DNA of 39,866 nucleotides, from positions 1 through 39,866 of the forward strand of contig CANHUG010000001.1 in assembly GCA_947462995.1 (NCBI GenBank). Reading direction: 5' to 3'. Position numbers and translations under genes: made by a program. The DNA comes from Verrucomicrobiales bacterium. Lineage in GTDB: Bacteria > Verrucomicrobiota > Verrucomicrobiia > Verrucomicrobiales > V1-33. How positions within the stretch are numbered: the first letter of the stretch is position 1; each line of letters begins with the position of its first letter. The notes beneath the pieces are model-generated. The model did not search any database, was not told the DNA's origin, and worked only from the letters and a program-made list of their open reading frames with translations. This document shows positions 1-39,866 of this stretch, piece after piece.

Positions 1-1073
1 ACCTTCTCCACAATCTTCTGCAGCTTCATCCCCTCAATGTCCTCCATCTCCCCATCCACCCCCTGCGCCACCGCAATGATCATGTCACCCATCTTCACCT
101 GACCGCTCTTGTCCGCAGGCCCACCGACCACCACCGACCGGATCTCCGCCGCCCCGTCCTTCGACTGCAGCACCGCGCCAATCCCATAGAGCGCCTTCTT
201 CATCTCAATGTCGAACTGCCCCTTTTCAGGCGCACTCATGTACTCCGAATGCGGATCATAGGCAGCCGTGATCGCCGACAGAAAGAAATTCGTGATGTCC
301 TCCTCGTCGTTCTCCACGATCGCATCCAGAAACCGCTTGTGACGCTTCAGCACCTTCTGCTCAGGCGTGTCCGGCGCCTTCTTCTCCACCGCAGGCACCG
401 CCTTCGCAGGCTCCACTCCCCCCGCAGGCGTCGTCCCCTTGCCCGCCTCTTCCGCTCCCGGCGCGGGCTTCGGAGCCTCCTGCACCGGCGGCGCACTCTT
501 CTCCTTCGCCTCCTTCTCCTTCCGCCGCTCCTCCGCACGGCGCAAATTCAACCGCTCCTGCAGAATCTCCCGCGTGATCTCCTTCCGCCACAGCACGTCC
601 AGCGCCGCCTCGTCCACCGCCCACGGTGACTCCTTCCGCGTGATCTCCACCGTCTCCGCCGATTTGAAATCCAGCGGCTCCCCTCCCTCGATCAACGCCT
701 TGATCTTGTCGTACCGGGCCTGCACTTTCTTCGCAAACGCCCCGTACATCTCCTTCGCAGGCTCCAGCTTGTACAGATTCACCGCGTCATCCAGCGTCGT
801 CGCATACCGCGTGTTGTAATCGTCAATCTCCCCCTTCGTGAAATACATCCGGCTGTAGTCCAGCGTGTCGATGAAATGCTGCAGCGACTTCCTCGACAGT
901 TCGTCCCCGAACTCACCAAGCGAATAATGCGCCTCCTCCAGCAGCTTCACCACCGAATGCGCCACCACGGCATAATTCGTCTTGGACTCCTGCGCCGCCA
1001 CTGCGGGCCCGGCCAGCAAGGCCGCGCTGATGACAAACGCCGGAAGGCTCAGATGGAAAGCAGGTCTGTTCAT
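1..1073 (-). CDS. prc: S41 family C-terminal processing (tail-specific) protease, N-terminal 357 codons; the 3' end runs off the window start
   Basis: Not in the ORF track because it runs off the edge. My reverse-complement translation from the ATG at 1073-1071 gives MNRPAFHLSLPAFVISAALLAGPAVAAQESKTNYAVV..., which looks like a signal peptide. An open frame continues to nt 3. The last part reads ...YGIGAVLQSKDGAAEIRSVVVGGPADKSGQVKMGDMIIAVAQGVDGEMEDIEGMKLQKIVEK, a typical PDZ domain of Prc/Tsp. The PDZ starting near aa 300, after a long helical N-terminal domain, fits the long Prc form rather than the short CtpA form. A Lys/Glu/Pro/Ala low-complexity linker is inserted around nt 350-560. Confidence 0.75.
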   Translation of the reverse strand, partial: MNRPAFHLSLPAFVISAALLAGPAVAAQESKTNYAVVAHSVVKLLEEAHYSLGEFGDELSRKSLQHFIDTLDYSRMYFTKGEIDDYNTRYATTLDDAVNLYKLEPAKEMYGAFAKKVQARYDKIKALIEGGEPLDFKSAETVEITRKESPWAVDEAALDVLWRKEITREILQERLNLRRAEERRKEKEAKEKSAPPVQEAPKPAPGAEEAGKGTTPAGGVEPAKAVPAVEKKAPDTPEQKVLKRHKRFLDAIVENDEEDITNFFLSAITAAYDPHSEYMSAPEKGQFDIEMKKALYGIGAVLQSKDGAAEIRSVVVGGPADKSGQVKMGDMIIAVAQGVDGEMEDIEGMKLQKIVEK

Positions 1074-1205
1074 ACCAGAAAATTGGATTCAGAAAACCGG
1101 TCTGTGAAGGTAATTGGGTAACGGTCAAGATACGCCGCTCGAAGCCGGAGTTTCCGCGAACCTTTGCGATTGTCTATCGGTTTCCCGCTCCGCAATCTGA
1201 CTCCC

Positions 1206-1829
1206 ATGCACGAGGTCCTTATGTTCACCGGCGGCATCGCCGCCACCAACGGATTCGCCTTCAAAGCCCCCGATGGATGGATCGTCGTCGACGCCCCAGA
1301 AGGCATGGCCGACTTCCTCGCCACAAAAAACATCCGCCCGGCCGCCCTCCTCCTCACCCACGCCCACTTCGACCACGTCATGGACGCCGCCGCCATCGCC
1401 GCCACCGGTGCCGCCGTCTACGCATGGGACACCAGCACCCCGGAAGACCGACTCGAACCTCTCGTCCGCCAGTGGACCGGCACCTCCCTCAATATCCCCG
1501 ATTACCCCGTCCACCATCCCCTCCAGCACCACCTCGACACCCCCATCTCCGTCGCAGGCCTCCAACTCTCCATCGCCCACGTCCCCGGCCACTCCCCCGA
1601 CAGTCTCGTCTTCATCGACCCCACCCGCGCCCGCGCCTTCACCGGCGACACCCTCATGGCCGGCGGCGTCGGCCGCTCCGACTTCCCCGGCGGCAGCCAC
1701 TCCCTCCTCATCGCAGGCATCCGCCGCGAAATCCTCTCCCTCCCCCCAGCCACCATCATCTTCCCCGGCCACGGCGAACGCTCCACCGTCGCCGAAGAAA
1801 CCGACGAAAACCCCCACCTCAACCCCTGA
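1206..1829 (+). CDS. MBL-fold metallo-hydrolase (glyoxalase II / hydroxyacylglutathione hydrolase-like)
   Basis: ORF 1164..1829 contains the THAHFDH metal-binding motif, a downstream HVPGHSPDS motif and the GDTLMAGGVGRSDFPGG and PGHG motifs typical of the metallo-beta-lactamase fold. The track start at 1164 is TTG. The first ATG, at 1206 (MHEVLMFTGG...), is preferred. Confidence 0.85.
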   Translation: MHEVLMFTGGIAATNGFAFKAPDGWIVVDAPEGMADFLATKNIRPAALLLTHAHFDHVMDAAAIAATGAAVYAWDTSTPEDRLEPLVRQWTGTSLNIPDYPVHHPLQHHLDTPISVAGLQLSIAHVPGHSPDSLVFIDPTRARAFTGDTLMAGGVGRSDFPGGSHSLLIAGIRREILSLPPATIIFPGHGERSTVAEETDENPHLNP

Positions 1830-1835
1830 CCACCT

Positions 1836-2040
1836 CCCCACAGAGGCCTGTCTTCTTGCGCCCTCCCCCAAAAGTGGCACGGGCATCTTGCCTGTGACCT
1901 CTTCTTCCAAGACGTCCACACCCCACAGAGGTCTTCCTTCTTGCCCTCTCCCCCAAAAGTGGCACGGGCATCCTGCCTGTGACCTCTTCCGCCAAGACGT
2001 CCACACCCCACAGAGGTCTGTCTTCTTGCCCCCTCTCGTC
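1836..2040. repeat. 85-bp tandem repeat, about 2.4 copies (units 1836-1920, 1921-2005, partial 2006-2040); a further partial copy lies near 2339-2371
   Basis: Direct reading shows ccccacagagg(c/t)c(t/-)t..cttcttgc.ccctcccccaaaagtggcacgggcat(c)ttgcctgtgacctcttc..ccaagacgtccaca repeated head to tail with a few substitutions. It lies in the intergenic region downstream of the MBL hydrolase. Confidence 0.9.
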
Positions 2041-2194
2041 CCGTAGCGAAGACCTGTTAGCAGCCCCCTCCGAACCAGCAGCCGAAGGCTCTGGACTGCT
2101 GTCAGCATTACAGCTCTCCCCGCGCACGGAGTGCGCCTGCCAGCCCCTCTCCCCACACGCCCCTCCCTCAGTTACGGGAACCGTAACCTTGGAA

Positions 2195-2316
2195 TGCGGA
2201 AGCCTGCTGCCGCTTTCCCGGAGCCAGCCCGCTGGCCCGGCACCAATCAAGCATACCACACCCTTCACCACTCTCCCCACCCGCCCTTCACCCCTTCGGG
2301 CGAGCCCCCTCTCCCA
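2195..2316. repeat. Interspersed intergenic repeat, copy A (~120 bp); direct repeat of 2983-3103
   Basis: The string tgcggaagcctgctgccgctttc(cc/ac)ggagccagcccgctggcccggcaccaatcaagcataccac..caccactctccccacccgcccttcac occurs in both copies in the same orientation. A shorter shared segment, cagccccctccgaaccagc..cgaaggc..tggactgc, precedes both (2061-2099 and 2944-2985). Confidence 0.9.
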
Positions 2317-2454
2317 ACCCGCGCCACCTCCGTTCAAGCCCCACAGAGCTCCTTCTTCTTGGCCTCTCAAGATGGCCACTGATCCCCGGTGAACTGCCAA
2401 CCCGCACCGGAAATCCATATTGCGACCCCGATCATGATCGGTATCATCAAATCC

Positions 2455-2652
2455 ATGAGCCTTGCCGAACTGGAAAAGGAAGTCCTGAAGCTCTCATCAG
2501 GCGCACTTAGCGCGTTCACACGCTGGCTCGACGACTACACGGCCCGCTCCTGGGATGCCCAACTGGAACAGGACGTTGCAGACGGGAAACTCGATCGGTT
2601 CGCAGAAAAAGCTGACGAGGATTTCGAAACTGGTCGCTGCACTGAGTTGTGA
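2455..2652 (+). CDS. Putative type II antitoxin (small acidic helical protein partnered with a ParE/RelE-like toxin)
   Basis: 65-aa product MSLAELEKEVLKLSSGALSAFTRWLDDYTARSWDAQLEQDVADGKLDRFAEKADEDFETGRCTEL. It is small, acidic and lies immediately upstream of the toxin-like ORF, with a 4-nt overlap (GTGA at 2649-2652). The N-terminal M-S-x-x-E-L pattern resembles addiction-module components. Alternative ATG at 2434; the track start 2389 is unlikely. Confidence 0.6.
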   Translation: MSLAELEKEVLKLSSGALSAFTRWLDDYTARSWDAQLEQDVADGKLDRFAEKADEDFETGRCTEL

Positions 2653-2903
2653 AGCAGTTCGCCTCTCCCGATTTCCGGTTCCACTATCGATTGCTGCCGG
2701 AAGCCATTCGGGACCTGGCCGACAAAAACTTTGCCCTGTTGAAAGAAAACCCACGGCATCCTTCCCTTCGACTGAAGAAGGTGGGATCATTCTGGTCTGT
2801 TAGAATCGGCCTCGGCTACCGGGCGCTCGGCAGAGATCGACCTGAAGTAGTGGTATGGATGTGGATCGGCTCTCACGCCGACTACGACTCGTTGTTGCAA
2901 TAA
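2649..2903 (+). CDS. ParE/RelE superfamily type II toxin-like protein
   Basis: 84 aa: MKQFASPDFRFHYRLLPEAIRDLADKNFALLKENPRHPSLRLKKVGSFWSVRIGLGYRALGRDRPEVVVWMWIGSHADYDSLLQ. The pattern nP.HPSL..KKv...WSvRig..YRAlg....v.W.WIG.HadYD matches ParE-like/RelE-like toxins as I remember them. The GTG start overlaps the upstream stop. Size and two-gene layout are typical of TA modules. Confidence 0.7.
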   Translation: MKQFASPDFRFHYRLLPEAIRDLADKNFALLKENPRHPSLRLKKVGSFWSVRIGLGYRALGRDRPEVVVWMWIGSHADYDSLLQ

Positions 2904-2982
2904 AATTCCCCCAGAGCCCCGTCCACTCGCCCCTTCCTCCCAACCAGCCCCCTCCGAACCAGCCTCGCCGAAGGCCTTGGAC

Positions 2983-3103
2983 TGCGGAAGCCTGCTGCCG
3001 CTTTCACCGGAGCCAGCCCGCTGGCCCGGCACCAATCAAGCATACCACGCCCATCACCACTCTCCCCACCCGCCCTTCACTCCCTCGCGCGAGCCCGCTC
3101 TCC
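2983..3103. repeat. Interspersed intergenic repeat, copy B (direct repeat of 2195-2316)
   Basis: See copy A. It is followed by a low-complexity tract, aatctcagatctcaaatttcaaatctcccc (3118-3150). Confidence 0.9.
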
Positions 3104-3350
3104 GACCAATCCCTCACAAATCTCAGATCTCAAATTTCAAATCTCCCCCCGCCCCCCGCCCCGCAGATCCAAACACGCATTATCCCAGAGCCCGATTCCA
3201 CGCATTATCACCTGCGCACTAGCAGCATTTCCGGTTTGACGGCAATTCTTGAACGCGATATTGCCGATGAAATCGTGGTTTTCGACAGTCGGATATGCAG
3301 ATATCAGTCGCGATTCGCCGTCATAATTACACTGTTCTGCCAGAAATTGA

Positions 3351-3773
3351 ATGGACACCTTTCCCATAGCAGCGGACGAGCACTACGGTTGGCGGACAGG
3401 CTCAACAGAGTCGGGAGAGCAGGCAATCCTGAGCGCATACCAAGATCTATTTTTCGATCCTGAGGGGAGATTTCTCAGACTGGTTTACCACTGCGATTGG
3501 CATGACTATTCGCCATCACATGAAGTGGCTTTCAATGACAGAAGCGAGCGTCTCCTCGTTGCGAATGTGCCTATAAGAGTTCAGGAATTCGAAGCTTCCG
3601 AAAGCGCGTTCTTGAGGCGAATGCCCAGGAACTTTCAAGCGAGTGTGAACGATCCAGCAAATTCCGAGGTGGATCGAGCATTCATTGACCAATGGATACA
3701 GGAGGGACAATTTGAGTTCCAGTTCAACGGCAACTTCTGGATGAATGCTGACGGGACTGTCGAATCATCCTAG
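3351..3773 (+). CDS. Hypothetical protein (140 aa) with no recognisable family, in a low-GC islet
   Basis: ATG-initiated ORF with a balanced, non-low-complexity composition (MDTFPIAADEHYGWRTGSTESGEQAILSAYQDLFFDPEGRFLRLVYHCDWHDYS...). Hand counts on two 60-nt lines inside it give about 45-47% G+C, against 62-70% in the flanking genes. Confidence 0.55.
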   Translation: MDTFPIAADEHYGWRTGSTESGEQAILSAYQDLFFDPEGRFLRLVYHCDWHDYSPSHEVAFNDRSERLLVANVPIRVQEFEASESAFLRRMPRNFQASVNDPANSEVDRAFIDQWIQEGQFEFQFNGNFWMNADGTVESS

Positions 3774-3931
3774 GTCCGCCGAGGCAGAACAAGCTGTCAC
3801 TCCTAACGCCTGACCCGCCTTCAATTCCAGCCGTCATGACCGTTACAACCTCAAGCCCGTGTTCCAACCTCGCCCCCGGTCAGGCGTAGGAGGACTCGAC
3901 GTTCGGCGACTTTCACGCGCACTCTAAATCC

Positions 3932-4186
3932 ATGAATCCAAGCGCACGAAAGTCCCTTCCGCCCTCGCTTTGGTATGGCGTAGTCAATGGGTTTTTCTCG
4001 TTGCTCTGGGCCATCGGGATTCCGGTCGCCTTTTGGCACTACGTCAGTTGGCCGCCCAGGGCTAAGACTCCTTCGGCGATGGTCTTCCTCTTCCTGTCAG
4101 CGCGCATCATCGACAGACACATTCCACGCCTCACCAATCCCGTAATTGAATGGGTTTACGACCGAAGCGGAAGCCGCAACCCATGA
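3932..4186 (+). CDS. Hypothetical small membrane protein (84 aa)
   Basis: ATG ORF with two hydrophobic stretches (WYGVVNGFFSLLWAIGIPVAFW and AMVFLFLSARII). No recognisable family. Coding status is uncertain. Confidence 0.4.
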   Translation: MNPSARKSLPPSLWYGVVNGFFSLLWAIGIPVAFWHYVSWPPRAKTPSAMVFLFLSARIIDRHIPRLTNPVIEWVYDRSGSRNP

Positions 4187-4799
4187 TGTCTAACATTCAC
4201 TGCCGCATGCCTCCAAGGAACAAGCCATCCAAGGCCCCTGCGGTTGAACCAGCCCCGCAATAGCACCGGAGATGATCGATGCGCCTTGCGTTTAGCGCCT
4301 CCGCCTTGATCGCCCTTTTACCGCAGACTTCAGACATTTCAAGGGCTCTTGATAGGCTTCTGACAAGGCTGCGGAGATTATTGCACAACTGCTCTGGAAG
4401 CGGCGGGGACACATCTCGCTCATTCGGGTCCGGCGCGGGCGCGGGCTCTGCGCGGCGCGGTCGCCGTTGGTTTCGAGAAGAGCCGCCCCCAGTGACCTGC
4501 CCTCTTGGATTCCCCTTTGCCACACAGAACCCTCCGCAGTCACCGAAGAATCGTGCGCTCCCAACTCGTCCACCGACCACCTTCACTCCAGAGGCCTGAC
4601 CGCATATCACCTTTTCTCCGCCCCCTCTAGCGGCCAAAGTGTCGCGAAAGGGCGTAAAAGGCTTATCGCACCATCTGCAGACGCGTCGTCGCCGATGCAT
4701 TTGCATTTCAGGTAGTGGACTCTACCGTTGCACGCCGTCCGAGGTTTGCGACTCCTCTTCTCCCTTCCTTTTGTCTCCATTCGACCGCTCACGAAACGC

Positions 4800-7700
4800 A
4801 TGCGCTTCCTGATCATCCTTGCCGTCAGCCTCCTGCTCGGTCTGCTTGAGCCCGCTGCTGCTCAGACTCCCGGAAGCCTTGACGTGTCGTTCGGCAGCGA
4901 TTCCGCCATCAACGGCGATGTTCTCTCGATAATTCCGGCCGGGGACGGCAAGGTCTACATCGGTGGCGAATTCACAATGGTTCGTGGCGTGAAGCGCAAC
5001 CGCATCGCGCGGTTGAATGCCGACGGGAGCCTCGACACCGCTTTCAACCCCGGCACCGGAGCGGACAACTGGGTCAGTTCAGTGGCGATTCAGCAGGACG
5101 GGAAAGTGCTGATCGGGGGCGGTTTCACCGGCGTGAACGGGACGGCTCGCAACCGCATCGCGCGGCTGAATTCCGACGGAAGCCTCGACCCCAGCTTCAA
5201 CCCGGGCTCAGGGGCTAACAACTCGGTCCACTCGGTGGCGATTCAGCAGGACGGAAAGGTGCTGATCGGAGGTGATTTCCTCCTGATGAGAGGAACTGTG
5301 CGCAGCCGCATCGCGCGGCTGAATGCCGACGGCAGCCTCGACGCCACCTTCGACCCCGGCACCGGGGCAGACAAACTTGTCATTGCCTTGACGGTGCAGG
5401 GCGACGGGAAAGTGATCGTCGTCGGCAGTTTCACCCGCGTGAACGGGACAGGGCGCAACCGCGTCGCACGACTGAACGCCAACGGCAGCCTCGACACCGA
5501 CTTCAACCCAGGCTCAGGGGCGGACGCAACGGTCATTTCCGCGGCGATTCAGGGCGACGGGAGAGTGTTGATCGGGGGGGCGTTCTCCAACGTCAATGGG
5601 ACGGGGCGAAATGGTGTCGCTCGGCTGAATGCCGACGGGAGCCTCGACGCCGTCTTCAACCCCCGCCCCGCAGCGAGCAGCGTGATTAATGCCGTGGCGG
5701 CGCAACAGGACGGGAAGGTGCTCCTCGGCGGTTCCTTCTACTTCGTGAGGACGCCGCACTACGGCATCGCCCGGCTGAACTCCGACGGCAGCCTCGACGT
5801 CGGCTTCGACCCCGGAACGGGGGTCAGTAATGAGGTTGAAAGTGTGGCCGTGCAGGGGGACGGGAAGGTACTCATAGGCGGGCGGTTCAGCACCTTCGAC
5901 ACCGTCGGGGGAAACTCCTTCGCGCGGTTGAATGCCGACGGGAGTCTCGACACCACATTTTTCAACCTTGCCACCGGCGCAAACTACGGCGTCGGCACCG
6001 TGGCAGTTCAGGAGGACGGGAAGGTGGTGATCGCAGGCGGGTTCAACAGCGTGAATGCGACAAGGCGCCGTGGCATCGCTAGGCTGAATACCGACGGGAA
6101 CATCGACACCTCCTTTAGTCCAGTCCTGAACGGCTCGGTCTATGCCGTGGCCGTTCAGCGGAACGGGAAGGCACTCATCAGCGGGAGCTTCACCAGCGTG
6201 AACGGGACCGTGCGCAACCGCATCGCTCGGCTGAACACCGACGGCAGTCTCGACCCGAGCTTCAACCTAGGCACGGGGACGGACAGCTTAATCACCTCGG
6301 TGGAGGTACAGTGGGGCGGGAAGGTGCTGATCGGGGGCCCTTTCACCCTGGTGAACGGGGTCAGCCGCAACCGCATCGCCCGGCTGAATCCCGACGGCAG
6401 TCTCGACTCGTCCTTCAATCCCGGCACGGGAGCAGACTCAACGGTCAATGCCGTGGCGGTTCAGGGAGACGGAAAGGTTGTCATCGGCGGAGAGTTCACC
6501 ATCGTGAACGGGGTCGCACGCAACCGCATCGCCCGGCTGAACGCTGACGGCAGCCTCGACGTCGGCCTCAACCCTGGCGGCGGGGCGGACCTCGAAATCA
6601 ATGTCGTGGCAGTCCAAGCGGACGGAAAGGTGCTCATTGCAGGCCCCTTCACAAGAATCGGCGGCGTCAGCCGCAAACTCTTCGCAAGGCTCAACGCCGA
6701 CGGCAGTCTCGACTCCTCCTTCAATCCCGGCACGGGGCCGGACGAGCAGGTCAGTGCCGTGGCAGTGCAGGGCGACGGGAAATTGTTGATCGGGGGGCTT
6801 TTCACCAGCTTCAATGGGACAGGGCGCAACCGCATCGCACGGCTGAATGCCGACGGGAGCCTCGATGCCGGCTTCAACCCCGGTACGGGACTAGACCGCG
6901 CGATCGGTGCCGTGGCTGTGCAGGGCAACGGAAAGGTGCTGATCGGCGGTGATTTCACCCGAGTGAACGAAACGGGGCGCAACCGCATCGTCCGGCTGCA
7001 CAATGACATCGCCACCTCCCAACTGGCACCCGTCAGTTCAGGCAGGATCGAGTGGCGGCGTGGCGGCAGCGCTCCCGAGGTCACATGGGTTGAATTCGAA
7101 TTCTCAGTAGATGGTCAATCGTGGGTTCCGCTGGGATCGGGCAATCGCATCAACGGGGGGTGGGAATTGACGGGCTTGAATATTCCTCCCGAGGGCATGG
7201 TGCGCGCTAGCGGCCAATCGTCCGGCAGCAACAACTCCAGTCTCGTTGAGGAAGTAGCGTCCTATCGGCTCGGCAATCCCGAGATCGCGGTGAGCGGCAA
7301 AGGACTGAACATCGCCAGTGGAGATGCCACACCCGGGGCGGACGACAACACGGACTTCGGCAGCGTCGCTGCGGGCGGATCACCCATGGCGCACACCTTC
7401 ACCATCACCAACACGGGTCCGGTATCCCTCGCCCTCACGGGCTCGCCGCGGGTTGCCATCAGCGGCAGCACAGCCTTCAGCGTGACCAGACAGCCGGACA
7501 CAGCCACCGTTGCACCAGGCGGCAGCACGGTGACGTTCGACGTGAGCTTTTCCGCCTCGGCCGCCGGCCCGCAGTCGGCGACCGTAACCATCGCCAGCGA
7601 CGACACTGACGAGAACCCTTTCACCTTCGCAGTATCAGGCACAGGACCGAGTCCCGCCGACGCCTTCTATCACGCCATGACCATCGCCGGTCTCGCAGGC

Positions 7701-8081
7701 CCCACCGCGGCACCGGACGCCACCCCTCACGGCGACGGGGTGAACAATCTGCTCAAGTATGCCTTCAACATGAATCTCGCGGACAAGGACAGTCGGACCA
7801 TGCCGCCGGGCGGCACCGCCGGACTGCCAACCATCACCACTCAGCCGAACACCCCAGCCGGCATCCTGCGCTTCGAGTTCGTCCGGCGGATCGGTAGCGG
7901 CCTCATCTACACACCTCAAAAAAGCACCGACCCCGGCAACCCCGCATCATGGGTGCCCCTGACAGACACTCCATCCGTCAACGCCATCGACGCAGCATGG
8001 GAACGGGTAATCTACGAGGAGCCGTATGATCCCGCCGCTGCACCCCGCCTCTTCGGCCGCGTGCAGCTCCGGCTGCCGTAA
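4800..8081 (+). CDS. Secreted delta-60-like repeat (beta-propeller-type) protein with a choice-of-anchor-D-like domain and the shared C-terminal module
   Basis: Signal peptide MRFLIILAVSLLLGLLEPAAAQ from the ATG at 4800 (the track start 4728 is TTG). It has 14 tandem ~51-52-aa repeats of consensus [51 protein letters not shown]. An Ig-like module at 7272-7646 (GNPEIAVSG...FTITNTGPVSLALTG...VTFDVSF...ATVTIASDDTDENPFTFAVSGTG) resembles choice-of-anchor D. The C-terminal module (7647-8081) ends LFGRVQLRLP. Confidence 0.85.
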   Translation: MRFLIILAVSLLLGLLEPAAAQTPGSLDVSFGSDSAINGDVLSIIPAGDGKVYIGGEFTMVRGVKRNRIARLNADGSLDTAFNPGTGADNWVSSVAIQQDGKVLIGGGFTGVNGTARNRIARLNSDGSLDPSFNPGSGANNSVHSVAIQQDGKVLIGGDFLLMRGTVRSRIARLNADGSLDATFDPGTGADKLVIALTVQGDGKVIVVGSFTRVNGTGRNRVARLNANGSLDTDFNPGSGADATVISAAIQGDGRVLIGGAFSNVNGTGRNGVARLNADGSLDAVFNPRPAASSVINAVAAQQDGKVLLGGSFYFVRTPHYGIARLNSDGSLDVGFDPGTGVSNEVESVAVQGDGKVLIGGRFSTFDTVGGNSFARLNADGSLDTTFFNLATGANYGVGTVAVQEDGKVVIAGGFNSVNATRRRGIARLNTDGNIDTSFSPVLNGSVYAVAVQRNGKALISGSFTSVNGTVRNRIARLNTDGSLDPSFNLGTGTDSLITSVEVQWGGKVLIGGPFTLVNGVSRNRIARLNPDGSLDSSFNPGTGADSTVNAVAVQGDGKVVIGGEFTIVNGVARNRIARLNADGSLDVGLNPGGGADLEINVVAVQADGKVLIAGPFTRIGGVSRKLFARLNADGSLDSSFNPGTGPDEQVSAVAVQGDGKLLIGGLFTSFNGTGRNRIARLNADGSLDAGFNPGTGLDRAIGAVAVQGNGKVLIGGDFTRVNETGRNRIVRLHNDIATSQLAPVSSGRIEWRRGGSAPEVTWVEFEFSVDGQSWVPLGSGNRINGGWELTGLNIPPEGMVRASGQSSGSNNSSLVEEVASYRLGNPEIAVSGKGLNIASGDATPGADDNTDFGSVAAGGSPMAHTFTITNTGPVSLALTGSPRVAISGSTAFSVTRQPDTATVAPGGSTVTFDVSFSASAAGPQSATVTIASDDTDENPFTFAVSGTGPSPADAFYHAMTIAGLAGPTAAPDATPHGDGVNNLLKYAFNMNLADKDSRTMPPGGTAGLPTITTQPNTPAGILRFEFVRRIGSGLIYTPQKSTDPGNPASWVPLTDTPSVNAIDAAWERVIYEEPYDPAAAPRLFGRVQLRLP

Positions 8082-8135
8082 GTGGACCGCACCAACAGGC
8101 CATCAACTTGCCCGCCCGCCCATTCCCGCTCACCG

Positions 8136-8365
8136 CAAGAGCCCTGTCCAATTATCCCCTCTCCCAGCGGCCTCTCGGCCTCTCCTCAGCACCAGAACCA
8201 TCTGCGTCCATCCGCGAAATCTGCGGCTCCCCCTGACACCCCAAGAGGCCCCACCCCAAGAGCCCTGTCCAATCACCCCCTCTCCCGGCGGCCTCCCATC
8301 AGCATCAGAACCATCTGCGTCCATCCGCGAAATCTGCGGTTCCCCCTGCCCCCCAGAGGCCCGAC
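8136..8365. repeat. ~121-bp tandem repeat, 2 copies (starts at 8136 and 8257)
   Basis: The unit caagagccctgtccaat.a.cccctctccc.gcggcctc...cagaaccatctgcgtccatccgcgaaatctgcgg.tccccctg occurs twice in the intergenic space between the two delta-60 genes. Confidence 0.9.
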
Positions 8366-8487
8366 CACATATCCCCAGGCCAGCCCCCCCCCCAGCAGCC
8401 CGTCCTCTCACGACTCCACTCTTGCTGACAAGTCACTGATCGGCGAGAATACCCCCGCCTCCGGACCCCCGGCTGCACTCTCAAAGG

Positions 8488-10173
8488 ATGAAGACGCCCC
8501 ATCTGCTCGCCGCGCTGACCGCAGCTTTACTGTGCGGGACTGGCATGCCGGCGACCGCGCAGACCGCCGGAAGTTTGGATCCGTCATTCGGTGATCAGTT
8601 CTGGCGGCGCAACTCGCTTTACGGCAGCCCTTGGGTGACAGTCATCCTTCCCGCCAGAGACGGGAAAGTCTATCTTGGCGGGTACTGCATCGATCTCATG
8701 GAAGGGACATCGCCCGGGTTGGTGATCGCGCGCCTGACCAGCGACGGCACCCTGGATGGCACGTTCGCGTCCGGTGTGGCTTCATGGCTTTGGGACAATG
8801 AAGACGCGGAGGTTCATGCGGCTGCCCTCCAGCCTGACGGAAAACTGATCATCGTGGGCGATGACCTCTTCGAATCAGCCCCCTCCGGCACAATGCTGAG
8901 GCTGAATGCCGACGGGACCCGGGACACTGGTTTCACGGCCAGAACTCTCCCGGTCCGGGACGGTGTCCGCATGCTCGCCGTGCAGGAGGACGGCAAGATC
9001 CTCATCGGCGCGGCCATTGTCTCGAAGGTGCCGCCATTTGATTTGCCCGGCACCACAACGGTGGGCATCCAGCGGTTGAATGCAGATGGCAGCCAGGACA
9101 CAGGGTTCAAGTCTGTCTCGCTCGCGGAATCCCAGGGCTTCGAGACGACCACGTGCGTCGTCGTGCTGCCCGACGGCAAGCTGCTCATCGGCGGTGAGGG
9201 TTATGCCTCAGTGTTCGCCAATGGGCGCAGTTGTCTCCGACTGAACACCGATGGCAGCCTTGACGCAAGCTTCGGACCGGTGGTCGTCGACGTGGATCAG
9301 AGCCAATCGCTGGGCGTTGTGTACCGTGGCACCGTCGGGTCCATGGTGAGGCAAGCTGATGGCAAAGTGGTGATCGGTGGCTGGTTCACGCATGTGAATG
9401 GGTCGCCAAAGAACAGCATCGCCCGCCTGAACGCCGATGGCAGCCTCGACGAGAGTTTCGACGTCGGCCTGCGGCAGGGTTCACAGGTCACCTGCATGGC
9501 GCAGCAGAACGACGGCCGGATCCTTGTGGCCGGGTGGAATATCAACGTTCTTGGCACGCGATACGCGACCATCGCAAGGCTTGAAGCGGATGGCAGTCTC
9601 GACAGGAGCTTCAGTCCCGGCACCCCCAGCCAACACGGCATTAGCACCATCGGGCTCGAAGCCGACGGGAACGTCCTCGTCGGCGGCGGTTTTACCCTGC
9701 TGAACGGGGTGCCCCGCCGAGGATATGCCCGCCTGCTGGGCAGCGAAAGGCCGACGCCGCGGGATCGCTTTGCCACGGCCGCGCAGGCAGCCGGGCTTTC
9801 CGGAGAAGCGGCCGCTCCAGAATCGGCACCGCAGGGCGATGGGGTGGCGAATCTCCACAAGTATGCCTTCAACCTCGACATGCATCGGGCCGATGGCGGC
9901 ACCATGTCTCAAGGCGGTGTGCGCGGTCTCCCGTCCCTGCTGCCACCGCGGGCAGCTCGGACCTTCCGTTTCGAATTCCTGCGTCGTCGCAACAGTGGCC
10001 TGGTATATATCCCCCAGCTGACCACGAGGCCCGACATCGCGTCGTGGTGGCGGACCCTCACCGGGATAGCCCCGAAAATCGATCCCATCGATGCAACATG
10101 GGAACGCCTGACCTACGAGGTGAAACGCAACGAACCCAATATCTTCTTCCGGGTGGAGGTCAGGCTGCCCTGA
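8488..10173 (+). CDS. Secreted delta-60-like repeat protein (about 7 degenerate blades) with the shared C-terminal module
   Basis: Signal peptide [25 protein letters not shown]. It has seven looser repeats carrying (A/L/Q)RL(N/T/E)(A/S/T)DG(S/T)xDxxF. The C-terminal ~140 aa (about 9745-10173) align clearly with the tail of the upstream protein (..[30 protein letters not shown]...[18 protein letters not shown]...ATWERLTYE...[10 protein letters not shown]). Confidence 0.85.
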
Positions 10174-10413
10174 GGCCGGGACACGACTACAGAACGAATC
10201 ACTGTCCACCACAACGAAGCACCATCGCACACCACCGGGCGTGCCCGCTACGTCCCTGTCGCGAAATGAAGCAGCCTCGCGGCCGAACGGCCCGCCGAAC
10301 GGACAACCCTCACCAAGGCGACCACCTCGCCTGACAGCAAGGCACGCCGCGAAAATCAGCGGTGCCTGCCCCCCCATGGCACCCCCGCCCCCACGCCAGA
10401 CTGGCCCGGAGAT

Positions 10414-13400
10414 TCAACGCATCCTCACGCGCAATCTGACAAACTTCCGCTGTCCAACCACCGGCACGACTGCGCGGACAGTCTGGAGGCCATCCGCTTC
10501 GCCTACCACCTCAAGGACGCTGTCCGAAGGGATCCAACCCACCGTCGCTTGCGGATCAGTCGCCTCCTCTAGCGCCCAGCTCACGACCTCGGCCATCGCC
10601 GCCGGCCGGTCGAACTCGATAACCAGTCCGCCATCGGTGACCCGCGACCGCACCGGCTGCGGCCCGGAAACCAGCGGATCAAGACCGAGCGCAAACTCTA
10701 GCAGATTCACCGTGCCGTCCCCGTCCGGATCCGCACCCGGCGCCGCCCGGCCGCCAGCCTCCAGCGACGCAAATTGGCGAAGCCGCCATTCATCCATCGG
10801 CGAAAGTTCCATGCCCACCGCAAATGCCGACTCCCTCGCAAACCCGCCCCCAATGCCCGCGCCGTCTACGGCCTGCACCGACCAGTAGTACACCCAAGGC
10901 GATAGATTCCGCATGACCTTCCTCGGCACCCGCTGCTCTCCAGGGTCCATGGTGCGCCTCACCCCCGTCACGAGGTCCGCCGGCGGAAACGCGATTTCCT
11001 TTCCGCCAGCAGTCGTCCCAACCCGCAGGCTGTAGGTCAAGCCCCGCCGAGGCGTGCGGTCATCGGCCGGCATCTGCCACGTTAGCAGTACCGAGCCCAA
11101 CTCGCTGCCGGGTTCCGCCTTGAGCCCGGACGGTGCGTCCGGCGGGAGGTTCGCTCTGGAAGAATTGTTGAGCGCCAGCTTCAGTCCTACGCACAAGTCC
11201 GGCATGCCGTCACCGTCAAGGTGGCCCCACCCAGTCGCACCAGAAGACTCGGAAAATCCCCCGTAACCCACTAGCGGTGAACCAACATCGTAGCCAACCC
11301 CTCTGCTCCGGATGAAGTTATGATTGGGCAGCGCCATCGAGTCCAACCCCCCGTCCCCATCAGCATCCACGAACCCGCTCGCCCTACTCGGGAGGTTGGC
11401 GCCAGCACCCTCTGCCATCCAGATGCCGATCCGCACGTACCTCGAGGAATCCCTCCGGATCATCCGGAAACTGCTGCTCCCAGCAGGTTCGACGGCCGTG
11501 CAATCAACATCGCCATCCCCGTCGAAGTCCATGAACTCCAGAGTCGCCGTCGCGGATATCGGACCACTAGGCAGCAGACCCTGCAAGCCTTCGGTGAAGA
11601 CGCCGGCTTCATTCACGAGGATGCGCCTCCAGTAGGTGGCCGGTGAGGTGCCAGCGATGATCCCACTAGCGAAAATATCACGGTCGCCGTCACCGTCGAA
11701 ATCATGCCATGCCAGCGTCGAGGCGCTGGCAGTGCCCGGCACTTCAACTCCCGGGGAAAAACCCGCCGGTCCACGTATCAGCAGACGCATCCCCGCGTTG
11801 CTCGACAACACCGATAGATCAAGGTCCCCGTCACCGTCCCAGTCCCCTCCCTCGACCGTCCAGATCCCCGTCGTTCCGGGCTGCAGCGGGAATCGATCGT
11901 CCACGACAAATCCCGAACCCGTATTCCGAAGCACCCGGCTCGTATACGGGAACCTAGTGTCACCCACCACAAGGTCAGGCAGCCCGTCCCCATCGACGTC
12001 CACAATGCCCCAGAGCCAGAACCCCGTGAGCAACCACTCAGGCGGCGGCGGGGCCATGACGCCTCCCTCGTTCCGATTGATCGTGATCCAGGTGCCGACC
12101 GTGGAAGTCGAACTCTGAATGATCAGATCAAGATCGCCGTCGCCATCCATGTCCGCCCAGCGACTCATGCGGATGGTATTGCCCGGCAGCCCGGGAAGAT
12201 CCATCCGCTGCCATGCATTGCTGAAGGTCATGATCGCGCCCATGGCCATGTCGACCGCATTCTCGGCAATCATCCGGTAGTGGATCAGATCGCCCGTCGG
12301 AAGCCCCGCCACCGCCATGGATAGCTCCACCGGAGCCGCAGCCGCCGCCTGCACCTGCACCGCCGTCCGGTTGCCCAGTGCCCTAGTGGTTCCCCACTCG
12401 AAGTACCACCGCGTCTCCAGCCCCCCCGTATCCAGCCGTCCGCGCATCCGCGACGAATCCCTCCCGATTTCCTCGACGCTGAGCGTCGTTACCCCTGGGC
12501 GCAATCTCACCTCCACCATTTGCTCAGGCGCAAAACGACCCCCGCGCAGCCCAGCGTCGATCGCCTGCACCGACCAGTAAAGTCGACCACTGCTCGGCAG
12601 CGTGGCAAGTAATCCACCCGCAACACTCAGCGGGCCGTTCTCCGCAAGCAGGCGCCGCCCGTCAGCACCGGCATGCGCAGGCATGATGTCATTGAGACCC
12701 GGCGCGCTGCCAATGCGGACGCGGTACGTGTGACCCCGTCCGTCGTGCTGCCACCGCAGCCGGACGTATCTCCCCTCCGTCGTCGCCACCAGTCCCGTCG
12801 TCGCCACCAGTCCCGTCGGCGCCGCCGGCGGCGCCGACGGCTGCCCAAGCGGGTTGCGCCATGCAGACACCGTCCAAGGCCCACCAGCAACCGCTGGCAG
12901 AGCCGCCGCCACCACGTCAAGCCGACCGTCCCCGTCAAGGTCCACACACGCAAGGCTCCCCGCCTTGATCGTCGGCAGCTCCGCAAGAACCTCATCGATC
13001 CGTCCATTGCGGTTGGCGATAACCCGAACGGGGGATCCGCTATCCCAGGAGCCGGCCATCACGAAGTCCGGTGCCCCATCGCCGTCCAGATCCGCCGCGG
13101 CCAGCCGGGCACTCAGGAATCCAGTCGTGCTGTTGCCGTTGCTGAAAAAGTAGCCGTAATGATTCAACGAGAGAGCAGTCATCCTCACAAGGCCGACAGA
13201 GCCGCTGCTGATCGCGTCCACATCGCCGTCCAGGTCGAAGTCAGCGAGAACCGCAGCCCCGGACGGCGTCATGGTCAAGGTATCGAATCCGGCACCCCCC
13301 GGTCTGACCAGGGTCACCGTGGATCCAGACTGCGAATCAAGGATGCCGTCCCTGTTCACGTCAGTCCAGGAATCAACGAAGGACGTCACGTCTAGCCGTC

Positions 13401-16400
13401 CATCGTTGTTCGCGTCCGCAAGCATCAATCGCGCCTGACCGTACGACCTCGGTGCTGCCGACACAGGCACAAACGCTCCCCCGTCATTCCTCAACAGCAA
13501 GGGGAACCGCGGAGGCGACGCATTCGGATTGTCGCTACTGGCCAGCAGATCGAGATCACCGTCACCATCAGCATCACCCCATGACAGCGTGGTGTCCTCA
13601 GGCACCACCAGTTCGGTAATGATCTCCCCAAAACCGCCCGAGCCGTCATTGCGCAAAAGGCGCAACCGCGACACCGTCGGAACCACGCTCGTGTCGGCAT
13701 ACTTGAAGGCCGCATCGAAATCCCCGTCGCCATCCGCGTCGCCGAACTGCAGCGCAAGAAATCTCCCCGGAACCGCCGGAAATGGCATCGGTGCCCACGC
13801 CCGCGCAAATCGCAGCCACACGCCCCGCGTCACCCCCTGTCCGTTAGTCAGGACGACCCGGAACTCACCACTGCTCACGTCGCCCGGCAACGGAACCACC
13901 ATCGAAGCATCTAACGCAGCAATCCCCGCTGCCAGTGCCGCAGACTGGCTGATCTGCACCGGTCCGTCACCCGAGCGCCACTCCACCGCCCAGCTGCCCG
14001 GCGAAACCGAACGGAAACGGCCGCCAATGCTCACGCCGCCAGCAACAATCGTCGCATCGTTCACCGACACCAGTTCCGGTGCACGCCCCTCTCCCGTGAA
14101 CACCTGAGACGCCGCAAATGGCCCGCCCCGGCCCGAGCTGTCCACCGCCTGCACCGTCCAATGCAGGGCAGTCGCCGGCAGATTCCTCAGCACCGCAAAG
14201 GTCGTCCGCCACGGAGCCGCTCCAGGCAGTCGACGCCTCCCGTCCGCCAGCGCATTCGCGCTAACCACGTCCCCCGCACCGGCGCTCGTGCCCACTCTGA
14301 TCTGATAGGTCAGTGCCGCCGATGGCGTCGTGTCGTCCACCGCCGGCTGCCAGGATAACCGGACAGTCCCATCGCCGAGCGGCGTCGCCAGCAGTCCTGT
14401 GGGCGCTCCGGGAGCCGCATTCGCAGGCCCGGGGTTTCTCCGCATGACCGCAGCGCCCGAGAAGGTCGAAACGGAAGCGAAGTAGTCCGGCAGCCCGTCA
14501 CCGCTCCAGTCCGCAAAAAGCGCGGGGCCGGACCGGGAAAAGGGAAGCTCAAGCCGCCGTCCCGCATACCCGCTGCCGTTAAATGAAACCACATTCCCCA
14601 ACGGATTGACCCCGGAAGGCGTCGCGTTACCAGGCGACGACAGCACAAAATCCCCCATCGCATTGTTATCCAGATCCGTCATGATGAATCCGCCAGCCGC
14701 CGTCGCAATCGTCAGGGCCGGGTCGGGCCGGTAGCGGTCGTCCGCACCCCGGCGCCAACCCATCGCCAATCCCTCGGAACTGCCGATCCCAGGCCCGGCA
14801 GCCATGATCTCAACACGCCCGTCGCCGTCCACATCAATCCAGCCGCCCGAGCGAACCACCGAAAAAGGTGTGCCGATCTCTCTCGATTCAAAGTTGCCGC
14901 CGTGATTCCGCAGCAGCGTCAGATTCGTGCCCGCCCCATTCGATCCAAACCCGGAGCCACCCGTCAGAATATCCATGTCTCCGTCGCCATCGTCGTCAGC
15001 CACCACCAGAAAAGTGCCTCGATTCACCACCAGAATGCGCCCAGCCGGCGTCAGCACTCCCCCCACATTCTCATGAAGCCCCACCTGCACCGAACTCACC
15101 GGCGCAATCAGATCCATGTCGCCGTCCTGATCGTGGTCGATCCACGCCACCGACCTCCCAACCCACCCGAACTGCGCCGAACTCGTCGACTGCACCAGCG
15201 GCAGTCCGATGTTCACAAAACGCGTGCCATCATTGCGATAGGCCACCGCGAGATCGCCGCTTCCCGATGCCGCCCCCGAAAGGACCACATCGAGATCCTG
15301 GTCGCCGTCGTAATCAGCCCACGCGGCCACCGGAAAGGAGAAGTTGGCAAAACCCGGACTCGGAAATTCAACAAAACTCGCACCCCAGTTCCGATAGAGC
15401 CTCAACTGCGCGTTCGTCCCGGATCCCTCATGGCGAACCAGCAGGTCCATCAATCCGTCGCCATCATAATCCGCCGCAGAAACCCCGGAGGCTGGCACCG
15501 CCGGCAGCCCAGCCGTCATCGCCGGCCACTGACGCTCGAAACTCCGAATCGCGCTAGTCACCGTCCCGCCAGACCACGACGCCACACATCGGAAATAATG
15601 CGCCACCGCTGCCGGCCGGCCAGTCAGGGTCGCCTCGACCTGCACCGACCCCGCCCCAGCCGGATGCACAATGTTCGCCGTGCGGCTCCCAAGGGCTGGC
15701 GTCGTCCCCCATTCAAACCAGCACGTCACAGCTTGCCCCCTCCGCGCCACCACCCCCGACAACCGCGCGCTGCCGTCGGCGTTCCCCAATCCCGCCGCTA
15801 GCACCACTTCCGGCGCGGCATTCGTCACCGTAAACGTCCCCTCCGGAGAAAATGCACCCCCGGCAAACCCATGGTCCACAGCCTGCACAGCCCAGTAATA
15901 AGTTCCCGCGCCAAGGCGGAACGCGGCACTCGTGCCCACATGGACCGCCCCGGGCTCCGGCAGCCGCCGCCGCCCGTCAGCACCGGATAGTCCCCCGCCC
16001 GCCACCTCCGCTCCTCCCGGCACTCGCCCTATCCTCACGTGATATGTCAGGCCGCCCGCAGGGGTCCGGTCATCCGCAGGAGCCGTCCACCGCAGGGTCA
16101 CGCTCCCATTGCCTCCCAGCTCGGCCCCGACCGCCTGAGGCGCAGCAGGAGGCTGATTCGCCGCGTTCACACTCCGCTGCCTCGCAATCATCAGGCTCCC
16201 TCCCGATGACATCAGCAATTCCATCCGGCCATCCCCATCCCCATCACCCCAATCCACATCGGCACCCGCTTCCGGAGCAAACCCGCCAACCTCCCGAAAC
16301 GCTCCCGCTTCATTCAATAGCAACGCCGGCCGGAGACCCGCGCTCGATGCCGCGCCCGGATCACGCCGCGTCATCGCCAGATCAAGATCGCCATCACTAT

Positions 16401-19400
16401 CCGCATCCACCCACTTCAGTGACTGCGCCTCCCTCACCCCCGGCTCCGCCGTCAGCGCAAACACCCCGCCCGTGTTGCGGAAAATCAGCAGCGGTTCGCG
16501 CAGCGCGATCGGAACCGATGTGTCCTCCATGATCGCTGCCGCAAGGTCAGGATCACCGTCACTGTCCCAATCTCCCCACGCCGCATGCCTCACATTCCTC
16601 AGCCGCGCATGCAACTGCATCGGCTGCAGCGCGCCTCCGTCATTCCGATAGGCAAACTGCGTCACCGGCTGCGGCGCATTGTAATCACTCAGATCAGGAT
16701 CACCGTCGCCATCATAGTCAACCCACCACGCACGCCCCCGCGACACCTGCAGCGCCGCACGCTCCTGGTCCGGAACAAACAATCCCCCAAGATTCCGATA
16801 GGCCCACAGGCCCCCCTCCGTCCCCGTCAGATCCACCAGCCCGTCCCGATCCAGATCGATCGGCGTCAGCGCAGTCGGCGCTAGCGTCCCAGACCCGAGC
16901 ATCGCAGCCGCTGCCGTCAGGGCTCCGCCCGAATTGAGAAACCATCGCGCCTGCACCCCCGACGCAACCTCCGGCACCACGTCGATGTCGCCATCATTGT
17001 CCGCATCCATCAAGCACAGCGCCGCAGCAGTCGTGGTCAGCGCCGGCGATGACCACGCCACCATCCCGCCAGGCGTGCTGCGGAAAAGCCGGAGCGTCGC
17101 CGACGGTGTCAGCGCCACAATATCCAGCCGTCCATCGCCATCCAGATCCACCCACCGTGGCTTTGTCAGGCTGTCGGACGCCTGCCCCACCACCGTCACC
17201 GGCCACGGCAGCGCCATCCGTCGCACCGACCCCGCCACAGACCCACCATCGGTCTCCCCAATCAATCGATAGTGCAGCTCAAGGCCCTCAGGCAGATTCG
17301 ACACCGCTGCCTCCACGGTCTGCAACTCACTGCCCGCTGCCATCGTCTCCCATGCCGTGAAGTTCCCCATCGCCGGCGACATTCCCCACTCGAATCGCCA
17401 GCGCGCACTCTGGCCCCGCGGCGAAAGCTCCCCGCGCAGCCGGACAAGGCCCCCTCCCGCCCCCTCGGGAACAGCATCGCCCGTCACAACCTGCGGCGGC
17501 ACCTGCGGCAGCGCCCCCACCGTCACCATCTGCTCCGGCGCGAAATTGCTGCCGGCCAGCGAGGCATCAATCGCCTGCACCGACCAATAGAGCGGTCCAG
17601 CCACCGTCGTCTCCAGCGCAAATTGCCGCGCCAATCGCCGGCGCCCGACTGACGGAAGCAACCGACGGCCGTCGTTCGCCGCATGAGACGGAATCACATC
17701 GTTCGCCCCCGGACGCGTCCCCACCCTCAATTGATAGGCCAGCCCCGCGGCGGGTGTCTCGACATCAGACGCCGCATCCCACTCGAAGATCACGCGCCCT
17801 CCCTCAACACGCGCCCTCAACCCCGTCGGTGCCGTCGGACGCCGGTTTCCGGAGGCGTTGTCGTTTCTCAGAATCGCCAGATCACTGTTCAACTCGACAA
17901 GGAAATCCGCGTCGCCGTCGCCATCCCAGTCGGCTGCATCCAGTGCCGTTTGCGCCGACGTCCTCGGTCCGGATGTCAGGGAACCCATGCTCCATGCCCC
18001 GCCTGACCATGTGACGAGACCAACATGGTTCCACAACGTCACGACCGGCGCGATGCTCCCGTTAACAAACGAAGACGTCGCTGGATAGGGTATGTCCGGC
18101 AATCCATCGCCACTCCAGTCCACCGCCCGAGCCCCCGGGCCGCGCACCGAACCGGACCCCGGAACCGCCCCTGCCATCGGAGCCGGAAAACCGAACGGCG
18201 GCTCGGCCCCGCCATTGAGATGAATCGCAGGAGCGCTCCCGCCGTTCACCACATCCAGCCTGCCGTCCCCGTTGCAGTCCTCCAAGTAAAGCTGATTCCG
18301 TCCACCCAGAAAGTCCCCAGCAATCCCCTGAAACCTGCCCCCGGAATTGCGCAGAACAACAACATTAAGAGGCGGACCAGAGACCCACGAATCCCACTCG
18401 GAAGGCGTCACCACAAGGTCCAGATCGCCATCGTTGTCGTAGTCTCCCCACTCAATCTCGCTGGCGGAATGCGCCGGCAGCCCGACACCAGTCACTTCCA
18501 CGAAACGCACCCGATCGTTCCTGAAGAGCTTGACCCCGTCAGTGCGGCCGACCACAAGGTCCTCGTCGCCATCATTGTCGTAATCACCCCACGAAAGACA
18601 AGTCACTCCAGTGGCCGGAAGTGTCATCGCTTCAACCAAGGCACCGCCGTCGTTCCTCAAAAGGCTCAGCCTCTGCAGCTGCGGCTGCGACGTCGGTCCC
18701 GAAACCCACCACGCAAGGTCAATGTCCCCATCTCCATCCCAGTCGGCAAACGCCGCCGCCCTATGACTGAAATCGTTGAGCGGCACCGGGTCCTCCGGAG
18801 CCATCCACCCGTCGGCCGTGCGCATCAACTGCGCCGCAGCTTGCGGTTGTGAAGATCGGAACACACTCGCGGGGCGGCTCAGCAACGCATCAAGGTCCCC
18901 GTCGTTGTCATAATCACACAACGTCGCCGCAGCCCAGTCAATCTCTACCATTCCCACCACCTCCGGCACCGCTTCCGGAATCCGCTCCAGCCGCCGCACA
19001 AGGCCCCGAATCGCTGTCCCGCCATGGATCAGAACCATGCGGTACCAGATCCGCGACAACCCCTCCGACCCCGGCACCGCAGCCCGCAGCGATGCACTGG
19101 ACTCGCTCGGTGCGATCGTTCCACCCCCGGCCCGCCGCGTCACTTGATCCGGCTCTTCGCCCCACTCGAAAAACCATTCCGACGGACTCGACACCGAATA
19201 CACCAACCCGCCAAGCGTCGCCGCTCCGACCGCCGGCCATTCCCCCAGCAGTGTCGATACCGTCGGTACAATCGCCGGTGCCTCGGGAACCGGATAGGGC
19301 CGCACCAGCAACGGAACCAGCTCCGCCACCTGCACCGCCTCCTCACCCTCATTGCCGTGAAAACGCACACGCATCCTTGTAGGCCCCGTCACCGCAGGAA

Positions 19401-20499
19401 GCTGCTGAATGCGTCCCTCCGATCTCCCCGTCCAGCGCGCTCGCTCCTCCCTGCCCGCCGCACTCCAGTTTCCAGCCGCATCTCCCAATTCGCACACCCA
19501 GCGCGCCGGGTCCCTCCCCGCCTCGCCAATCGCACTCGTCAGTTCATAGCCAATCAGCGTCGGAGTCGGCTCCCCCGGACCAACCGTCCATTCCGAAACT
19601 AGTCCCGCCGGCAGCGGCGTGCTCGACAGCCAGCTCGTCCGCAAATCCCGGTCCCCTGCCCGCGTCGCCCCCCTCGTGCTCACCACCTCTGGCAACTCGG
19701 GGGCCACGCTCAGTCCCCAAAACGTACTCGCCGGCACCACTCCCGTCGCGATCAGCACCTGATCAAGTCGTATCGTCTGCGGACGCCGCCCGGACCGCGA
19801 GGCAAACACAAAACGATCACCCTGTCGCAACGGAGCTCCGCGGTTGAAGCGCTTCACATCCGCCCGGAGCACCCCGTCCACCCAAACCTGCACCGTGCCG
19901 TCCCGAGTCCACGCCACCCGGAAGGCCTGACGCCGTCCCGGTACTTCCACCCACGAAGCCGGCGTCGCCGCAATCGTGCCGTTCTCCATCGCAAACCCAT
20001 CCGCCGTCACAAACAGTCCACCCGCACCCCCGCCCGCCAACCGCACCGTCAGCCGAAACCCAGGAAGCTGCACCCCCGGACTGCCAAAGGCCGCAGTCAC
20101 CAGTTCCTCACCACTCAACCCGCCAAACGGCCCGACCGCAAAACAAAACTCCTCCCCTTCATTCTCCCGACCGCCACCCATCAGCTGCACCCCCCAGTAT
20201 GCCGTAAACGCCTCCATCGGCGCTGCATCCGGACCAACCATCGGCAGCCGCCACACCGCACCCCCGTTCCCCGAAAACTCAAGATCAAGCCCGCCACCCG
20301 CTTCACGAAGCATCGCCGTACCACCACCCACCGTCTGAATCTCACCAAGCCGGGACGGAAACACCGCCGCCCCCGGCGCCAGATCATCAAAATCAGCAAA
20401 GAACGTCCCAAGAGCCTGCCCCCGGACCTCCACTGCCAGAAACGCATGGAACAGGAATCCGCAAAACGCGGCCGCCAGGAAACGATGCCGGACTTTCAT
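10414..20499 (-). CDS. Giant secreted FG-GAP/VCBS repeat protein (3361 aa) with Fn3-like and Ig-like inserts and the shared C-terminal module
   Basis: Single uninterrupted ORF with an ATG at 20499 and signal peptide MKVRHRFLAAAFCGFLFHAFLAVEVRGQ. The N-terminus holds LamG/ConA-like and discoidin-like segments. These are followed by five blocks of seven (W/Y/D)D.DGD.D(L/V/I) FG-GAP/VCBS blades. Each block precedes an Fn3-like unit (AP.GL.....G.v.L.W....D..tP...LtY.lRvGt..G..d......DGrR.....G.........L....YyWsVQAvD) and usually an Ig-like unit with the FEWGTT..LG motif. The tail is DPDGDGTVNLLEFALGLDP...KFVRLRVRMR. Confidence 0.9.
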   Translation of the reverse strand: MKVRHRFLAAAFCGFLFHAFLAVEVRGQALGTFFADFDDLAPGAAVFPSRLGEIQTVGGGTAMLREAGGGLDLEFSGNGGAVWRLPMVGPDAAPMEAFTAYWGVQLMGGGRENEGEEFCFAVGPFGGLSGEELVTAAFGSPGVQLPGFRLTVRLAGGGAGGLFVTADGFAMENGTIAATPASWVEVPGRRQAFRVAWTRDGTVQVWVDGVLRADVKRFNRGAPLRQGDRFVFASRSGRRPQTIRLDQVLIATGVVPASTFWGLSVAPELPEVVSTRGATRAGDRDLRTSWLSSTPLPAGLVSEWTVGPGEPTPTLIGYELTSAIGEAGRDPARWVCELGDAAGNWSAAGREERARWTGRSEGRIQQLPAVTGPTRMRVRFHGNEGEEAVQVAELVPLLVRPYPVPEAPAIVPTVSTLLGEWPAVGAATLGGLVYSVSSPSEWFFEWGEEPDQVTRRAGGGTIAPSESSASLRAAVPGSEGLSRIWYRMVLIHGGTAIRGLVRRLERIPEAVPEVVGMVEIDWAAATLCDYDNDGDLDALLSRPASVFRSSQPQAAAQLMRTADGWMAPEDPVPLNDFSHRAAAFADWDGDGDIDLAWWVSGPTSQPQLQRLSLLRNDGGALVEAMTLPATGVTCLSWGDYDNDGDEDLVVGRTDGVKLFRNDRVRFVEVTGVGLPAHSASEIEWGDYDNDGDLDLVVTPSEWDSWVSGPPLNVVVLRNSGGRFQGIAGDFLGGRNQLYLEDCNGDGRLDVVNGGSAPAIHLNGGAEPPFGFPAPMAGAVPGSGSVRGPGARAVDWSGDGLPDIPYPATSSFVNGSIAPVVTLWNHVGLVTWSGGAWSMGSLTSGPRTSAQTALDAADWDGDGDADFLVELNSDLAILRNDNASGNRRPTAPTGLRARVEGGRVIFEWDAASDVETPAAGLAYQLRVGTRPGANDVIPSHAANDGRRLLPSVGRRRLARQFALETTVAGPLYWSVQAIDASLAGSNFAPEQMVTVGALPQVPPQVVTGDAVPEGAGGGLVRLRGELSPRGQSARWRFEWGMSPAMGNFTAWETMAAGSELQTVEAAVSNLPEGLELHYRLIGETDGGSVAGSVRRMALPWPVTVVGQASDSLTKPRWVDLDGDGRLDIVALTPSATLRLFRSTPGGMVAWSSPALTTTAAALCLMDADNDGDIDVVPEVASGVQARWFLNSGGALTAAAAMLGSGTLAPTALTPIDLDRDGLVDLTGTEGGLWAYRNLGGLFVPDQERAALQVSRGRAWWVDYDGDGDPDLSDYNAPQPVTQFAYRNDGGALQPMQLHARLRNVRHAAWGDWDSDGDPDLAAAIMEDTSVPIALREPLLIFRNTGGVFALTAEPGVREAQSLKWVDADSDGDLDLAMTRRDPGAASSAGLRPALLLNEAGAFREVGGFAPEAGADVDWGDGDGDGRMELLMSSGGSLMIARQRSVNAANQPPAAPQAVGAELGGNGSVTLRWTAPADDRTPAGGLTYHVRIGRVPGGAEVAGGGLSGADGRRRLPEPGAVHVGTSAAFRLGAGTYYWAVQAVDHGFAGGAFSPEGTFTVTNAAPEVVLAAGLGNADGSARLSGVVARRGQAVTCWFEWGTTPALGSRTANIVHPAGAGSVQVEATLTGRPAAVAHYFRCVASWSGGTVTSAIRSFERQWPAMTAGLPAVPASGVSAADYDGDGLMDLLVRHEGSGTNAQLRLYRNWGASFVEFPSPGFANFSFPVAAWADYDGDQDLDVVLSGAASGSGDLAVAYRNDGTRFVNIGLPLVQSTSSAQFGWVGRSVAWIDHDQDGDMDLIAPVSSVQVGLHENVGGVLTPAGRILVVNRGTFLVVADDDGDGDMDILTGGSGFGSNGAGTNLTLLRNHGGNFESREIGTPFSVVRSGGWIDVDGDGRVEIMAAGPGIGSSEGLAMGWRRGADDRYRPDPALTIATAAGGFIMTDLDNNAMGDFVLSSPGNATPSGVNPLGNVVSFNGSGYAGRRLELPFSRSGPALFADWSGDGLPDYFASVSTFSGAAVMRRNPGPANAAPGAPTGLLATPLGDGTVRLSWQPAVDDTTPSAALTYQIRVGTSAGAGDVVSANALADGRRRLPGAAPWRTTFAVLRNLPATALHWTVQAVDSSGRGGPFAASQVFTGEGRAPELVSVNDATIVAGGVSIGGRFRSVSPGSWAVEWRSGDGPVQISQSAALAAGIAALDASMVVPLPGDVSSGEFRVVLTNGQGVTRGVWLRFARAWAPMPFPAVPGRFLALQFGDADGDGDFDAAFKYADTSVVPTVSRLRLLRNDGSGGFGEIITELVVPEDTTLSWGDADGDGDLDLLASSDNPNASPPRFPLLLRNDGGAFVPVSAAPRSYGQARLMLADANNDGRLDVTSFVDSWTDVNRDGILDSQSGSTVTLVRPGGAGFDTLTMTPSGAAVLADFDLDGDVDAISSGSVGLVRMTALSLNHYGYFFSNGNSTTGFLSARLAAADLDGDGAPDFVMAGSWDSGSPVRVIANRNGRIDEVLAELPTIKAGSLACVDLDGDGRLDVVAAALPAVAGGPWTVSAWRNPLGQPSAPPAAPTGLVATTGLVATTEGRYVRLRWQHDGRGHTYRVRIGSAPGLNDIMPAHAGADGRRLLAENGPLSVAGGLLATLPSSGRLYWSVQAIDAGLRGGRFAPEQMVEVRLRPGVTTLSVEEIGRDSSRMRGRLDTGGLETRWYFEWGTTRALGNRTAVQVQAAAAAPVELSMAVAGLPTGDLIHYRMIAENAVDMAMGAIMTFSNAWQRMDLPGLPGNTIRMSRWADMDGDGDLDLIIQSSTSTVGTWITINRNEGGVMAPPPPEWLLTGFWLWGIVDVDGDGLPDLVVGDTRFPYTSRVLRNTGSGFVVDDRFPLQPGTTGIWTVEGGDWDGDGDLDLSVLSSNAGMRLLIRGPAGFSPGVEVPGTASASTLAWHDFDGDGDRDIFASGIIAGTSPATYWRRILVNEAGVFTEGLQGLLPSGPISATATLEFMDFDGDGDVDCTAVEPAGSSSFRMIRRDSSRYVRIGIWMAEGAGANLPSRASGFVDADGDGGLDSMALPNHNFIRSRGVGYDVGSPLVGYGGFSESSGATGWGHLDGDGMPDLCVGLKLALNNSSRANLPPDAPSGLKAEPGSELGSVLLTWQMPADDRTPRRGLTYSLRVGTTAGGKEIAFPPADLVTGVRRTMDPGEQRVPRKVMRNLSPWVYYWSVQAVDGAGIGGGFARESAFAVGMELSPMDEWRLRQFASLEAGGRAAPGADPDGDGTVNLLEFALGLDPLVSGPQPVRSRVTDGGLVIEFDRPAAMAEVVSWALEEATDPQATVGWIPSDSVLEVVGEADGLQTVRAVVPVVGQRKFVRLRVRMR

Positions 20500-20773
20500 C
20501 TTGTGTCAGCCACCACGCCCATCCCTGACAAGATTTCAATGCCGAAATACAGCGCACCTCACCAATCTGTCACCACAGCAACCCATTCCACCCCGAAGCA
20601 GAGCCCTCCCCACGCCTCTCAATTCAACCTTAACCTTCCGCACACCCATGCCAGTGATAACAGCACGCCCGCATCTCCCAGGACAACAAAATGTTAGCAC
20701 CTCCGGAACATCAGGCACCGATCATGCCGCCATCTCACCACCCCGCTCACCCATCTTCACTCCCACCCGAATC

Positions 20774-20848
20774 TGGCTCCGGCGGTAGGGTTCGAACCTA
20801 CGACCTAGTGGTTAACAGCCACCCGCTCTGCCGCTGAGCTACGCCGGA
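20774..20848 (-). tRNA. tRNA-Asn (anticodon GTT), 75 nt, CCA encoded
   Basis: The reverse complement folds by hand into a cloverleaf: TCCGGCG TA GCTC AGCGGCA GAGC G GGTGG CTGTTAA CCACT AGGTC GTAGG TTCGAAC CCTAC CGCCGGA G CCA. That gives a 7-bp acceptor, 4-bp D stem, 5-bp anticodon stem (one G-U), a U33-GUU-A37 loop and a TTCGAAC T-loop. Confidence 0.93.
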
Positions 20849-20944
20849 TCACCGCGCAATCACTGGGATTGCGGAGGGCCGTGATGTAGGAAGGGAGGAC
20901 TTCCTTTGCAAGTGCTTTTTCAGAGATTTCGTCACCCGCCCCAC

Positions 20945-20984
20945 CCAAAAACAGAACAGGCGGAACCACCAAAGGCTCCGCCTG
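20945..20984 (-). terminator. Rho-independent terminator downstream of the 136-aa gene
   Basis: The minus strand reads CAGGCGGA-gcctttggtggt-TCCGCCTG followed by TTCTGTTTTTGGG. The 8-bp GC-rich stem (20957-20964 / 20977-20984) lies 35 nt after the stop at 21019. Confidence 0.6.
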
Positions 20985-21018
20985 TCCAAATACGTGAAGC
21001 TGATCAACCAGCAGCCGC

Positions 21019-21429
21019 TCAGGCGCCCGCTTGCTCTCCCTCAACCACAAGCACGCGAAGTGGCACCGTCGACTTCACATCCCCGTTGAAGGAGACCTCG
21101 AAGAAATACGTCCCGCCAGTCTCAAAACGCAGGGGCTGGAAGTTGAGGATCATGTTCCGCGTGATGAAATCAGTGCCTTCAGGAAGCCGGATGTCCACGC
21201 TCGCCTGCAGCGGCTGCATGATGTCCTTGCTGTCGGCATCAATCATCCGAATCGTCATCTGATGCTCACCCTCGTCGGCCTGCCGGAAGCAGACGCGCAG
21301 GGCAAGAGCACATTGAGGGTGAACAATCGGCACCGCACGCGAGCCGATCGTATCGAAGGTTCCGAGAAGACACAACTTGCTGTTGTAGTCCATCGCGGAG
21401 TCACAAAGGGTAGCTACCTGAATATCCAT
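21019..21429 (-). CDS. Conserved hypothetical protein (136 aa), possibly DUF6941-like
   Basis: ATG ORF with ordinary composition: MDIQVATLCDSAMDYNSKLCLLGTFDTIGSRAVPIVHPQCALALRVCF...HQMTIRMIDADSKDIM.... The N-terminal pattern (CD.a...n.KL.lLG.fDti....P) resembles what I recall for DUF6941. That assignment is from memory only. Confidence 0.6.
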   Translation of the reverse strand: MDIQVATLCDSAMDYNSKLCLLGTFDTIGSRAVPIVHPQCALALRVCFRQADEGEHQMTIRMIDADSKDIMQPLQASVDIRLPEGTDFITRNMILNFQPLRFETGGTYFFEVSFNGDVKSTVPLRVLVVEGEQAGA

Positions 21430-21557
21430 GGGGCCGCGGTTTTAAGGCGTTCGCCCTGGCAATGCAAGAGAAGTTTGCCGGATTGCCGGAGCCCCTCATC
21501 CACAGGACACTTCGAACTTGCGGCCAACCCTTTTCCAGCGCACCGCAACCCCAGACC

Positions 21558-22076
21558 ATGCTGCACAATATCCAGCTCAACGACCTGCCCGCCGACGGCA
21601 GGCTGTTCGAAGGAGAAATCCGCATCGATTGCTTCGCAGTCGAAGGCCCCGGCGCACCACGCTTCAAGCCCCCCCTCACCTTCTCCCTCAACGTCCGCGT
21701 CGACGGCCCCGACATCATCGTCGACGGCAGCATCTCCGCACTCTTCGATCTCCAGTGCGCTCGCTGCGCCGCATGGTTCCCCTACGACGCAGGTCAGGAC
21801 GAATTCGAAGCCATCGAACCCCGCGACGGTGCCTCCACACTGGACTTGACAGCTCTCATGCGGGAACATACACTGCTCGCCCTCCCAGGCTACCCACGCT
21901 GCGAGGAGTCAAACGTTGAATCCCGCGTCTGCCCCGAGGCCGACCGGTTCGCGCCAGACAGTGACTACATACCACTGTCGGACGATGAAACCTTGACTCC
22001 ACCGCAACGTGATGTTTGGGGAGCGCTGGACCGGATCAAACCGGATCCCGGCTCGCAGGACCCGCCGAATTCATAA
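21558..22076 (+). CDS. yceD: YceD/DUF177 family protein (large-subunit rRNA accumulation protein)
   Basis: It lies directly upstream of rpmF, which is the conserved yceD-rpmF arrangement. The product has the DUF177-like core ...DLQCARCAAWFPYDAGQDEFEA...LDLTALMREHTLLALPGYPRC.E.....CPE. The ATG at 21558 (MLHNIQLNDLP) is preferred over the track start 21462. Confidence 0.75.
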   Translation: MLHNIQLNDLPADGRLFEGEIRIDCFAVEGPGAPRFKPPLTFSLNVRVDGPDIIVDGSISALFDLQCARCAAWFPYDAGQDEFEAIEPRDGASTLDLTALMREHTLLALPGYPRCEESNVESRVCPEADRFAPDSDYIPLSDDETLTPPQRDVWGALDRIKPDPGSQDPPNS

Positions 22077-22103
22077 TCCACTTCACTTCACTCCCTTTCA
22101 GCC

Positions 22104-22289
22104 ATGGCCGTTCCAAAGAGACGCTCCTCCCGCAGTAAGCAGAAAATCCGCGCCGCTTCCAAAGCGTGGAAAGCTCCGCTGCTCAAGACCTGCCCAGAAT
22201 GCAATGCCGCTGTGCCTGGTCACATCGCCTGCCCTTCCTGCGGTACCTACCGCGGCCGCAAGGTGCTCGTGATCAACGAGATCGCCTGA
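22104..22289 (+). CDS. rpmF: 50S ribosomal protein L32
   Basis: [55 protein letters not shown]. This shows the canonical MAVPKRR.S.s N-terminus, the CxxC...CxxC zinc ribbon and a 61-aa length. Confidence 0.95.
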
Positions 22290-22320
22290 TCCCGGACAAC
22301 TTCCCCACGCTCGCGTGGAT

Positions 22321-22356
22321 CGCCGCCGCCCCCAACTCGGGTGCGGCGGCTTTTTT
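22321..22356 (+). terminator. Rho-independent terminator after rpmF
   Basis: GCCGCCGCCCC-aactc-GGGtGCGGCGGC followed by TTTTTT (22351-22356), about 30 nt after the rpmF stop. Confidence 0.8.
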
Positions 22357-22406
22357 GCGCCCGGATTTCATCACCGCCGCCCCAACCTCCCACGCCTTCC
22401 CTCCCC

Positions 22407-23438
22407 ATGCCGATTGATCTCCGCAGCGACACCATCACGCAACCCACCCAAGCCATGCGCGCCATCATGGCCGCCGCCCCCGTCGGCGACGATGTCTTCG
22501 GCGACGACCCCACCGTCAAACTCCTCGAAACTCGTGTCGCCGAACTGCTCGGCAAGGAAGCCGCCCTCTTCGCACCCTCGGGCACCATGACCAATCAACT
22601 CGCCCTCCGCGCCCTCGCAGACTCCGGCGACGAGATCCTCATCGACGCCAACGCCCACATCTACTACTACGAAGCAGGCGGCCCCGCCGCACTCTCCGGC
22701 CTCTCCTGCCGCTGTCTCCCCGGCATCCGCGGAATCTTCACCGCAACAGACCTCCAAGCCGCTCTCCGCCCGCCCGATCAGCACTTCCCTCCCTCCAAGG
22801 TCGTCTGCGTCGAAAATACCCACAACCGCGGCGGCGGCACCATCTGGCCCATCTCCCAACTCCGGGAAATCGAAACCGTCTCCCGACACCACGGCCTCAA
22901 ACTCCACCTCGACGGCGCTCGTCTCTGGAACGCCACATCCGCCACCGGCATCCCCGAACACGAATACGCCGCCCCCTTCGACACCGTCAGCGTCTGCTTC
23001 TCCAAAGGCCTGGGAGCACCCGTCGGCTCCGCCCTCTGCGGCCCACGCGACATCATCCAGCGCGCCCGCCGGTTCCGCAAAATGCTCGGCGGCGGCATGC
23101 GCCAATCCGGCATCCTCGCCGCCGCCGCACTCCACGCCCTCGAACATCACCGCGCACGACTCGCCGACGATCACGCCAATGCCCGCGCCCTCGCCCTCGG
23201 CCTCTCCACCCTCCCCGGCATCACCATCGATCCCGCCTCCGTCGCCACGAACATCGTCCTCTTCAACGTCACCCCCGGAACCGCTCCCCAATTCGCCGCG
23301 ACCCTGGACGCCGCAGGCGTCCGCATGCTCCCCTTCGGCCCAGACACCATCCGCGCCGTCACCAGTCTCATGGTCACCGCCGACGACATCGCCGCAGCCC
23401 TGCGCATCATCGCCAAGACCCTCAAACCCGCCAGTTGA
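22407..23438 (+). CDS. ltaE: Low-specificity L-threonine aldolase (PLP-dependent)
   Basis: [69 protein letters not shown]...ENTHNRGGG...[11 protein letters not shown]...[17 protein letters not shown]. All are hallmark beta-eliminating lyase/threonine aldolase motifs, including the PLP lysine in FSKGLGAP. The ATG at 22407 is preferred over the track start. Confidence 0.9.
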
Positions 23439-23502
23439 CCAGGTCGTCCCAGCAAATCACCGCTCAACGTTCGACGCCACCGCCACCGCCACCGCCTTCG
23501 TC

Positions 23503-24828
23503 ATGTCCAAACTCCATCTCGCCGCCGCCGTCGCTGCCATCGCCGTCACCTTCGCCGTCGTCCAGTTCCTCCAGAACCAGCAACTCAAGGCAGCCCTCAA
23601 CGCCCGTCAGTCCGCCGCAATAAACCCTGACAATTCCAACGCGCCTCAGCCTCCATCCACCAGCAAGGCCAACGCCGCCACACCACCCGTCTCAACACCC
23701 GCCTCCCTCCGCGACATCCTCGCCCAGAAAGACCCGATGCGCCGCATCCAGTCGCTCCTCGACTACGTCAGCCGCATCCCAAAAGACGGAATCGCCGCCG
23801 CCATCTCCGAACTCCAGCAGGGCTCCCCGGAATGGGACCGCGAAACCAAAATGATCATCCACCTCCTGCTCACCCGCTGGGCCGCAGAAGACCCGGACGC
23901 CGCCATCGCCAGCCTCAACACCATCGAAGCCTCCAAACGCGGCGAATACGCTAGCAGCATCCTCGCCAGCATCGCCGCCAATGACCCGAAACGCGCCGCC
24001 GCATGGCTCGATGACCCCGCCAACGCTCTCGTCGACTTCCCCCTCATGGGCCACATCCTCGCCGGCTCGGTCGGCAAGGAATGGGTCCGTCAGGACCCCG
24101 ACGCCGCCCTCTCATGGGCCGCCACCCTGCCCGAAAACCAGCGCGCCGGCGCCTACTTCGGCATCCTCGGAACACTCGCCGCCTCCGACCCCGCCAAGTC
24201 CGCCGACATCGCCGCCAGTCTCCCCGCTGGCTCCGACAAAAACAAGCTCCTCGCTGACATCGGCACCTCATGGGCCCGCCGCTCGCCGGACGATGCCCTC
24301 GCATGGGCCAACTCTCTCGAAGGCACTGAACGCACCACCGCCATGCGCGGTGCCCTCGGATCATGGGCCACCACCAACCCAGCCAAAGCCGCCGATTACA
24401 TCCAGTCTCTCCCACCGGATTCCGTCACCGGCCCGCTCCTCGAATCAGTCGCCGAACCATGGACGGTCTCCGCACCCAAGGACGCCGCCGCATGGGTCAT
24501 GGCCCACCCTAACGAGGCCGCCCGCAACGACGCCATCGGCAACGTCATGTGGAACTGGACCAAACAAAACCCCGCCGAAGCCTCCACATGGCTCACCAAC
24601 CAGCCCGCAGGCCCAGCTCGCGACGAAGGCATCGACGGTCTCGCCCTCGCCACCTTCGACAACGACCCCGCCGGAGCCCTCACATGGGCCGCCAGCATCT
24701 CCGACGAATCCCACCGCGCCCGCTCCGTCGGCATCGGCATCGCCGCATGGGTCAAACGCGACGCCTCATCCGCAGCCGCATGGGCCGCCCGCAACAACAT
24801 CCCTCTCCCCGCCCCGTCCGGGAACTAG
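23503..24828 (+). CDS. Membrane-anchored alpha-helical repeat protein (441 aa), paralog of 37271-38692
   Basis: The ATG at 23503 gives MSKLHLAAAVAAIAVTFAVVQFL, an N-terminal TM anchor, then a Pro/Ser/Ala linker. This is followed by about 10 HEAT-like ~35-aa repeats of pattern W...dP..A..W...LP.g..r......l...W (for example DPDAALSWAATLPENQRAGAYFGILGTLAASDPAKSADIAASLPAG...). The part of the track ORF upstream of 23503 overlaps ltaE in another frame. Confidence 0.75.
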   Translation: MSKLHLAAAVAAIAVTFAVVQFLQNQQLKAALNARQSAAINPDNSNAPQPPSTSKANAATPPVSTPASLRDILAQKDPMRRIQSLLDYVSRIPKDGIAAAISELQQGSPEWDRETKMIIHLLLTRWAAEDPDAAIASLNTIEASKRGEYASSILASIAANDPKRAAAWLDDPANALVDFPLMGHILAGSVGKEWVRQDPDAALSWAATLPENQRAGAYFGILGTLAASDPAKSADIAASLPAGSDKNKLLADIGTSWARRSPDDALAWANSLEGTERTTAMRGALGSWATTNPAKAADYIQSLPPDSVTGPLLESVAEPWTVSAPKDAAAWVMAHPNEAARNDAIGNVMWNWTKQNPAEASTWLTNQPAGPARDEGIDGLALATFDNDPAGALTWAASISDESHRARSVGIGIAAWVKRDASSAAAWAARNNIPLPAPSGN

Positions 24829-24857
24829 CAATTTATCGCTCCACCCCGCGACTCACC

Positions 24858-25367
24858 ATGCGCAGCGTCACCATCACTCTGCTCCAGATGTGCACCCCGG
24901 AAGCCTTGCGCCCCAGCCCCTGCCCGGACCCCGGCTTCACTATCCACGAACGCCCCACCCCCGACGGCACCTTCAACCGCTCTCTCTACCTCGCCGTCGG
25001 CGCTCCATGGCAATGGACCGACAAAGCAGACTGGTCCGCAGAACAATGGCACGCCTACGCCTCATCCAATTCCCTCAGAACCTTCGAAGCCTCATTGCAC
25101 CGCTCCCTCGCAGGCTACTTCGAACTCCGACACGATGGCTCCGGCGGCATCGAAATCGCCTACTTCGGACTCCTCCCCGACTTCACCGGCCGCGGCCTCG
25201 GCGCCTCCATGCTCTCCACCGCCCTGGCCACCGCATGGCAATCCTCACCGCAGCGCGTCTGGGTCAGCACCTGCTCGCTCGACCACCCCGCCAGTCTCCG
25301 CAACTACCTCGCCCGCGGCATGTCCGTCTACCACACCGAAACCAAACCGCTGCCGGATTCACCCTAG
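24858..25367 (+). CDS. GNAT family N-acetyltransferase (169 aa)
   Basis: From the ATG at 24858: ...GYFELRHDGSGGIEIAYFGLLPDFTGRGLGASMLSTALATAW....RVWVSTCSLDHPASLRNYLARGM. This is the typical acetyl-CoA binding Q/R-x-x-G-x-G/A motif (TGRGLGAS) in a GNAT fold context. Its 3' end overlaps the convergent kinase gene by 9 nt. Confidence 0.8.
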   Translation: MRSVTITLLQMCTPEALRPSPCPDPGFTIHERPTPDGTFNRSLYLAVGAPWQWTDKADWSAEQWHAYASSNSLRTFEASLHRSLAGYFELRHDGSGGIEIAYFGLLPDFTGRGLGASMLSTALATAWQSSPQRVWVSTCSLDHPASLRNYLARGMSVYHTETKPLPDSP

Positions 25368-26723
25368 CGCCAACGTCTCCTCCGCCGGCAGCCGCAGCAC
25401 AAACTCCGTCCACTCCCCATCCGACCGCATCAGCTCGAGCTCCCCGTTCTGCGCCCTCGCCAATCCCTGAGCAATGTTCAGCCCGAGTCCGTGTCCCTTC
25501 ACATCCTCACCCGACGCCGCACGGTAGAATCTGTCAAACAAATGCGCCCGGTGCTCCTCCGGAATCGCCGGCCCCGTGTTCGCCACCCTGACCGAAACCC
25601 CGTCTGCACCGCACCCCCCGGAAATCACAATCCGACCGCCCTCTCCCGCATACTTCACCGCGTTCTCCCCGAGATTCTGCAGTATGATCGCCACCCGCCT
25701 CGCATCCCCCAGCGCCGGTAGCATCTCAGGCAACTCACTAACCACCTCCAACCCCCTCGCCCCGGCCTGCACCTCCAGATCATCCACCACCGCCCGACCC
25801 AATTCCGCCAGGTCAATCCGCCCGGGCTCCAGCTTCAATCGCCCCGCATCAATCTGCGCCAGCAGCAGCAGATCCGATGTCAGGGTCGTCAATCGCCGCG
25901 TCTGCTTCATCAATCCCTCCAGCTCCACCGCCACTCCCGCAGGCAATCCCGGCTGCGCCATCAGCCCGTCCAGCCCCGCCCGCATTACCGCCAGCGGTGT
26001 CCGCAACTGATGCGACGCATCCGCCGAAAACCGCGCCGCACTGGCATACGCCCGCTGCAACCGGTCAAACGATCGGTTCAGCACCTCCGTCATCGCCGCA
26101 ATCTCACTGCTCGCATCCAGCAGCGGCAGTCTCGCCTCCGGATTCGACGCATCAATCCGCTCCGCCGCCGCACTCAGCGCCGCCACCGGCCTCAACGCCC
26201 GATTCCCCAGCAACCACCCCACCGCAAACACTAGCACCCCCATCACCGGAGCCACCATCAGGGTCGCATTCCGCAAATCCTCCTGCATCGCCTCAATCGT
26301 CCCCAGTCTCGTCCCGATGTGCACCCTCAGAAACCCATGCTCAAACGTCCCGATCCTGCTCTCCCGGTCCGCAATCATCACCGTCGCATGCTGCTCCTGA
26401 ATCCCTGACAGATCCCGTCCCCGCAGATTCGCCGACCGATACAGCAACTGCCCCTCCGGCCCGTTGATCTGCAGATACCGCCCCCGCAGCACCGCCGGCA
26501 CTAGCCGCTCGGACACCGGCTTCCGGAAATCCTGAGGAGCCCCGCGGAAGTTCTCAATATCCCGGAACAATTCCTCCGCATTCCCCGCCAGTTGCTCGTC
26601 CAGCTCCTTCAGCTGCGTCCGGTACACCAGCGGCCGCAGCACTAGCAATCCCAACCCCAGCGCCGCCACACTCAGACACGCCGCCGCCAGCCCGAACCTC
26701 GTCCTCAGCGACCACCGGTTCAT
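25359..26723 (-). CDS. Sensor histidine kinase (two TM segments, periplasmic loop, HAMP, HisKA, HATPase_c)
   Basis: TM1 is GLAAACLSVAALGLGLLVL and TM2 is LMVAPVMGVLVFAVGWLLG, followed by a HAMP-like segment. H-box: FSADASHQLRTPLAVM. N-box: LQNLGENAVKYA. G-boxes: VANTGPAIPEE and GHGLGLNIAQGLA. The ATG overlaps the response-regulator stop (ATGA at 26720-26723). Confidence 0.92.
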   Translation of the reverse strand: MNRWSLRTRFGLAAACLSVAALGLGLLVLRPLVYRTQLKELDEQLAGNAEELFRDIENFRGAPQDFRKPVSERLVPAVLRGRYLQINGPEGQLLYRSANLRGRDLSGIQEQHATVMIADRESRIGTFEHGFLRVHIGTRLGTIEAMQEDLRNATLMVAPVMGVLVFAVGWLLGNRALRPVAALSAAAERIDASNPEARLPLLDASSEIAAMTEVLNRSFDRLQRAYASAARFSADASHQLRTPLAVMRAGLDGLMAQPGLPAGVAVELEGLMKQTRRLTTLTSDLLLLAQIDAGRLKLEPGRIDLAELGRAVVDDLEVQAGARGLEVVSELPEMLPALGDARRVAIILQNLGENAVKYAGEGGRIVISGGCGADGVSVRVANTGPAIPEEHRAHLFDRFYRAASGEDVKGHGLGLNIAQGLARAQNGELELMRSDGEWTEFVLRLPAEETLALG

Positions 26724-27394
26724 GCCACTTTCAGCCGGTAACCCGCCCCGCGGACAGTTTCAATCACCGGCACCCCCGCCCCGCCTTCCAGCTTCTTCCT
26801 CAACCGCATGATGAAAATCTCCACCGTCCGCGTGTCATACTCATGCTCCCGCTGCCAGATCCGCTCGCAGATCTCATCGCGCGAAAACGTCCTCCCCGGC
26901 TCGCTCAGCAGAATCTTCAGCACTTCCATCTCCCGCGGCGACAACGCCACCGCCTCCCCACTCACCACCACCCGCCGCGCCCTCACATCCATCGTCAGCT
27001 CGCCCGCCTGCAGCACATCCGACTTCTCCACCGGAACCCCCCGCCGCCCCAGCGCCTCCACCCGCGCTAGCAATTCCTCCATCGCAAACGGCTTCGTCAG
27101 ATAGTCATCCGCACCCGCCTTCAACCCCTGCACCCGATCCCCGATCTCCGCCCTCGCCGTCAGCATCAGCACCCGCGACCCGGAACCGGACTTCCTCAAT
27201 CGCTGCATCACCTCGAATCCATCCATCCCCGGCAGATTCACATCCAGCACCACGATGTCAAAGCGCCCGCTCAACGCCTGCTTCAATCCCCCTGGCCCGT
27301 CCGCCGCATGCTGCGCATCATGGCCCGCACGCGTCAGCGCACGCACCACATGCCCTGCAAGGGCTTCTTCGTCTTCAATCACAAGAGTGTTCAT
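26720..27394 (-). CDS. OmpR/PhoB family DNA-binding response regulator
   Basis: Receiver domain: MNTLVIEDEEALAGHVVRAL...DIVVLDVNLPGMDGFEV...LMLTARAEIGDRVQGLKAGADDYLTKPFAMEELLARV. Winged-helix output: ..LSPREMEVLKILLSEPGRTFSRDEICERIW.......TRTVEIFIMRLRKKL......IETVRGAGYRL. Confidence 0.93.
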   Translation of the reverse strand: MNTLVIEDEEALAGHVVRALTRAGHDAQHAADGPGGLKQALSGRFDIVVLDVNLPGMDGFEVMQRLRKSGSGSRVLMLTARAEIGDRVQGLKAGADDYLTKPFAMEELLARVEALGRRGVPVEKSDVLQAGELTMDVRARRVVVSGEAVALSPREMEVLKILLSEPGRTFSRDEICERIWQREHEYDTRTVEIFIMRLRKKLEGGAGVPVIETVRGAGYRLKVA

Positions 27395-27500
27395 CGGCAG
27401 CTCCGTCAGTTCGCGTTCCTCCCATCCAATCAGCTTCCACTCCCTCCCGCAATCCCCTCGACGTAACCAAATGGATGGATTTCAACCCCGGCACCCTCCC

Positions 27501-29768
27501 TCACGGCCGCGGTCTGCTCACCGTCAGCCGCATGAACCTCATCGGTCCCGCCGAAACACTCACCGTGTCCCGTGCCCGCAGCATCACCCCGGAACTGCCC
27601 ACCACCGCCGCAGGCGTCCACGTCCGCAGATCCCCACTCACCTGCACCGCCACCACCGCATCCTTCGGGCGCAACGGGCTGAGCGGAACCTGCATCCATT
27701 GATATTTCGACCCACCCACCGCTTCAATCCCATGCTGCAGCCACCCCGGCGCTGATCGATACGTCGGATCCAGTCCCAGCGCATACTCAATCTCATCCGC
27801 CAGTCCGTCACCATCACTGTCCACCCCGGATTCCGCCACCCCCACCGTCAACGACACCGCAGCCGGCAGCGACTCCCGGTAACCAGACGCATCGCTCGCC
27901 GTCCACGTGAATCCATCCGCTCCGCTGTATCCAGGCTCAGGATAATACACCGCCGACATCCCGCTCACACCCACCGTCCCATGCTGCGGCTGCTGCACGA
28001 TCCGAATCACCGGAGCCGTCCCACCCGCCGGCAGCAGCACCATCGTCGGCCCTTCCCCTGCCACCGCCTTCGCCATCCCCGCCACCGACGGCCGCAACCG
28101 GGTCGTAGCATTGCTGCTCGACGGCCCGTTGTGACACTCATAACAACCTACCTCAACGCCGCGTACCAACGCAAGGTTCCCGTACTTCGTGCTCAACGTC
28201 CGGTCCCCGAACGCCCTCGACAGCACCGTCCCACGGTAATCCTTCCCATGACACTTCTGACATTCCACCAGCCCAACCGCCCGCGCATCGTCCGCATGCT
28301 CCCGCGCCCACCCATTGCCAGTCGGATGCATCCCGTGAGGTCCGCCCGCCACCGTCACAGGCATCGCAGCATGACAGGCCGTGCACTCCGCGAGCACCCC
28401 CACATGCCCCTGCAGCGCCACTGCATGAAGGTTGTCATTCCGATGCGTCGCCGGAAACTCCGCATGCGTCGACCCGTGACAAGCCGAACACTGCAACCCG
28501 CCATGCCCGCTCGAAAACCGGTACAATGACTTCCCCGCCGCCGGAGTGTCCGCATTCGTCGCAAACCTCCGGTTCGCTGGCTCTCTCATCCGGCCCGGCG
28601 CAGCAAACGAACTCAAATACCGGATCAGCCCGTCGTTGTTCACCGCATCGCCACTGTGACACGACTGACATGTCGGCTCGTCCAGCCAACCCGTGCGCGT
28701 CTCCGCACCCACATCGCCCATCCCGCCGTGACAACTCTGACACTGCATCGCCATCGCTCCATCCGCACCCACCGCCGCACCCATCGCCCCACGCAGACAC
28801 TTCGTCGCCGACCCCGGATGACATTGATAGCACGCCGTCCGGCTCGCCGATGATCCCAGCGGCAAACGGTCGTCCGGATTGATCACCGTCGCATGCTTCG
28901 CATGCATCGATCGCGTCAGCGGCGCCACCCCCGGATACCCTCCCGTCCCCAGCGCCTCCGACGCATGACACGCCGCACAAAGCACCGCCTTCCCCCGGTG
29001 CACCGCACTCTCATACAACCCTTCCGCCGCAAACCCCTTCGCCGCCAGCGCCGCCGCATAAACCGCAGACCCCGCACTCCGTTCATCATGCAGCCGCAGA
29101 ATATTCAGCCGGAAATCCCTCCGGCCATCCGGCTCGTTCACCCATCCGCCCGCAGGCTCTCCAGCAGGCCCGGACCCCGACGCATGGCAAGCCCGGCAAT
29201 CCATCTCGTCCGACACCGGCAGCACCACCTCCGCCTTCGCTAGCAACGCACCCGCCGCATTCCGCGCCGTGACCCTCATCAGCGGATAAGCATTGCGCCG
29301 CCCCACATCATCCACCGGCGTAATCGGAATCCCCGCCGCCTCAAACCACCGCATCCCGCCAACCCACGTCATCGCCTGCGGCACATTCGCCACTCCAGGC
29401 ATCGCATTCCCAGCCAACCCCAGCTCCGGCCGCAGCGCCACCCCATACCCGCCAACAGCAAACTCCCAGAAGTTCGTCTTCCCCGCAGAATGCGTGTTGA
29501 TCGATCCGTCAGGGTCCGCCACCGCCTCGTACGTCAGCCGGATGCCCACCGCCGCAGCATCCACCACCAATCGCCCGCTCTGATCGAGCAGTTGCGCGTT
29601 CACCGTGTTGAACGGCGGCAGAATCGAGAACACCGAGTAGTCGTCGTCCATGCAGTGCATCCCCAGATTGTTCCACGCTGTCAGGGTCCACTGACCACCC
29701 CCGGCACCCGCCCGGCACAAAACGCCTATCATGACACCTAATGTCATTGCGGAGATTCGAATGTTCAT
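27501..29768 (-). CDS. Secreted nonaheme c-type cytochrome fused to an Ig/cadherin-like domain and the shared C-terminal module (755 aa)
   Basis: Signal peptide MNIRISAMTLGVMIGVLCRAGAGG. Hand indexing finds nine CxxCH motifs: CRACH 191, CAACH 264, CYQCH 313, CQSCH 343, CQSCH 367, CSACH 427, CTACH 462, CQKCH 503 and CYECH 542 (nt about 28131-29198). The heme-free N-terminal ~160 aa begins WNNLGMHCMDDDYS. The Ig-like segment is IVQQPQHGTVGVSGMSAVYYPEPGYSGADGFTWTASDASG. The tail is DSDGDGLADEIEYALGLDP...MRFMRLTVSRPRP. Confidence 0.88.
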   Translation of the reverse strand: MNIRISAMTLGVMIGVLCRAGAGGGQWTLTAWNNLGMHCMDDDYSVFSILPPFNTVNAQLLDQSGRLVVDAAAVGIRLTYEAVADPDGSINTHSAGKTNFWEFAVGGYGVALRPELGLAGNAMPGVANVPQAMTWVGGMRWFEAAGIPITPVDDVGRRNAYPLMRVTARNAAGALLAKAEVVLPVSDEMDCRACHASGSGPAGEPAGGWVNEPDGRRDFRLNILRLHDERSAGSAVYAAALAAKGFAAEGLYESAVHRGKAVLCAACHASEALGTGGYPGVAPLTRSMHAKHATVINPDDRLPLGSSASRTACYQCHPGSATKCLRGAMGAAVGADGAMAMQCQSCHGGMGDVGAETRTGWLDEPTCQSCHSGDAVNNDGLIRYLSSFAAPGRMREPANRRFATNADTPAAGKSLYRFSSGHGGLQCSACHGSTHAEFPATHRNDNLHAVALQGHVGVLAECTACHAAMPVTVAGGPHGMHPTGNGWAREHADDARAVGLVECQKCHGKDYRGTVLSRAFGDRTLSTKYGNLALVRGVEVGCYECHNGPSSSNATTRLRPSVAGMAKAVAGEGPTMVLLPAGGTAPVIRIVQQPQHGTVGVSGMSAVYYPEPGYSGADGFTWTASDASGYRESLPAAVSLTVGVAESGVDSDGDGLADEIEYALGLDPTYRSAPGWLQHGIEAVGGSKYQWMQVPLSPLRPKDAVVAVQVSGDLRTWTPAAVVGSSGVMLRARDTVSVSAGPMRFMRLTVSRPRP

Positions 29769-29835
29769 GGCACATGGTTTTCAGGGGTTCTCTCAACTCT
29801 CACAAGATTCGCCCGCCTCCCGGCACCGCCACCCG

Positions 29836-32451
29836 TCAGGGATGACTCAGCCGGTAAAACCGCCGCGGCCCGACAAGCTCCACCAGCGCCGTCAACCCAT
29901 TCGCCGCCGGCACCACCGCAGCCCCACTCGGACGCCAACCCGCCACATCCACACCGTCATTCTCCTCCAGCACCCAACCCGTCGCATCCGCAGCCCAAGT
30001 CAGCCGCATCCGACCGCCAGCCTCCGCTTCCACTCCCAGCACGGGAACAAACACCGCCGTCAGCACCCGATCCGCCGTCGCCGTAAACGAATACTCCTCC
30101 GCCCGACTCACCTCCACTCCACCCTCGATCCACCGCACAAACTGATACCCTTCAGCCGCCACCGCCCGCAACCTCACCTCCGCTCCATCCACAGGAAATC
30201 CTCCCCCGCTCACCGTCCCGCCACCAGAGGGAGCCGCCCCGACACTCACATTCCACGAAATCCCGCTGCCACCAGCAAAGGTCGCCACCAGATGCCGCAC
30301 CGGATTCGCCTTGAATTGATACTCCGCCTCCGTGCTCACCTCCACTCCATTCTCCTTCCAACTCAAAAACGTGTACCCAGGATTCGCCGTCGCCGTCACC
30401 GTCACTTTATCCCCATCCTCAAACGTCCCCTCGACCAACGCCGTCCCGCCCTGCGGCGGACTCGACTCCACAGTCACCGGATAAACCCTCACAAACCGCG
30501 CCGTCAGGGTCCGCACCGCACCGACCGTGAAACTGTACTCCGCCGACGTGCTCACCGTATTCCCGTTCTCCTGCCAGCGCTTGAACTGATACCCCGCACT
30601 CGCCACCGCACGCACCGTGCAAACCGATCCAACCGCCAGGGTCCCACCCCCACTCGCCGTCCCTCCCGCCGTCGGATTGCTCAGCGTCGCAATCGTGCGC
30701 ACTCCGCCGTCCACCGTGAAATTCGCCACCAGCACGCGGTTCGCCGCCGCTGCAAAACTGTAACTCGCCGACGCACTCACCACCGTCACTCCCTCCGTCC
30801 AGTTAGTAAAAACATACCCGCCAGCCGCCACCGCCCTCACCGTCACCATCGTCCCCTCATCCTTGATCCCCCCGCCGCTCACCGTACCGCCAGCCACAGG
30901 CAACGCCACCGTCTCAATGTTCCACTGCGGCACACTCACCGCAAACTTCGCCACCAGCGAATGATTCACATCCATTTCAAAGCTGTGCCTCGCCTCCACA
31001 CTAACCACCGCGCCCGCCTCCTCCCAGTGCACAAACCGGTACCCGGCCCCAGCCACCGCCGTCACCGTCGCCATCGCTCCCACCGCATACGCATCACTCC
31101 CAGTCACCGTCCCGCCAGCCAGAGGCTCCGCCACCGTATCCAGCACATAATGCGGCGCCACCTCTCCATCCGCCCCGCTCACCGTCATCGTATACGTCTT
31201 CGCCTTCTCCGGCGTCGCCTCATCACTCGCCGTCACCGTGAAAGTGAACACTCCCGCATCCTCAGGCGTCCCCGACAACACCCCGGTCACCGCATCAAAA
31301 CTCATCCCCGCAGGCATTGCCCCCGACACCCGGCTGCTGAACGGCCCCACCCCCGCAATCACCACCGTCCGCGGCGCATACTCCTCACCCGCCACCCCGT
31401 CACTAACGTGCTCGGTCAACCCCACCCCGGCATCCACATCCACCGCCGCCATCTGCGCCCCAGTGTACTCACCCACCACCTCCACTCCGCTCAGATCCGT
31501 CAGCACGCCATTCACTTCCTTTAACCCAAGGCCATGCACGCCATCGGGCGCCACCGAATCACACATCGCCTCCCCCGTCTCCGTATCCACCGGCCCGTTG
31601 TAGCGGTAGAATTCATAACGCCGCGTCACCACTTCATCCCCCTGCTCCAGCGCCTCCGGAGCCGCTTCGTGATTCCCGTTAGGCCCGCCATCCGCCCTCG
31701 CAAACTCCGTCTGCATCAGCTCCCACTCGGTCTCCACTTCGTCCGGCTCGCCATTACGCCAGTTCTTGTCATTCGGATCGTCAGGATCATCGGATACCAG
31801 ATCCCGCAGCTTCACCTCCCCGTTGTTGTGCGTCGTCGTCCGGATTTCCTTCACCCACACCGGCTCCCCGAACTCCTTCACCGGAACCTCCGCCGGCTCA
31901 GGAGGCTGAATCACCGCCTGCACCTGCGCCGGTGCCGCCGCCACCGGAGGATAATACACAAACACCGGCGTCGCCACCTGCACCACTCCCCCGTTCACCA
32001 GATTCCCAGACCCGTCATCCACCAGCCAGTGATAACGCACCGCCGTCGGCGGCGTCATGTACCCCACCCCGAAATGCTCGCCCCCGAAATTGATGCTCGG
32101 ATTCGTGAACATATGCCCGTCCGTCGCCGCAATCGGCCCCGCCGGAATCGCCGTGTACGACGCCCACGTCCCATCCGCATTCTTCCTGCTCGCCCACCGG
32201 ATCACGCACTTCGGATGCCCAGCCACCGTGTTGTCCTCGGTGATCTTCGGCACGCCGTAATGATTGTAATCATACGTGTAGCTGATGTCCGTGCTCCGGC
32301 AGTCATCCAGCTCGATCTCGAACCCATGACACTCTTTGCCAGTGTCGTTGACCGTGTCGAAATTGTTAATACTCCCGTACGCAATGCTCGCGTGACCCCG
32401 GCCCGCAGAGCAGGCCAGCATCAATGACAGTATCCATGTCCTGATTTTCAT
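29836..32451 (-). CDS. Secreted multidomain protein (871 aa): unknown N-terminal domain, Ig-like (He_PIG-type) domain, five InlB-B-repeat-like modules and a C-terminal RFYRL tail
   Basis: Signal or lipoprotein-like N-terminus MKIRTWILSLMLACSAG. About 355 aa have no motif I recognise. Then comes an Ig-like unit (GAMPAGMSFDAVTGVLSGTPEDAGVFTFTVTASD). Five ~75-aa repeats follow, of pattern V...p..GGtvsGgG.y..G..vtv.A.a..GY.F..W.E.g..vs....ysF.......l.A.F (about 30050-31165). The tail is ..RMRLTWAADATGWVLEENDGVDVAGW...RRFYRLSHP. Confidence 0.85.
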   Translation of the reverse strand: MKIRTWILSLMLACSAGRGHASIAYGSINNFDTVNDTGKECHGFEIELDDCRSTDISYTYDYNHYGVPKITEDNTVAGHPKCVIRWASRKNADGTWASYTAIPAGPIAATDGHMFTNPSINFGGEHFGVGYMTPPTAVRYHWLVDDGSGNLVNGGVVQVATPVFVYYPPVAAAPAQVQAVIQPPEPAEVPVKEFGEPVWVKEIRTTTHNNGEVKLRDLVSDDPDDPNDKNWRNGEPDEVETEWELMQTEFARADGGPNGNHEAAPEALEQGDEVVTRRYEFYRYNGPVDTETGEAMCDSVAPDGVHGLGLKEVNGVLTDLSGVEVVGEYTGAQMAAVDVDAGVGLTEHVSDGVAGEEYAPRTVVIAGVGPFSSRVSGAMPAGMSFDAVTGVLSGTPEDAGVFTFTVTASDEATPEKAKTYTMTVSGADGEVAPHYVLDTVAEPLAGGTVTGSDAYAVGAMATVTAVAGAGYRFVHWEEAGAVVSVEARHSFEMDVNHSLVAKFAVSVPQWNIETVALPVAGGTVSGGGIKDEGTMVTVRAVAAGGYVFTNWTEGVTVVSASASYSFAAAANRVLVANFTVDGGVRTIATLSNPTAGGTASGGGTLAVGSVCTVRAVASAGYQFKRWQENGNTVSTSAEYSFTVGAVRTLTARFVRVYPVTVESSPPQGGTALVEGTFEDGDKVTVTATANPGYTFLSWKENGVEVSTEAEYQFKANPVRHLVATFAGGSGISWNVSVGAAPSGGGTVSGGGFPVDGAEVRLRAVAAEGYQFVRWIEGGVEVSRAEEYSFTATADRVLTAVFVPVLGVEAEAGGRMRLTWAADATGWVLEENDGVDVAGWRPSGAAVVPAANGLTALVELVGPRRFYRLSHP

Positions 32452-32592
32452 AAATTTTACAAATTGTTAGATGTTCACTTCCACACCGGGCCGGAACCGG
32501 CAGTTCATCGGCACGCACCACCACAGGCCGTCTGGCGCTCCCCGCTCGGGCAAGCCCCCTGCTTCCAAATTCTGAGAATTCCCCGAGTCTGT

Positions 32593-32634
32593 CACAAACC
32601 ATCCCTGCGGCGGGCTCGGGTTCCCGCCGCAGGG
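32593..32634 (-). terminator. Probable intrinsic terminator after the acidic TSP3-like gene
   Basis: Perfect 11-bp GC-rich inverted repeat ccctgcggcgg (32603-32613) / ccgccgcaggg (32624-32634) with a 10-nt loop, 15 nt after the stop at 32650. On the minus strand it is followed by ATGGTTTGTG, which is only moderately T-rich. Confidence 0.5.
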
Positions 32635-32649
32635 ATTTCAGCTAGCAGT

Positions 32650-34395
32650 TCACAATGACGCCGGCAGCAACCCAGTGAAGAGGTCCGTGTCCCCTTTGCG
32701 GATCTTCACCACCGCGCCGGCACTTGCGAAGTCCAGCATCAGGTCCCCGCGCGCCGCGTCTGGCTCGGTATCCCAGCGCAGCTTCGCTTCACCCCCGGCA
32801 CTCACCAGCACCCCGCGCACCACCCCGTCGATCAGCACCGCATACTCCCCGTCCTCTAGCGCCTCGGCCTCCACCTCAAGACTGACAATCCCCGCCACCC
32901 CGAAGTCCGCAGCAGCCGTCACCACCGCCGCCGCCGGCGCTTCCGCCGTCCGCGTCAGGACCACCGCGCCAGCCGGAGTCTCACCACCGCCACCATCCTC
33001 ACCATCCGCCACTCCGGGACCAGCCGCAGGCACGTTCCCCGTGAAATACACCGCCTCACCCTGCACAATGCTCACCGGCAATCCCGCCGCCGCAAAATCC
33101 AGCGGCAGCCTCCCCTCCGATATCTTCGCCTCGGTGTCCCAGCGGACTTTACCCTTGCCTCCCGATACCGTCATCACCGCTCGCTCCTCGCCCCCGATCA
33201 CCACCGTGTAACTCCCCGCCTCAAGGGCCTCAACCTCCAACTCCAGCGATACCACCCCGGCTCCGCCAAACTCCGCTTCAAGCTTGCCCTTCGCACTCAC
33301 CGGAGCAGCCGGCCCCGGAATCAACCGGTCAGACCCCGGCGTCACCACCACTCCAACACCCGTCGGCGCATCCGGCGGCTGCGGCACCGTGCCCGCAAAG
33401 TAAACCACTCCAGCCCTGCCAACCGTGATCGACTTCCCGATCACATCAATTGTCAGGTTGATCTCATCCTGGTCGTTCGCATTCGTCTCCCACTGCTGCT
33501 CGCCCTCGCCACCAGCATCAATCACCATCTGCCCGATCACCACTCCATCGACCGTCACGTCCACCGCACCAGCCGTAAGGCCGCGCGCATCAAGCTCCAG
33601 CTCCACCTTGCCGGTCGCCATCCGCTGAATCTTCACACGGCTCCGGCTGCCCGAAGGAGCCGCCTGCCGCGCAAGACTGACCTGCACTTCCAGCTCGTCG
33701 GCTTCACCACGGTGATCCGGGTCGTTGTTGTCCTCGACTCCGTCATTGTCGTCATCCGCATCCGCACGGTCCGGAAGGCTGTCACCATCGTCGTTATCCT
33801 CCGCCGCATCGTCATCGGCGCGATTGTCTCCATCCGTATCCATCTCGGCGTTGTCATCATTGTTCCTCCCGTCGCCGTCCACGTCCGCATCATTGTCATC
33901 GCTCGTGTTGTCACCGTCGATATCCATCTCCGTGTCGTCGTCGTCCGCAAATCCATCCCCGTCGATGTCGTCTTCCGCAGCCTCATCGTCATTCTGCCCG
34001 TCGCCATCAACATCCCGCTCCGCCGCACTGTCATCATTCCGGCGGTCCCCATCCGTATCGTTCTCCAGGGGGCTGTCGTCCGCACGGCCATCACCATCAA
34101 TGTCACGGTCGGCCAGCGATCCATCGTCCTGCCCGTCGTCATCAATGTCACGCTCCGCAGGACTGTCGTTGTCGAGGTGGTCCCCGATGTGCTTCCCGGC
34201 ATGCGGTCCGGACCGGGCAATTCCGCCATCAATGTTGCGGTCAAGGGCATTCGGTACCCCGTCGTTGTCAATGTCAGGATCGACAATGTTCGGTACCCCG
34301 TCTCCGTCAAGATCAGGCGCCCGCCCCGCCGCACTGGCGGAAGCTGCGGCAAACAGGGTGGCGGCGACAAGGGCGCTGAGGGATCGGCTTTTCAT
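32650..34395 (-). CDS. Secreted hyper-acidic thrombospondin-type-3-like calcium-binding repeat protein with three ~105-aa beta-rich repeats (581 aa)
   Basis: The ATG at 34395 gives MKSRSLSALVAATLFAAASASAAG, a signal peptide. About 225 aa of DxDxDGxxDD-type repeats follow (DLDGDGVPNIVDPDIDNDGVPNALD...DIDGDGRADD...DVDGDGQNDD...DIDGDGFADDDD...DVDGDGRNNDD...). Then come three related modules, each ending (Y/L)F(A/T)G..P and containing (R/Q)W(D/E)T(E/N) and L.(L/I)DF/DV motifs. It has no RF.RL.V tail. Confidence 0.85.
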   Translation of the reverse strand: MKSRSLSALVAATLFAAASASAAGRAPDLDGDGVPNIVDPDIDNDGVPNALDRNIDGGIARSGPHAGKHIGDHLDNDSPAERDIDDDGQDDGSLADRDIDGDGRADDSPLENDTDGDRRNDDSAAERDVDGDGQNDDEAAEDDIDGDGFADDDDTEMDIDGDNTSDDNDADVDGDGRNNDDNAEMDTDGDNRADDDAAEDNDDGDSLPDRADADDDNDGVEDNNDPDHRGEADELEVQVSLARQAAPSGSRSRVKIQRMATGKVELELDARGLTAGAVDVTVDGVVIGQMVIDAGGEGEQQWETNANDQDEINLTIDVIGKSITVGRAGVVYFAGTVPQPPDAPTGVGVVVTPGSDRLIPGPAAPVSAKGKLEAEFGGAGVVSLELEVEALEAGSYTVVIGGEERAVMTVSGGKGKVRWDTEAKISEGRLPLDFAAAGLPVSIVQGEAVYFTGNVPAAGPGVADGEDGGGGETPAGAVVLTRTAEAPAAAVVTAAADFGVAGIVSLEVEAEALEDGEYAVLIDGVVRGVLVSAGGEAKLRWDTEPDAARGDLMLDFASAGAVVKIRKGDTDLFTGLLPASL

Positions 34396-34501
34396 TTTTT
34401 GTGCAATGGTTGGGGCGCTCACGTGAATATTGGATCGGATCGCCGGATGAATCAAAGTGTCTGAGGTAACGGTGTGGTTGGGAAATCGTCGGCCCTCCAT
34501 C

Positions 34502-37156
34502 TCAGCGCACCACGCGGTGCCTCAAAAACCGTCTCCGTGCCCCCGGCAACGCGCTCCCATCACGAATCAAAACCTCCCTCACCCCCGCCCCCGCAATCTC
34601 GCCCGACACATACCCAACCCCGCTCCATGGCCCGCCATACACGCTCATCGCCAACGTGTTCCATGGCCCCGCAAGATCGTCCGCCACCTCCACCGATACA
34701 GTCACATCGCTCCGCGCCGGATCCCGCCGCACTCTGCTCTCCAGCACCCCGCCCAACCCCATCACCACCTCCGGCAGCGACCCGGCATCATTCACCGTCG
34801 GATTCAGCAGCAGCCCGTATTCCGCAAGATTCGGCACGCCGTCGAAATCAGGATCCCCCAGATCCGCCGCTTCCGCATCGCCCAGCCACTCCTGTTTCCA
34901 CTGCTGCAGCGGCCCAAACGCGGAAAACCGGAACACCGTGCCACCACCACCCGCCCCGCCCGCAGGCGTCGTCCCCGTCACCACACCGTCCGCCCCAACC
35001 AACACCCCACCCGTCACCACCAATCCACCATCCACAAAACCTCCCCGCCCCGGAGCCTCCCCGCCATTCCCAGTAAAAGAAAACAATCCCTCCAGGCCCA
35101 CCCCCGCACGGTACTTCCAGACCGCCCCATACCCTCCCGTCCCGCCTTCCGTCGTCATCCCGTAAAGCGCTCCATCCGCACCCACCGCAACCGACCCCGC
35201 CGGCACCACACCCGTCGCCCCTCCAAACTCCGCCACCACCGCCCAGTCATTGCTCGCAGGCCGCACCCGGATCAGCGCCCCGCCATCCGCCGCCCCTCCC
35301 CGACTCACCGTCCCGTACAAATTCCCGTCAACCCCTAACACCAACCCACCCAGCGGCACCCGCGGCCCACTCGCCGTAAACTCCCCGACCGTCGTCAGCA
35401 CCCCGCTCGCAGACACCCGGAAAATCGTCCCTGCATCCGCCGCCCCACCGCCTTCTGTCATCCCGTAATAACTCGCATTCGGCGCTAACACAACTCCACC
35501 CCGGGGGCGCAATCCCTTCGCCGTCCCTGCCGTTCCCGTAAAGCTAACCACCCGCGTCCGCACTCCCGCCGCCGTCACTTTGTAAATCGTTCCCCGCCCC
35601 GTCGCCCCGCCTTCCCTCGCCGTCCCGTACATCCCCCCGTCACTCCCCAATACCAGCGGCCCCTCCGGCAGGCTCCCGCCACTCAACGTCGCCGCCGACA
35701 CAGCCGCCAATCCCGCCTCGCCAAACCGATACACCGTTCCCCGCCCATTCGCCCCGCCTCCAGACGCCACCCCGTAATAATCCGCACCCACCCGCACTAA
35801 CGTCCCCTCCGGCGCACTGCCGATCAGCCCGCCTAACATCACATCCACCGCCACCGCCCCGCCCGCTCCCATCCGCACCACCGTCCCGCCACCATTCAAC
35901 CCACCCGTCCGCATCGGAAAAAGCCAGTCCGCACCTCTCGCCACCGGCGCTCCCGACGGCATCCAACCCATCGGCGCCCCAAACGCCGCAACCACCCCAT
36001 ACACCCCACCCGTCGACACCCTGAAAATCCCGCCATTCTCCCCCACCATCCCCGCACTGACACTCCCGTACAGCCAGCCATCGCCTCCCAGCGTCAACCC
36101 GCCCCGCGGCACCGATCCCGCCGCCGCCCCCACCGTCCCCGTCAACGATGCCACCACCGCATGCACCCCGCCAGTCGTCAGGCTGAACACAGTCCCGAAC
36201 CCACCCGCGCCCCCGCTAGCCGTAGTCCCATACAGCAACCCATTACTCGCCCGCGCCAGCGCCCCCGTCGGCTGCGATCCCGTCGCATCCGCAAACGCCC
36301 GCAAACTCGTGAACGCCCCCGCCGTCGTCAGCCGCCACGCCGTCCCGAAATCGTTAGCACCCCCGAACTCCGTCGTCCCGTATAGATTCCCGTCACTGTT
36401 CAGCAGCAACCCGCCCCCAGGATTCGCCCCTGGCCGCGCCCCTCCCGTCCCGCTGAATTCCGCTAGCAATCCATACACCCCGCTCGTCGTCACACTGAAC
36501 ACCGTCCCAAGACCTGCACTCCCGCCCTCGCGCGTCACGCCGTACAATGTGTTCCCATTGAACACCATCGCCCCCACCGGCCCGGACCCTTTCGCCGCTC
36601 CACCCGTACCCGTGAACTCCACCAGCGTCGTCAGCACCCCGCCAGTCGTCAGCCGGAACACCGTCCCGAACCCGCCCGCACCACCAGCCGCCGTCGTCCC
36701 GTAAAAATTCCCGTCACCGTGCCGCACCAGTTGCTGCGGCACCGCCCCGCGCGCCGCACCACCCGTCCCCGTAAACGAAAGCACCGTCGCAAACTGCCCA
36801 GCCTCCGTCACCCGGAACACCGTCCCGTACCCGCCCGCACCACCCTCACTCGTCGTCCCGAAAAACTCCCCGCCCAACCCAGCCGTCAACCCGCTCACCG
36901 GACCCGCCCCATCACTCCCGCCAAACGAATGCACCGTCCTAACCACGCCGTCACCACCCACCCTGACCACTGACCCCAGTCCATTCGCCCCGCCCGCCGA
37001 CGCCGTCGCATACCACCGCCCATCCCCCCCGGCACTCAACGGTGCCATCGGCTGCACCGCCGGCCGCTCAAACGCCGCCACCAACTCATACCCCGCCAAC
37101 GCCCGCATCGCCGTGCACGCCATAGCTGAAAGTCCGATCGTCAGGTGTCGCTTCAT
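34502..37156 (-). CDS. Secreted GloVer (Gloeo_Verruco) tandem-repeat protein with the shared C-terminal module (884 aa from the ATG at 37156)
   Basis: Signal peptide MKRHLTIGLSAMACTAMRALAG. About 14 repeats of ~47-50 aa follow, of pattern G.LYGTT..GGa.g.GTvFrl...G..t.l..F.g..Ga.p.g.L....dG, which is the signature I recall for the choice-of-anchor GloVer repeat. The tail is LQQWKQEWLGDAEAADLGDPDFDGVPNLAEYGLLLNP...RRRFLRHRVVR. The track start 37195 is GTG. Confidence 0.88.
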   Translation of the reverse strand: MKRHLTIGLSAMACTAMRALAGYELVAAFERPAVQPMAPLSAGGDGRWYATASAGGANGLGSVVRVGGDGVVRTVHSFGGSDGAGPVSGLTAGLGGEFFGTTSEGGAGGYGTVFRVTEAGQFATVLSFTGTGGAARGAVPQQLVRHGDGNFYGTTAAGGAGGFGTVFRLTTGGVLTTLVEFTGTGGAAKGSGPVGAMVFNGNTLYGVTREGGSAGLGTVFSVTTSGVYGLLAEFSGTGGARPGANPGGGLLLNSDGNLYGTTEFGGANDFGTAWRLTTAGAFTSLRAFADATGSQPTGALARASNGLLYGTTASGGAGGFGTVFSLTTGGVHAVVASLTGTVGAAAGSVPRGGLTLGGDGWLYGSVSAGMVGENGGIFRVSTGGVYGVVAAFGAPMGWMPSGAPVARGADWLFPMRTGGLNGGGTVVRMGAGGAVAVDVMLGGLIGSAPEGTLVRVGADYYGVASGGGANGRGTVYRFGEAGLAAVSAATLSGGSLPEGPLVLGSDGGMYGTAREGGATGRGTIYKVTAAGVRTRVVSFTGTAGTAKGLRPRGGVVLAPNASYYGMTEGGGAADAGTIFRVSASGVLTTVGEFTASGPRVPLGGLVLGVDGNLYGTVSRGGAADGGALIRVRPASNDWAVVAEFGGATGVVPAGSVAVGADGALYGMTTEGGTGGYGAVWKYRAGVGLEGLFSFTGNGGEAPGRGGFVDGGLVVTGGVLVGADGVVTGTTPAGGAGGGGTVFRFSAFGPLQQWKQEWLGDAEAADLGDPDFDGVPNLAEYGLLLNPTVNDAGSLPEVVMGLGGVLESRVRRDPARSDVTVSVEVADDLAGPWNTLAMSVYGGPWSGVGYVSGEIAGAGVREVLIRDGSALPGARRRFLRHRVVR

Positions 37157-37270
37157 GATTTCCCCATCGTTAACCACGCCCGCTCTCCCGGCCACCCGCT
37201 CTCCGTAACCGTCACGTTACGCTTCAACAGTTTCCAAATCCTCTTCCCGCGCCATCATCCCCTCCATCGC

Positions 37271-38692
37271 ATGAACCCGCCAACCCGCCACCGCTCCCAT
37301 GCGCTCCTCGTGGCTGCCGCCAGCACAGGAGCCATCGCGGGTTCGCTCGGCACTCTCGCCTTCCAGCACTGGCAAAACCCCACCATTTCCGGGACGGCCG
37401 TTTCCGCTCCCGGGACCCAAGCGTCGCCGGTCCGGTATCCGGCGCTCACCGCCCGGACCGGCGACCACAGGGTCAAACTCTCCCAGATTATCAACGCAGA
37501 TGACCTCGAACACAAGAGCGTCGATCTCCAGCGCCTCGGCTCGGAAGTCGCCGCCACCGACCAGGCCCTCGCCCTCCGCATGGCCGGCGGCATCGCCAGC
37601 CAGGCCGATCGCTCCGATTTCCTCCGCGGGGTCGTCGCCGCCATGGCCGACCGCGACCCGCTCGCCGCCGCACAATTCGCCCTCCAGCAATTCTCCCCGG
37701 GAGCCCTCCAGGCCGACGCCCTCCGCATCTCCCTCGGCAAATGGGGTGCATCCAACCCCCGCGACGCCTACGCATGGGCCAACTCTAACCTCTCAGGTCC
37801 CGTCAAGGACGAAGCCATCAACGCCGTCGCCTCACACTGGGCCGCCAACGCCCCCGACCAGGCCGCCAAGTGGTTCACGGAAACCGGCAGCACTTCCCAA
37901 CCGCTCCTAACCGCTCTCGTGGGCTCATGGGCCGCAAAATCCCCGGCCGACGCCGCACGCTGGGTCGAAACCCTCCCGGACGCCATCAACCGCGACACCG
38001 GCCGCGTCGTCGCCGCCCGCGAATGGGCCGCCCAGAACCCCACCGAGGCCGCCGCCGCCTACCCTAACCCCCCACCGGAACTCGCCGCCGTCCTCGCCGA
38101 CATCTGGGGTTCCTCCAATCCCGCCGACGCCGCCCATTGGGTCAACCAACTCCCTAGCGGCCCCAGCCGCGAAGAAGCCGCCGCCACCCTCGCCACCGTC
38201 TGGGCCGCCAGCGACATCAACGCCGCCGCCGCATGGTCCGCTAACCTCCCGGATCCCTCCGTCCGCGCCGCCGCCGTCGAACACATCGCCGCCACATGGG
38301 GCGCCATCGACCCCGACAACGCCATCGCATGGCTCGGCACCCAACCCGACAACCTCCGCGACCGCGGCTACCTCGGTGCCTACAACTCATGGGCCGGCAC
38401 CGACCCCGACGGGCTCGCCGACTGGATCTCCCAACTCCCCGCCAGCCCACAGGCCGACACCGCGCGCCGCAGTCTCGGAGAGGTCACCATCGAATCCGAC
38501 CCCGCCGCCGCCATGGACCTCGCCCTCGGCATGAACCCAGCCTCCCAAGCCGACACCGCCGGCCGCTGGTTCCGCTCATGGTGCCGCTCCGACGACGCAG
38601 CCGCCCAGGATTGGCTCCAGCAGAACTGGAACACTCTCCCGGACGCCACCCGCGCCCGCCTCGGCTCGGAACAGTCCCGCTCCCAGCCCTGA
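37271..38692 (+). CDS. Membrane-anchored alpha-helical repeat protein (473 aa), paralog of 23503-24828
   Basis: The ATG at 37271 gives MNPPTRHRSHALLVAAASTGAIAGSLGTLAF, a TM anchor. About 10 repeats follow with the same W...nP.dA..W...LP.g..r....a...W periodicity (for example NPADAAHWVNQLPSGPSREEAAATLATVWAASDINAAAAWSANLPDPSVRAAAVEHIAATW). It is divergent from the GloVer gene, with a 114-nt spacer. Confidence 0.78.
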   Translation: MNPPTRHRSHALLVAAASTGAIAGSLGTLAFQHWQNPTISGTAVSAPGTQASPVRYPALTARTGDHRVKLSQIINADDLEHKSVDLQRLGSEVAATDQALALRMAGGIASQADRSDFLRGVVAAMADRDPLAAAQFALQQFSPGALQADALRISLGKWGASNPRDAYAWANSNLSGPVKDEAINAVASHWAANAPDQAAKWFTETGSTSQPLLTALVGSWAAKSPADAARWVETLPDAINRDTGRVVAAREWAAQNPTEAAAAYPNPPPELAAVLADIWGSSNPADAAHWVNQLPSGPSREEAAATLATVWAASDINAAAAWSANLPDPSVRAAAVEHIAATWGAIDPDNAIAWLGTQPDNLRDRGYLGAYNSWAGTDPDGLADWISQLPASPQADTARRSLGEVTIESDPAAAMDLALGMNPASQADTAGRWFRSWCRSDDAAAQDWLQQNWNTLPDATRARLGSEQSRSQP

Positions 38693-38711
38693 CCGGCCTC
38701 AGCACGCTGGC

Positions 38712-39089
38712 TCAGCTCAGCTCGGCGATCACTTCGATCTCCACAAGGGAATCCAGCGGCAGCTTCGCCACCTGCACCGTGCTCCGCGCCGGCTTGTGAC
38801 TCCCAAACGCCGCCGCATACAGCTCGTTCATCGCCGCAAAATCCCCCAGATCCTTCATAAACACGGTCGCCTTCACCACGTTCGCAAACGTCGCCCCCGC
38901 CGCCGCCAGCAACGCACTCAAATTCGCCAGCACCTGCTCAGTCTGCCCCCGGATCTCCACCGCCTCGATCTTCATCGTCGCTGGATTCAACGGCAGCATC
39001 CCCGCACAAAACAGCAGATGCCCGCTCCGGATCGCCTGCGAATAAGGCCCGACCGCCGCCGGTGCTTGTTCAGAACTGATAATCTCCAT
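38712..39089 (-). CDS. ridA: RidA/YjgF family reactive-intermediate (enamine/imine) deaminase (125 aa)
   Basis: MEIISSEQAPAAVGPYSQAIRSGHLLFCAGMLPLNP.T........I..QTEQVLANLSALLAAAGATFANVVKATVFMKDLGDFAAMNELYAAAF....PARSTVQVAKLPLDSLVEIEVIA is the canonical RidA sequence pattern. Only the last 125 codons of the 311-codon track ORF are used. Confidence 0.92.
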   Translation of the reverse strand: MEIISSEQAPAAVGPYSQAIRSGHLLFCAGMLPLNPATMKIEAVEIRGQTEQVLANLSALLAAAGATFANVVKATVFMKDLGDFAAMNELYAAAFGSHKPARSTVQVAKLPLDSLVEIEVIAELS

Positions 39090-39194
39090 AGGCCCCAACC
39101 CATGCACACCTCCCGCCGCGCGTCGAGCGCTTACGTCGACTGATGCCCGCCCGCCGCTTGCAAGTTGCCCGTACCCGCGGACGTAGCCTTTGCT

Positions 39195-39689
39195 ATGTCC
39201 GCGCCCTCCCACCCTCCCTCCACCCTCAAAAGGGTCACCGGGATGCTCCTCCATCCGGTCATCCTCTGCATCATCATCGCCTTCATCCTCGTCGGCATCG
39301 GCGACCAGTACCCTTTCTCCCCCTTCCCCATGTACAGCCGCATCGACGGCAAAGCGGAAGTCCTCTACGTCACTAACGAAAAAGACGAGCCCATGCCGCT
39401 CTCCAAAATGTTCGGCAACGGCTCCGCCCAGCTCAAAAAACGCTTCGAATCCAACCTCTTCGACGTCGCCAAAACCAAAGACTGGTGGAAAACCACCGAA
39501 CCTCAGCGCCAGGAGGCCGCCGACCGCTTCCTCTCCCGCGAAATCGAAAAACTCGACGCCTCCAAACGCGCCAAATACCCAGCCTCCTCCCTCAAGGTCT
39601 GGCTCATCAGCGTCACCATGGACGGCTCCAACTTCAGCAAACAGCACGTCTTCATGGGCTCCAAACCCCTCACCCCTGCCGCCCCGTGA
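39195..39689 (+). CDS. Hypothetical membrane-anchored protein (164 aa)
   Basis: The ATG at 39195 is preferred (the track start 39165 is TTG). One TM segment is present (MLLHPVILCIIIAFILVGI), followed by a Lys/Glu-rich soluble part with ordinary composition. The stop overlaps the next start (GTGA at 39686-39689). Confidence 0.6.
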   Translation: MSAPSHPPSTLKRVTGMLLHPVILCIIIAFILVGIGDQYPFSPFPMYSRIDGKAEVLYVTNEKDEPMPLSKMFGNGSAQLKKRFESNLFDVAKTKDWWKTTEPQRQEAADRFLSREIEKLDASKRAKYPASSLKVWLISVTMDGSNFSKQHVFMGSKPLTPAAP

Positions 39690-39866
39690 ACAAACTCCGC
39701 GAATTCCTCAGGCTCCGCCCCATGGCGTGGAACGCCGACGAAACCTTCGTCATGCGCTTCCTCTTCTCCCTCGTCCTCTACTTCATGGCCATCCACTGGG
39801 AACTCAGCCCCAGCTACGCCGAAGTCCCCAAACCCAACGGCTTCGCCAAAATCTTCCCCGTCGGCT
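39686..39866 (+). CDS. Hypothetical membrane protein, 5' partial (runs off the window end)
   Basis: The open frame VNKLREFLRLRPMAWNADETFVMRFLFSLVLYFMAIHWELSPSYAEVPKPNGFAKIFPVG continues to the window end and has a hydrophobic segment. It is translationally coupled to the upstream ORF. An in-frame ATG lies at 39722. The family is not recognisable from 60 aa. Confidence 0.4.
   Translation, partial: MNKLREFLRLRPMAWNADETFVMRFLFSLVLYFMAIHWELSPSYAEVPKPNGFAKIFPVG

Follow-up and report, generated by a model that had tools for sequence, protein, structure and literature searches.

Giant secreted proteins are exceptionally numerous in Verrucomicrobiota, and little is known of the route by which they traverse the outer membrane or are retained on it. 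A 39,866 bp stretch of DNA from a Verrucomicrobiales bacterium (contig CANHUG010000001.1; hereafter, the window) encodes six proteins, A–F, with signal-peptide-like N-termini (6/6, judged by eye) and otherwise unrelated passengers. An initial annotation proposed that all six end in a related tail with a sorting or cell-surface retention function; the tail was described as closing with a basic/hydrophobic strand in all six and, in five of them, as sharing a W/F-containing amphipathic stretch, an acidic loop and a beta-rich part. Are the six tails related, and what might they do?

4728-8081, plus strand: protein A, delta-60 repeats and choice-of-anchor D
8488-10173, plus strand: protein B, delta-60 repeats
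10414-20499, minus strand: protein C, a 3361-aa FG-GAP giant with 18 FG-GAP_3 stretches
27501-29768, minus strand: protein D, a nine-haem cytochrome (nine CxxCH motifs)
29836-32451, minus strand: protein E, InlB-B repeat passenger with five Flg_new_2 repeats
34502-37195, minus strand: protein F, 13 GloVer repeats

The passenger identities given in the initial annotation are correct: delta-60 (TIGR02608), choice-of-anchor D (NF012200), GloVer (TIGR03803), FG-GAP_3 and Flg_new_2 all match window passengers above their curated cut-offs, and D carries its nine CxxCH haem motifs. The passenger class of D, the MtrC/MtrF-like multihaem cytochromes, acts at the cell surface.

A C-terminal domain on five of the six proteins

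Relatedness was assessed with an independent HMM, built from 156 database modules that are each <50% identical to every window tail. Five tails were matched at full length, up to the last residue, with a HMMER bias of 0:

7629..8081, plus strand: A module, subfamily ii with a degenerate loop (E 1.2e-29); helix 7665-7694, loop TPHGDGVNNLLK 7722-7757, last strand LFGRVQLR 8049-8072, then LP and stop
9742..10173, plus strand: B module, subfamily ii (E 2e-22); loop 9826-9861, last strand IFFRVEVR 10141-10164, then LP and stop
10414..10821, minus strand: C module, canonical form (E 7.7e-25); W-helix 10765-10797, EF-hand loop DPDGDGTVNLLE 10696-10731, last strand KFVRLRVR 10423-10446
27501..27884, minus strand: D module, without a W-helix (E 2e-18); canonical EF-hand loop DSDGDGLADEIE 27786-27821, last strand RFMRLTVS 27516-27539, RPRP terminus
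34502..34930, minus strand: F module, behind the GloVer passenger (E 1.9e-22); W-helix 34880-34909, loop DPDFDGVPNLAE 34820-34855, last strand RFLRHRVV 34508-34531

All five tails represent a single autonomous extracytoplasmic domain (~125–145 aa) that has so far gone unannotated. The tail coordinates first proposed were sound; the HMM envelopes, which start at 7629 (A), 9742 (B), 10821 (C), ~27884 (D) and 34930 (F), shift the starts by only ~20–80 nt. HMMs built with one tail left out recovered C, D and F at full length, and A and B over the loop only; the B tail is 46% identical to that of A. A six-frame search of the window with the independent HMM revealed no module-matching ORFs beyond these five. 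An exhaustive profile search is needed to see the family, as a word-indexed search with the C tail as single query gave three matches only.

The sixth tail, that of protein E, is a different matter:

29836..30024, minus strand: E tail, beta-only, ~62 aa, with terminus RRFYRLSHP (strand 29842-29862)

The relationship proposed for all six tails is weak and partial here. E was recovered neither by the independent family HMM, nor by a beta-only HMM, the leave-one-out HMM or a small HMM built from short beta-only tails. The E tail does resemble the beta half of some modules, weakly (best phmmer E 1.5e-4; 100 shuffled versions, scored against a smaller database, gave E >=0.25), and its AlphaFold2 model (pLDDT 80) has the strand order of the long module. 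Short tails like it also terminate some GloVer homologues. The E tail is probably a truncated relative that is without the helix and EF-hand half, rather than a full member.

Predicted fold and putative calcium-binding loop

AlphaFold2 models the C module as one compact unit (pLDDT 94.4, pTM 0.85), with helices at residues 2–11 and 33–38 followed by strands up to residue 128/129. According to this model, the W-helix, the EF-hand loop with its exit helix, and a seven-stranded fn3-like beta-sandwich form a single globular domain. The three elements first described are all present; they are predicted to make up one fold, however, rather than a tag plus a terminal signal strand.

Element by element, the module begins with an amphipathic helix that carries a conserved Trp. 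This is followed by a 12-residue loop of the canonical form D-P-D-G-D-G-x-x-N-L-L-E, which runs into the exit helix NLLEYALGxDP. The last strand, R-F-x-R-L-x-V, is the basic/hydrophobic tail of the initial annotation; after it come 2–4 residues, usually with Pro last, and then the stop. Among the five modules, D is without the W-helix, and the loops of A and B are degenerate.

From its ligand pattern, the module loop is a predicted TSP3-like Ca2+ site. The C, D and F loops fit D-x-D-x-D-G-x-x-[ND]-x-x-E, and these three loops have the features that define an EF-hand (12 residues, ligands at positions 1, 3, 5, 9 and 12, and Gly6), with the exit helix predicted in the C model. Those of A and B do not fit: changes at positions 1 and 3 and the replacement of Glu12 by Lys have removed the predicted Ca2+ ligands. 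Among the 156 unbiased representatives, D1, D3, D5, G6, N9 and E12 are kept in 101, and K12 is found in 31. Given that A and B are without Ca2+ ligands, Ca2+ cannot be essential to a function shared by all modules.

A Foldseek search with the C module gave generic fn3/Ig-like matches only (best 6nmy_D, TMq 0.46, E 1.3e-3). Discoidin/F5_F8 type C (CBM32) was considered and discarded: a faint match obtained with a 6-sequence profile (E 0.44) was gone with a 39-sequence profile, and discoidin/CBM32 is absent from the top Foldseek matches.

Distribution, position and passengers

The module profile matches 24,145 representative clusters when the cut-off is set at E<=1e-3, and still matches 5,025 at E<=1e-10. 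The initial annotation had called for a comparison with described domains, and none matches: Pfam, NCBIfam and the PDB hold no match to the module, NCBI members are named 'hypothetical protein' or 'choice-of-anchor D' only, and literature searches for the motif strings or a Verrucomicrobial C-terminal domain returned nothing. The suspected lineage restriction is borne out in the genomes sampled, where the family is nearly confined to Verrucomicrobiota (78/80 genomic loci; these are the best 80 of a longer list obtained with eight closer module sequences, and a Verrucomicrobial query was used for confirmation).

Position within the protein is sharply defined. All full modules counted (98/98) reach the C-terminus, and 90 of 93 genomic copies (97%) lie <=3 residues from the stop codon. 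In 84% of 293 proteins the stop falls 2–4 residues past F-x-R-L-x-V, and Pro is last in 60%. C-terminality is nevertheless not absolute: internal hits, named in the initial annotation as something that would refute its sorting proposal, do exist in a minority of proteins. Whole modules placed internally or in tandem occur in 48/137 top-scoring representatives, 12/107 GloVer homologues and 1/92 genomic ORFs; in 10 representatives the module is internal only, with other domains after it and no C-terminal copy. Twelve of the top matches cover only profile positions ~7–55, each up to 21 times, and the EF-hand motif alone recurs inside other giant proteins.

The genes carrying the module encode exported proteins. 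Signal-peptide-like N-termini were scored in 50/62 module ORFs, as compared with 105/311 neighbouring ORFs (Fisher 9e-12). Judged by eye, signal peptides are also present in several module ORFs that were scored as negative. Among 57 module proteins, choice-of-anchor D is found in 11, with the module directly after it, and delta-60 repeats in 10; other passengers include RCC1, PKD, fn3, LRR, cadherin-like and glycanase domains. These data show that the domain lies at the C-terminus of Verrucomicrobiota proteins that are exported by Sec and whose passengers are many and unrelated, the recurrence that had been proposed from the window. In protein A, too, the choice-of-anchor D domain ends ~15 residues before the module, which takes the place behind it, as anticipated.

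Established sorting signals are absent, also as anticipated: PEP-CTERM, T9SS CTD and LPXTG models gave nothing against the window proteins, nor against the tails even at E<=10. GloVer homologues do not exchange the module for such signals. Of the 120 closest GloVer homologues, 107 end in the module and none in PEP-CTERM; the alternative ending is a short beta-only tail.

Cognate machinery, said to be unrecognisable in the window, was not recognised next to it either. Past both window ends, as far as it was followed, the source contig holds only housekeeping genes, with no machinery and no more modules: upstream a Prc/Tsp protease, a metallo-beta-lactamase-fold protein and a 1005-aa cytochrome-c protein, and downstream a RidA protein and a methyltransferase. 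Prc is not found again at the other loci. Clustering of 522 ORFs from the 80 loci gave no relevant recurring neighbour gene; the top candidate, a LuxR-type response regulator, is found at 7/80 loci, and PSD1/PSCyt/DUF1501 pairs and PATR proteins are also among the neighbours.

Candidate functions and known systems

A sorting or cell-surface retention role would fit these properties of the family. The reading that we favour, tentatively and as a serious possibility rather than a probability, is that the module is a folded, Ca2+-stabilised post-export unit that keeps its passenger at the cell envelope or positions it there. It would be recognised in folded form after export, and would dock non-covalently on a common outer-membrane or surface component, whereby the passenger would be retained. 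Non-covalent retention is preferred here to a cleaved sorting signal: the tandem and internal copies in a minority of proteins favour a module that is folded, depends on Ca2+ and serves in retention or recognition, and the presence of either one or two copies in homologous GloVer proteins is as expected of a binding or retention module.

Counted against the retention proposal were the fn3-like sandwich, the lack of a recurrent neighbour at the 80 loci, the housekeeping-only surroundings on the source contig, the internal-only copies, the ligand loss in A and B, and a taxonomic picture drawn from the best 80 loci. Fn3-like sandwiches are common as spacer or adhesion domains.

A more doubtful explanation, albeit one to be reckoned with, is that the module has no sorting role and acts outside the cell like many other domains, structurally or by binding a ligand (for example as a stalk, a cap, an adhesion or a glycan-binding domain). 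Its C-terminal bias would then come from gene shuffling, and the terminal Pro would only shield against periplasmic C-terminal proteases. The generic nature of the fold agrees with this, as do the TSP3-like EF-hand unit that is repeated inside other giant proteins and present in the Amuc_1099 family, the tandem and internal copies, and the lack of linked machinery. It is harder to reconcile with the terminus: 97% of genomic copies within 3 residues of the stop, and a near-fixed length past the last strand, are much tighter than expected of a generic mobile domain. Moreover, beta-propellers, a multihaem cytochrome, glycanases and LRR adhesins are hard to fit with one ligand-binding role.

We consider it unlikely that the module is a secretion signal akin to the T9SS CTD, in which a putative Verrucomicrobiota outer-membrane translocon or sortase would read the folded C-terminal beta-sandwich and export the passenger, possibly with removal of the domain and its replacement by a lipid or glycan anchor. 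Much of the family's behaviour is reminiscent of such a signal: (i) a C-terminal position with a sharply fixed terminus, (ii) an Ig/fn3-like sandwich of CTD-like size, (iii) one tail on many passengers, in signal-peptide proteins, (iv) occupation of the slot behind choice-of-anchor D, the usual site of sorting domains, and (v) scattered cargo genes without linked machinery, as in T9SS cargo. However, T9SS CTD models show no similarity even at the permissive threshold above, T9SS CTD structures are absent from the Foldseek top 50, the EF-hand subdomain of the module is an addition to the CTD plan, and candidate machinery was found neither in the window and contig nor at the 80 loci. Tandem and purely internal copies also exist, and we know of none for cleaved sorting domains. 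A wider version of the same idea, which we likewise regard as improbable, is that Verrucomicrobiota have, throughout the phylum, an undiscovered pathway of outer-membrane export or attachment for which the module would be the cargo tag. Such a pathway would be a functional analogue of the T9SS CTD system built from unrelated parts, and its machinery would read the EF-hand/fn3 domain in folded form, together with the fixed F-x-R-L-x-V-x-x-P terminus.

Finally, that the likeness of the tails stems from composition or chance (Gly/Ala/Arg-rich high-GC coding, with a window G+C of 57–68%, and acidic DxDxDG loops, DxDGDG examples of which also lie within C and in protein G) is scarcely credible, even with E never recovered by family HMMs. 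For the five full modules it is refuted by the whole-module, bias-free matches to the independent HMM (1e-18 to 1e-29), by the recovery of C, D and F with HMMs that left each of them out, and by the confidently predicted common fold; even E beats its 100 shuffles.

Whichever function applies, one unannotated domain marks at least 24,000 protein clusters, at the C-terminus of signal-peptide proteins. It provides a computational label for the exported/surface proteome of the phylum, a seed for phylogenetic profiling toward a partner gene, and a small, confidently folded unit that can be used in fusion, deletion and Ca2+-chelation work. Even if it is only a structural cap, a Pfam or NCBIfam model is deserved: at present, many proteins named 'hypothetical' or 'choice-of-anchor' have a C-terminus left unexplained.

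Several known systems resemble parts of the module. Fn3/cytokine-receptor-like sandwiches are the top structural matches, and resemble the beta half of both AlphaFold2 models; the match is weak (TM-score ~0.45, E>=1e-3), and no PF00041 (fn3) sequence match was found in the tails. With the Amuc_1099 family (NF042425), part of an Akkermansia pilus-like system, the module shares an EF-hand/exit-helix motif of ~25 residues (profile positions 128–152 of 321). Amuc_1099 itself is an envelope-fraction protein whose gene adjoins a secretin gene (PMC5332112). The likeness is confined to the motif: its 49.2 bits, below the cut-off of 50, are even so reached by summing copies, and NF042425 does not match the window proteins. 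TSP3_bac (PF18884) and EF-hand domains share the ligand pattern (1, 3, 5, 6, 9, 12) and a helix ending in G-x-D-P, with faint Pfam matches (TSP3_bac E 0.0069, in one member only; EF-hand_1, PF00036, E 0.071 and 13.1 bits, below the gathering threshold of 25.4). The module differs in that its single loop is fused to a beta-sandwich and a fixed C-terminus, and the A and B versions differ further in having lost the ligands.

Among sorting systems, PEP-CTERM, LPXTG and GlyGly-CTERM signals are likewise C-terminal in signal-peptide proteins, behind choice-of-anchor or GloVer domains. These signals consist of ~25–35 residues comprising a motif, a transmembrane helix and a basic tail, whereas the module is a 130-aa globular domain without motif or transmembrane helix. 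PEP-CTERM/exosortase (TIGR02595) was specifically rejected, the tails ending in a beta-strand plus 2–4 residues and NCBIfam giving no match. The T9SS CTD of Bacteroidota (Por_Secre_tail; TIGR04183/PF18962) is alike in its Ig-like sandwich, its place at the extreme C-terminus of Sec-exported proteins (for the module, 90/93 copies and 50/62 ORFs), its many passengers per tail, its dispersed cargo genes and its position behind choice-of-anchor domains. The module differs in sequence and top structural matches, is ~50 residues longer owing to the N-terminal helix and EF-hand subdomain, and is tandem or internal in a minority of proteins; judged by taxonomy, its hosts are Verrucomicrobiota (78/80 loci) and not the Bacteroidota/FCB group.

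Cellulosomal dockerins, in turn, are usually C-terminal, Ca2+-dependent, EF-hand-like loop-helix modules. A dockerin (PF00404) has two Ca2+ loop-helix repeats of ~22 residues and no beta-sandwich, while the module has one loop; no Pfam dockerin match to the proteins or tails, and no cohesin-like partner, was found. Dockerins tether diverse secreted passengers to a surface scaffold non-covalently, and by analogy it is this mode of attachment that would be the mechanism most similar to the role proposed for the module.

Six secreted proteins and their C-terminal tails

Six open reading frames, here A-F, which the initial annotation had proposed to share a C-terminal sorting or anchoring tail, are present with the boundaries that it had assigned, and its passenger domains agree with Pfam and NCBIfam matches and with the count of CxxCH motifs. 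All six have signal-peptide-like N-termini.

Secreted proteins compared, with their passengers
A: 4728-8081, + strand, delta-60 repeats (TIGR02608), then choice-of-anchor D (NF012200, residues 851-962)
B: 8488-10173, + strand, delta-60 repeats
C: 10414-20499, - strand, 18 FG-GAP_3 stretches
D: 27501-29768, - strand, cytochrome c7/MtrC-like matches and nine CxxCH motifs
E: 29836-32451, - strand, five Flg_new_2 (InlB-B) repeats
F: 34502-37195, - strand, 13 GloVer repeats (TIGR03803)

In the public gene calls, E (861 aa) and D (743 aa) begin 10-12 codons later than in the longest ORF, and thus lose part of their signal peptides.

No Pfam or NCBIfam model covers the tails, whether whole proteins or tails alone (E<=10) are searched; faint matches fall on the acidic loop only (EF-hand_1, E 0.071; TSP3_bac, E 0.0069; MtsD-type TSP3, E 0.0041). 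Pairwise BLAST joins the C tail to all five others, and tails A and B are 46% identical. Because the BLAST database was tiny, two controls were added. Firstly, leave-one-out HMMs matched most of the module in C (3.6e-13), D (1e-05) and F (5.5e-06), and only the loop in A and B; E was not recovered. Secondly, an independent HMM, built from 156 database modules each <50% identical to any window tail, matched A (1.2e-29), C (7.7e-25), F (1.9e-22), B (2e-22) and D (2e-18). Of the 141 profile positions, these matches begin at ~5-23 and finish at 135-137, each envelope stops at the protein's last residue, and nothing further scores in the six-frame translation of the window. The relationship is therefore confirmed for five proteins; the sixth proposed member, E, is missed by the HMMs. 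Compositional bias, a concern raised at the outset, was checked: the bias score is zero for all five matches.

The E tail is likewise unseen by an HMM of the beta half alone. Its last ~60 residues align directly to the beta half of some modules and to C-tail homologues, with whole-sequence E-values of 3e-7 to 8e-6 against database proteins P0074, P0141 and P0087, and an E of 1.5e-4 against C-tail homologues. The real tail gives a best E of 1.5e-4 and 12 matches below E=1; 100 shuffled versions give a best E of 0.25 and at most 3 such matches each. Modelled with AlphaFold2 (pLDDT 80, pTM 0.66), the E tail shows six main strands whose order matches that in the beta half of the C model, and the model draws similarly weak fn3/Ig-like Foldseek matches. 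The E tail is probably a truncated relative, comprising the sandwich only.

Short tail
29836-30024, - strand, short beta-only tail of E

Several GloVer homologues of F close with an E-like short tail (...FFRVxEP, ...ARFYRLxP). In P0283, P0306, P0366, P0370, P0375, P0382, P0384 and P0386, a ~60-aa beta-only tail ending ...[FY][FY]R[VLM]xxP stands in for the long module; a small HMM from these tails does not recover E. The short tail may represent a C-terminal family of its own, likewise without annotation, or else a shortened version of the module.

Fold and conserved positions of the module

AlphaFold2 predicts the C tail (39-sequence alignment) to be a single confident unit (pLDDT 94.4, pTM 0.85). 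The 129-residue model consists of a helix (2-11), a loop, a second helix (33-38), and beta-strands 51-56, 59-67, 74-81, 98-103, 106-113 and 121-128. The three elements originally described all map onto it: the W/F amphipathic stretch is helix 1 (absent from the D tail), and the acidic loop corresponds to 12 loop residues together with the exit helix. The basic/hydrophobic terminal strand, listed as an ending common to all six, is no more than the final strand of the sandwich.

The loop, D-P-D-G-D-G-x-x-N-L-L-E, carries the canonical EF-hand ligand positions 1, 3, 5, 9 and 12 plus Gly6; C, D and F have this form, as do 101/156 representative modules. A second subfamily (31/156, including A and B) has T/A-P-x-x-D-G-V-x-N-L-L-K, which lacks the ligands at positions 1 and 3 and has Lys in place of Glu12; on the grounds of EF-hand chemistry, Ca2+ binding would be lost in this subfamily. 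The most conserved module positions are W13, the loop, Y44/A45, P50, W95, F129 and R131 (94% each). Against the PDB, Foldseek returns generic fn3/Ig-like sandwiches only (best, cytokine receptor beta-c 6nmy_D; TMq 0.46, E 1.3e-3), and profile searches of PDB sequences give no match (best E 0.29-0.44).

Distribution, position and gene neighbourhood

The module defines a large, Verrucomicrobiota-centred domain family without annotation. A 7-sequence profile matches 24,145 representative clusters (50% identity) at E<=1e-3, 5,025 at E<=1e-10 and 20 at <=1e-30. Members are named 'hypothetical protein', 'PKD' or 'choice-of-anchor D domain-containing protein [Verrucomicrobia bacterium]', and named members have no precomputed Pfam domain over the module; literature searches found no description of it. 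A genome scan (seed ADPDGDGx[PVN]N, tblastn confirmation) gave at least 360 relatives. In this sample, skewed to relatives of the Verrucomicrobial query, 78 of the best 80 are from Verrucomicrobiota, across all major orders (Verrucomicrobiales, Akkermansiaceae, Opitutales, Chthoniobacterales, Methylacidiphilales); the other two are one Victivallales locus and a Limnocylindrales bin with a partial copy. The closest among the matches listed is a pond Verrucomicrobiaceae MAG (93% identity).

C-terminal position is near-obligate and sharply defined. In the best 80 loci, 90/93 full modules reach to within 3 residues of the stop codon, 79 of them to the very last residue; of the three exceptions, one is apparently frameshifted and another is extended by a non-hydrophobic stretch of 27 residues. 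In a second sample, 98/98 full modules are C-terminal, and the stop lies 2-4 residues past F-x-R-L-x-V in 247/293 proteins (exactly 3 in 160), of which 176 have Pro as their last residue. Neither a strictly C-terminal position nor a single copy per protein is universal: among 137 top-scoring representatives with a full module, a summed-score ranking that favours multi-copy proteins, 44 have two copies, three have three and one has four, and 10 lack a C-terminal copy. Multiple copies mostly adjoin directly (gaps 0-20 residues). Two modules occur in 12/107 module-carrying GloVer homologues of F, and in 1/92 ORFs of a less biased genomic sample. One family among the representatives that lack a C-terminal copy (P0004, P0026 and P0070) has up to 5 tandem internal modules, then a different conserved C-terminal domain ending ...GEQWAVYY...PAPYQP.

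The module is confined to exported proteins with unrelated passengers. The proposed link to signal peptides was borne out by a crude test: 50/62 module ORFs with complete N-termini scored positive, versus 105/311 other ORFs (Fisher 9e-12), and several of the 12 'negatives' carry clear signal peptides or are ORF-calling artefacts. Passengers are highly varied: choice-of-anchor D (11/57), which the module recurrently follows directly, delta-60 (10/57), RCC1, FG-GAP, PKD, fn3, LRR, cadherin-like, laminin-G and glycanases.

Across the best 80 of at least 360 relatives' loci, module genes share no recurrent neighbouring gene family; the commonest neighbour, a LuxR-type response regulator, occurs in 7.

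Neighbouring genes in the window
1-1073, - strand, Prc/Tsp gene (788 aa), running on upstream (L084, 3908-6274)
23179-24828 and 37145-38692, + strand, paralogous alpha-solenoid-like proteins, 29% identical over ~350 aa
25359-27394, - strand, OmpR-type response regulator and HAMP/HisKA sensor kinase, directly downstream of D, same strand
32650-34500, - strand, protein G (616 aa, signal peptide), its start overlapping the stop of F

Other window genes encode a threonine-aldolase-like lyase and a RidA protein. Beyond the window, the source metagenome contig also encodes Prc/Tsp, a metallo-beta-lactamase-fold protein, a cytochrome-c protein and a methyltransferase; neither further modules nor genes for secretion or sorting machinery were found there, and the earlier statement that no cognate machinery is recognisable stands for window and surrounding contig alike.

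The alpha-solenoid-like pair (gene-caller lengths 441 and 473 aa) have repeated 'W..x.P..A..W' units behind an N-terminal hydrophobic segment, and each adjoins the secreted-protein gene cluster; neither has a Pfam match. Protein G, with no Pfam match and no C-terminal module, has a very acidic N-terminal half with many DxDGDG/DxDxDG TSP3-like units and a C-terminal half of three ~100-aa repeats (…GVVSLELEVEALE.G.Y.V.I.G…). Plus-strand GC skew is negative over 4001-39866; from ~10 kb on it is below -0.18, down to -0.42, and most long genes there lie on the - strand.

The window begins inside the Prc/Tsp gene (TSP_NTD, PDZ, Peptidase_S41, DUF3340). In the periplasm, Prc attacks proteins with non-polar C-termini, degrading them from that end, whereas 60% of module proteins end in Pro. 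Its proximity to module genes may be coincidence, since the gene recurs in none of the other 80 loci, the best of at least 360 relatives.

Possible roles and known systems

We infer that the module targets or retains its passengers, and tentatively take a common role in targeting to, or retention at, the cell envelope as the best single explanation. Within this, a folded, Ca2+-stabilised docking unit would be more likely than a cleaved signal, because the module (i) forms a globular domain of 130 aa that includes an EF-hand, (ii) differs in copy number between homologues, (iii) can occupy internal positions, and (iv) lacks both a hydrophobic anchor and a cleavage motif. A serious but less probable rival is a generic domain for structure or binding, whose terminal Pro would act as a protease-resistant cap; the very tight terminal constraint argues against it. 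A T9SS-CTD-like cargo tag for a machinery yet to be recognised would be less probable still. T9SS CTD and dockerin are absent from the Foldseek top 50 (PDB).

The helix/EF-hand part of the module also occurs alone, in twelve top matches with up to 21 repeats, and is therefore the widespread TSP3-like 'DxDxDG...G-x-D-P' repeat. Its 25-residue EF-hand/exit-helix motif explains sub-threshold matches to the Amuc_1099 family, from the Akkermansia pilus-like cluster Amuc_1098-1102. The motif lies at positions 128-152 of 321 in that family's NCBIfam model, and gives such matches in 7/57 module proteins (e.g., P0128, residues 575-599; P0013, residues 168-189). Amuc_1099 itself is an envelope-fraction protein whose gene adjoins a secretin gene in Akkermansia (PMC5332112).

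Follow-up and report, generated by a model that had tools for sequence, protein, structure and literature searches.

Few bacteria are as abundant in soil and fresh water as Verrucomicrobiota and Acidobacteriota, and, to our knowledge, it is largely unknown how they deal with redox-active metals and organic matter outside the cell. A gene in a 39,866-nucleotide stretch of a Verrucomicrobiales genome (the window) raises the question of what a multiheme cytochrome assembled like a surface protein does for such bacteria. The gene and the parts of its product are as follows.

27501..29768, minus strand: nine-heme c-type cytochrome precursor, whole gene (open reading frame of 755 aa, ATG start)
29703..29768, minus strand: type I Sec signal peptide, aa 1-22, cut likely after AGA22
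29214..29690, minus strand: heme-free N-terminal beta-sandwich, aa 27-185 (AF2 pLDDT about 85-97)
29646..29675, minus strand: invariant loop WNNLGMHCMD, aa 32-41 (among the invariant columns of alignments A1 and A2; in every locus)
28131..29198, minus strand: nine-heme region, aa 191-546 (from CxxCH positions, PF22113 scores and motif spacing compared with an MtrC fragment)
28779..28805, minus strand: invariant loop TxCLRGAMG, aa 322-330 (invariant columns; pLDDT <50 in both models)
27840..28076, minus strand: Big_9/cadherin-like Ig domain, aa 565-643 (Pfam PF17963, high-pLDDT beta strands)
27504..27836, minus strand: Verrucomicrobial C-terminal tail, aa 645-755 (~110 aa), a TSP3-like acidic loop DSDGDG followed by a beta sandwich ending in RFMRLTV

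The precursor carries nine CxxCH motifs (at aa 191, 264, 313, 343, 367, 427, 462, 503 and 542), against about 0.02 expected from its amino-acid composition, and none of the variants CxxxCH, CxxxxCH or CxxCK occurs in its 755 residues. With nine such motifs and a Sec export signal, the protein qualifies in general terms as a c-type multiheme cytochrome, and two Pfam multiheme models exceed their cut-offs (Cytochrome_C7, 45 bits; Cytochrom_c3_2, 28.7 bits). In the heme region, hemes 1-5 make up an MtrC-like pentaheme half, which a linker of ~55 aa separates from a half with four hemes (6-9). The initial annotation had listed nine hemes, a signal peptide, a heme-free N-domain, an Ig domain and a tail, all of which we confirm in this reading frame; its overall picture of a Sec-exported nine-heme cytochrome bearing surface-protein modules is likewise supported.

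This protein belongs to a large and uncharacterised family of Sec-exported nine-heme c-type cytochromes from soil and freshwater bacteria, of which we found no description in the literature. More than 5000 homologue clusters are 52-94% identical over their full length, and at least 582 of 599 matched stretches from species-representative genomes encode a relative. The family extends over Verrucomicrobiota, Acidobacteriota, Binatia, Planctomycetota and Myxococcota, the orders mainly carrying it being Verrucomicrobiales, Chthoniobacterales, Opitutales, Thermoanaerobaculia and Vicinamibacterales. Across phyla, the core, made up of the N-domain, the nine-heme region and the Big_9 domain, retains about 50-70% identity and ~130 invariant columns; exactly nine CxxCH motifs are present in 48/48 aligned homologues and in all full-length family open reading frames of 80 loci. 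The family also has eight invariant and three nearly invariant histidines outside these motifs. Only the C terminus varies by lineage, being made of PKD, HYR, BACON or SLH modules or of the Verrucomicrobial tail. Modules added at the N or C terminus across the family include PKD, HYR, BACON, Ig, FG-GAP, choice-of-anchor Z and SLH. Members with N-terminal Ig or BACON arrays came from a search of the representatives with profile A2, which had kept the Ig domain; that search was flooded by giant Big_9-repeat proteins and was used for variants only.

Export through the Sec pathway appears to be a family trait. In at least 60 relatives, an AxA-type cleavage site lies 2-9 residues upstream of the WNNLGMHC motif, and a lipobox is absent from their signal peptides. 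Anchoring of the cytochrome as a lipoprotein was rejected: C18 falls within the signal peptide, lacks conservation and is not part of a lipobox. The N-terminal domain that follows (aa 27-185) has no Pfam match at E<=10 and retrieves only generic Ig/p53-like sandwiches in Foldseek (E>=2.8e-3). Within its invariant loop, where pLDDT is locally lower, four residues (M37, H38, C39 and D41) do not vary between phyla. C39 and C324, the latter in the TxCLRGAMG loop, are the only non-heme cysteines of the mature protein.

At the other end of the protein, PF17963 matches aa 586-631 (E=2.7e-5 in the whole protein; E=1.1e-6 with the fragment scanned separately). The tail beyond it is modelled at pLDDT 84-94. 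A weak TSP3_bac match is its only one in Pfam (E=0.0068), and NCBIfam gives a weak MtsD match on the acidic loop, aa 646-673 (E=0.019). No Pfam or NCBIfam model of a sorting signal (PEP-CTERM, T9SS CTD, LPXTG, MYXO-CTERM and others; NCBIfam at E<=0.1) matches the tail, and it contains no hydrophobic segment, hence no signal made of a terminal transmembrane helix and a basic cluster. The same tail is common to the cytochrome and five giant secreted proteins of the window, all of which share the acidic DxDGDG loop and the RF.RL.V ending.

4728..8081, plus strand: large secreted protein with the same tail
8488..10173, plus strand: large secreted protein with the same tail
10414..20499, minus strand: large secreted protein with the same tail
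34502..37195, minus strand: large secreted protein with the same tail
29836..32451, minus strand: conserved secreted partner, 68 bp upstream of the cytochrome gene (N-domain of ~350 aa of unknown type, He_PIG Ig domain, five InlB B-repeats, same tail)

A tail HMM gave 52 matches among 993 open reading frames, each at the extreme C terminus and on unrelated passengers; these Sec-signal passengers are GloVer, delta-60/DUF5122, FG-GAP, Kelch/FN3, CotH/LTD and InlB-B proteins. This is reminiscent of type IX secretion cargo, in which a Sec signal is likewise combined with a ~100-aa beta-sandwich at the extreme C terminus of many unrelated large secreted proteins; the analogy concerns the tail only, and the T9SS CTD shows no sequence match to it. 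We regard the tail as a candidate anchoring or sorting module, and its sharing hints at an unrecognised surface-protein sorting or anchoring route in Verrucomicrobiota.

The initial annotation had named a fusion artefact as one of the readings to guard against. Since the core is conserved in at least 580 loci and the C-terminal modules are kept in orthologues (the tail in 35 Verrucomicrobial cytochrome loci, Big_9 in nearly all family members across phyla), such an artefact can be ruled out. Ig, PKD and TSP3 modules alone are no proof of export past the periplasm. In each phylum, a local surface-protein module has been adopted as the C terminus, which, as far as sequences tell, favors display of the cytochrome at or beyond the outer membrane. 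One member is SLH-tailed, and its gene neighbors encode SLH-anchored S8 and M14 peptidases. Outside Verrucomicrobia, the C termini gave module-type matches only and no recognised sorting signals. A strong match to the myxosortase-dependent M36 peptidase model was also seen and was not traced to the re-scanned members.

The genes around the cytochrome offer a second line of evidence. Two of them encode a two-component system.

26720..27394, minus strand: OmpR-family response regulator, 106 bp downstream and on the strand of the cytochrome gene (Response_reg and Trans_reg_C in Pfam)
25359..26723, minus strand: sensor histidine kinase with two transmembrane segments, HAMP, HisKA and HATPase (best family match, CusS/CzcS-type heavy-metal sensor)

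In 1.44 Mb of loci, none of the 13 similar OmpR-type regulators is more than 5 kb away from the cytochrome gene. TIGR01386 is the top match for 7/7 cytochrome-adjacent kinases and exceeds its curated cut-off in one of the seven (L026, 362 bits versus 292); the L020 kinase reaches 253 bits and that of the window 190.5 bits versus a cut-off of 292.6. The regulator of the window scores 193.8 bits with TIGR01387 (cut-off, 279.2) and slightly higher, 200.1 bits, with PhoB. Metal pumps are sometimes neighbors as well: in locus L005, the start of the cytochrome gene overlaps the stop of a CusA/CzcA pump gene (1181 bits versus a cut-off of 701), and L008, L009 and L025 have czcC/czcB-like genes close by. 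The suggestion, made in the initial annotation, that the cytochrome interacts with metals thus draws support from the adjacent CusS/CzcS-type systems and CusA/CzcA pumps.

The secreted partner is the other recurrent neighbor. Its N-domain is 55-76% identical in cytochrome-neighboring proteins from 16 loci, within 10 kb, and its family comprises at least 595 proteins. Homology of the partner to the cytochrome N-domain was rejected: both have an NN..CH/HC pattern near the mature N terminus, but hhalign gives a probability of 1%. The links with regulator and kinase, pump and partner are limited to Verrucomicrobiales-like lineages and absent in most other phyla. A universal operon across phyla was also rejected, the recurrent neighbors being mostly housekeeping genes. 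Within +/-10 kb of the cytochrome gene, none of the 80 loci encodes a porin, a periplasmic multiheme cytochrome or other electron-feeding partner, and 79/80 contain no other multiheme open reading frame, L007 being the sole exception. A promoter and terminator scan of positions 25000-37600 gave results at the level of shuffled sequence.

With moderate confidence, we propose that the protein is a cytochrome anchored at the cell surface that transfers electrons to or from extracellular metals or other redox substrates. Hemes would be attached in the periplasm before the protein crosses the outer membrane, and the C-terminal module, here a putative calcium-binding acidic loop with its beta-sandwich tail, would retain it on the cell surface. 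Since the eight invariant and three nearly invariant histidines are enough to give nine bis-His hemes, the protein would serve as an electron wire and not as a classical heme enzyme. A docking or substrate site may be provided by the loop of the N-domain beside heme 1. The two free cysteines, C39 and C324, may form a disulfide staple, presumably by pairing with each other, or act as ligands. In Verrucomicrobiales, expression is probably under the control of the CusS/CzcS-like metal-sensing system, along with the conserved secreted partner. The likeliest job would be to exchange electrons with redox-active metal species, outside the cell or in the envelope, or with metal-bearing solids or humics, in the mode of MtrC/OmcA minus the lipid anchor and the linked porin-cytochrome conduit. 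If this is true, the family represents a widespread surface redox module that operates without a classical porin-cytochrome conduit, with at least 580 loci in species-representative genomes.

How close the core comes to MtrC itself can be judged from several comparisons. PF22113, which describes domains II/IV of MtrC/MtrF, scores 40.2 bits on the whole cytochrome (gathering cut-off, 30), with 30.2 bits for aa 186-380 and 19.3 bits for aa 376-560; relatives score up to 50.4 bits, spanning model positions 8-166 of 176. Hemes 2-5 are in register with four motifs of MtrC chain 9eov_A (spacing of 49/30/24 versus 51/25/24 in MtrC). A sequence search of the PDB reaches MtrC at E=0.2, and in Foldseek MtrC 6qyc_C ranks 22 with E=0.011. 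Overall, neither the single sequence nor the family profile rose above noise level in PDB searches, the matches to NrfB, MtrC and small tetraheme cytochromes being marginal. Foldseek with the core model (pLDDT 83.8) returned nothing under E=1e-3 and no significantly similar solved cytochrome; with the full-length model, it retrieved only the Ig-tail tandem (sialidase Ig/CBM, phage collar, Fabs), which is uninformative on the heme core. Like MtrC, OmcA, MtrF and UndA, the protein is exported, carries many hemes, places a beta domain before a pentaheme domain (as in MtrC domains I-II) and has an architecture that suggests the surface. Unlike them, it has a type I signal in place of a lipobox, one large beta domain, no CX8C disulfide domain, a Big_9 domain with a lineage-specific C-terminal anchor module, and no linked mtrAB-type porin-cytochrome genes. 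Membership in the MtrC/OmcA/MtrF/UndA group was rejected on the basis of nine hemes, one N-terminal beta domain and the ~55-aa linker, as opposed to 10-11 hemes in two alternating domain pairs. The lack of a lipobox, the nine rather than ten hemes and the missing porin-cytochrome partner likewise set the cytochrome outside MtrC/OmcA.

NrfA, HAO, OTR, MccA and TsdA gave no match in Pfam, NCBIfam or PDB, and Cytochrom_C552 (E=0.26) and the NrfB-type pentaheme subunit (E=0.053) score at noise level. Locally, aa 283-347 resemble NrfB, around the MHxKHAxVINP distal-His segment and the next heme motifs (E=0.018); the match is short and marginal, and NrfB is a small periplasmic carrier without extra domains. 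OcwA, a nine-heme surface cytochrome of Thermincola potens proposed to act in terminal electron transfer with non-porin anchoring, has the same number of c-type hemes, a similar proposed role at the surface and an anchor other than a porin complex. It differs in its N-domain and C-terminal modules, the carriers of the nine-heme family are diderm, and OcwA is absent from the PDB sequence matches at E<=10 and from the top 50 Foldseek matches. The earlier statement that no characterised family is recognisable holds only in part, as it is not borne out by the PF22113 matches and the MtrC heme spacing.

These MtrC-like pentaheme signals, together with the surface-type architecture, could also mean that the protein does the job of MtrC/OmcA outright, as a respiratory terminal reductase of Fe(III)/Mn(IV) oxides or humics under oxygen limitation, with its conduit encoded elsewhere and the metal-sensor neighbors incidental. 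Verrucomicrobia and Acidobacteriota of humic or peat habitats have been described as carrying porin-multiheme clusters with predicted extracellular cytochromes, for which extracellular electron transfer was proposed (He et al. 2017, PMC5615132; bioRxiv 10.64898/2026.05.27.727921), so that conduits may exist elsewhere in the genomes. Those clusters belong to the same phyla, but their defining feature is a syntenic porin and periplasmic cytochrome, whereas the nine-heme gene is an orphan found mainly in other orders. Conduit genes are linked to it in 0/80 loci, and it has no lipoprotein anchor. Conservation in MtrC/OmcA-type proteins is usually far below that of the nine-heme family. Moreover, most of the carrier lineages are known chiefly as aerobic heterotrophs. 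We therefore consider a respiratory reductase unlikely.

The extent of conservation raises the question of catalysis. Very high identity across phyla, combined with two invariant cofactor-type loops, looks more like an enzyme than like a simple wire. An extracellular or periplasmic enzyme could build its active site from the M-H-C-x-D and TxCLRGAMG loops together with heme 1 or 3, the remaining hemes serving as a relay; such a site might, for instance, have His/Cys ligation or metal assistance and turn over a small substrate (sulfur species, Cu(I)/Fe(II)/Mn(II) or reactive oxygen species). Consistent with this, cross-phylum identity is extreme (50-57%), and the invariant-Cys loops are the least confident parts of an otherwise good model, as would be expected of cofactor-dependent segments. 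In addition, a group of invariant acidic and soft-ligand residues, M37, H38, C39, D41, D153, D154, E188 and M189, adjoins heme 1 in the sequence, and metal-sensing and metal-efflux genes are among the neighbors. Against it stand the conserved histidines, sufficient for nine bis-His hemes, the lack of matches to the five enzyme families named above, and the absence from the cytochrome of known catalytic heme signatures (CxxCK, CX15CH, Tyr/Lys cross-link motif). It also counts against an enzyme that a disulfide would be the simplest explanation for two lone cysteines in an exported protein. Taken together, we judge such an enzyme rather improbable.

A more specific version remains speculative and, in our view, doubtful: an extracellular metal oxidoreductase (e.g., for Cu, Ag, Fe or Mn), in which nine hemes would be wired to a new non-heme site of the N-terminal domain, formed by Met-His-Cys-x-Asp and Cys-Leu-Arg-Gly-x-Met, under CusRS/CzcRS-like control and acting with the partner at the cell surface, while the tail would belong to a new Verrucomicrobial sorting or anchoring system of Sec-dependent surface proteins, resembling the T9SS CTD.

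Finally, the protein might act in the periplasm or envelope as a co-sensor that reports redox state or metal load to the adjacent CusS-like kinase, in a three-component system and not in bulk electron flow, an idea that has a precedent in HbpS-SenS-SenR, where an accessory heme protein acts with the sensor kinase, and that suits both the repeated adjacency of two-component systems in varied gene orders, with every similar regulator close by, and the ~118-aa periplasmic domain of the window's kinase, devoid of an obvious ligand motif; but it is quite improbable, given that most members from outside Verrucomicrobiales lack a neighboring two-component system yet have an equally conserved core, that nine hemes and surface-anchor modules (SLH, PKD) would be excessive, and that in L005 the cytochrome is co-operonic with an efflux pump and not with a kinase.

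For a surface-anchored electron-transfer cytochrome, the link with the regulator and the efflux pumps yields a concrete metal hypothesis that is testable in cultured Prosthecobacter- or Luteolibacter-type strains. In current annotations, relatives of the protein are entered merely as hypothetical, Ig-like or PKD proteins.

The cytochrome is a Sec-exported nine-heme protein that has a conserved, novel N-domain, a heme spacing like that of MtrC, an Ig domain, and lineage-specific surface modules. Its minus-strand ORF (27501..29768) encodes 755 aa, with CxxCH motifs at aa 191, 264, 313, 343, 367, 427, 462, 503, and 542 (9 observed versus ~0.02 expected by composition); a motif scan of the 755-aa protein found no variant heme motifs. 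Since the window has a G+C content of 64%, overlapping ORFs in other frames are regarded as shadows. The N terminus is a type I signal peptide, and in at least 60 relatives an AxA-type cleavage site lies 2 to 9 residues ahead of the invariant WNNLGMHC, with no lipobox in any of these signal peptides. The cytochrome has no hydrophobic segment beyond the signal peptide. Over the whole protein, Pfam matched Cytochrome_C7 (45 bits), Mtrc-MtrF_II-IV_dom (PF22113; 40.2 bits versus a gathering cut-off of 30), and Cytochrom_c3_2. The C-terminal part is organized as follows:

aa 586-631, minus-strand ORF: Big_9 (Pfam)
aa 650-668, minus-strand ORF: weak TSP3 repeat (Pfam)
last ~110 aa: the tail, an acidic loop (DSDGDG...EYALGLDP), then a beta sandwich ending in RFMRLTV

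ORF, motif scan, and Pfam thus bear out every element observed in the initial annotation, which had described a secreted nine-CxxCH protein with an Ig domain and a tail of the type carried by its neighbors.

A protein search with the cytochrome returned more than 5000 homologue clusters, the best 120 of which are all 740 to 790 aa long, share 52 to 94% full-length identity, and are named only "hypothetical" or "Ig-like domain-containing." In one-genome-per-species contigs, a relative is encoded in at least 582 stretches (582/599 among the matches listed). Carriers include Verrucomicrobiota (Verrucomicrobiales, Chthoniobacterales, Opitutales), Acidobacteriota, Binatia, Planctomycetota, and Myxococcota. 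Exactly nine CxxCH motifs and W-N-[ND]-L-G-M-H-C occur in 48/48 aligned relatives and in every full-length ORF of the fetched loci, and alignments of 48 and 82 sequences contain ~130 invariant columns. The conserved core spans aa ~27-643 (N-domain, hemes, and Big_9), and the sequence beyond it varies with lineage. The gene is tandemly duplicated in three of the fetched loci (L012 7600-12217, L029 1039-4112, and L062 92-5670); in the L012 pair, one copy has the Verrucomicrobial tail and the other a different C terminus.

In the full-length AF2 model (pLDDT 72), the N-domain, Ig domain, and tail are folded with confidence and the heme region is not. A second model of aa 24-556, from a more diverse 82-sequence alignment, reached a pLDDT of 83.8 and a pTM of 0.85. 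It places a beta sandwich at aa 27-185, followed by hemes 1 to 5 (191-371) and hemes 6 to 9 (427-546), separated by a linker of ~55 aa. Outside the heme motifs, 8 His residues are invariant and 3 nearly so in the alignments, which suffices for all nine hemes to be potentially bis-His. The lowest-confidence segments of the second model are the region of the MHC loop (WNNLGMHCMD, aa 32-41) and aa 321-339, which includes the invariant TxCLRGAMG. Each holds one of the only two non-CxxCH cysteines of the mature protein, C39 and C324, which may form a disulfide staple or belong to cofactor-dependent ligand loops. In one rival reading, the cytochrome would be a true enzyme using these two invariant Cys-containing loops, an explanation kept alive by the unusually strong conservation. 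HMM, PDB sequence, and Foldseek searches found no periplasmic enzyme family of the kind that would have contradicted the surface-type reading.

The view that the protein belongs to no characterized family was upheld in part. No signature of or match to NrfA, HAO, OTR, MccA, or TsdA was found in the heme motifs, Pfam, NCBIfam, or the PDB profile search, and Foldseek with the core model gave no match below E=1e-3. However, PF22113 exceeds its cut-off and the heme spacing resembles that of MtrC. The first heme half alone scores 30.2 bits with PF22113 and the second 19.3 bits, while relatives score 40 to 50 bits over positions 8-166 of 176. In a phmmer alignment, four consecutive heme motifs are in register with MtrC (spacing 49/30/24 in the cytochrome versus 51/25/24 in MtrC). 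The pentaheme domain comes after a beta domain, an arrangement shared with MtrC domains I-II. PDB sequence searches gave marginal matches to NrfB (E=0.018, aa 283-347) and an MtrC fragment (E=0.2, aa 256-374), on which the family profile did not improve. With the core model, Foldseek ranked MtrC (6qyc_C) 22nd (E=0.011) and likened the N-domain, which has no Pfam match even at E<=10, to generic Ig/p53-like sandwiches. Membership in MtrC/OmcA was nevertheless rejected, since the cytochrome lacks the features that define that family: a set of ten hemes, a pair of beta-barrel domains, anchoring as a lipoprotein, and linkage to mtrAB. Because the MtrC signal is consistent but these features are absent, the cytochrome is probably a distant relative outside the family and may work like MtrC/OmcA. 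A further rival reading would make it a respiratory, MtrC-like terminal reductase receiving electrons from an unlinked conduit. The porin-cytochrome partner sought around the gene did not materialize: no conduit is linked to it in the fetched loci, and further multiheme ORFs lie nearby in one locus only.

Within the window, the tail is common to the cytochrome and a further five large secreted proteins:

4728-8081, plus strand: tail-bearing protein
8488-10173, plus strand: tail-bearing protein
10414-20499, minus strand: giant protein
27501-29768, minus strand: cytochrome
29836-32451, minus strand: partner, whose gene adjoins that of the cytochrome
34502-37195, minus strand: GloVer protein

All six end in RF/FFxR[LV]xV after a TSP3-like DxDGDG loop and a beta sandwich, and those whose N termini were read begin with Sec-type signals. 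An HMM built from the window proteins and iterated over 993 locus ORFs gave 52 matches, all within 12 residues of the C terminus. Its unrelated passengers are the cytochrome, GloVer-repeat proteins, a delta-60/DUF5122 propeller, the FG-GAP giant, and Kelch/FN3, CotH/LTD, and InlB-B-repeat proteins. Searches of Pfam and NCBIfam returned no known sorting signal for the tail. Two proteins neighboring the cytochrome carry NCBIfam "choice-of-anchor" domains, which in other lineages sit upstream of recognized sorting signals. We propose that the tail is a candidate domain for surface sorting or anchoring in Verrucomicrobia. Foldseek with the full model aligned Ig domain and tail with a bacterial sialidase (Ig-linker and carbohydrate-binding module; E=1.8e-5, low TM). 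This alignment weakly hints at a possible role for the tail in binding surface glycans.

The C-terminal modules are no fusion artefact, as the core and Big_9 are conserved across the family and 35 Verrucomicrobial loci have the tail on the cytochrome. Opitutales members end after the core (640 to 670 aa). In other phyla, the core is followed by PKD, HYR-like, BACON, Ig, or choice-of-anchor Z repeats, Pro/Thr linkers, or SLH, and some relatives carry Ig, BACON, or Big_2 arrays N-terminal to it. In another lineage, an SLH-tailed cytochrome is located amid SLH-anchored S8 and M14 peptidases. The core therefore repeatedly gains the C-terminal module used by local surface proteins, and this swapping by lineage is the strongest available argument that the cytochrome is displayed at the cell surface, as we infer. 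In L088 (1-10502), the SLH-ended member directly follows the peptidases, which bear CLIPPER repeats, and several small SLH proteins are close by.

No operon is conserved across all phyla in the fetched loci, where recurrent neighbor clusters are mostly housekeeping genes. Within Verrucomicrobiales-like lineages only, the cytochrome recurs beside metal-sensor-type regulators with their kinases, the partner, and sometimes heavy-metal efflux genes. The minus-strand order in the window is GloVer protein, acidic repeat protein, partner, cytochrome, regulator, kinase, with gaps of 68 and 106 bp flanking the cytochrome gene; a scan of 25000-37600 found no informative promoter or terminator signals around the cluster. 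The regulator is of the OmpR type and the kinase is a 2-TM HAMP protein. All 13 regulators that resemble the window's regulator, in 1.44 Mb of locus sequence, are encoded no more than 5 kb from a cytochrome gene, in several gene orders. TIGR01386 (heavy-metal sensor kinase) is the best match for 7/7 kinases, the window's and six other cytochrome-adjacent ones, with 362 bits in L026, 253 in L020, and 190.5 in the window; only L026 exceeds the curated cut-off of 292.6. Efflux genes (CusA/CzcA pump; TolC-like, adaptor-like) were located beside the cytochrome gene in four loci:

L005, 5484-12244
L009, 3700-5575
L008, 23-4405
L025, 17269-22205

The pump gene in L005 is a bona fide CusA/CzcA (1181 bits versus a cut-off of 701), and its stop and the cytochrome start overlap by 4 bp. 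In L008, L009, and L025, czcC/czcB-like genes are 1.3 to 9 kb from the cytochrome gene, and in L035 a multidrug-type RND pump abuts it. In another rival reading, the cytochrome would be a co-sensor for the adjacent kinase. We favor a model in which it would be exported beyond the periplasm, kept at the surface via the tail, and act as an electron wire toward metal species or other redox substrates outside the cell, its gene being controlled by the adjacent two-component system.

We found no paper describing this family. Porin-multiheme clusters were reported in freshwater Verrucomicrobia (PMC5615132) and in peat Acidobacteriota and Verrucomicrobiota (bioRxiv 10.64898/2026.05.27.727921), but the defining trait of these systems is synteny with a porin, and their carriers belong to other orders. 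Set apart from them, the cytochrome is new among surface multiheme cytochromes in its unrecognized N-domain, its candidate anchoring tail, and its metal-linked context. The family is widespread, and its predicted function and location are testable in cultivable genera.

The partner (29836-32451, minus strand) is a secreted 871-aa protein encoded upstream of the cytochrome; homology between the two was rejected, as comparison revealed no relation. Its N-terminal ~350 aa have no Pfam or PDB match and are 55 to 76% identical in proteins adjoining the cytochrome gene in 16 loci. This N-domain family comprises at least 595 proteins (52 to 76% conserved), found in Verrucomicrobiota, Acidobacteria, Hydrogenedentes, and a Halioglobus MAG, and also occurs away from the cytochrome gene; the domain is trailed by He_PIG, InlB B-repeats, or dockerin. 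Flanked by the GloVer and partner genes, 32650-34500 (minus strand) encodes a hyper-acidic 616-aa protein with dozens of DxDGDGxxDD (TSP3/calcium-binding-like) repeats and then repeated beta-rich segments, matching nothing in Pfam or NCBIfam. The 3361-aa giant (10414-20499, minus strand) combines 14 FG-GAP-like repeats with an FN3 domain and the tail, and gives a faint lanmodulin-like EF-hand match at aa 2983-3019. Two paralogues of ~515 to 550 aa (23179-24828 and 37145-38692, plus strand), without NCBIfam matches, lie on either side of the adhesin/cytochrome/two-component cluster, on the strand opposite to it, and have relatives near the cytochrome gene in L018 and L035. Ordinary metabolism marks the cluster edges, with a GntG/threonine-aldolase-type PLP enzyme (22341-23438, plus strand) and a RidA-family deaminase (38712-39647, minus strand), the listed start of which is probably too far upstream.
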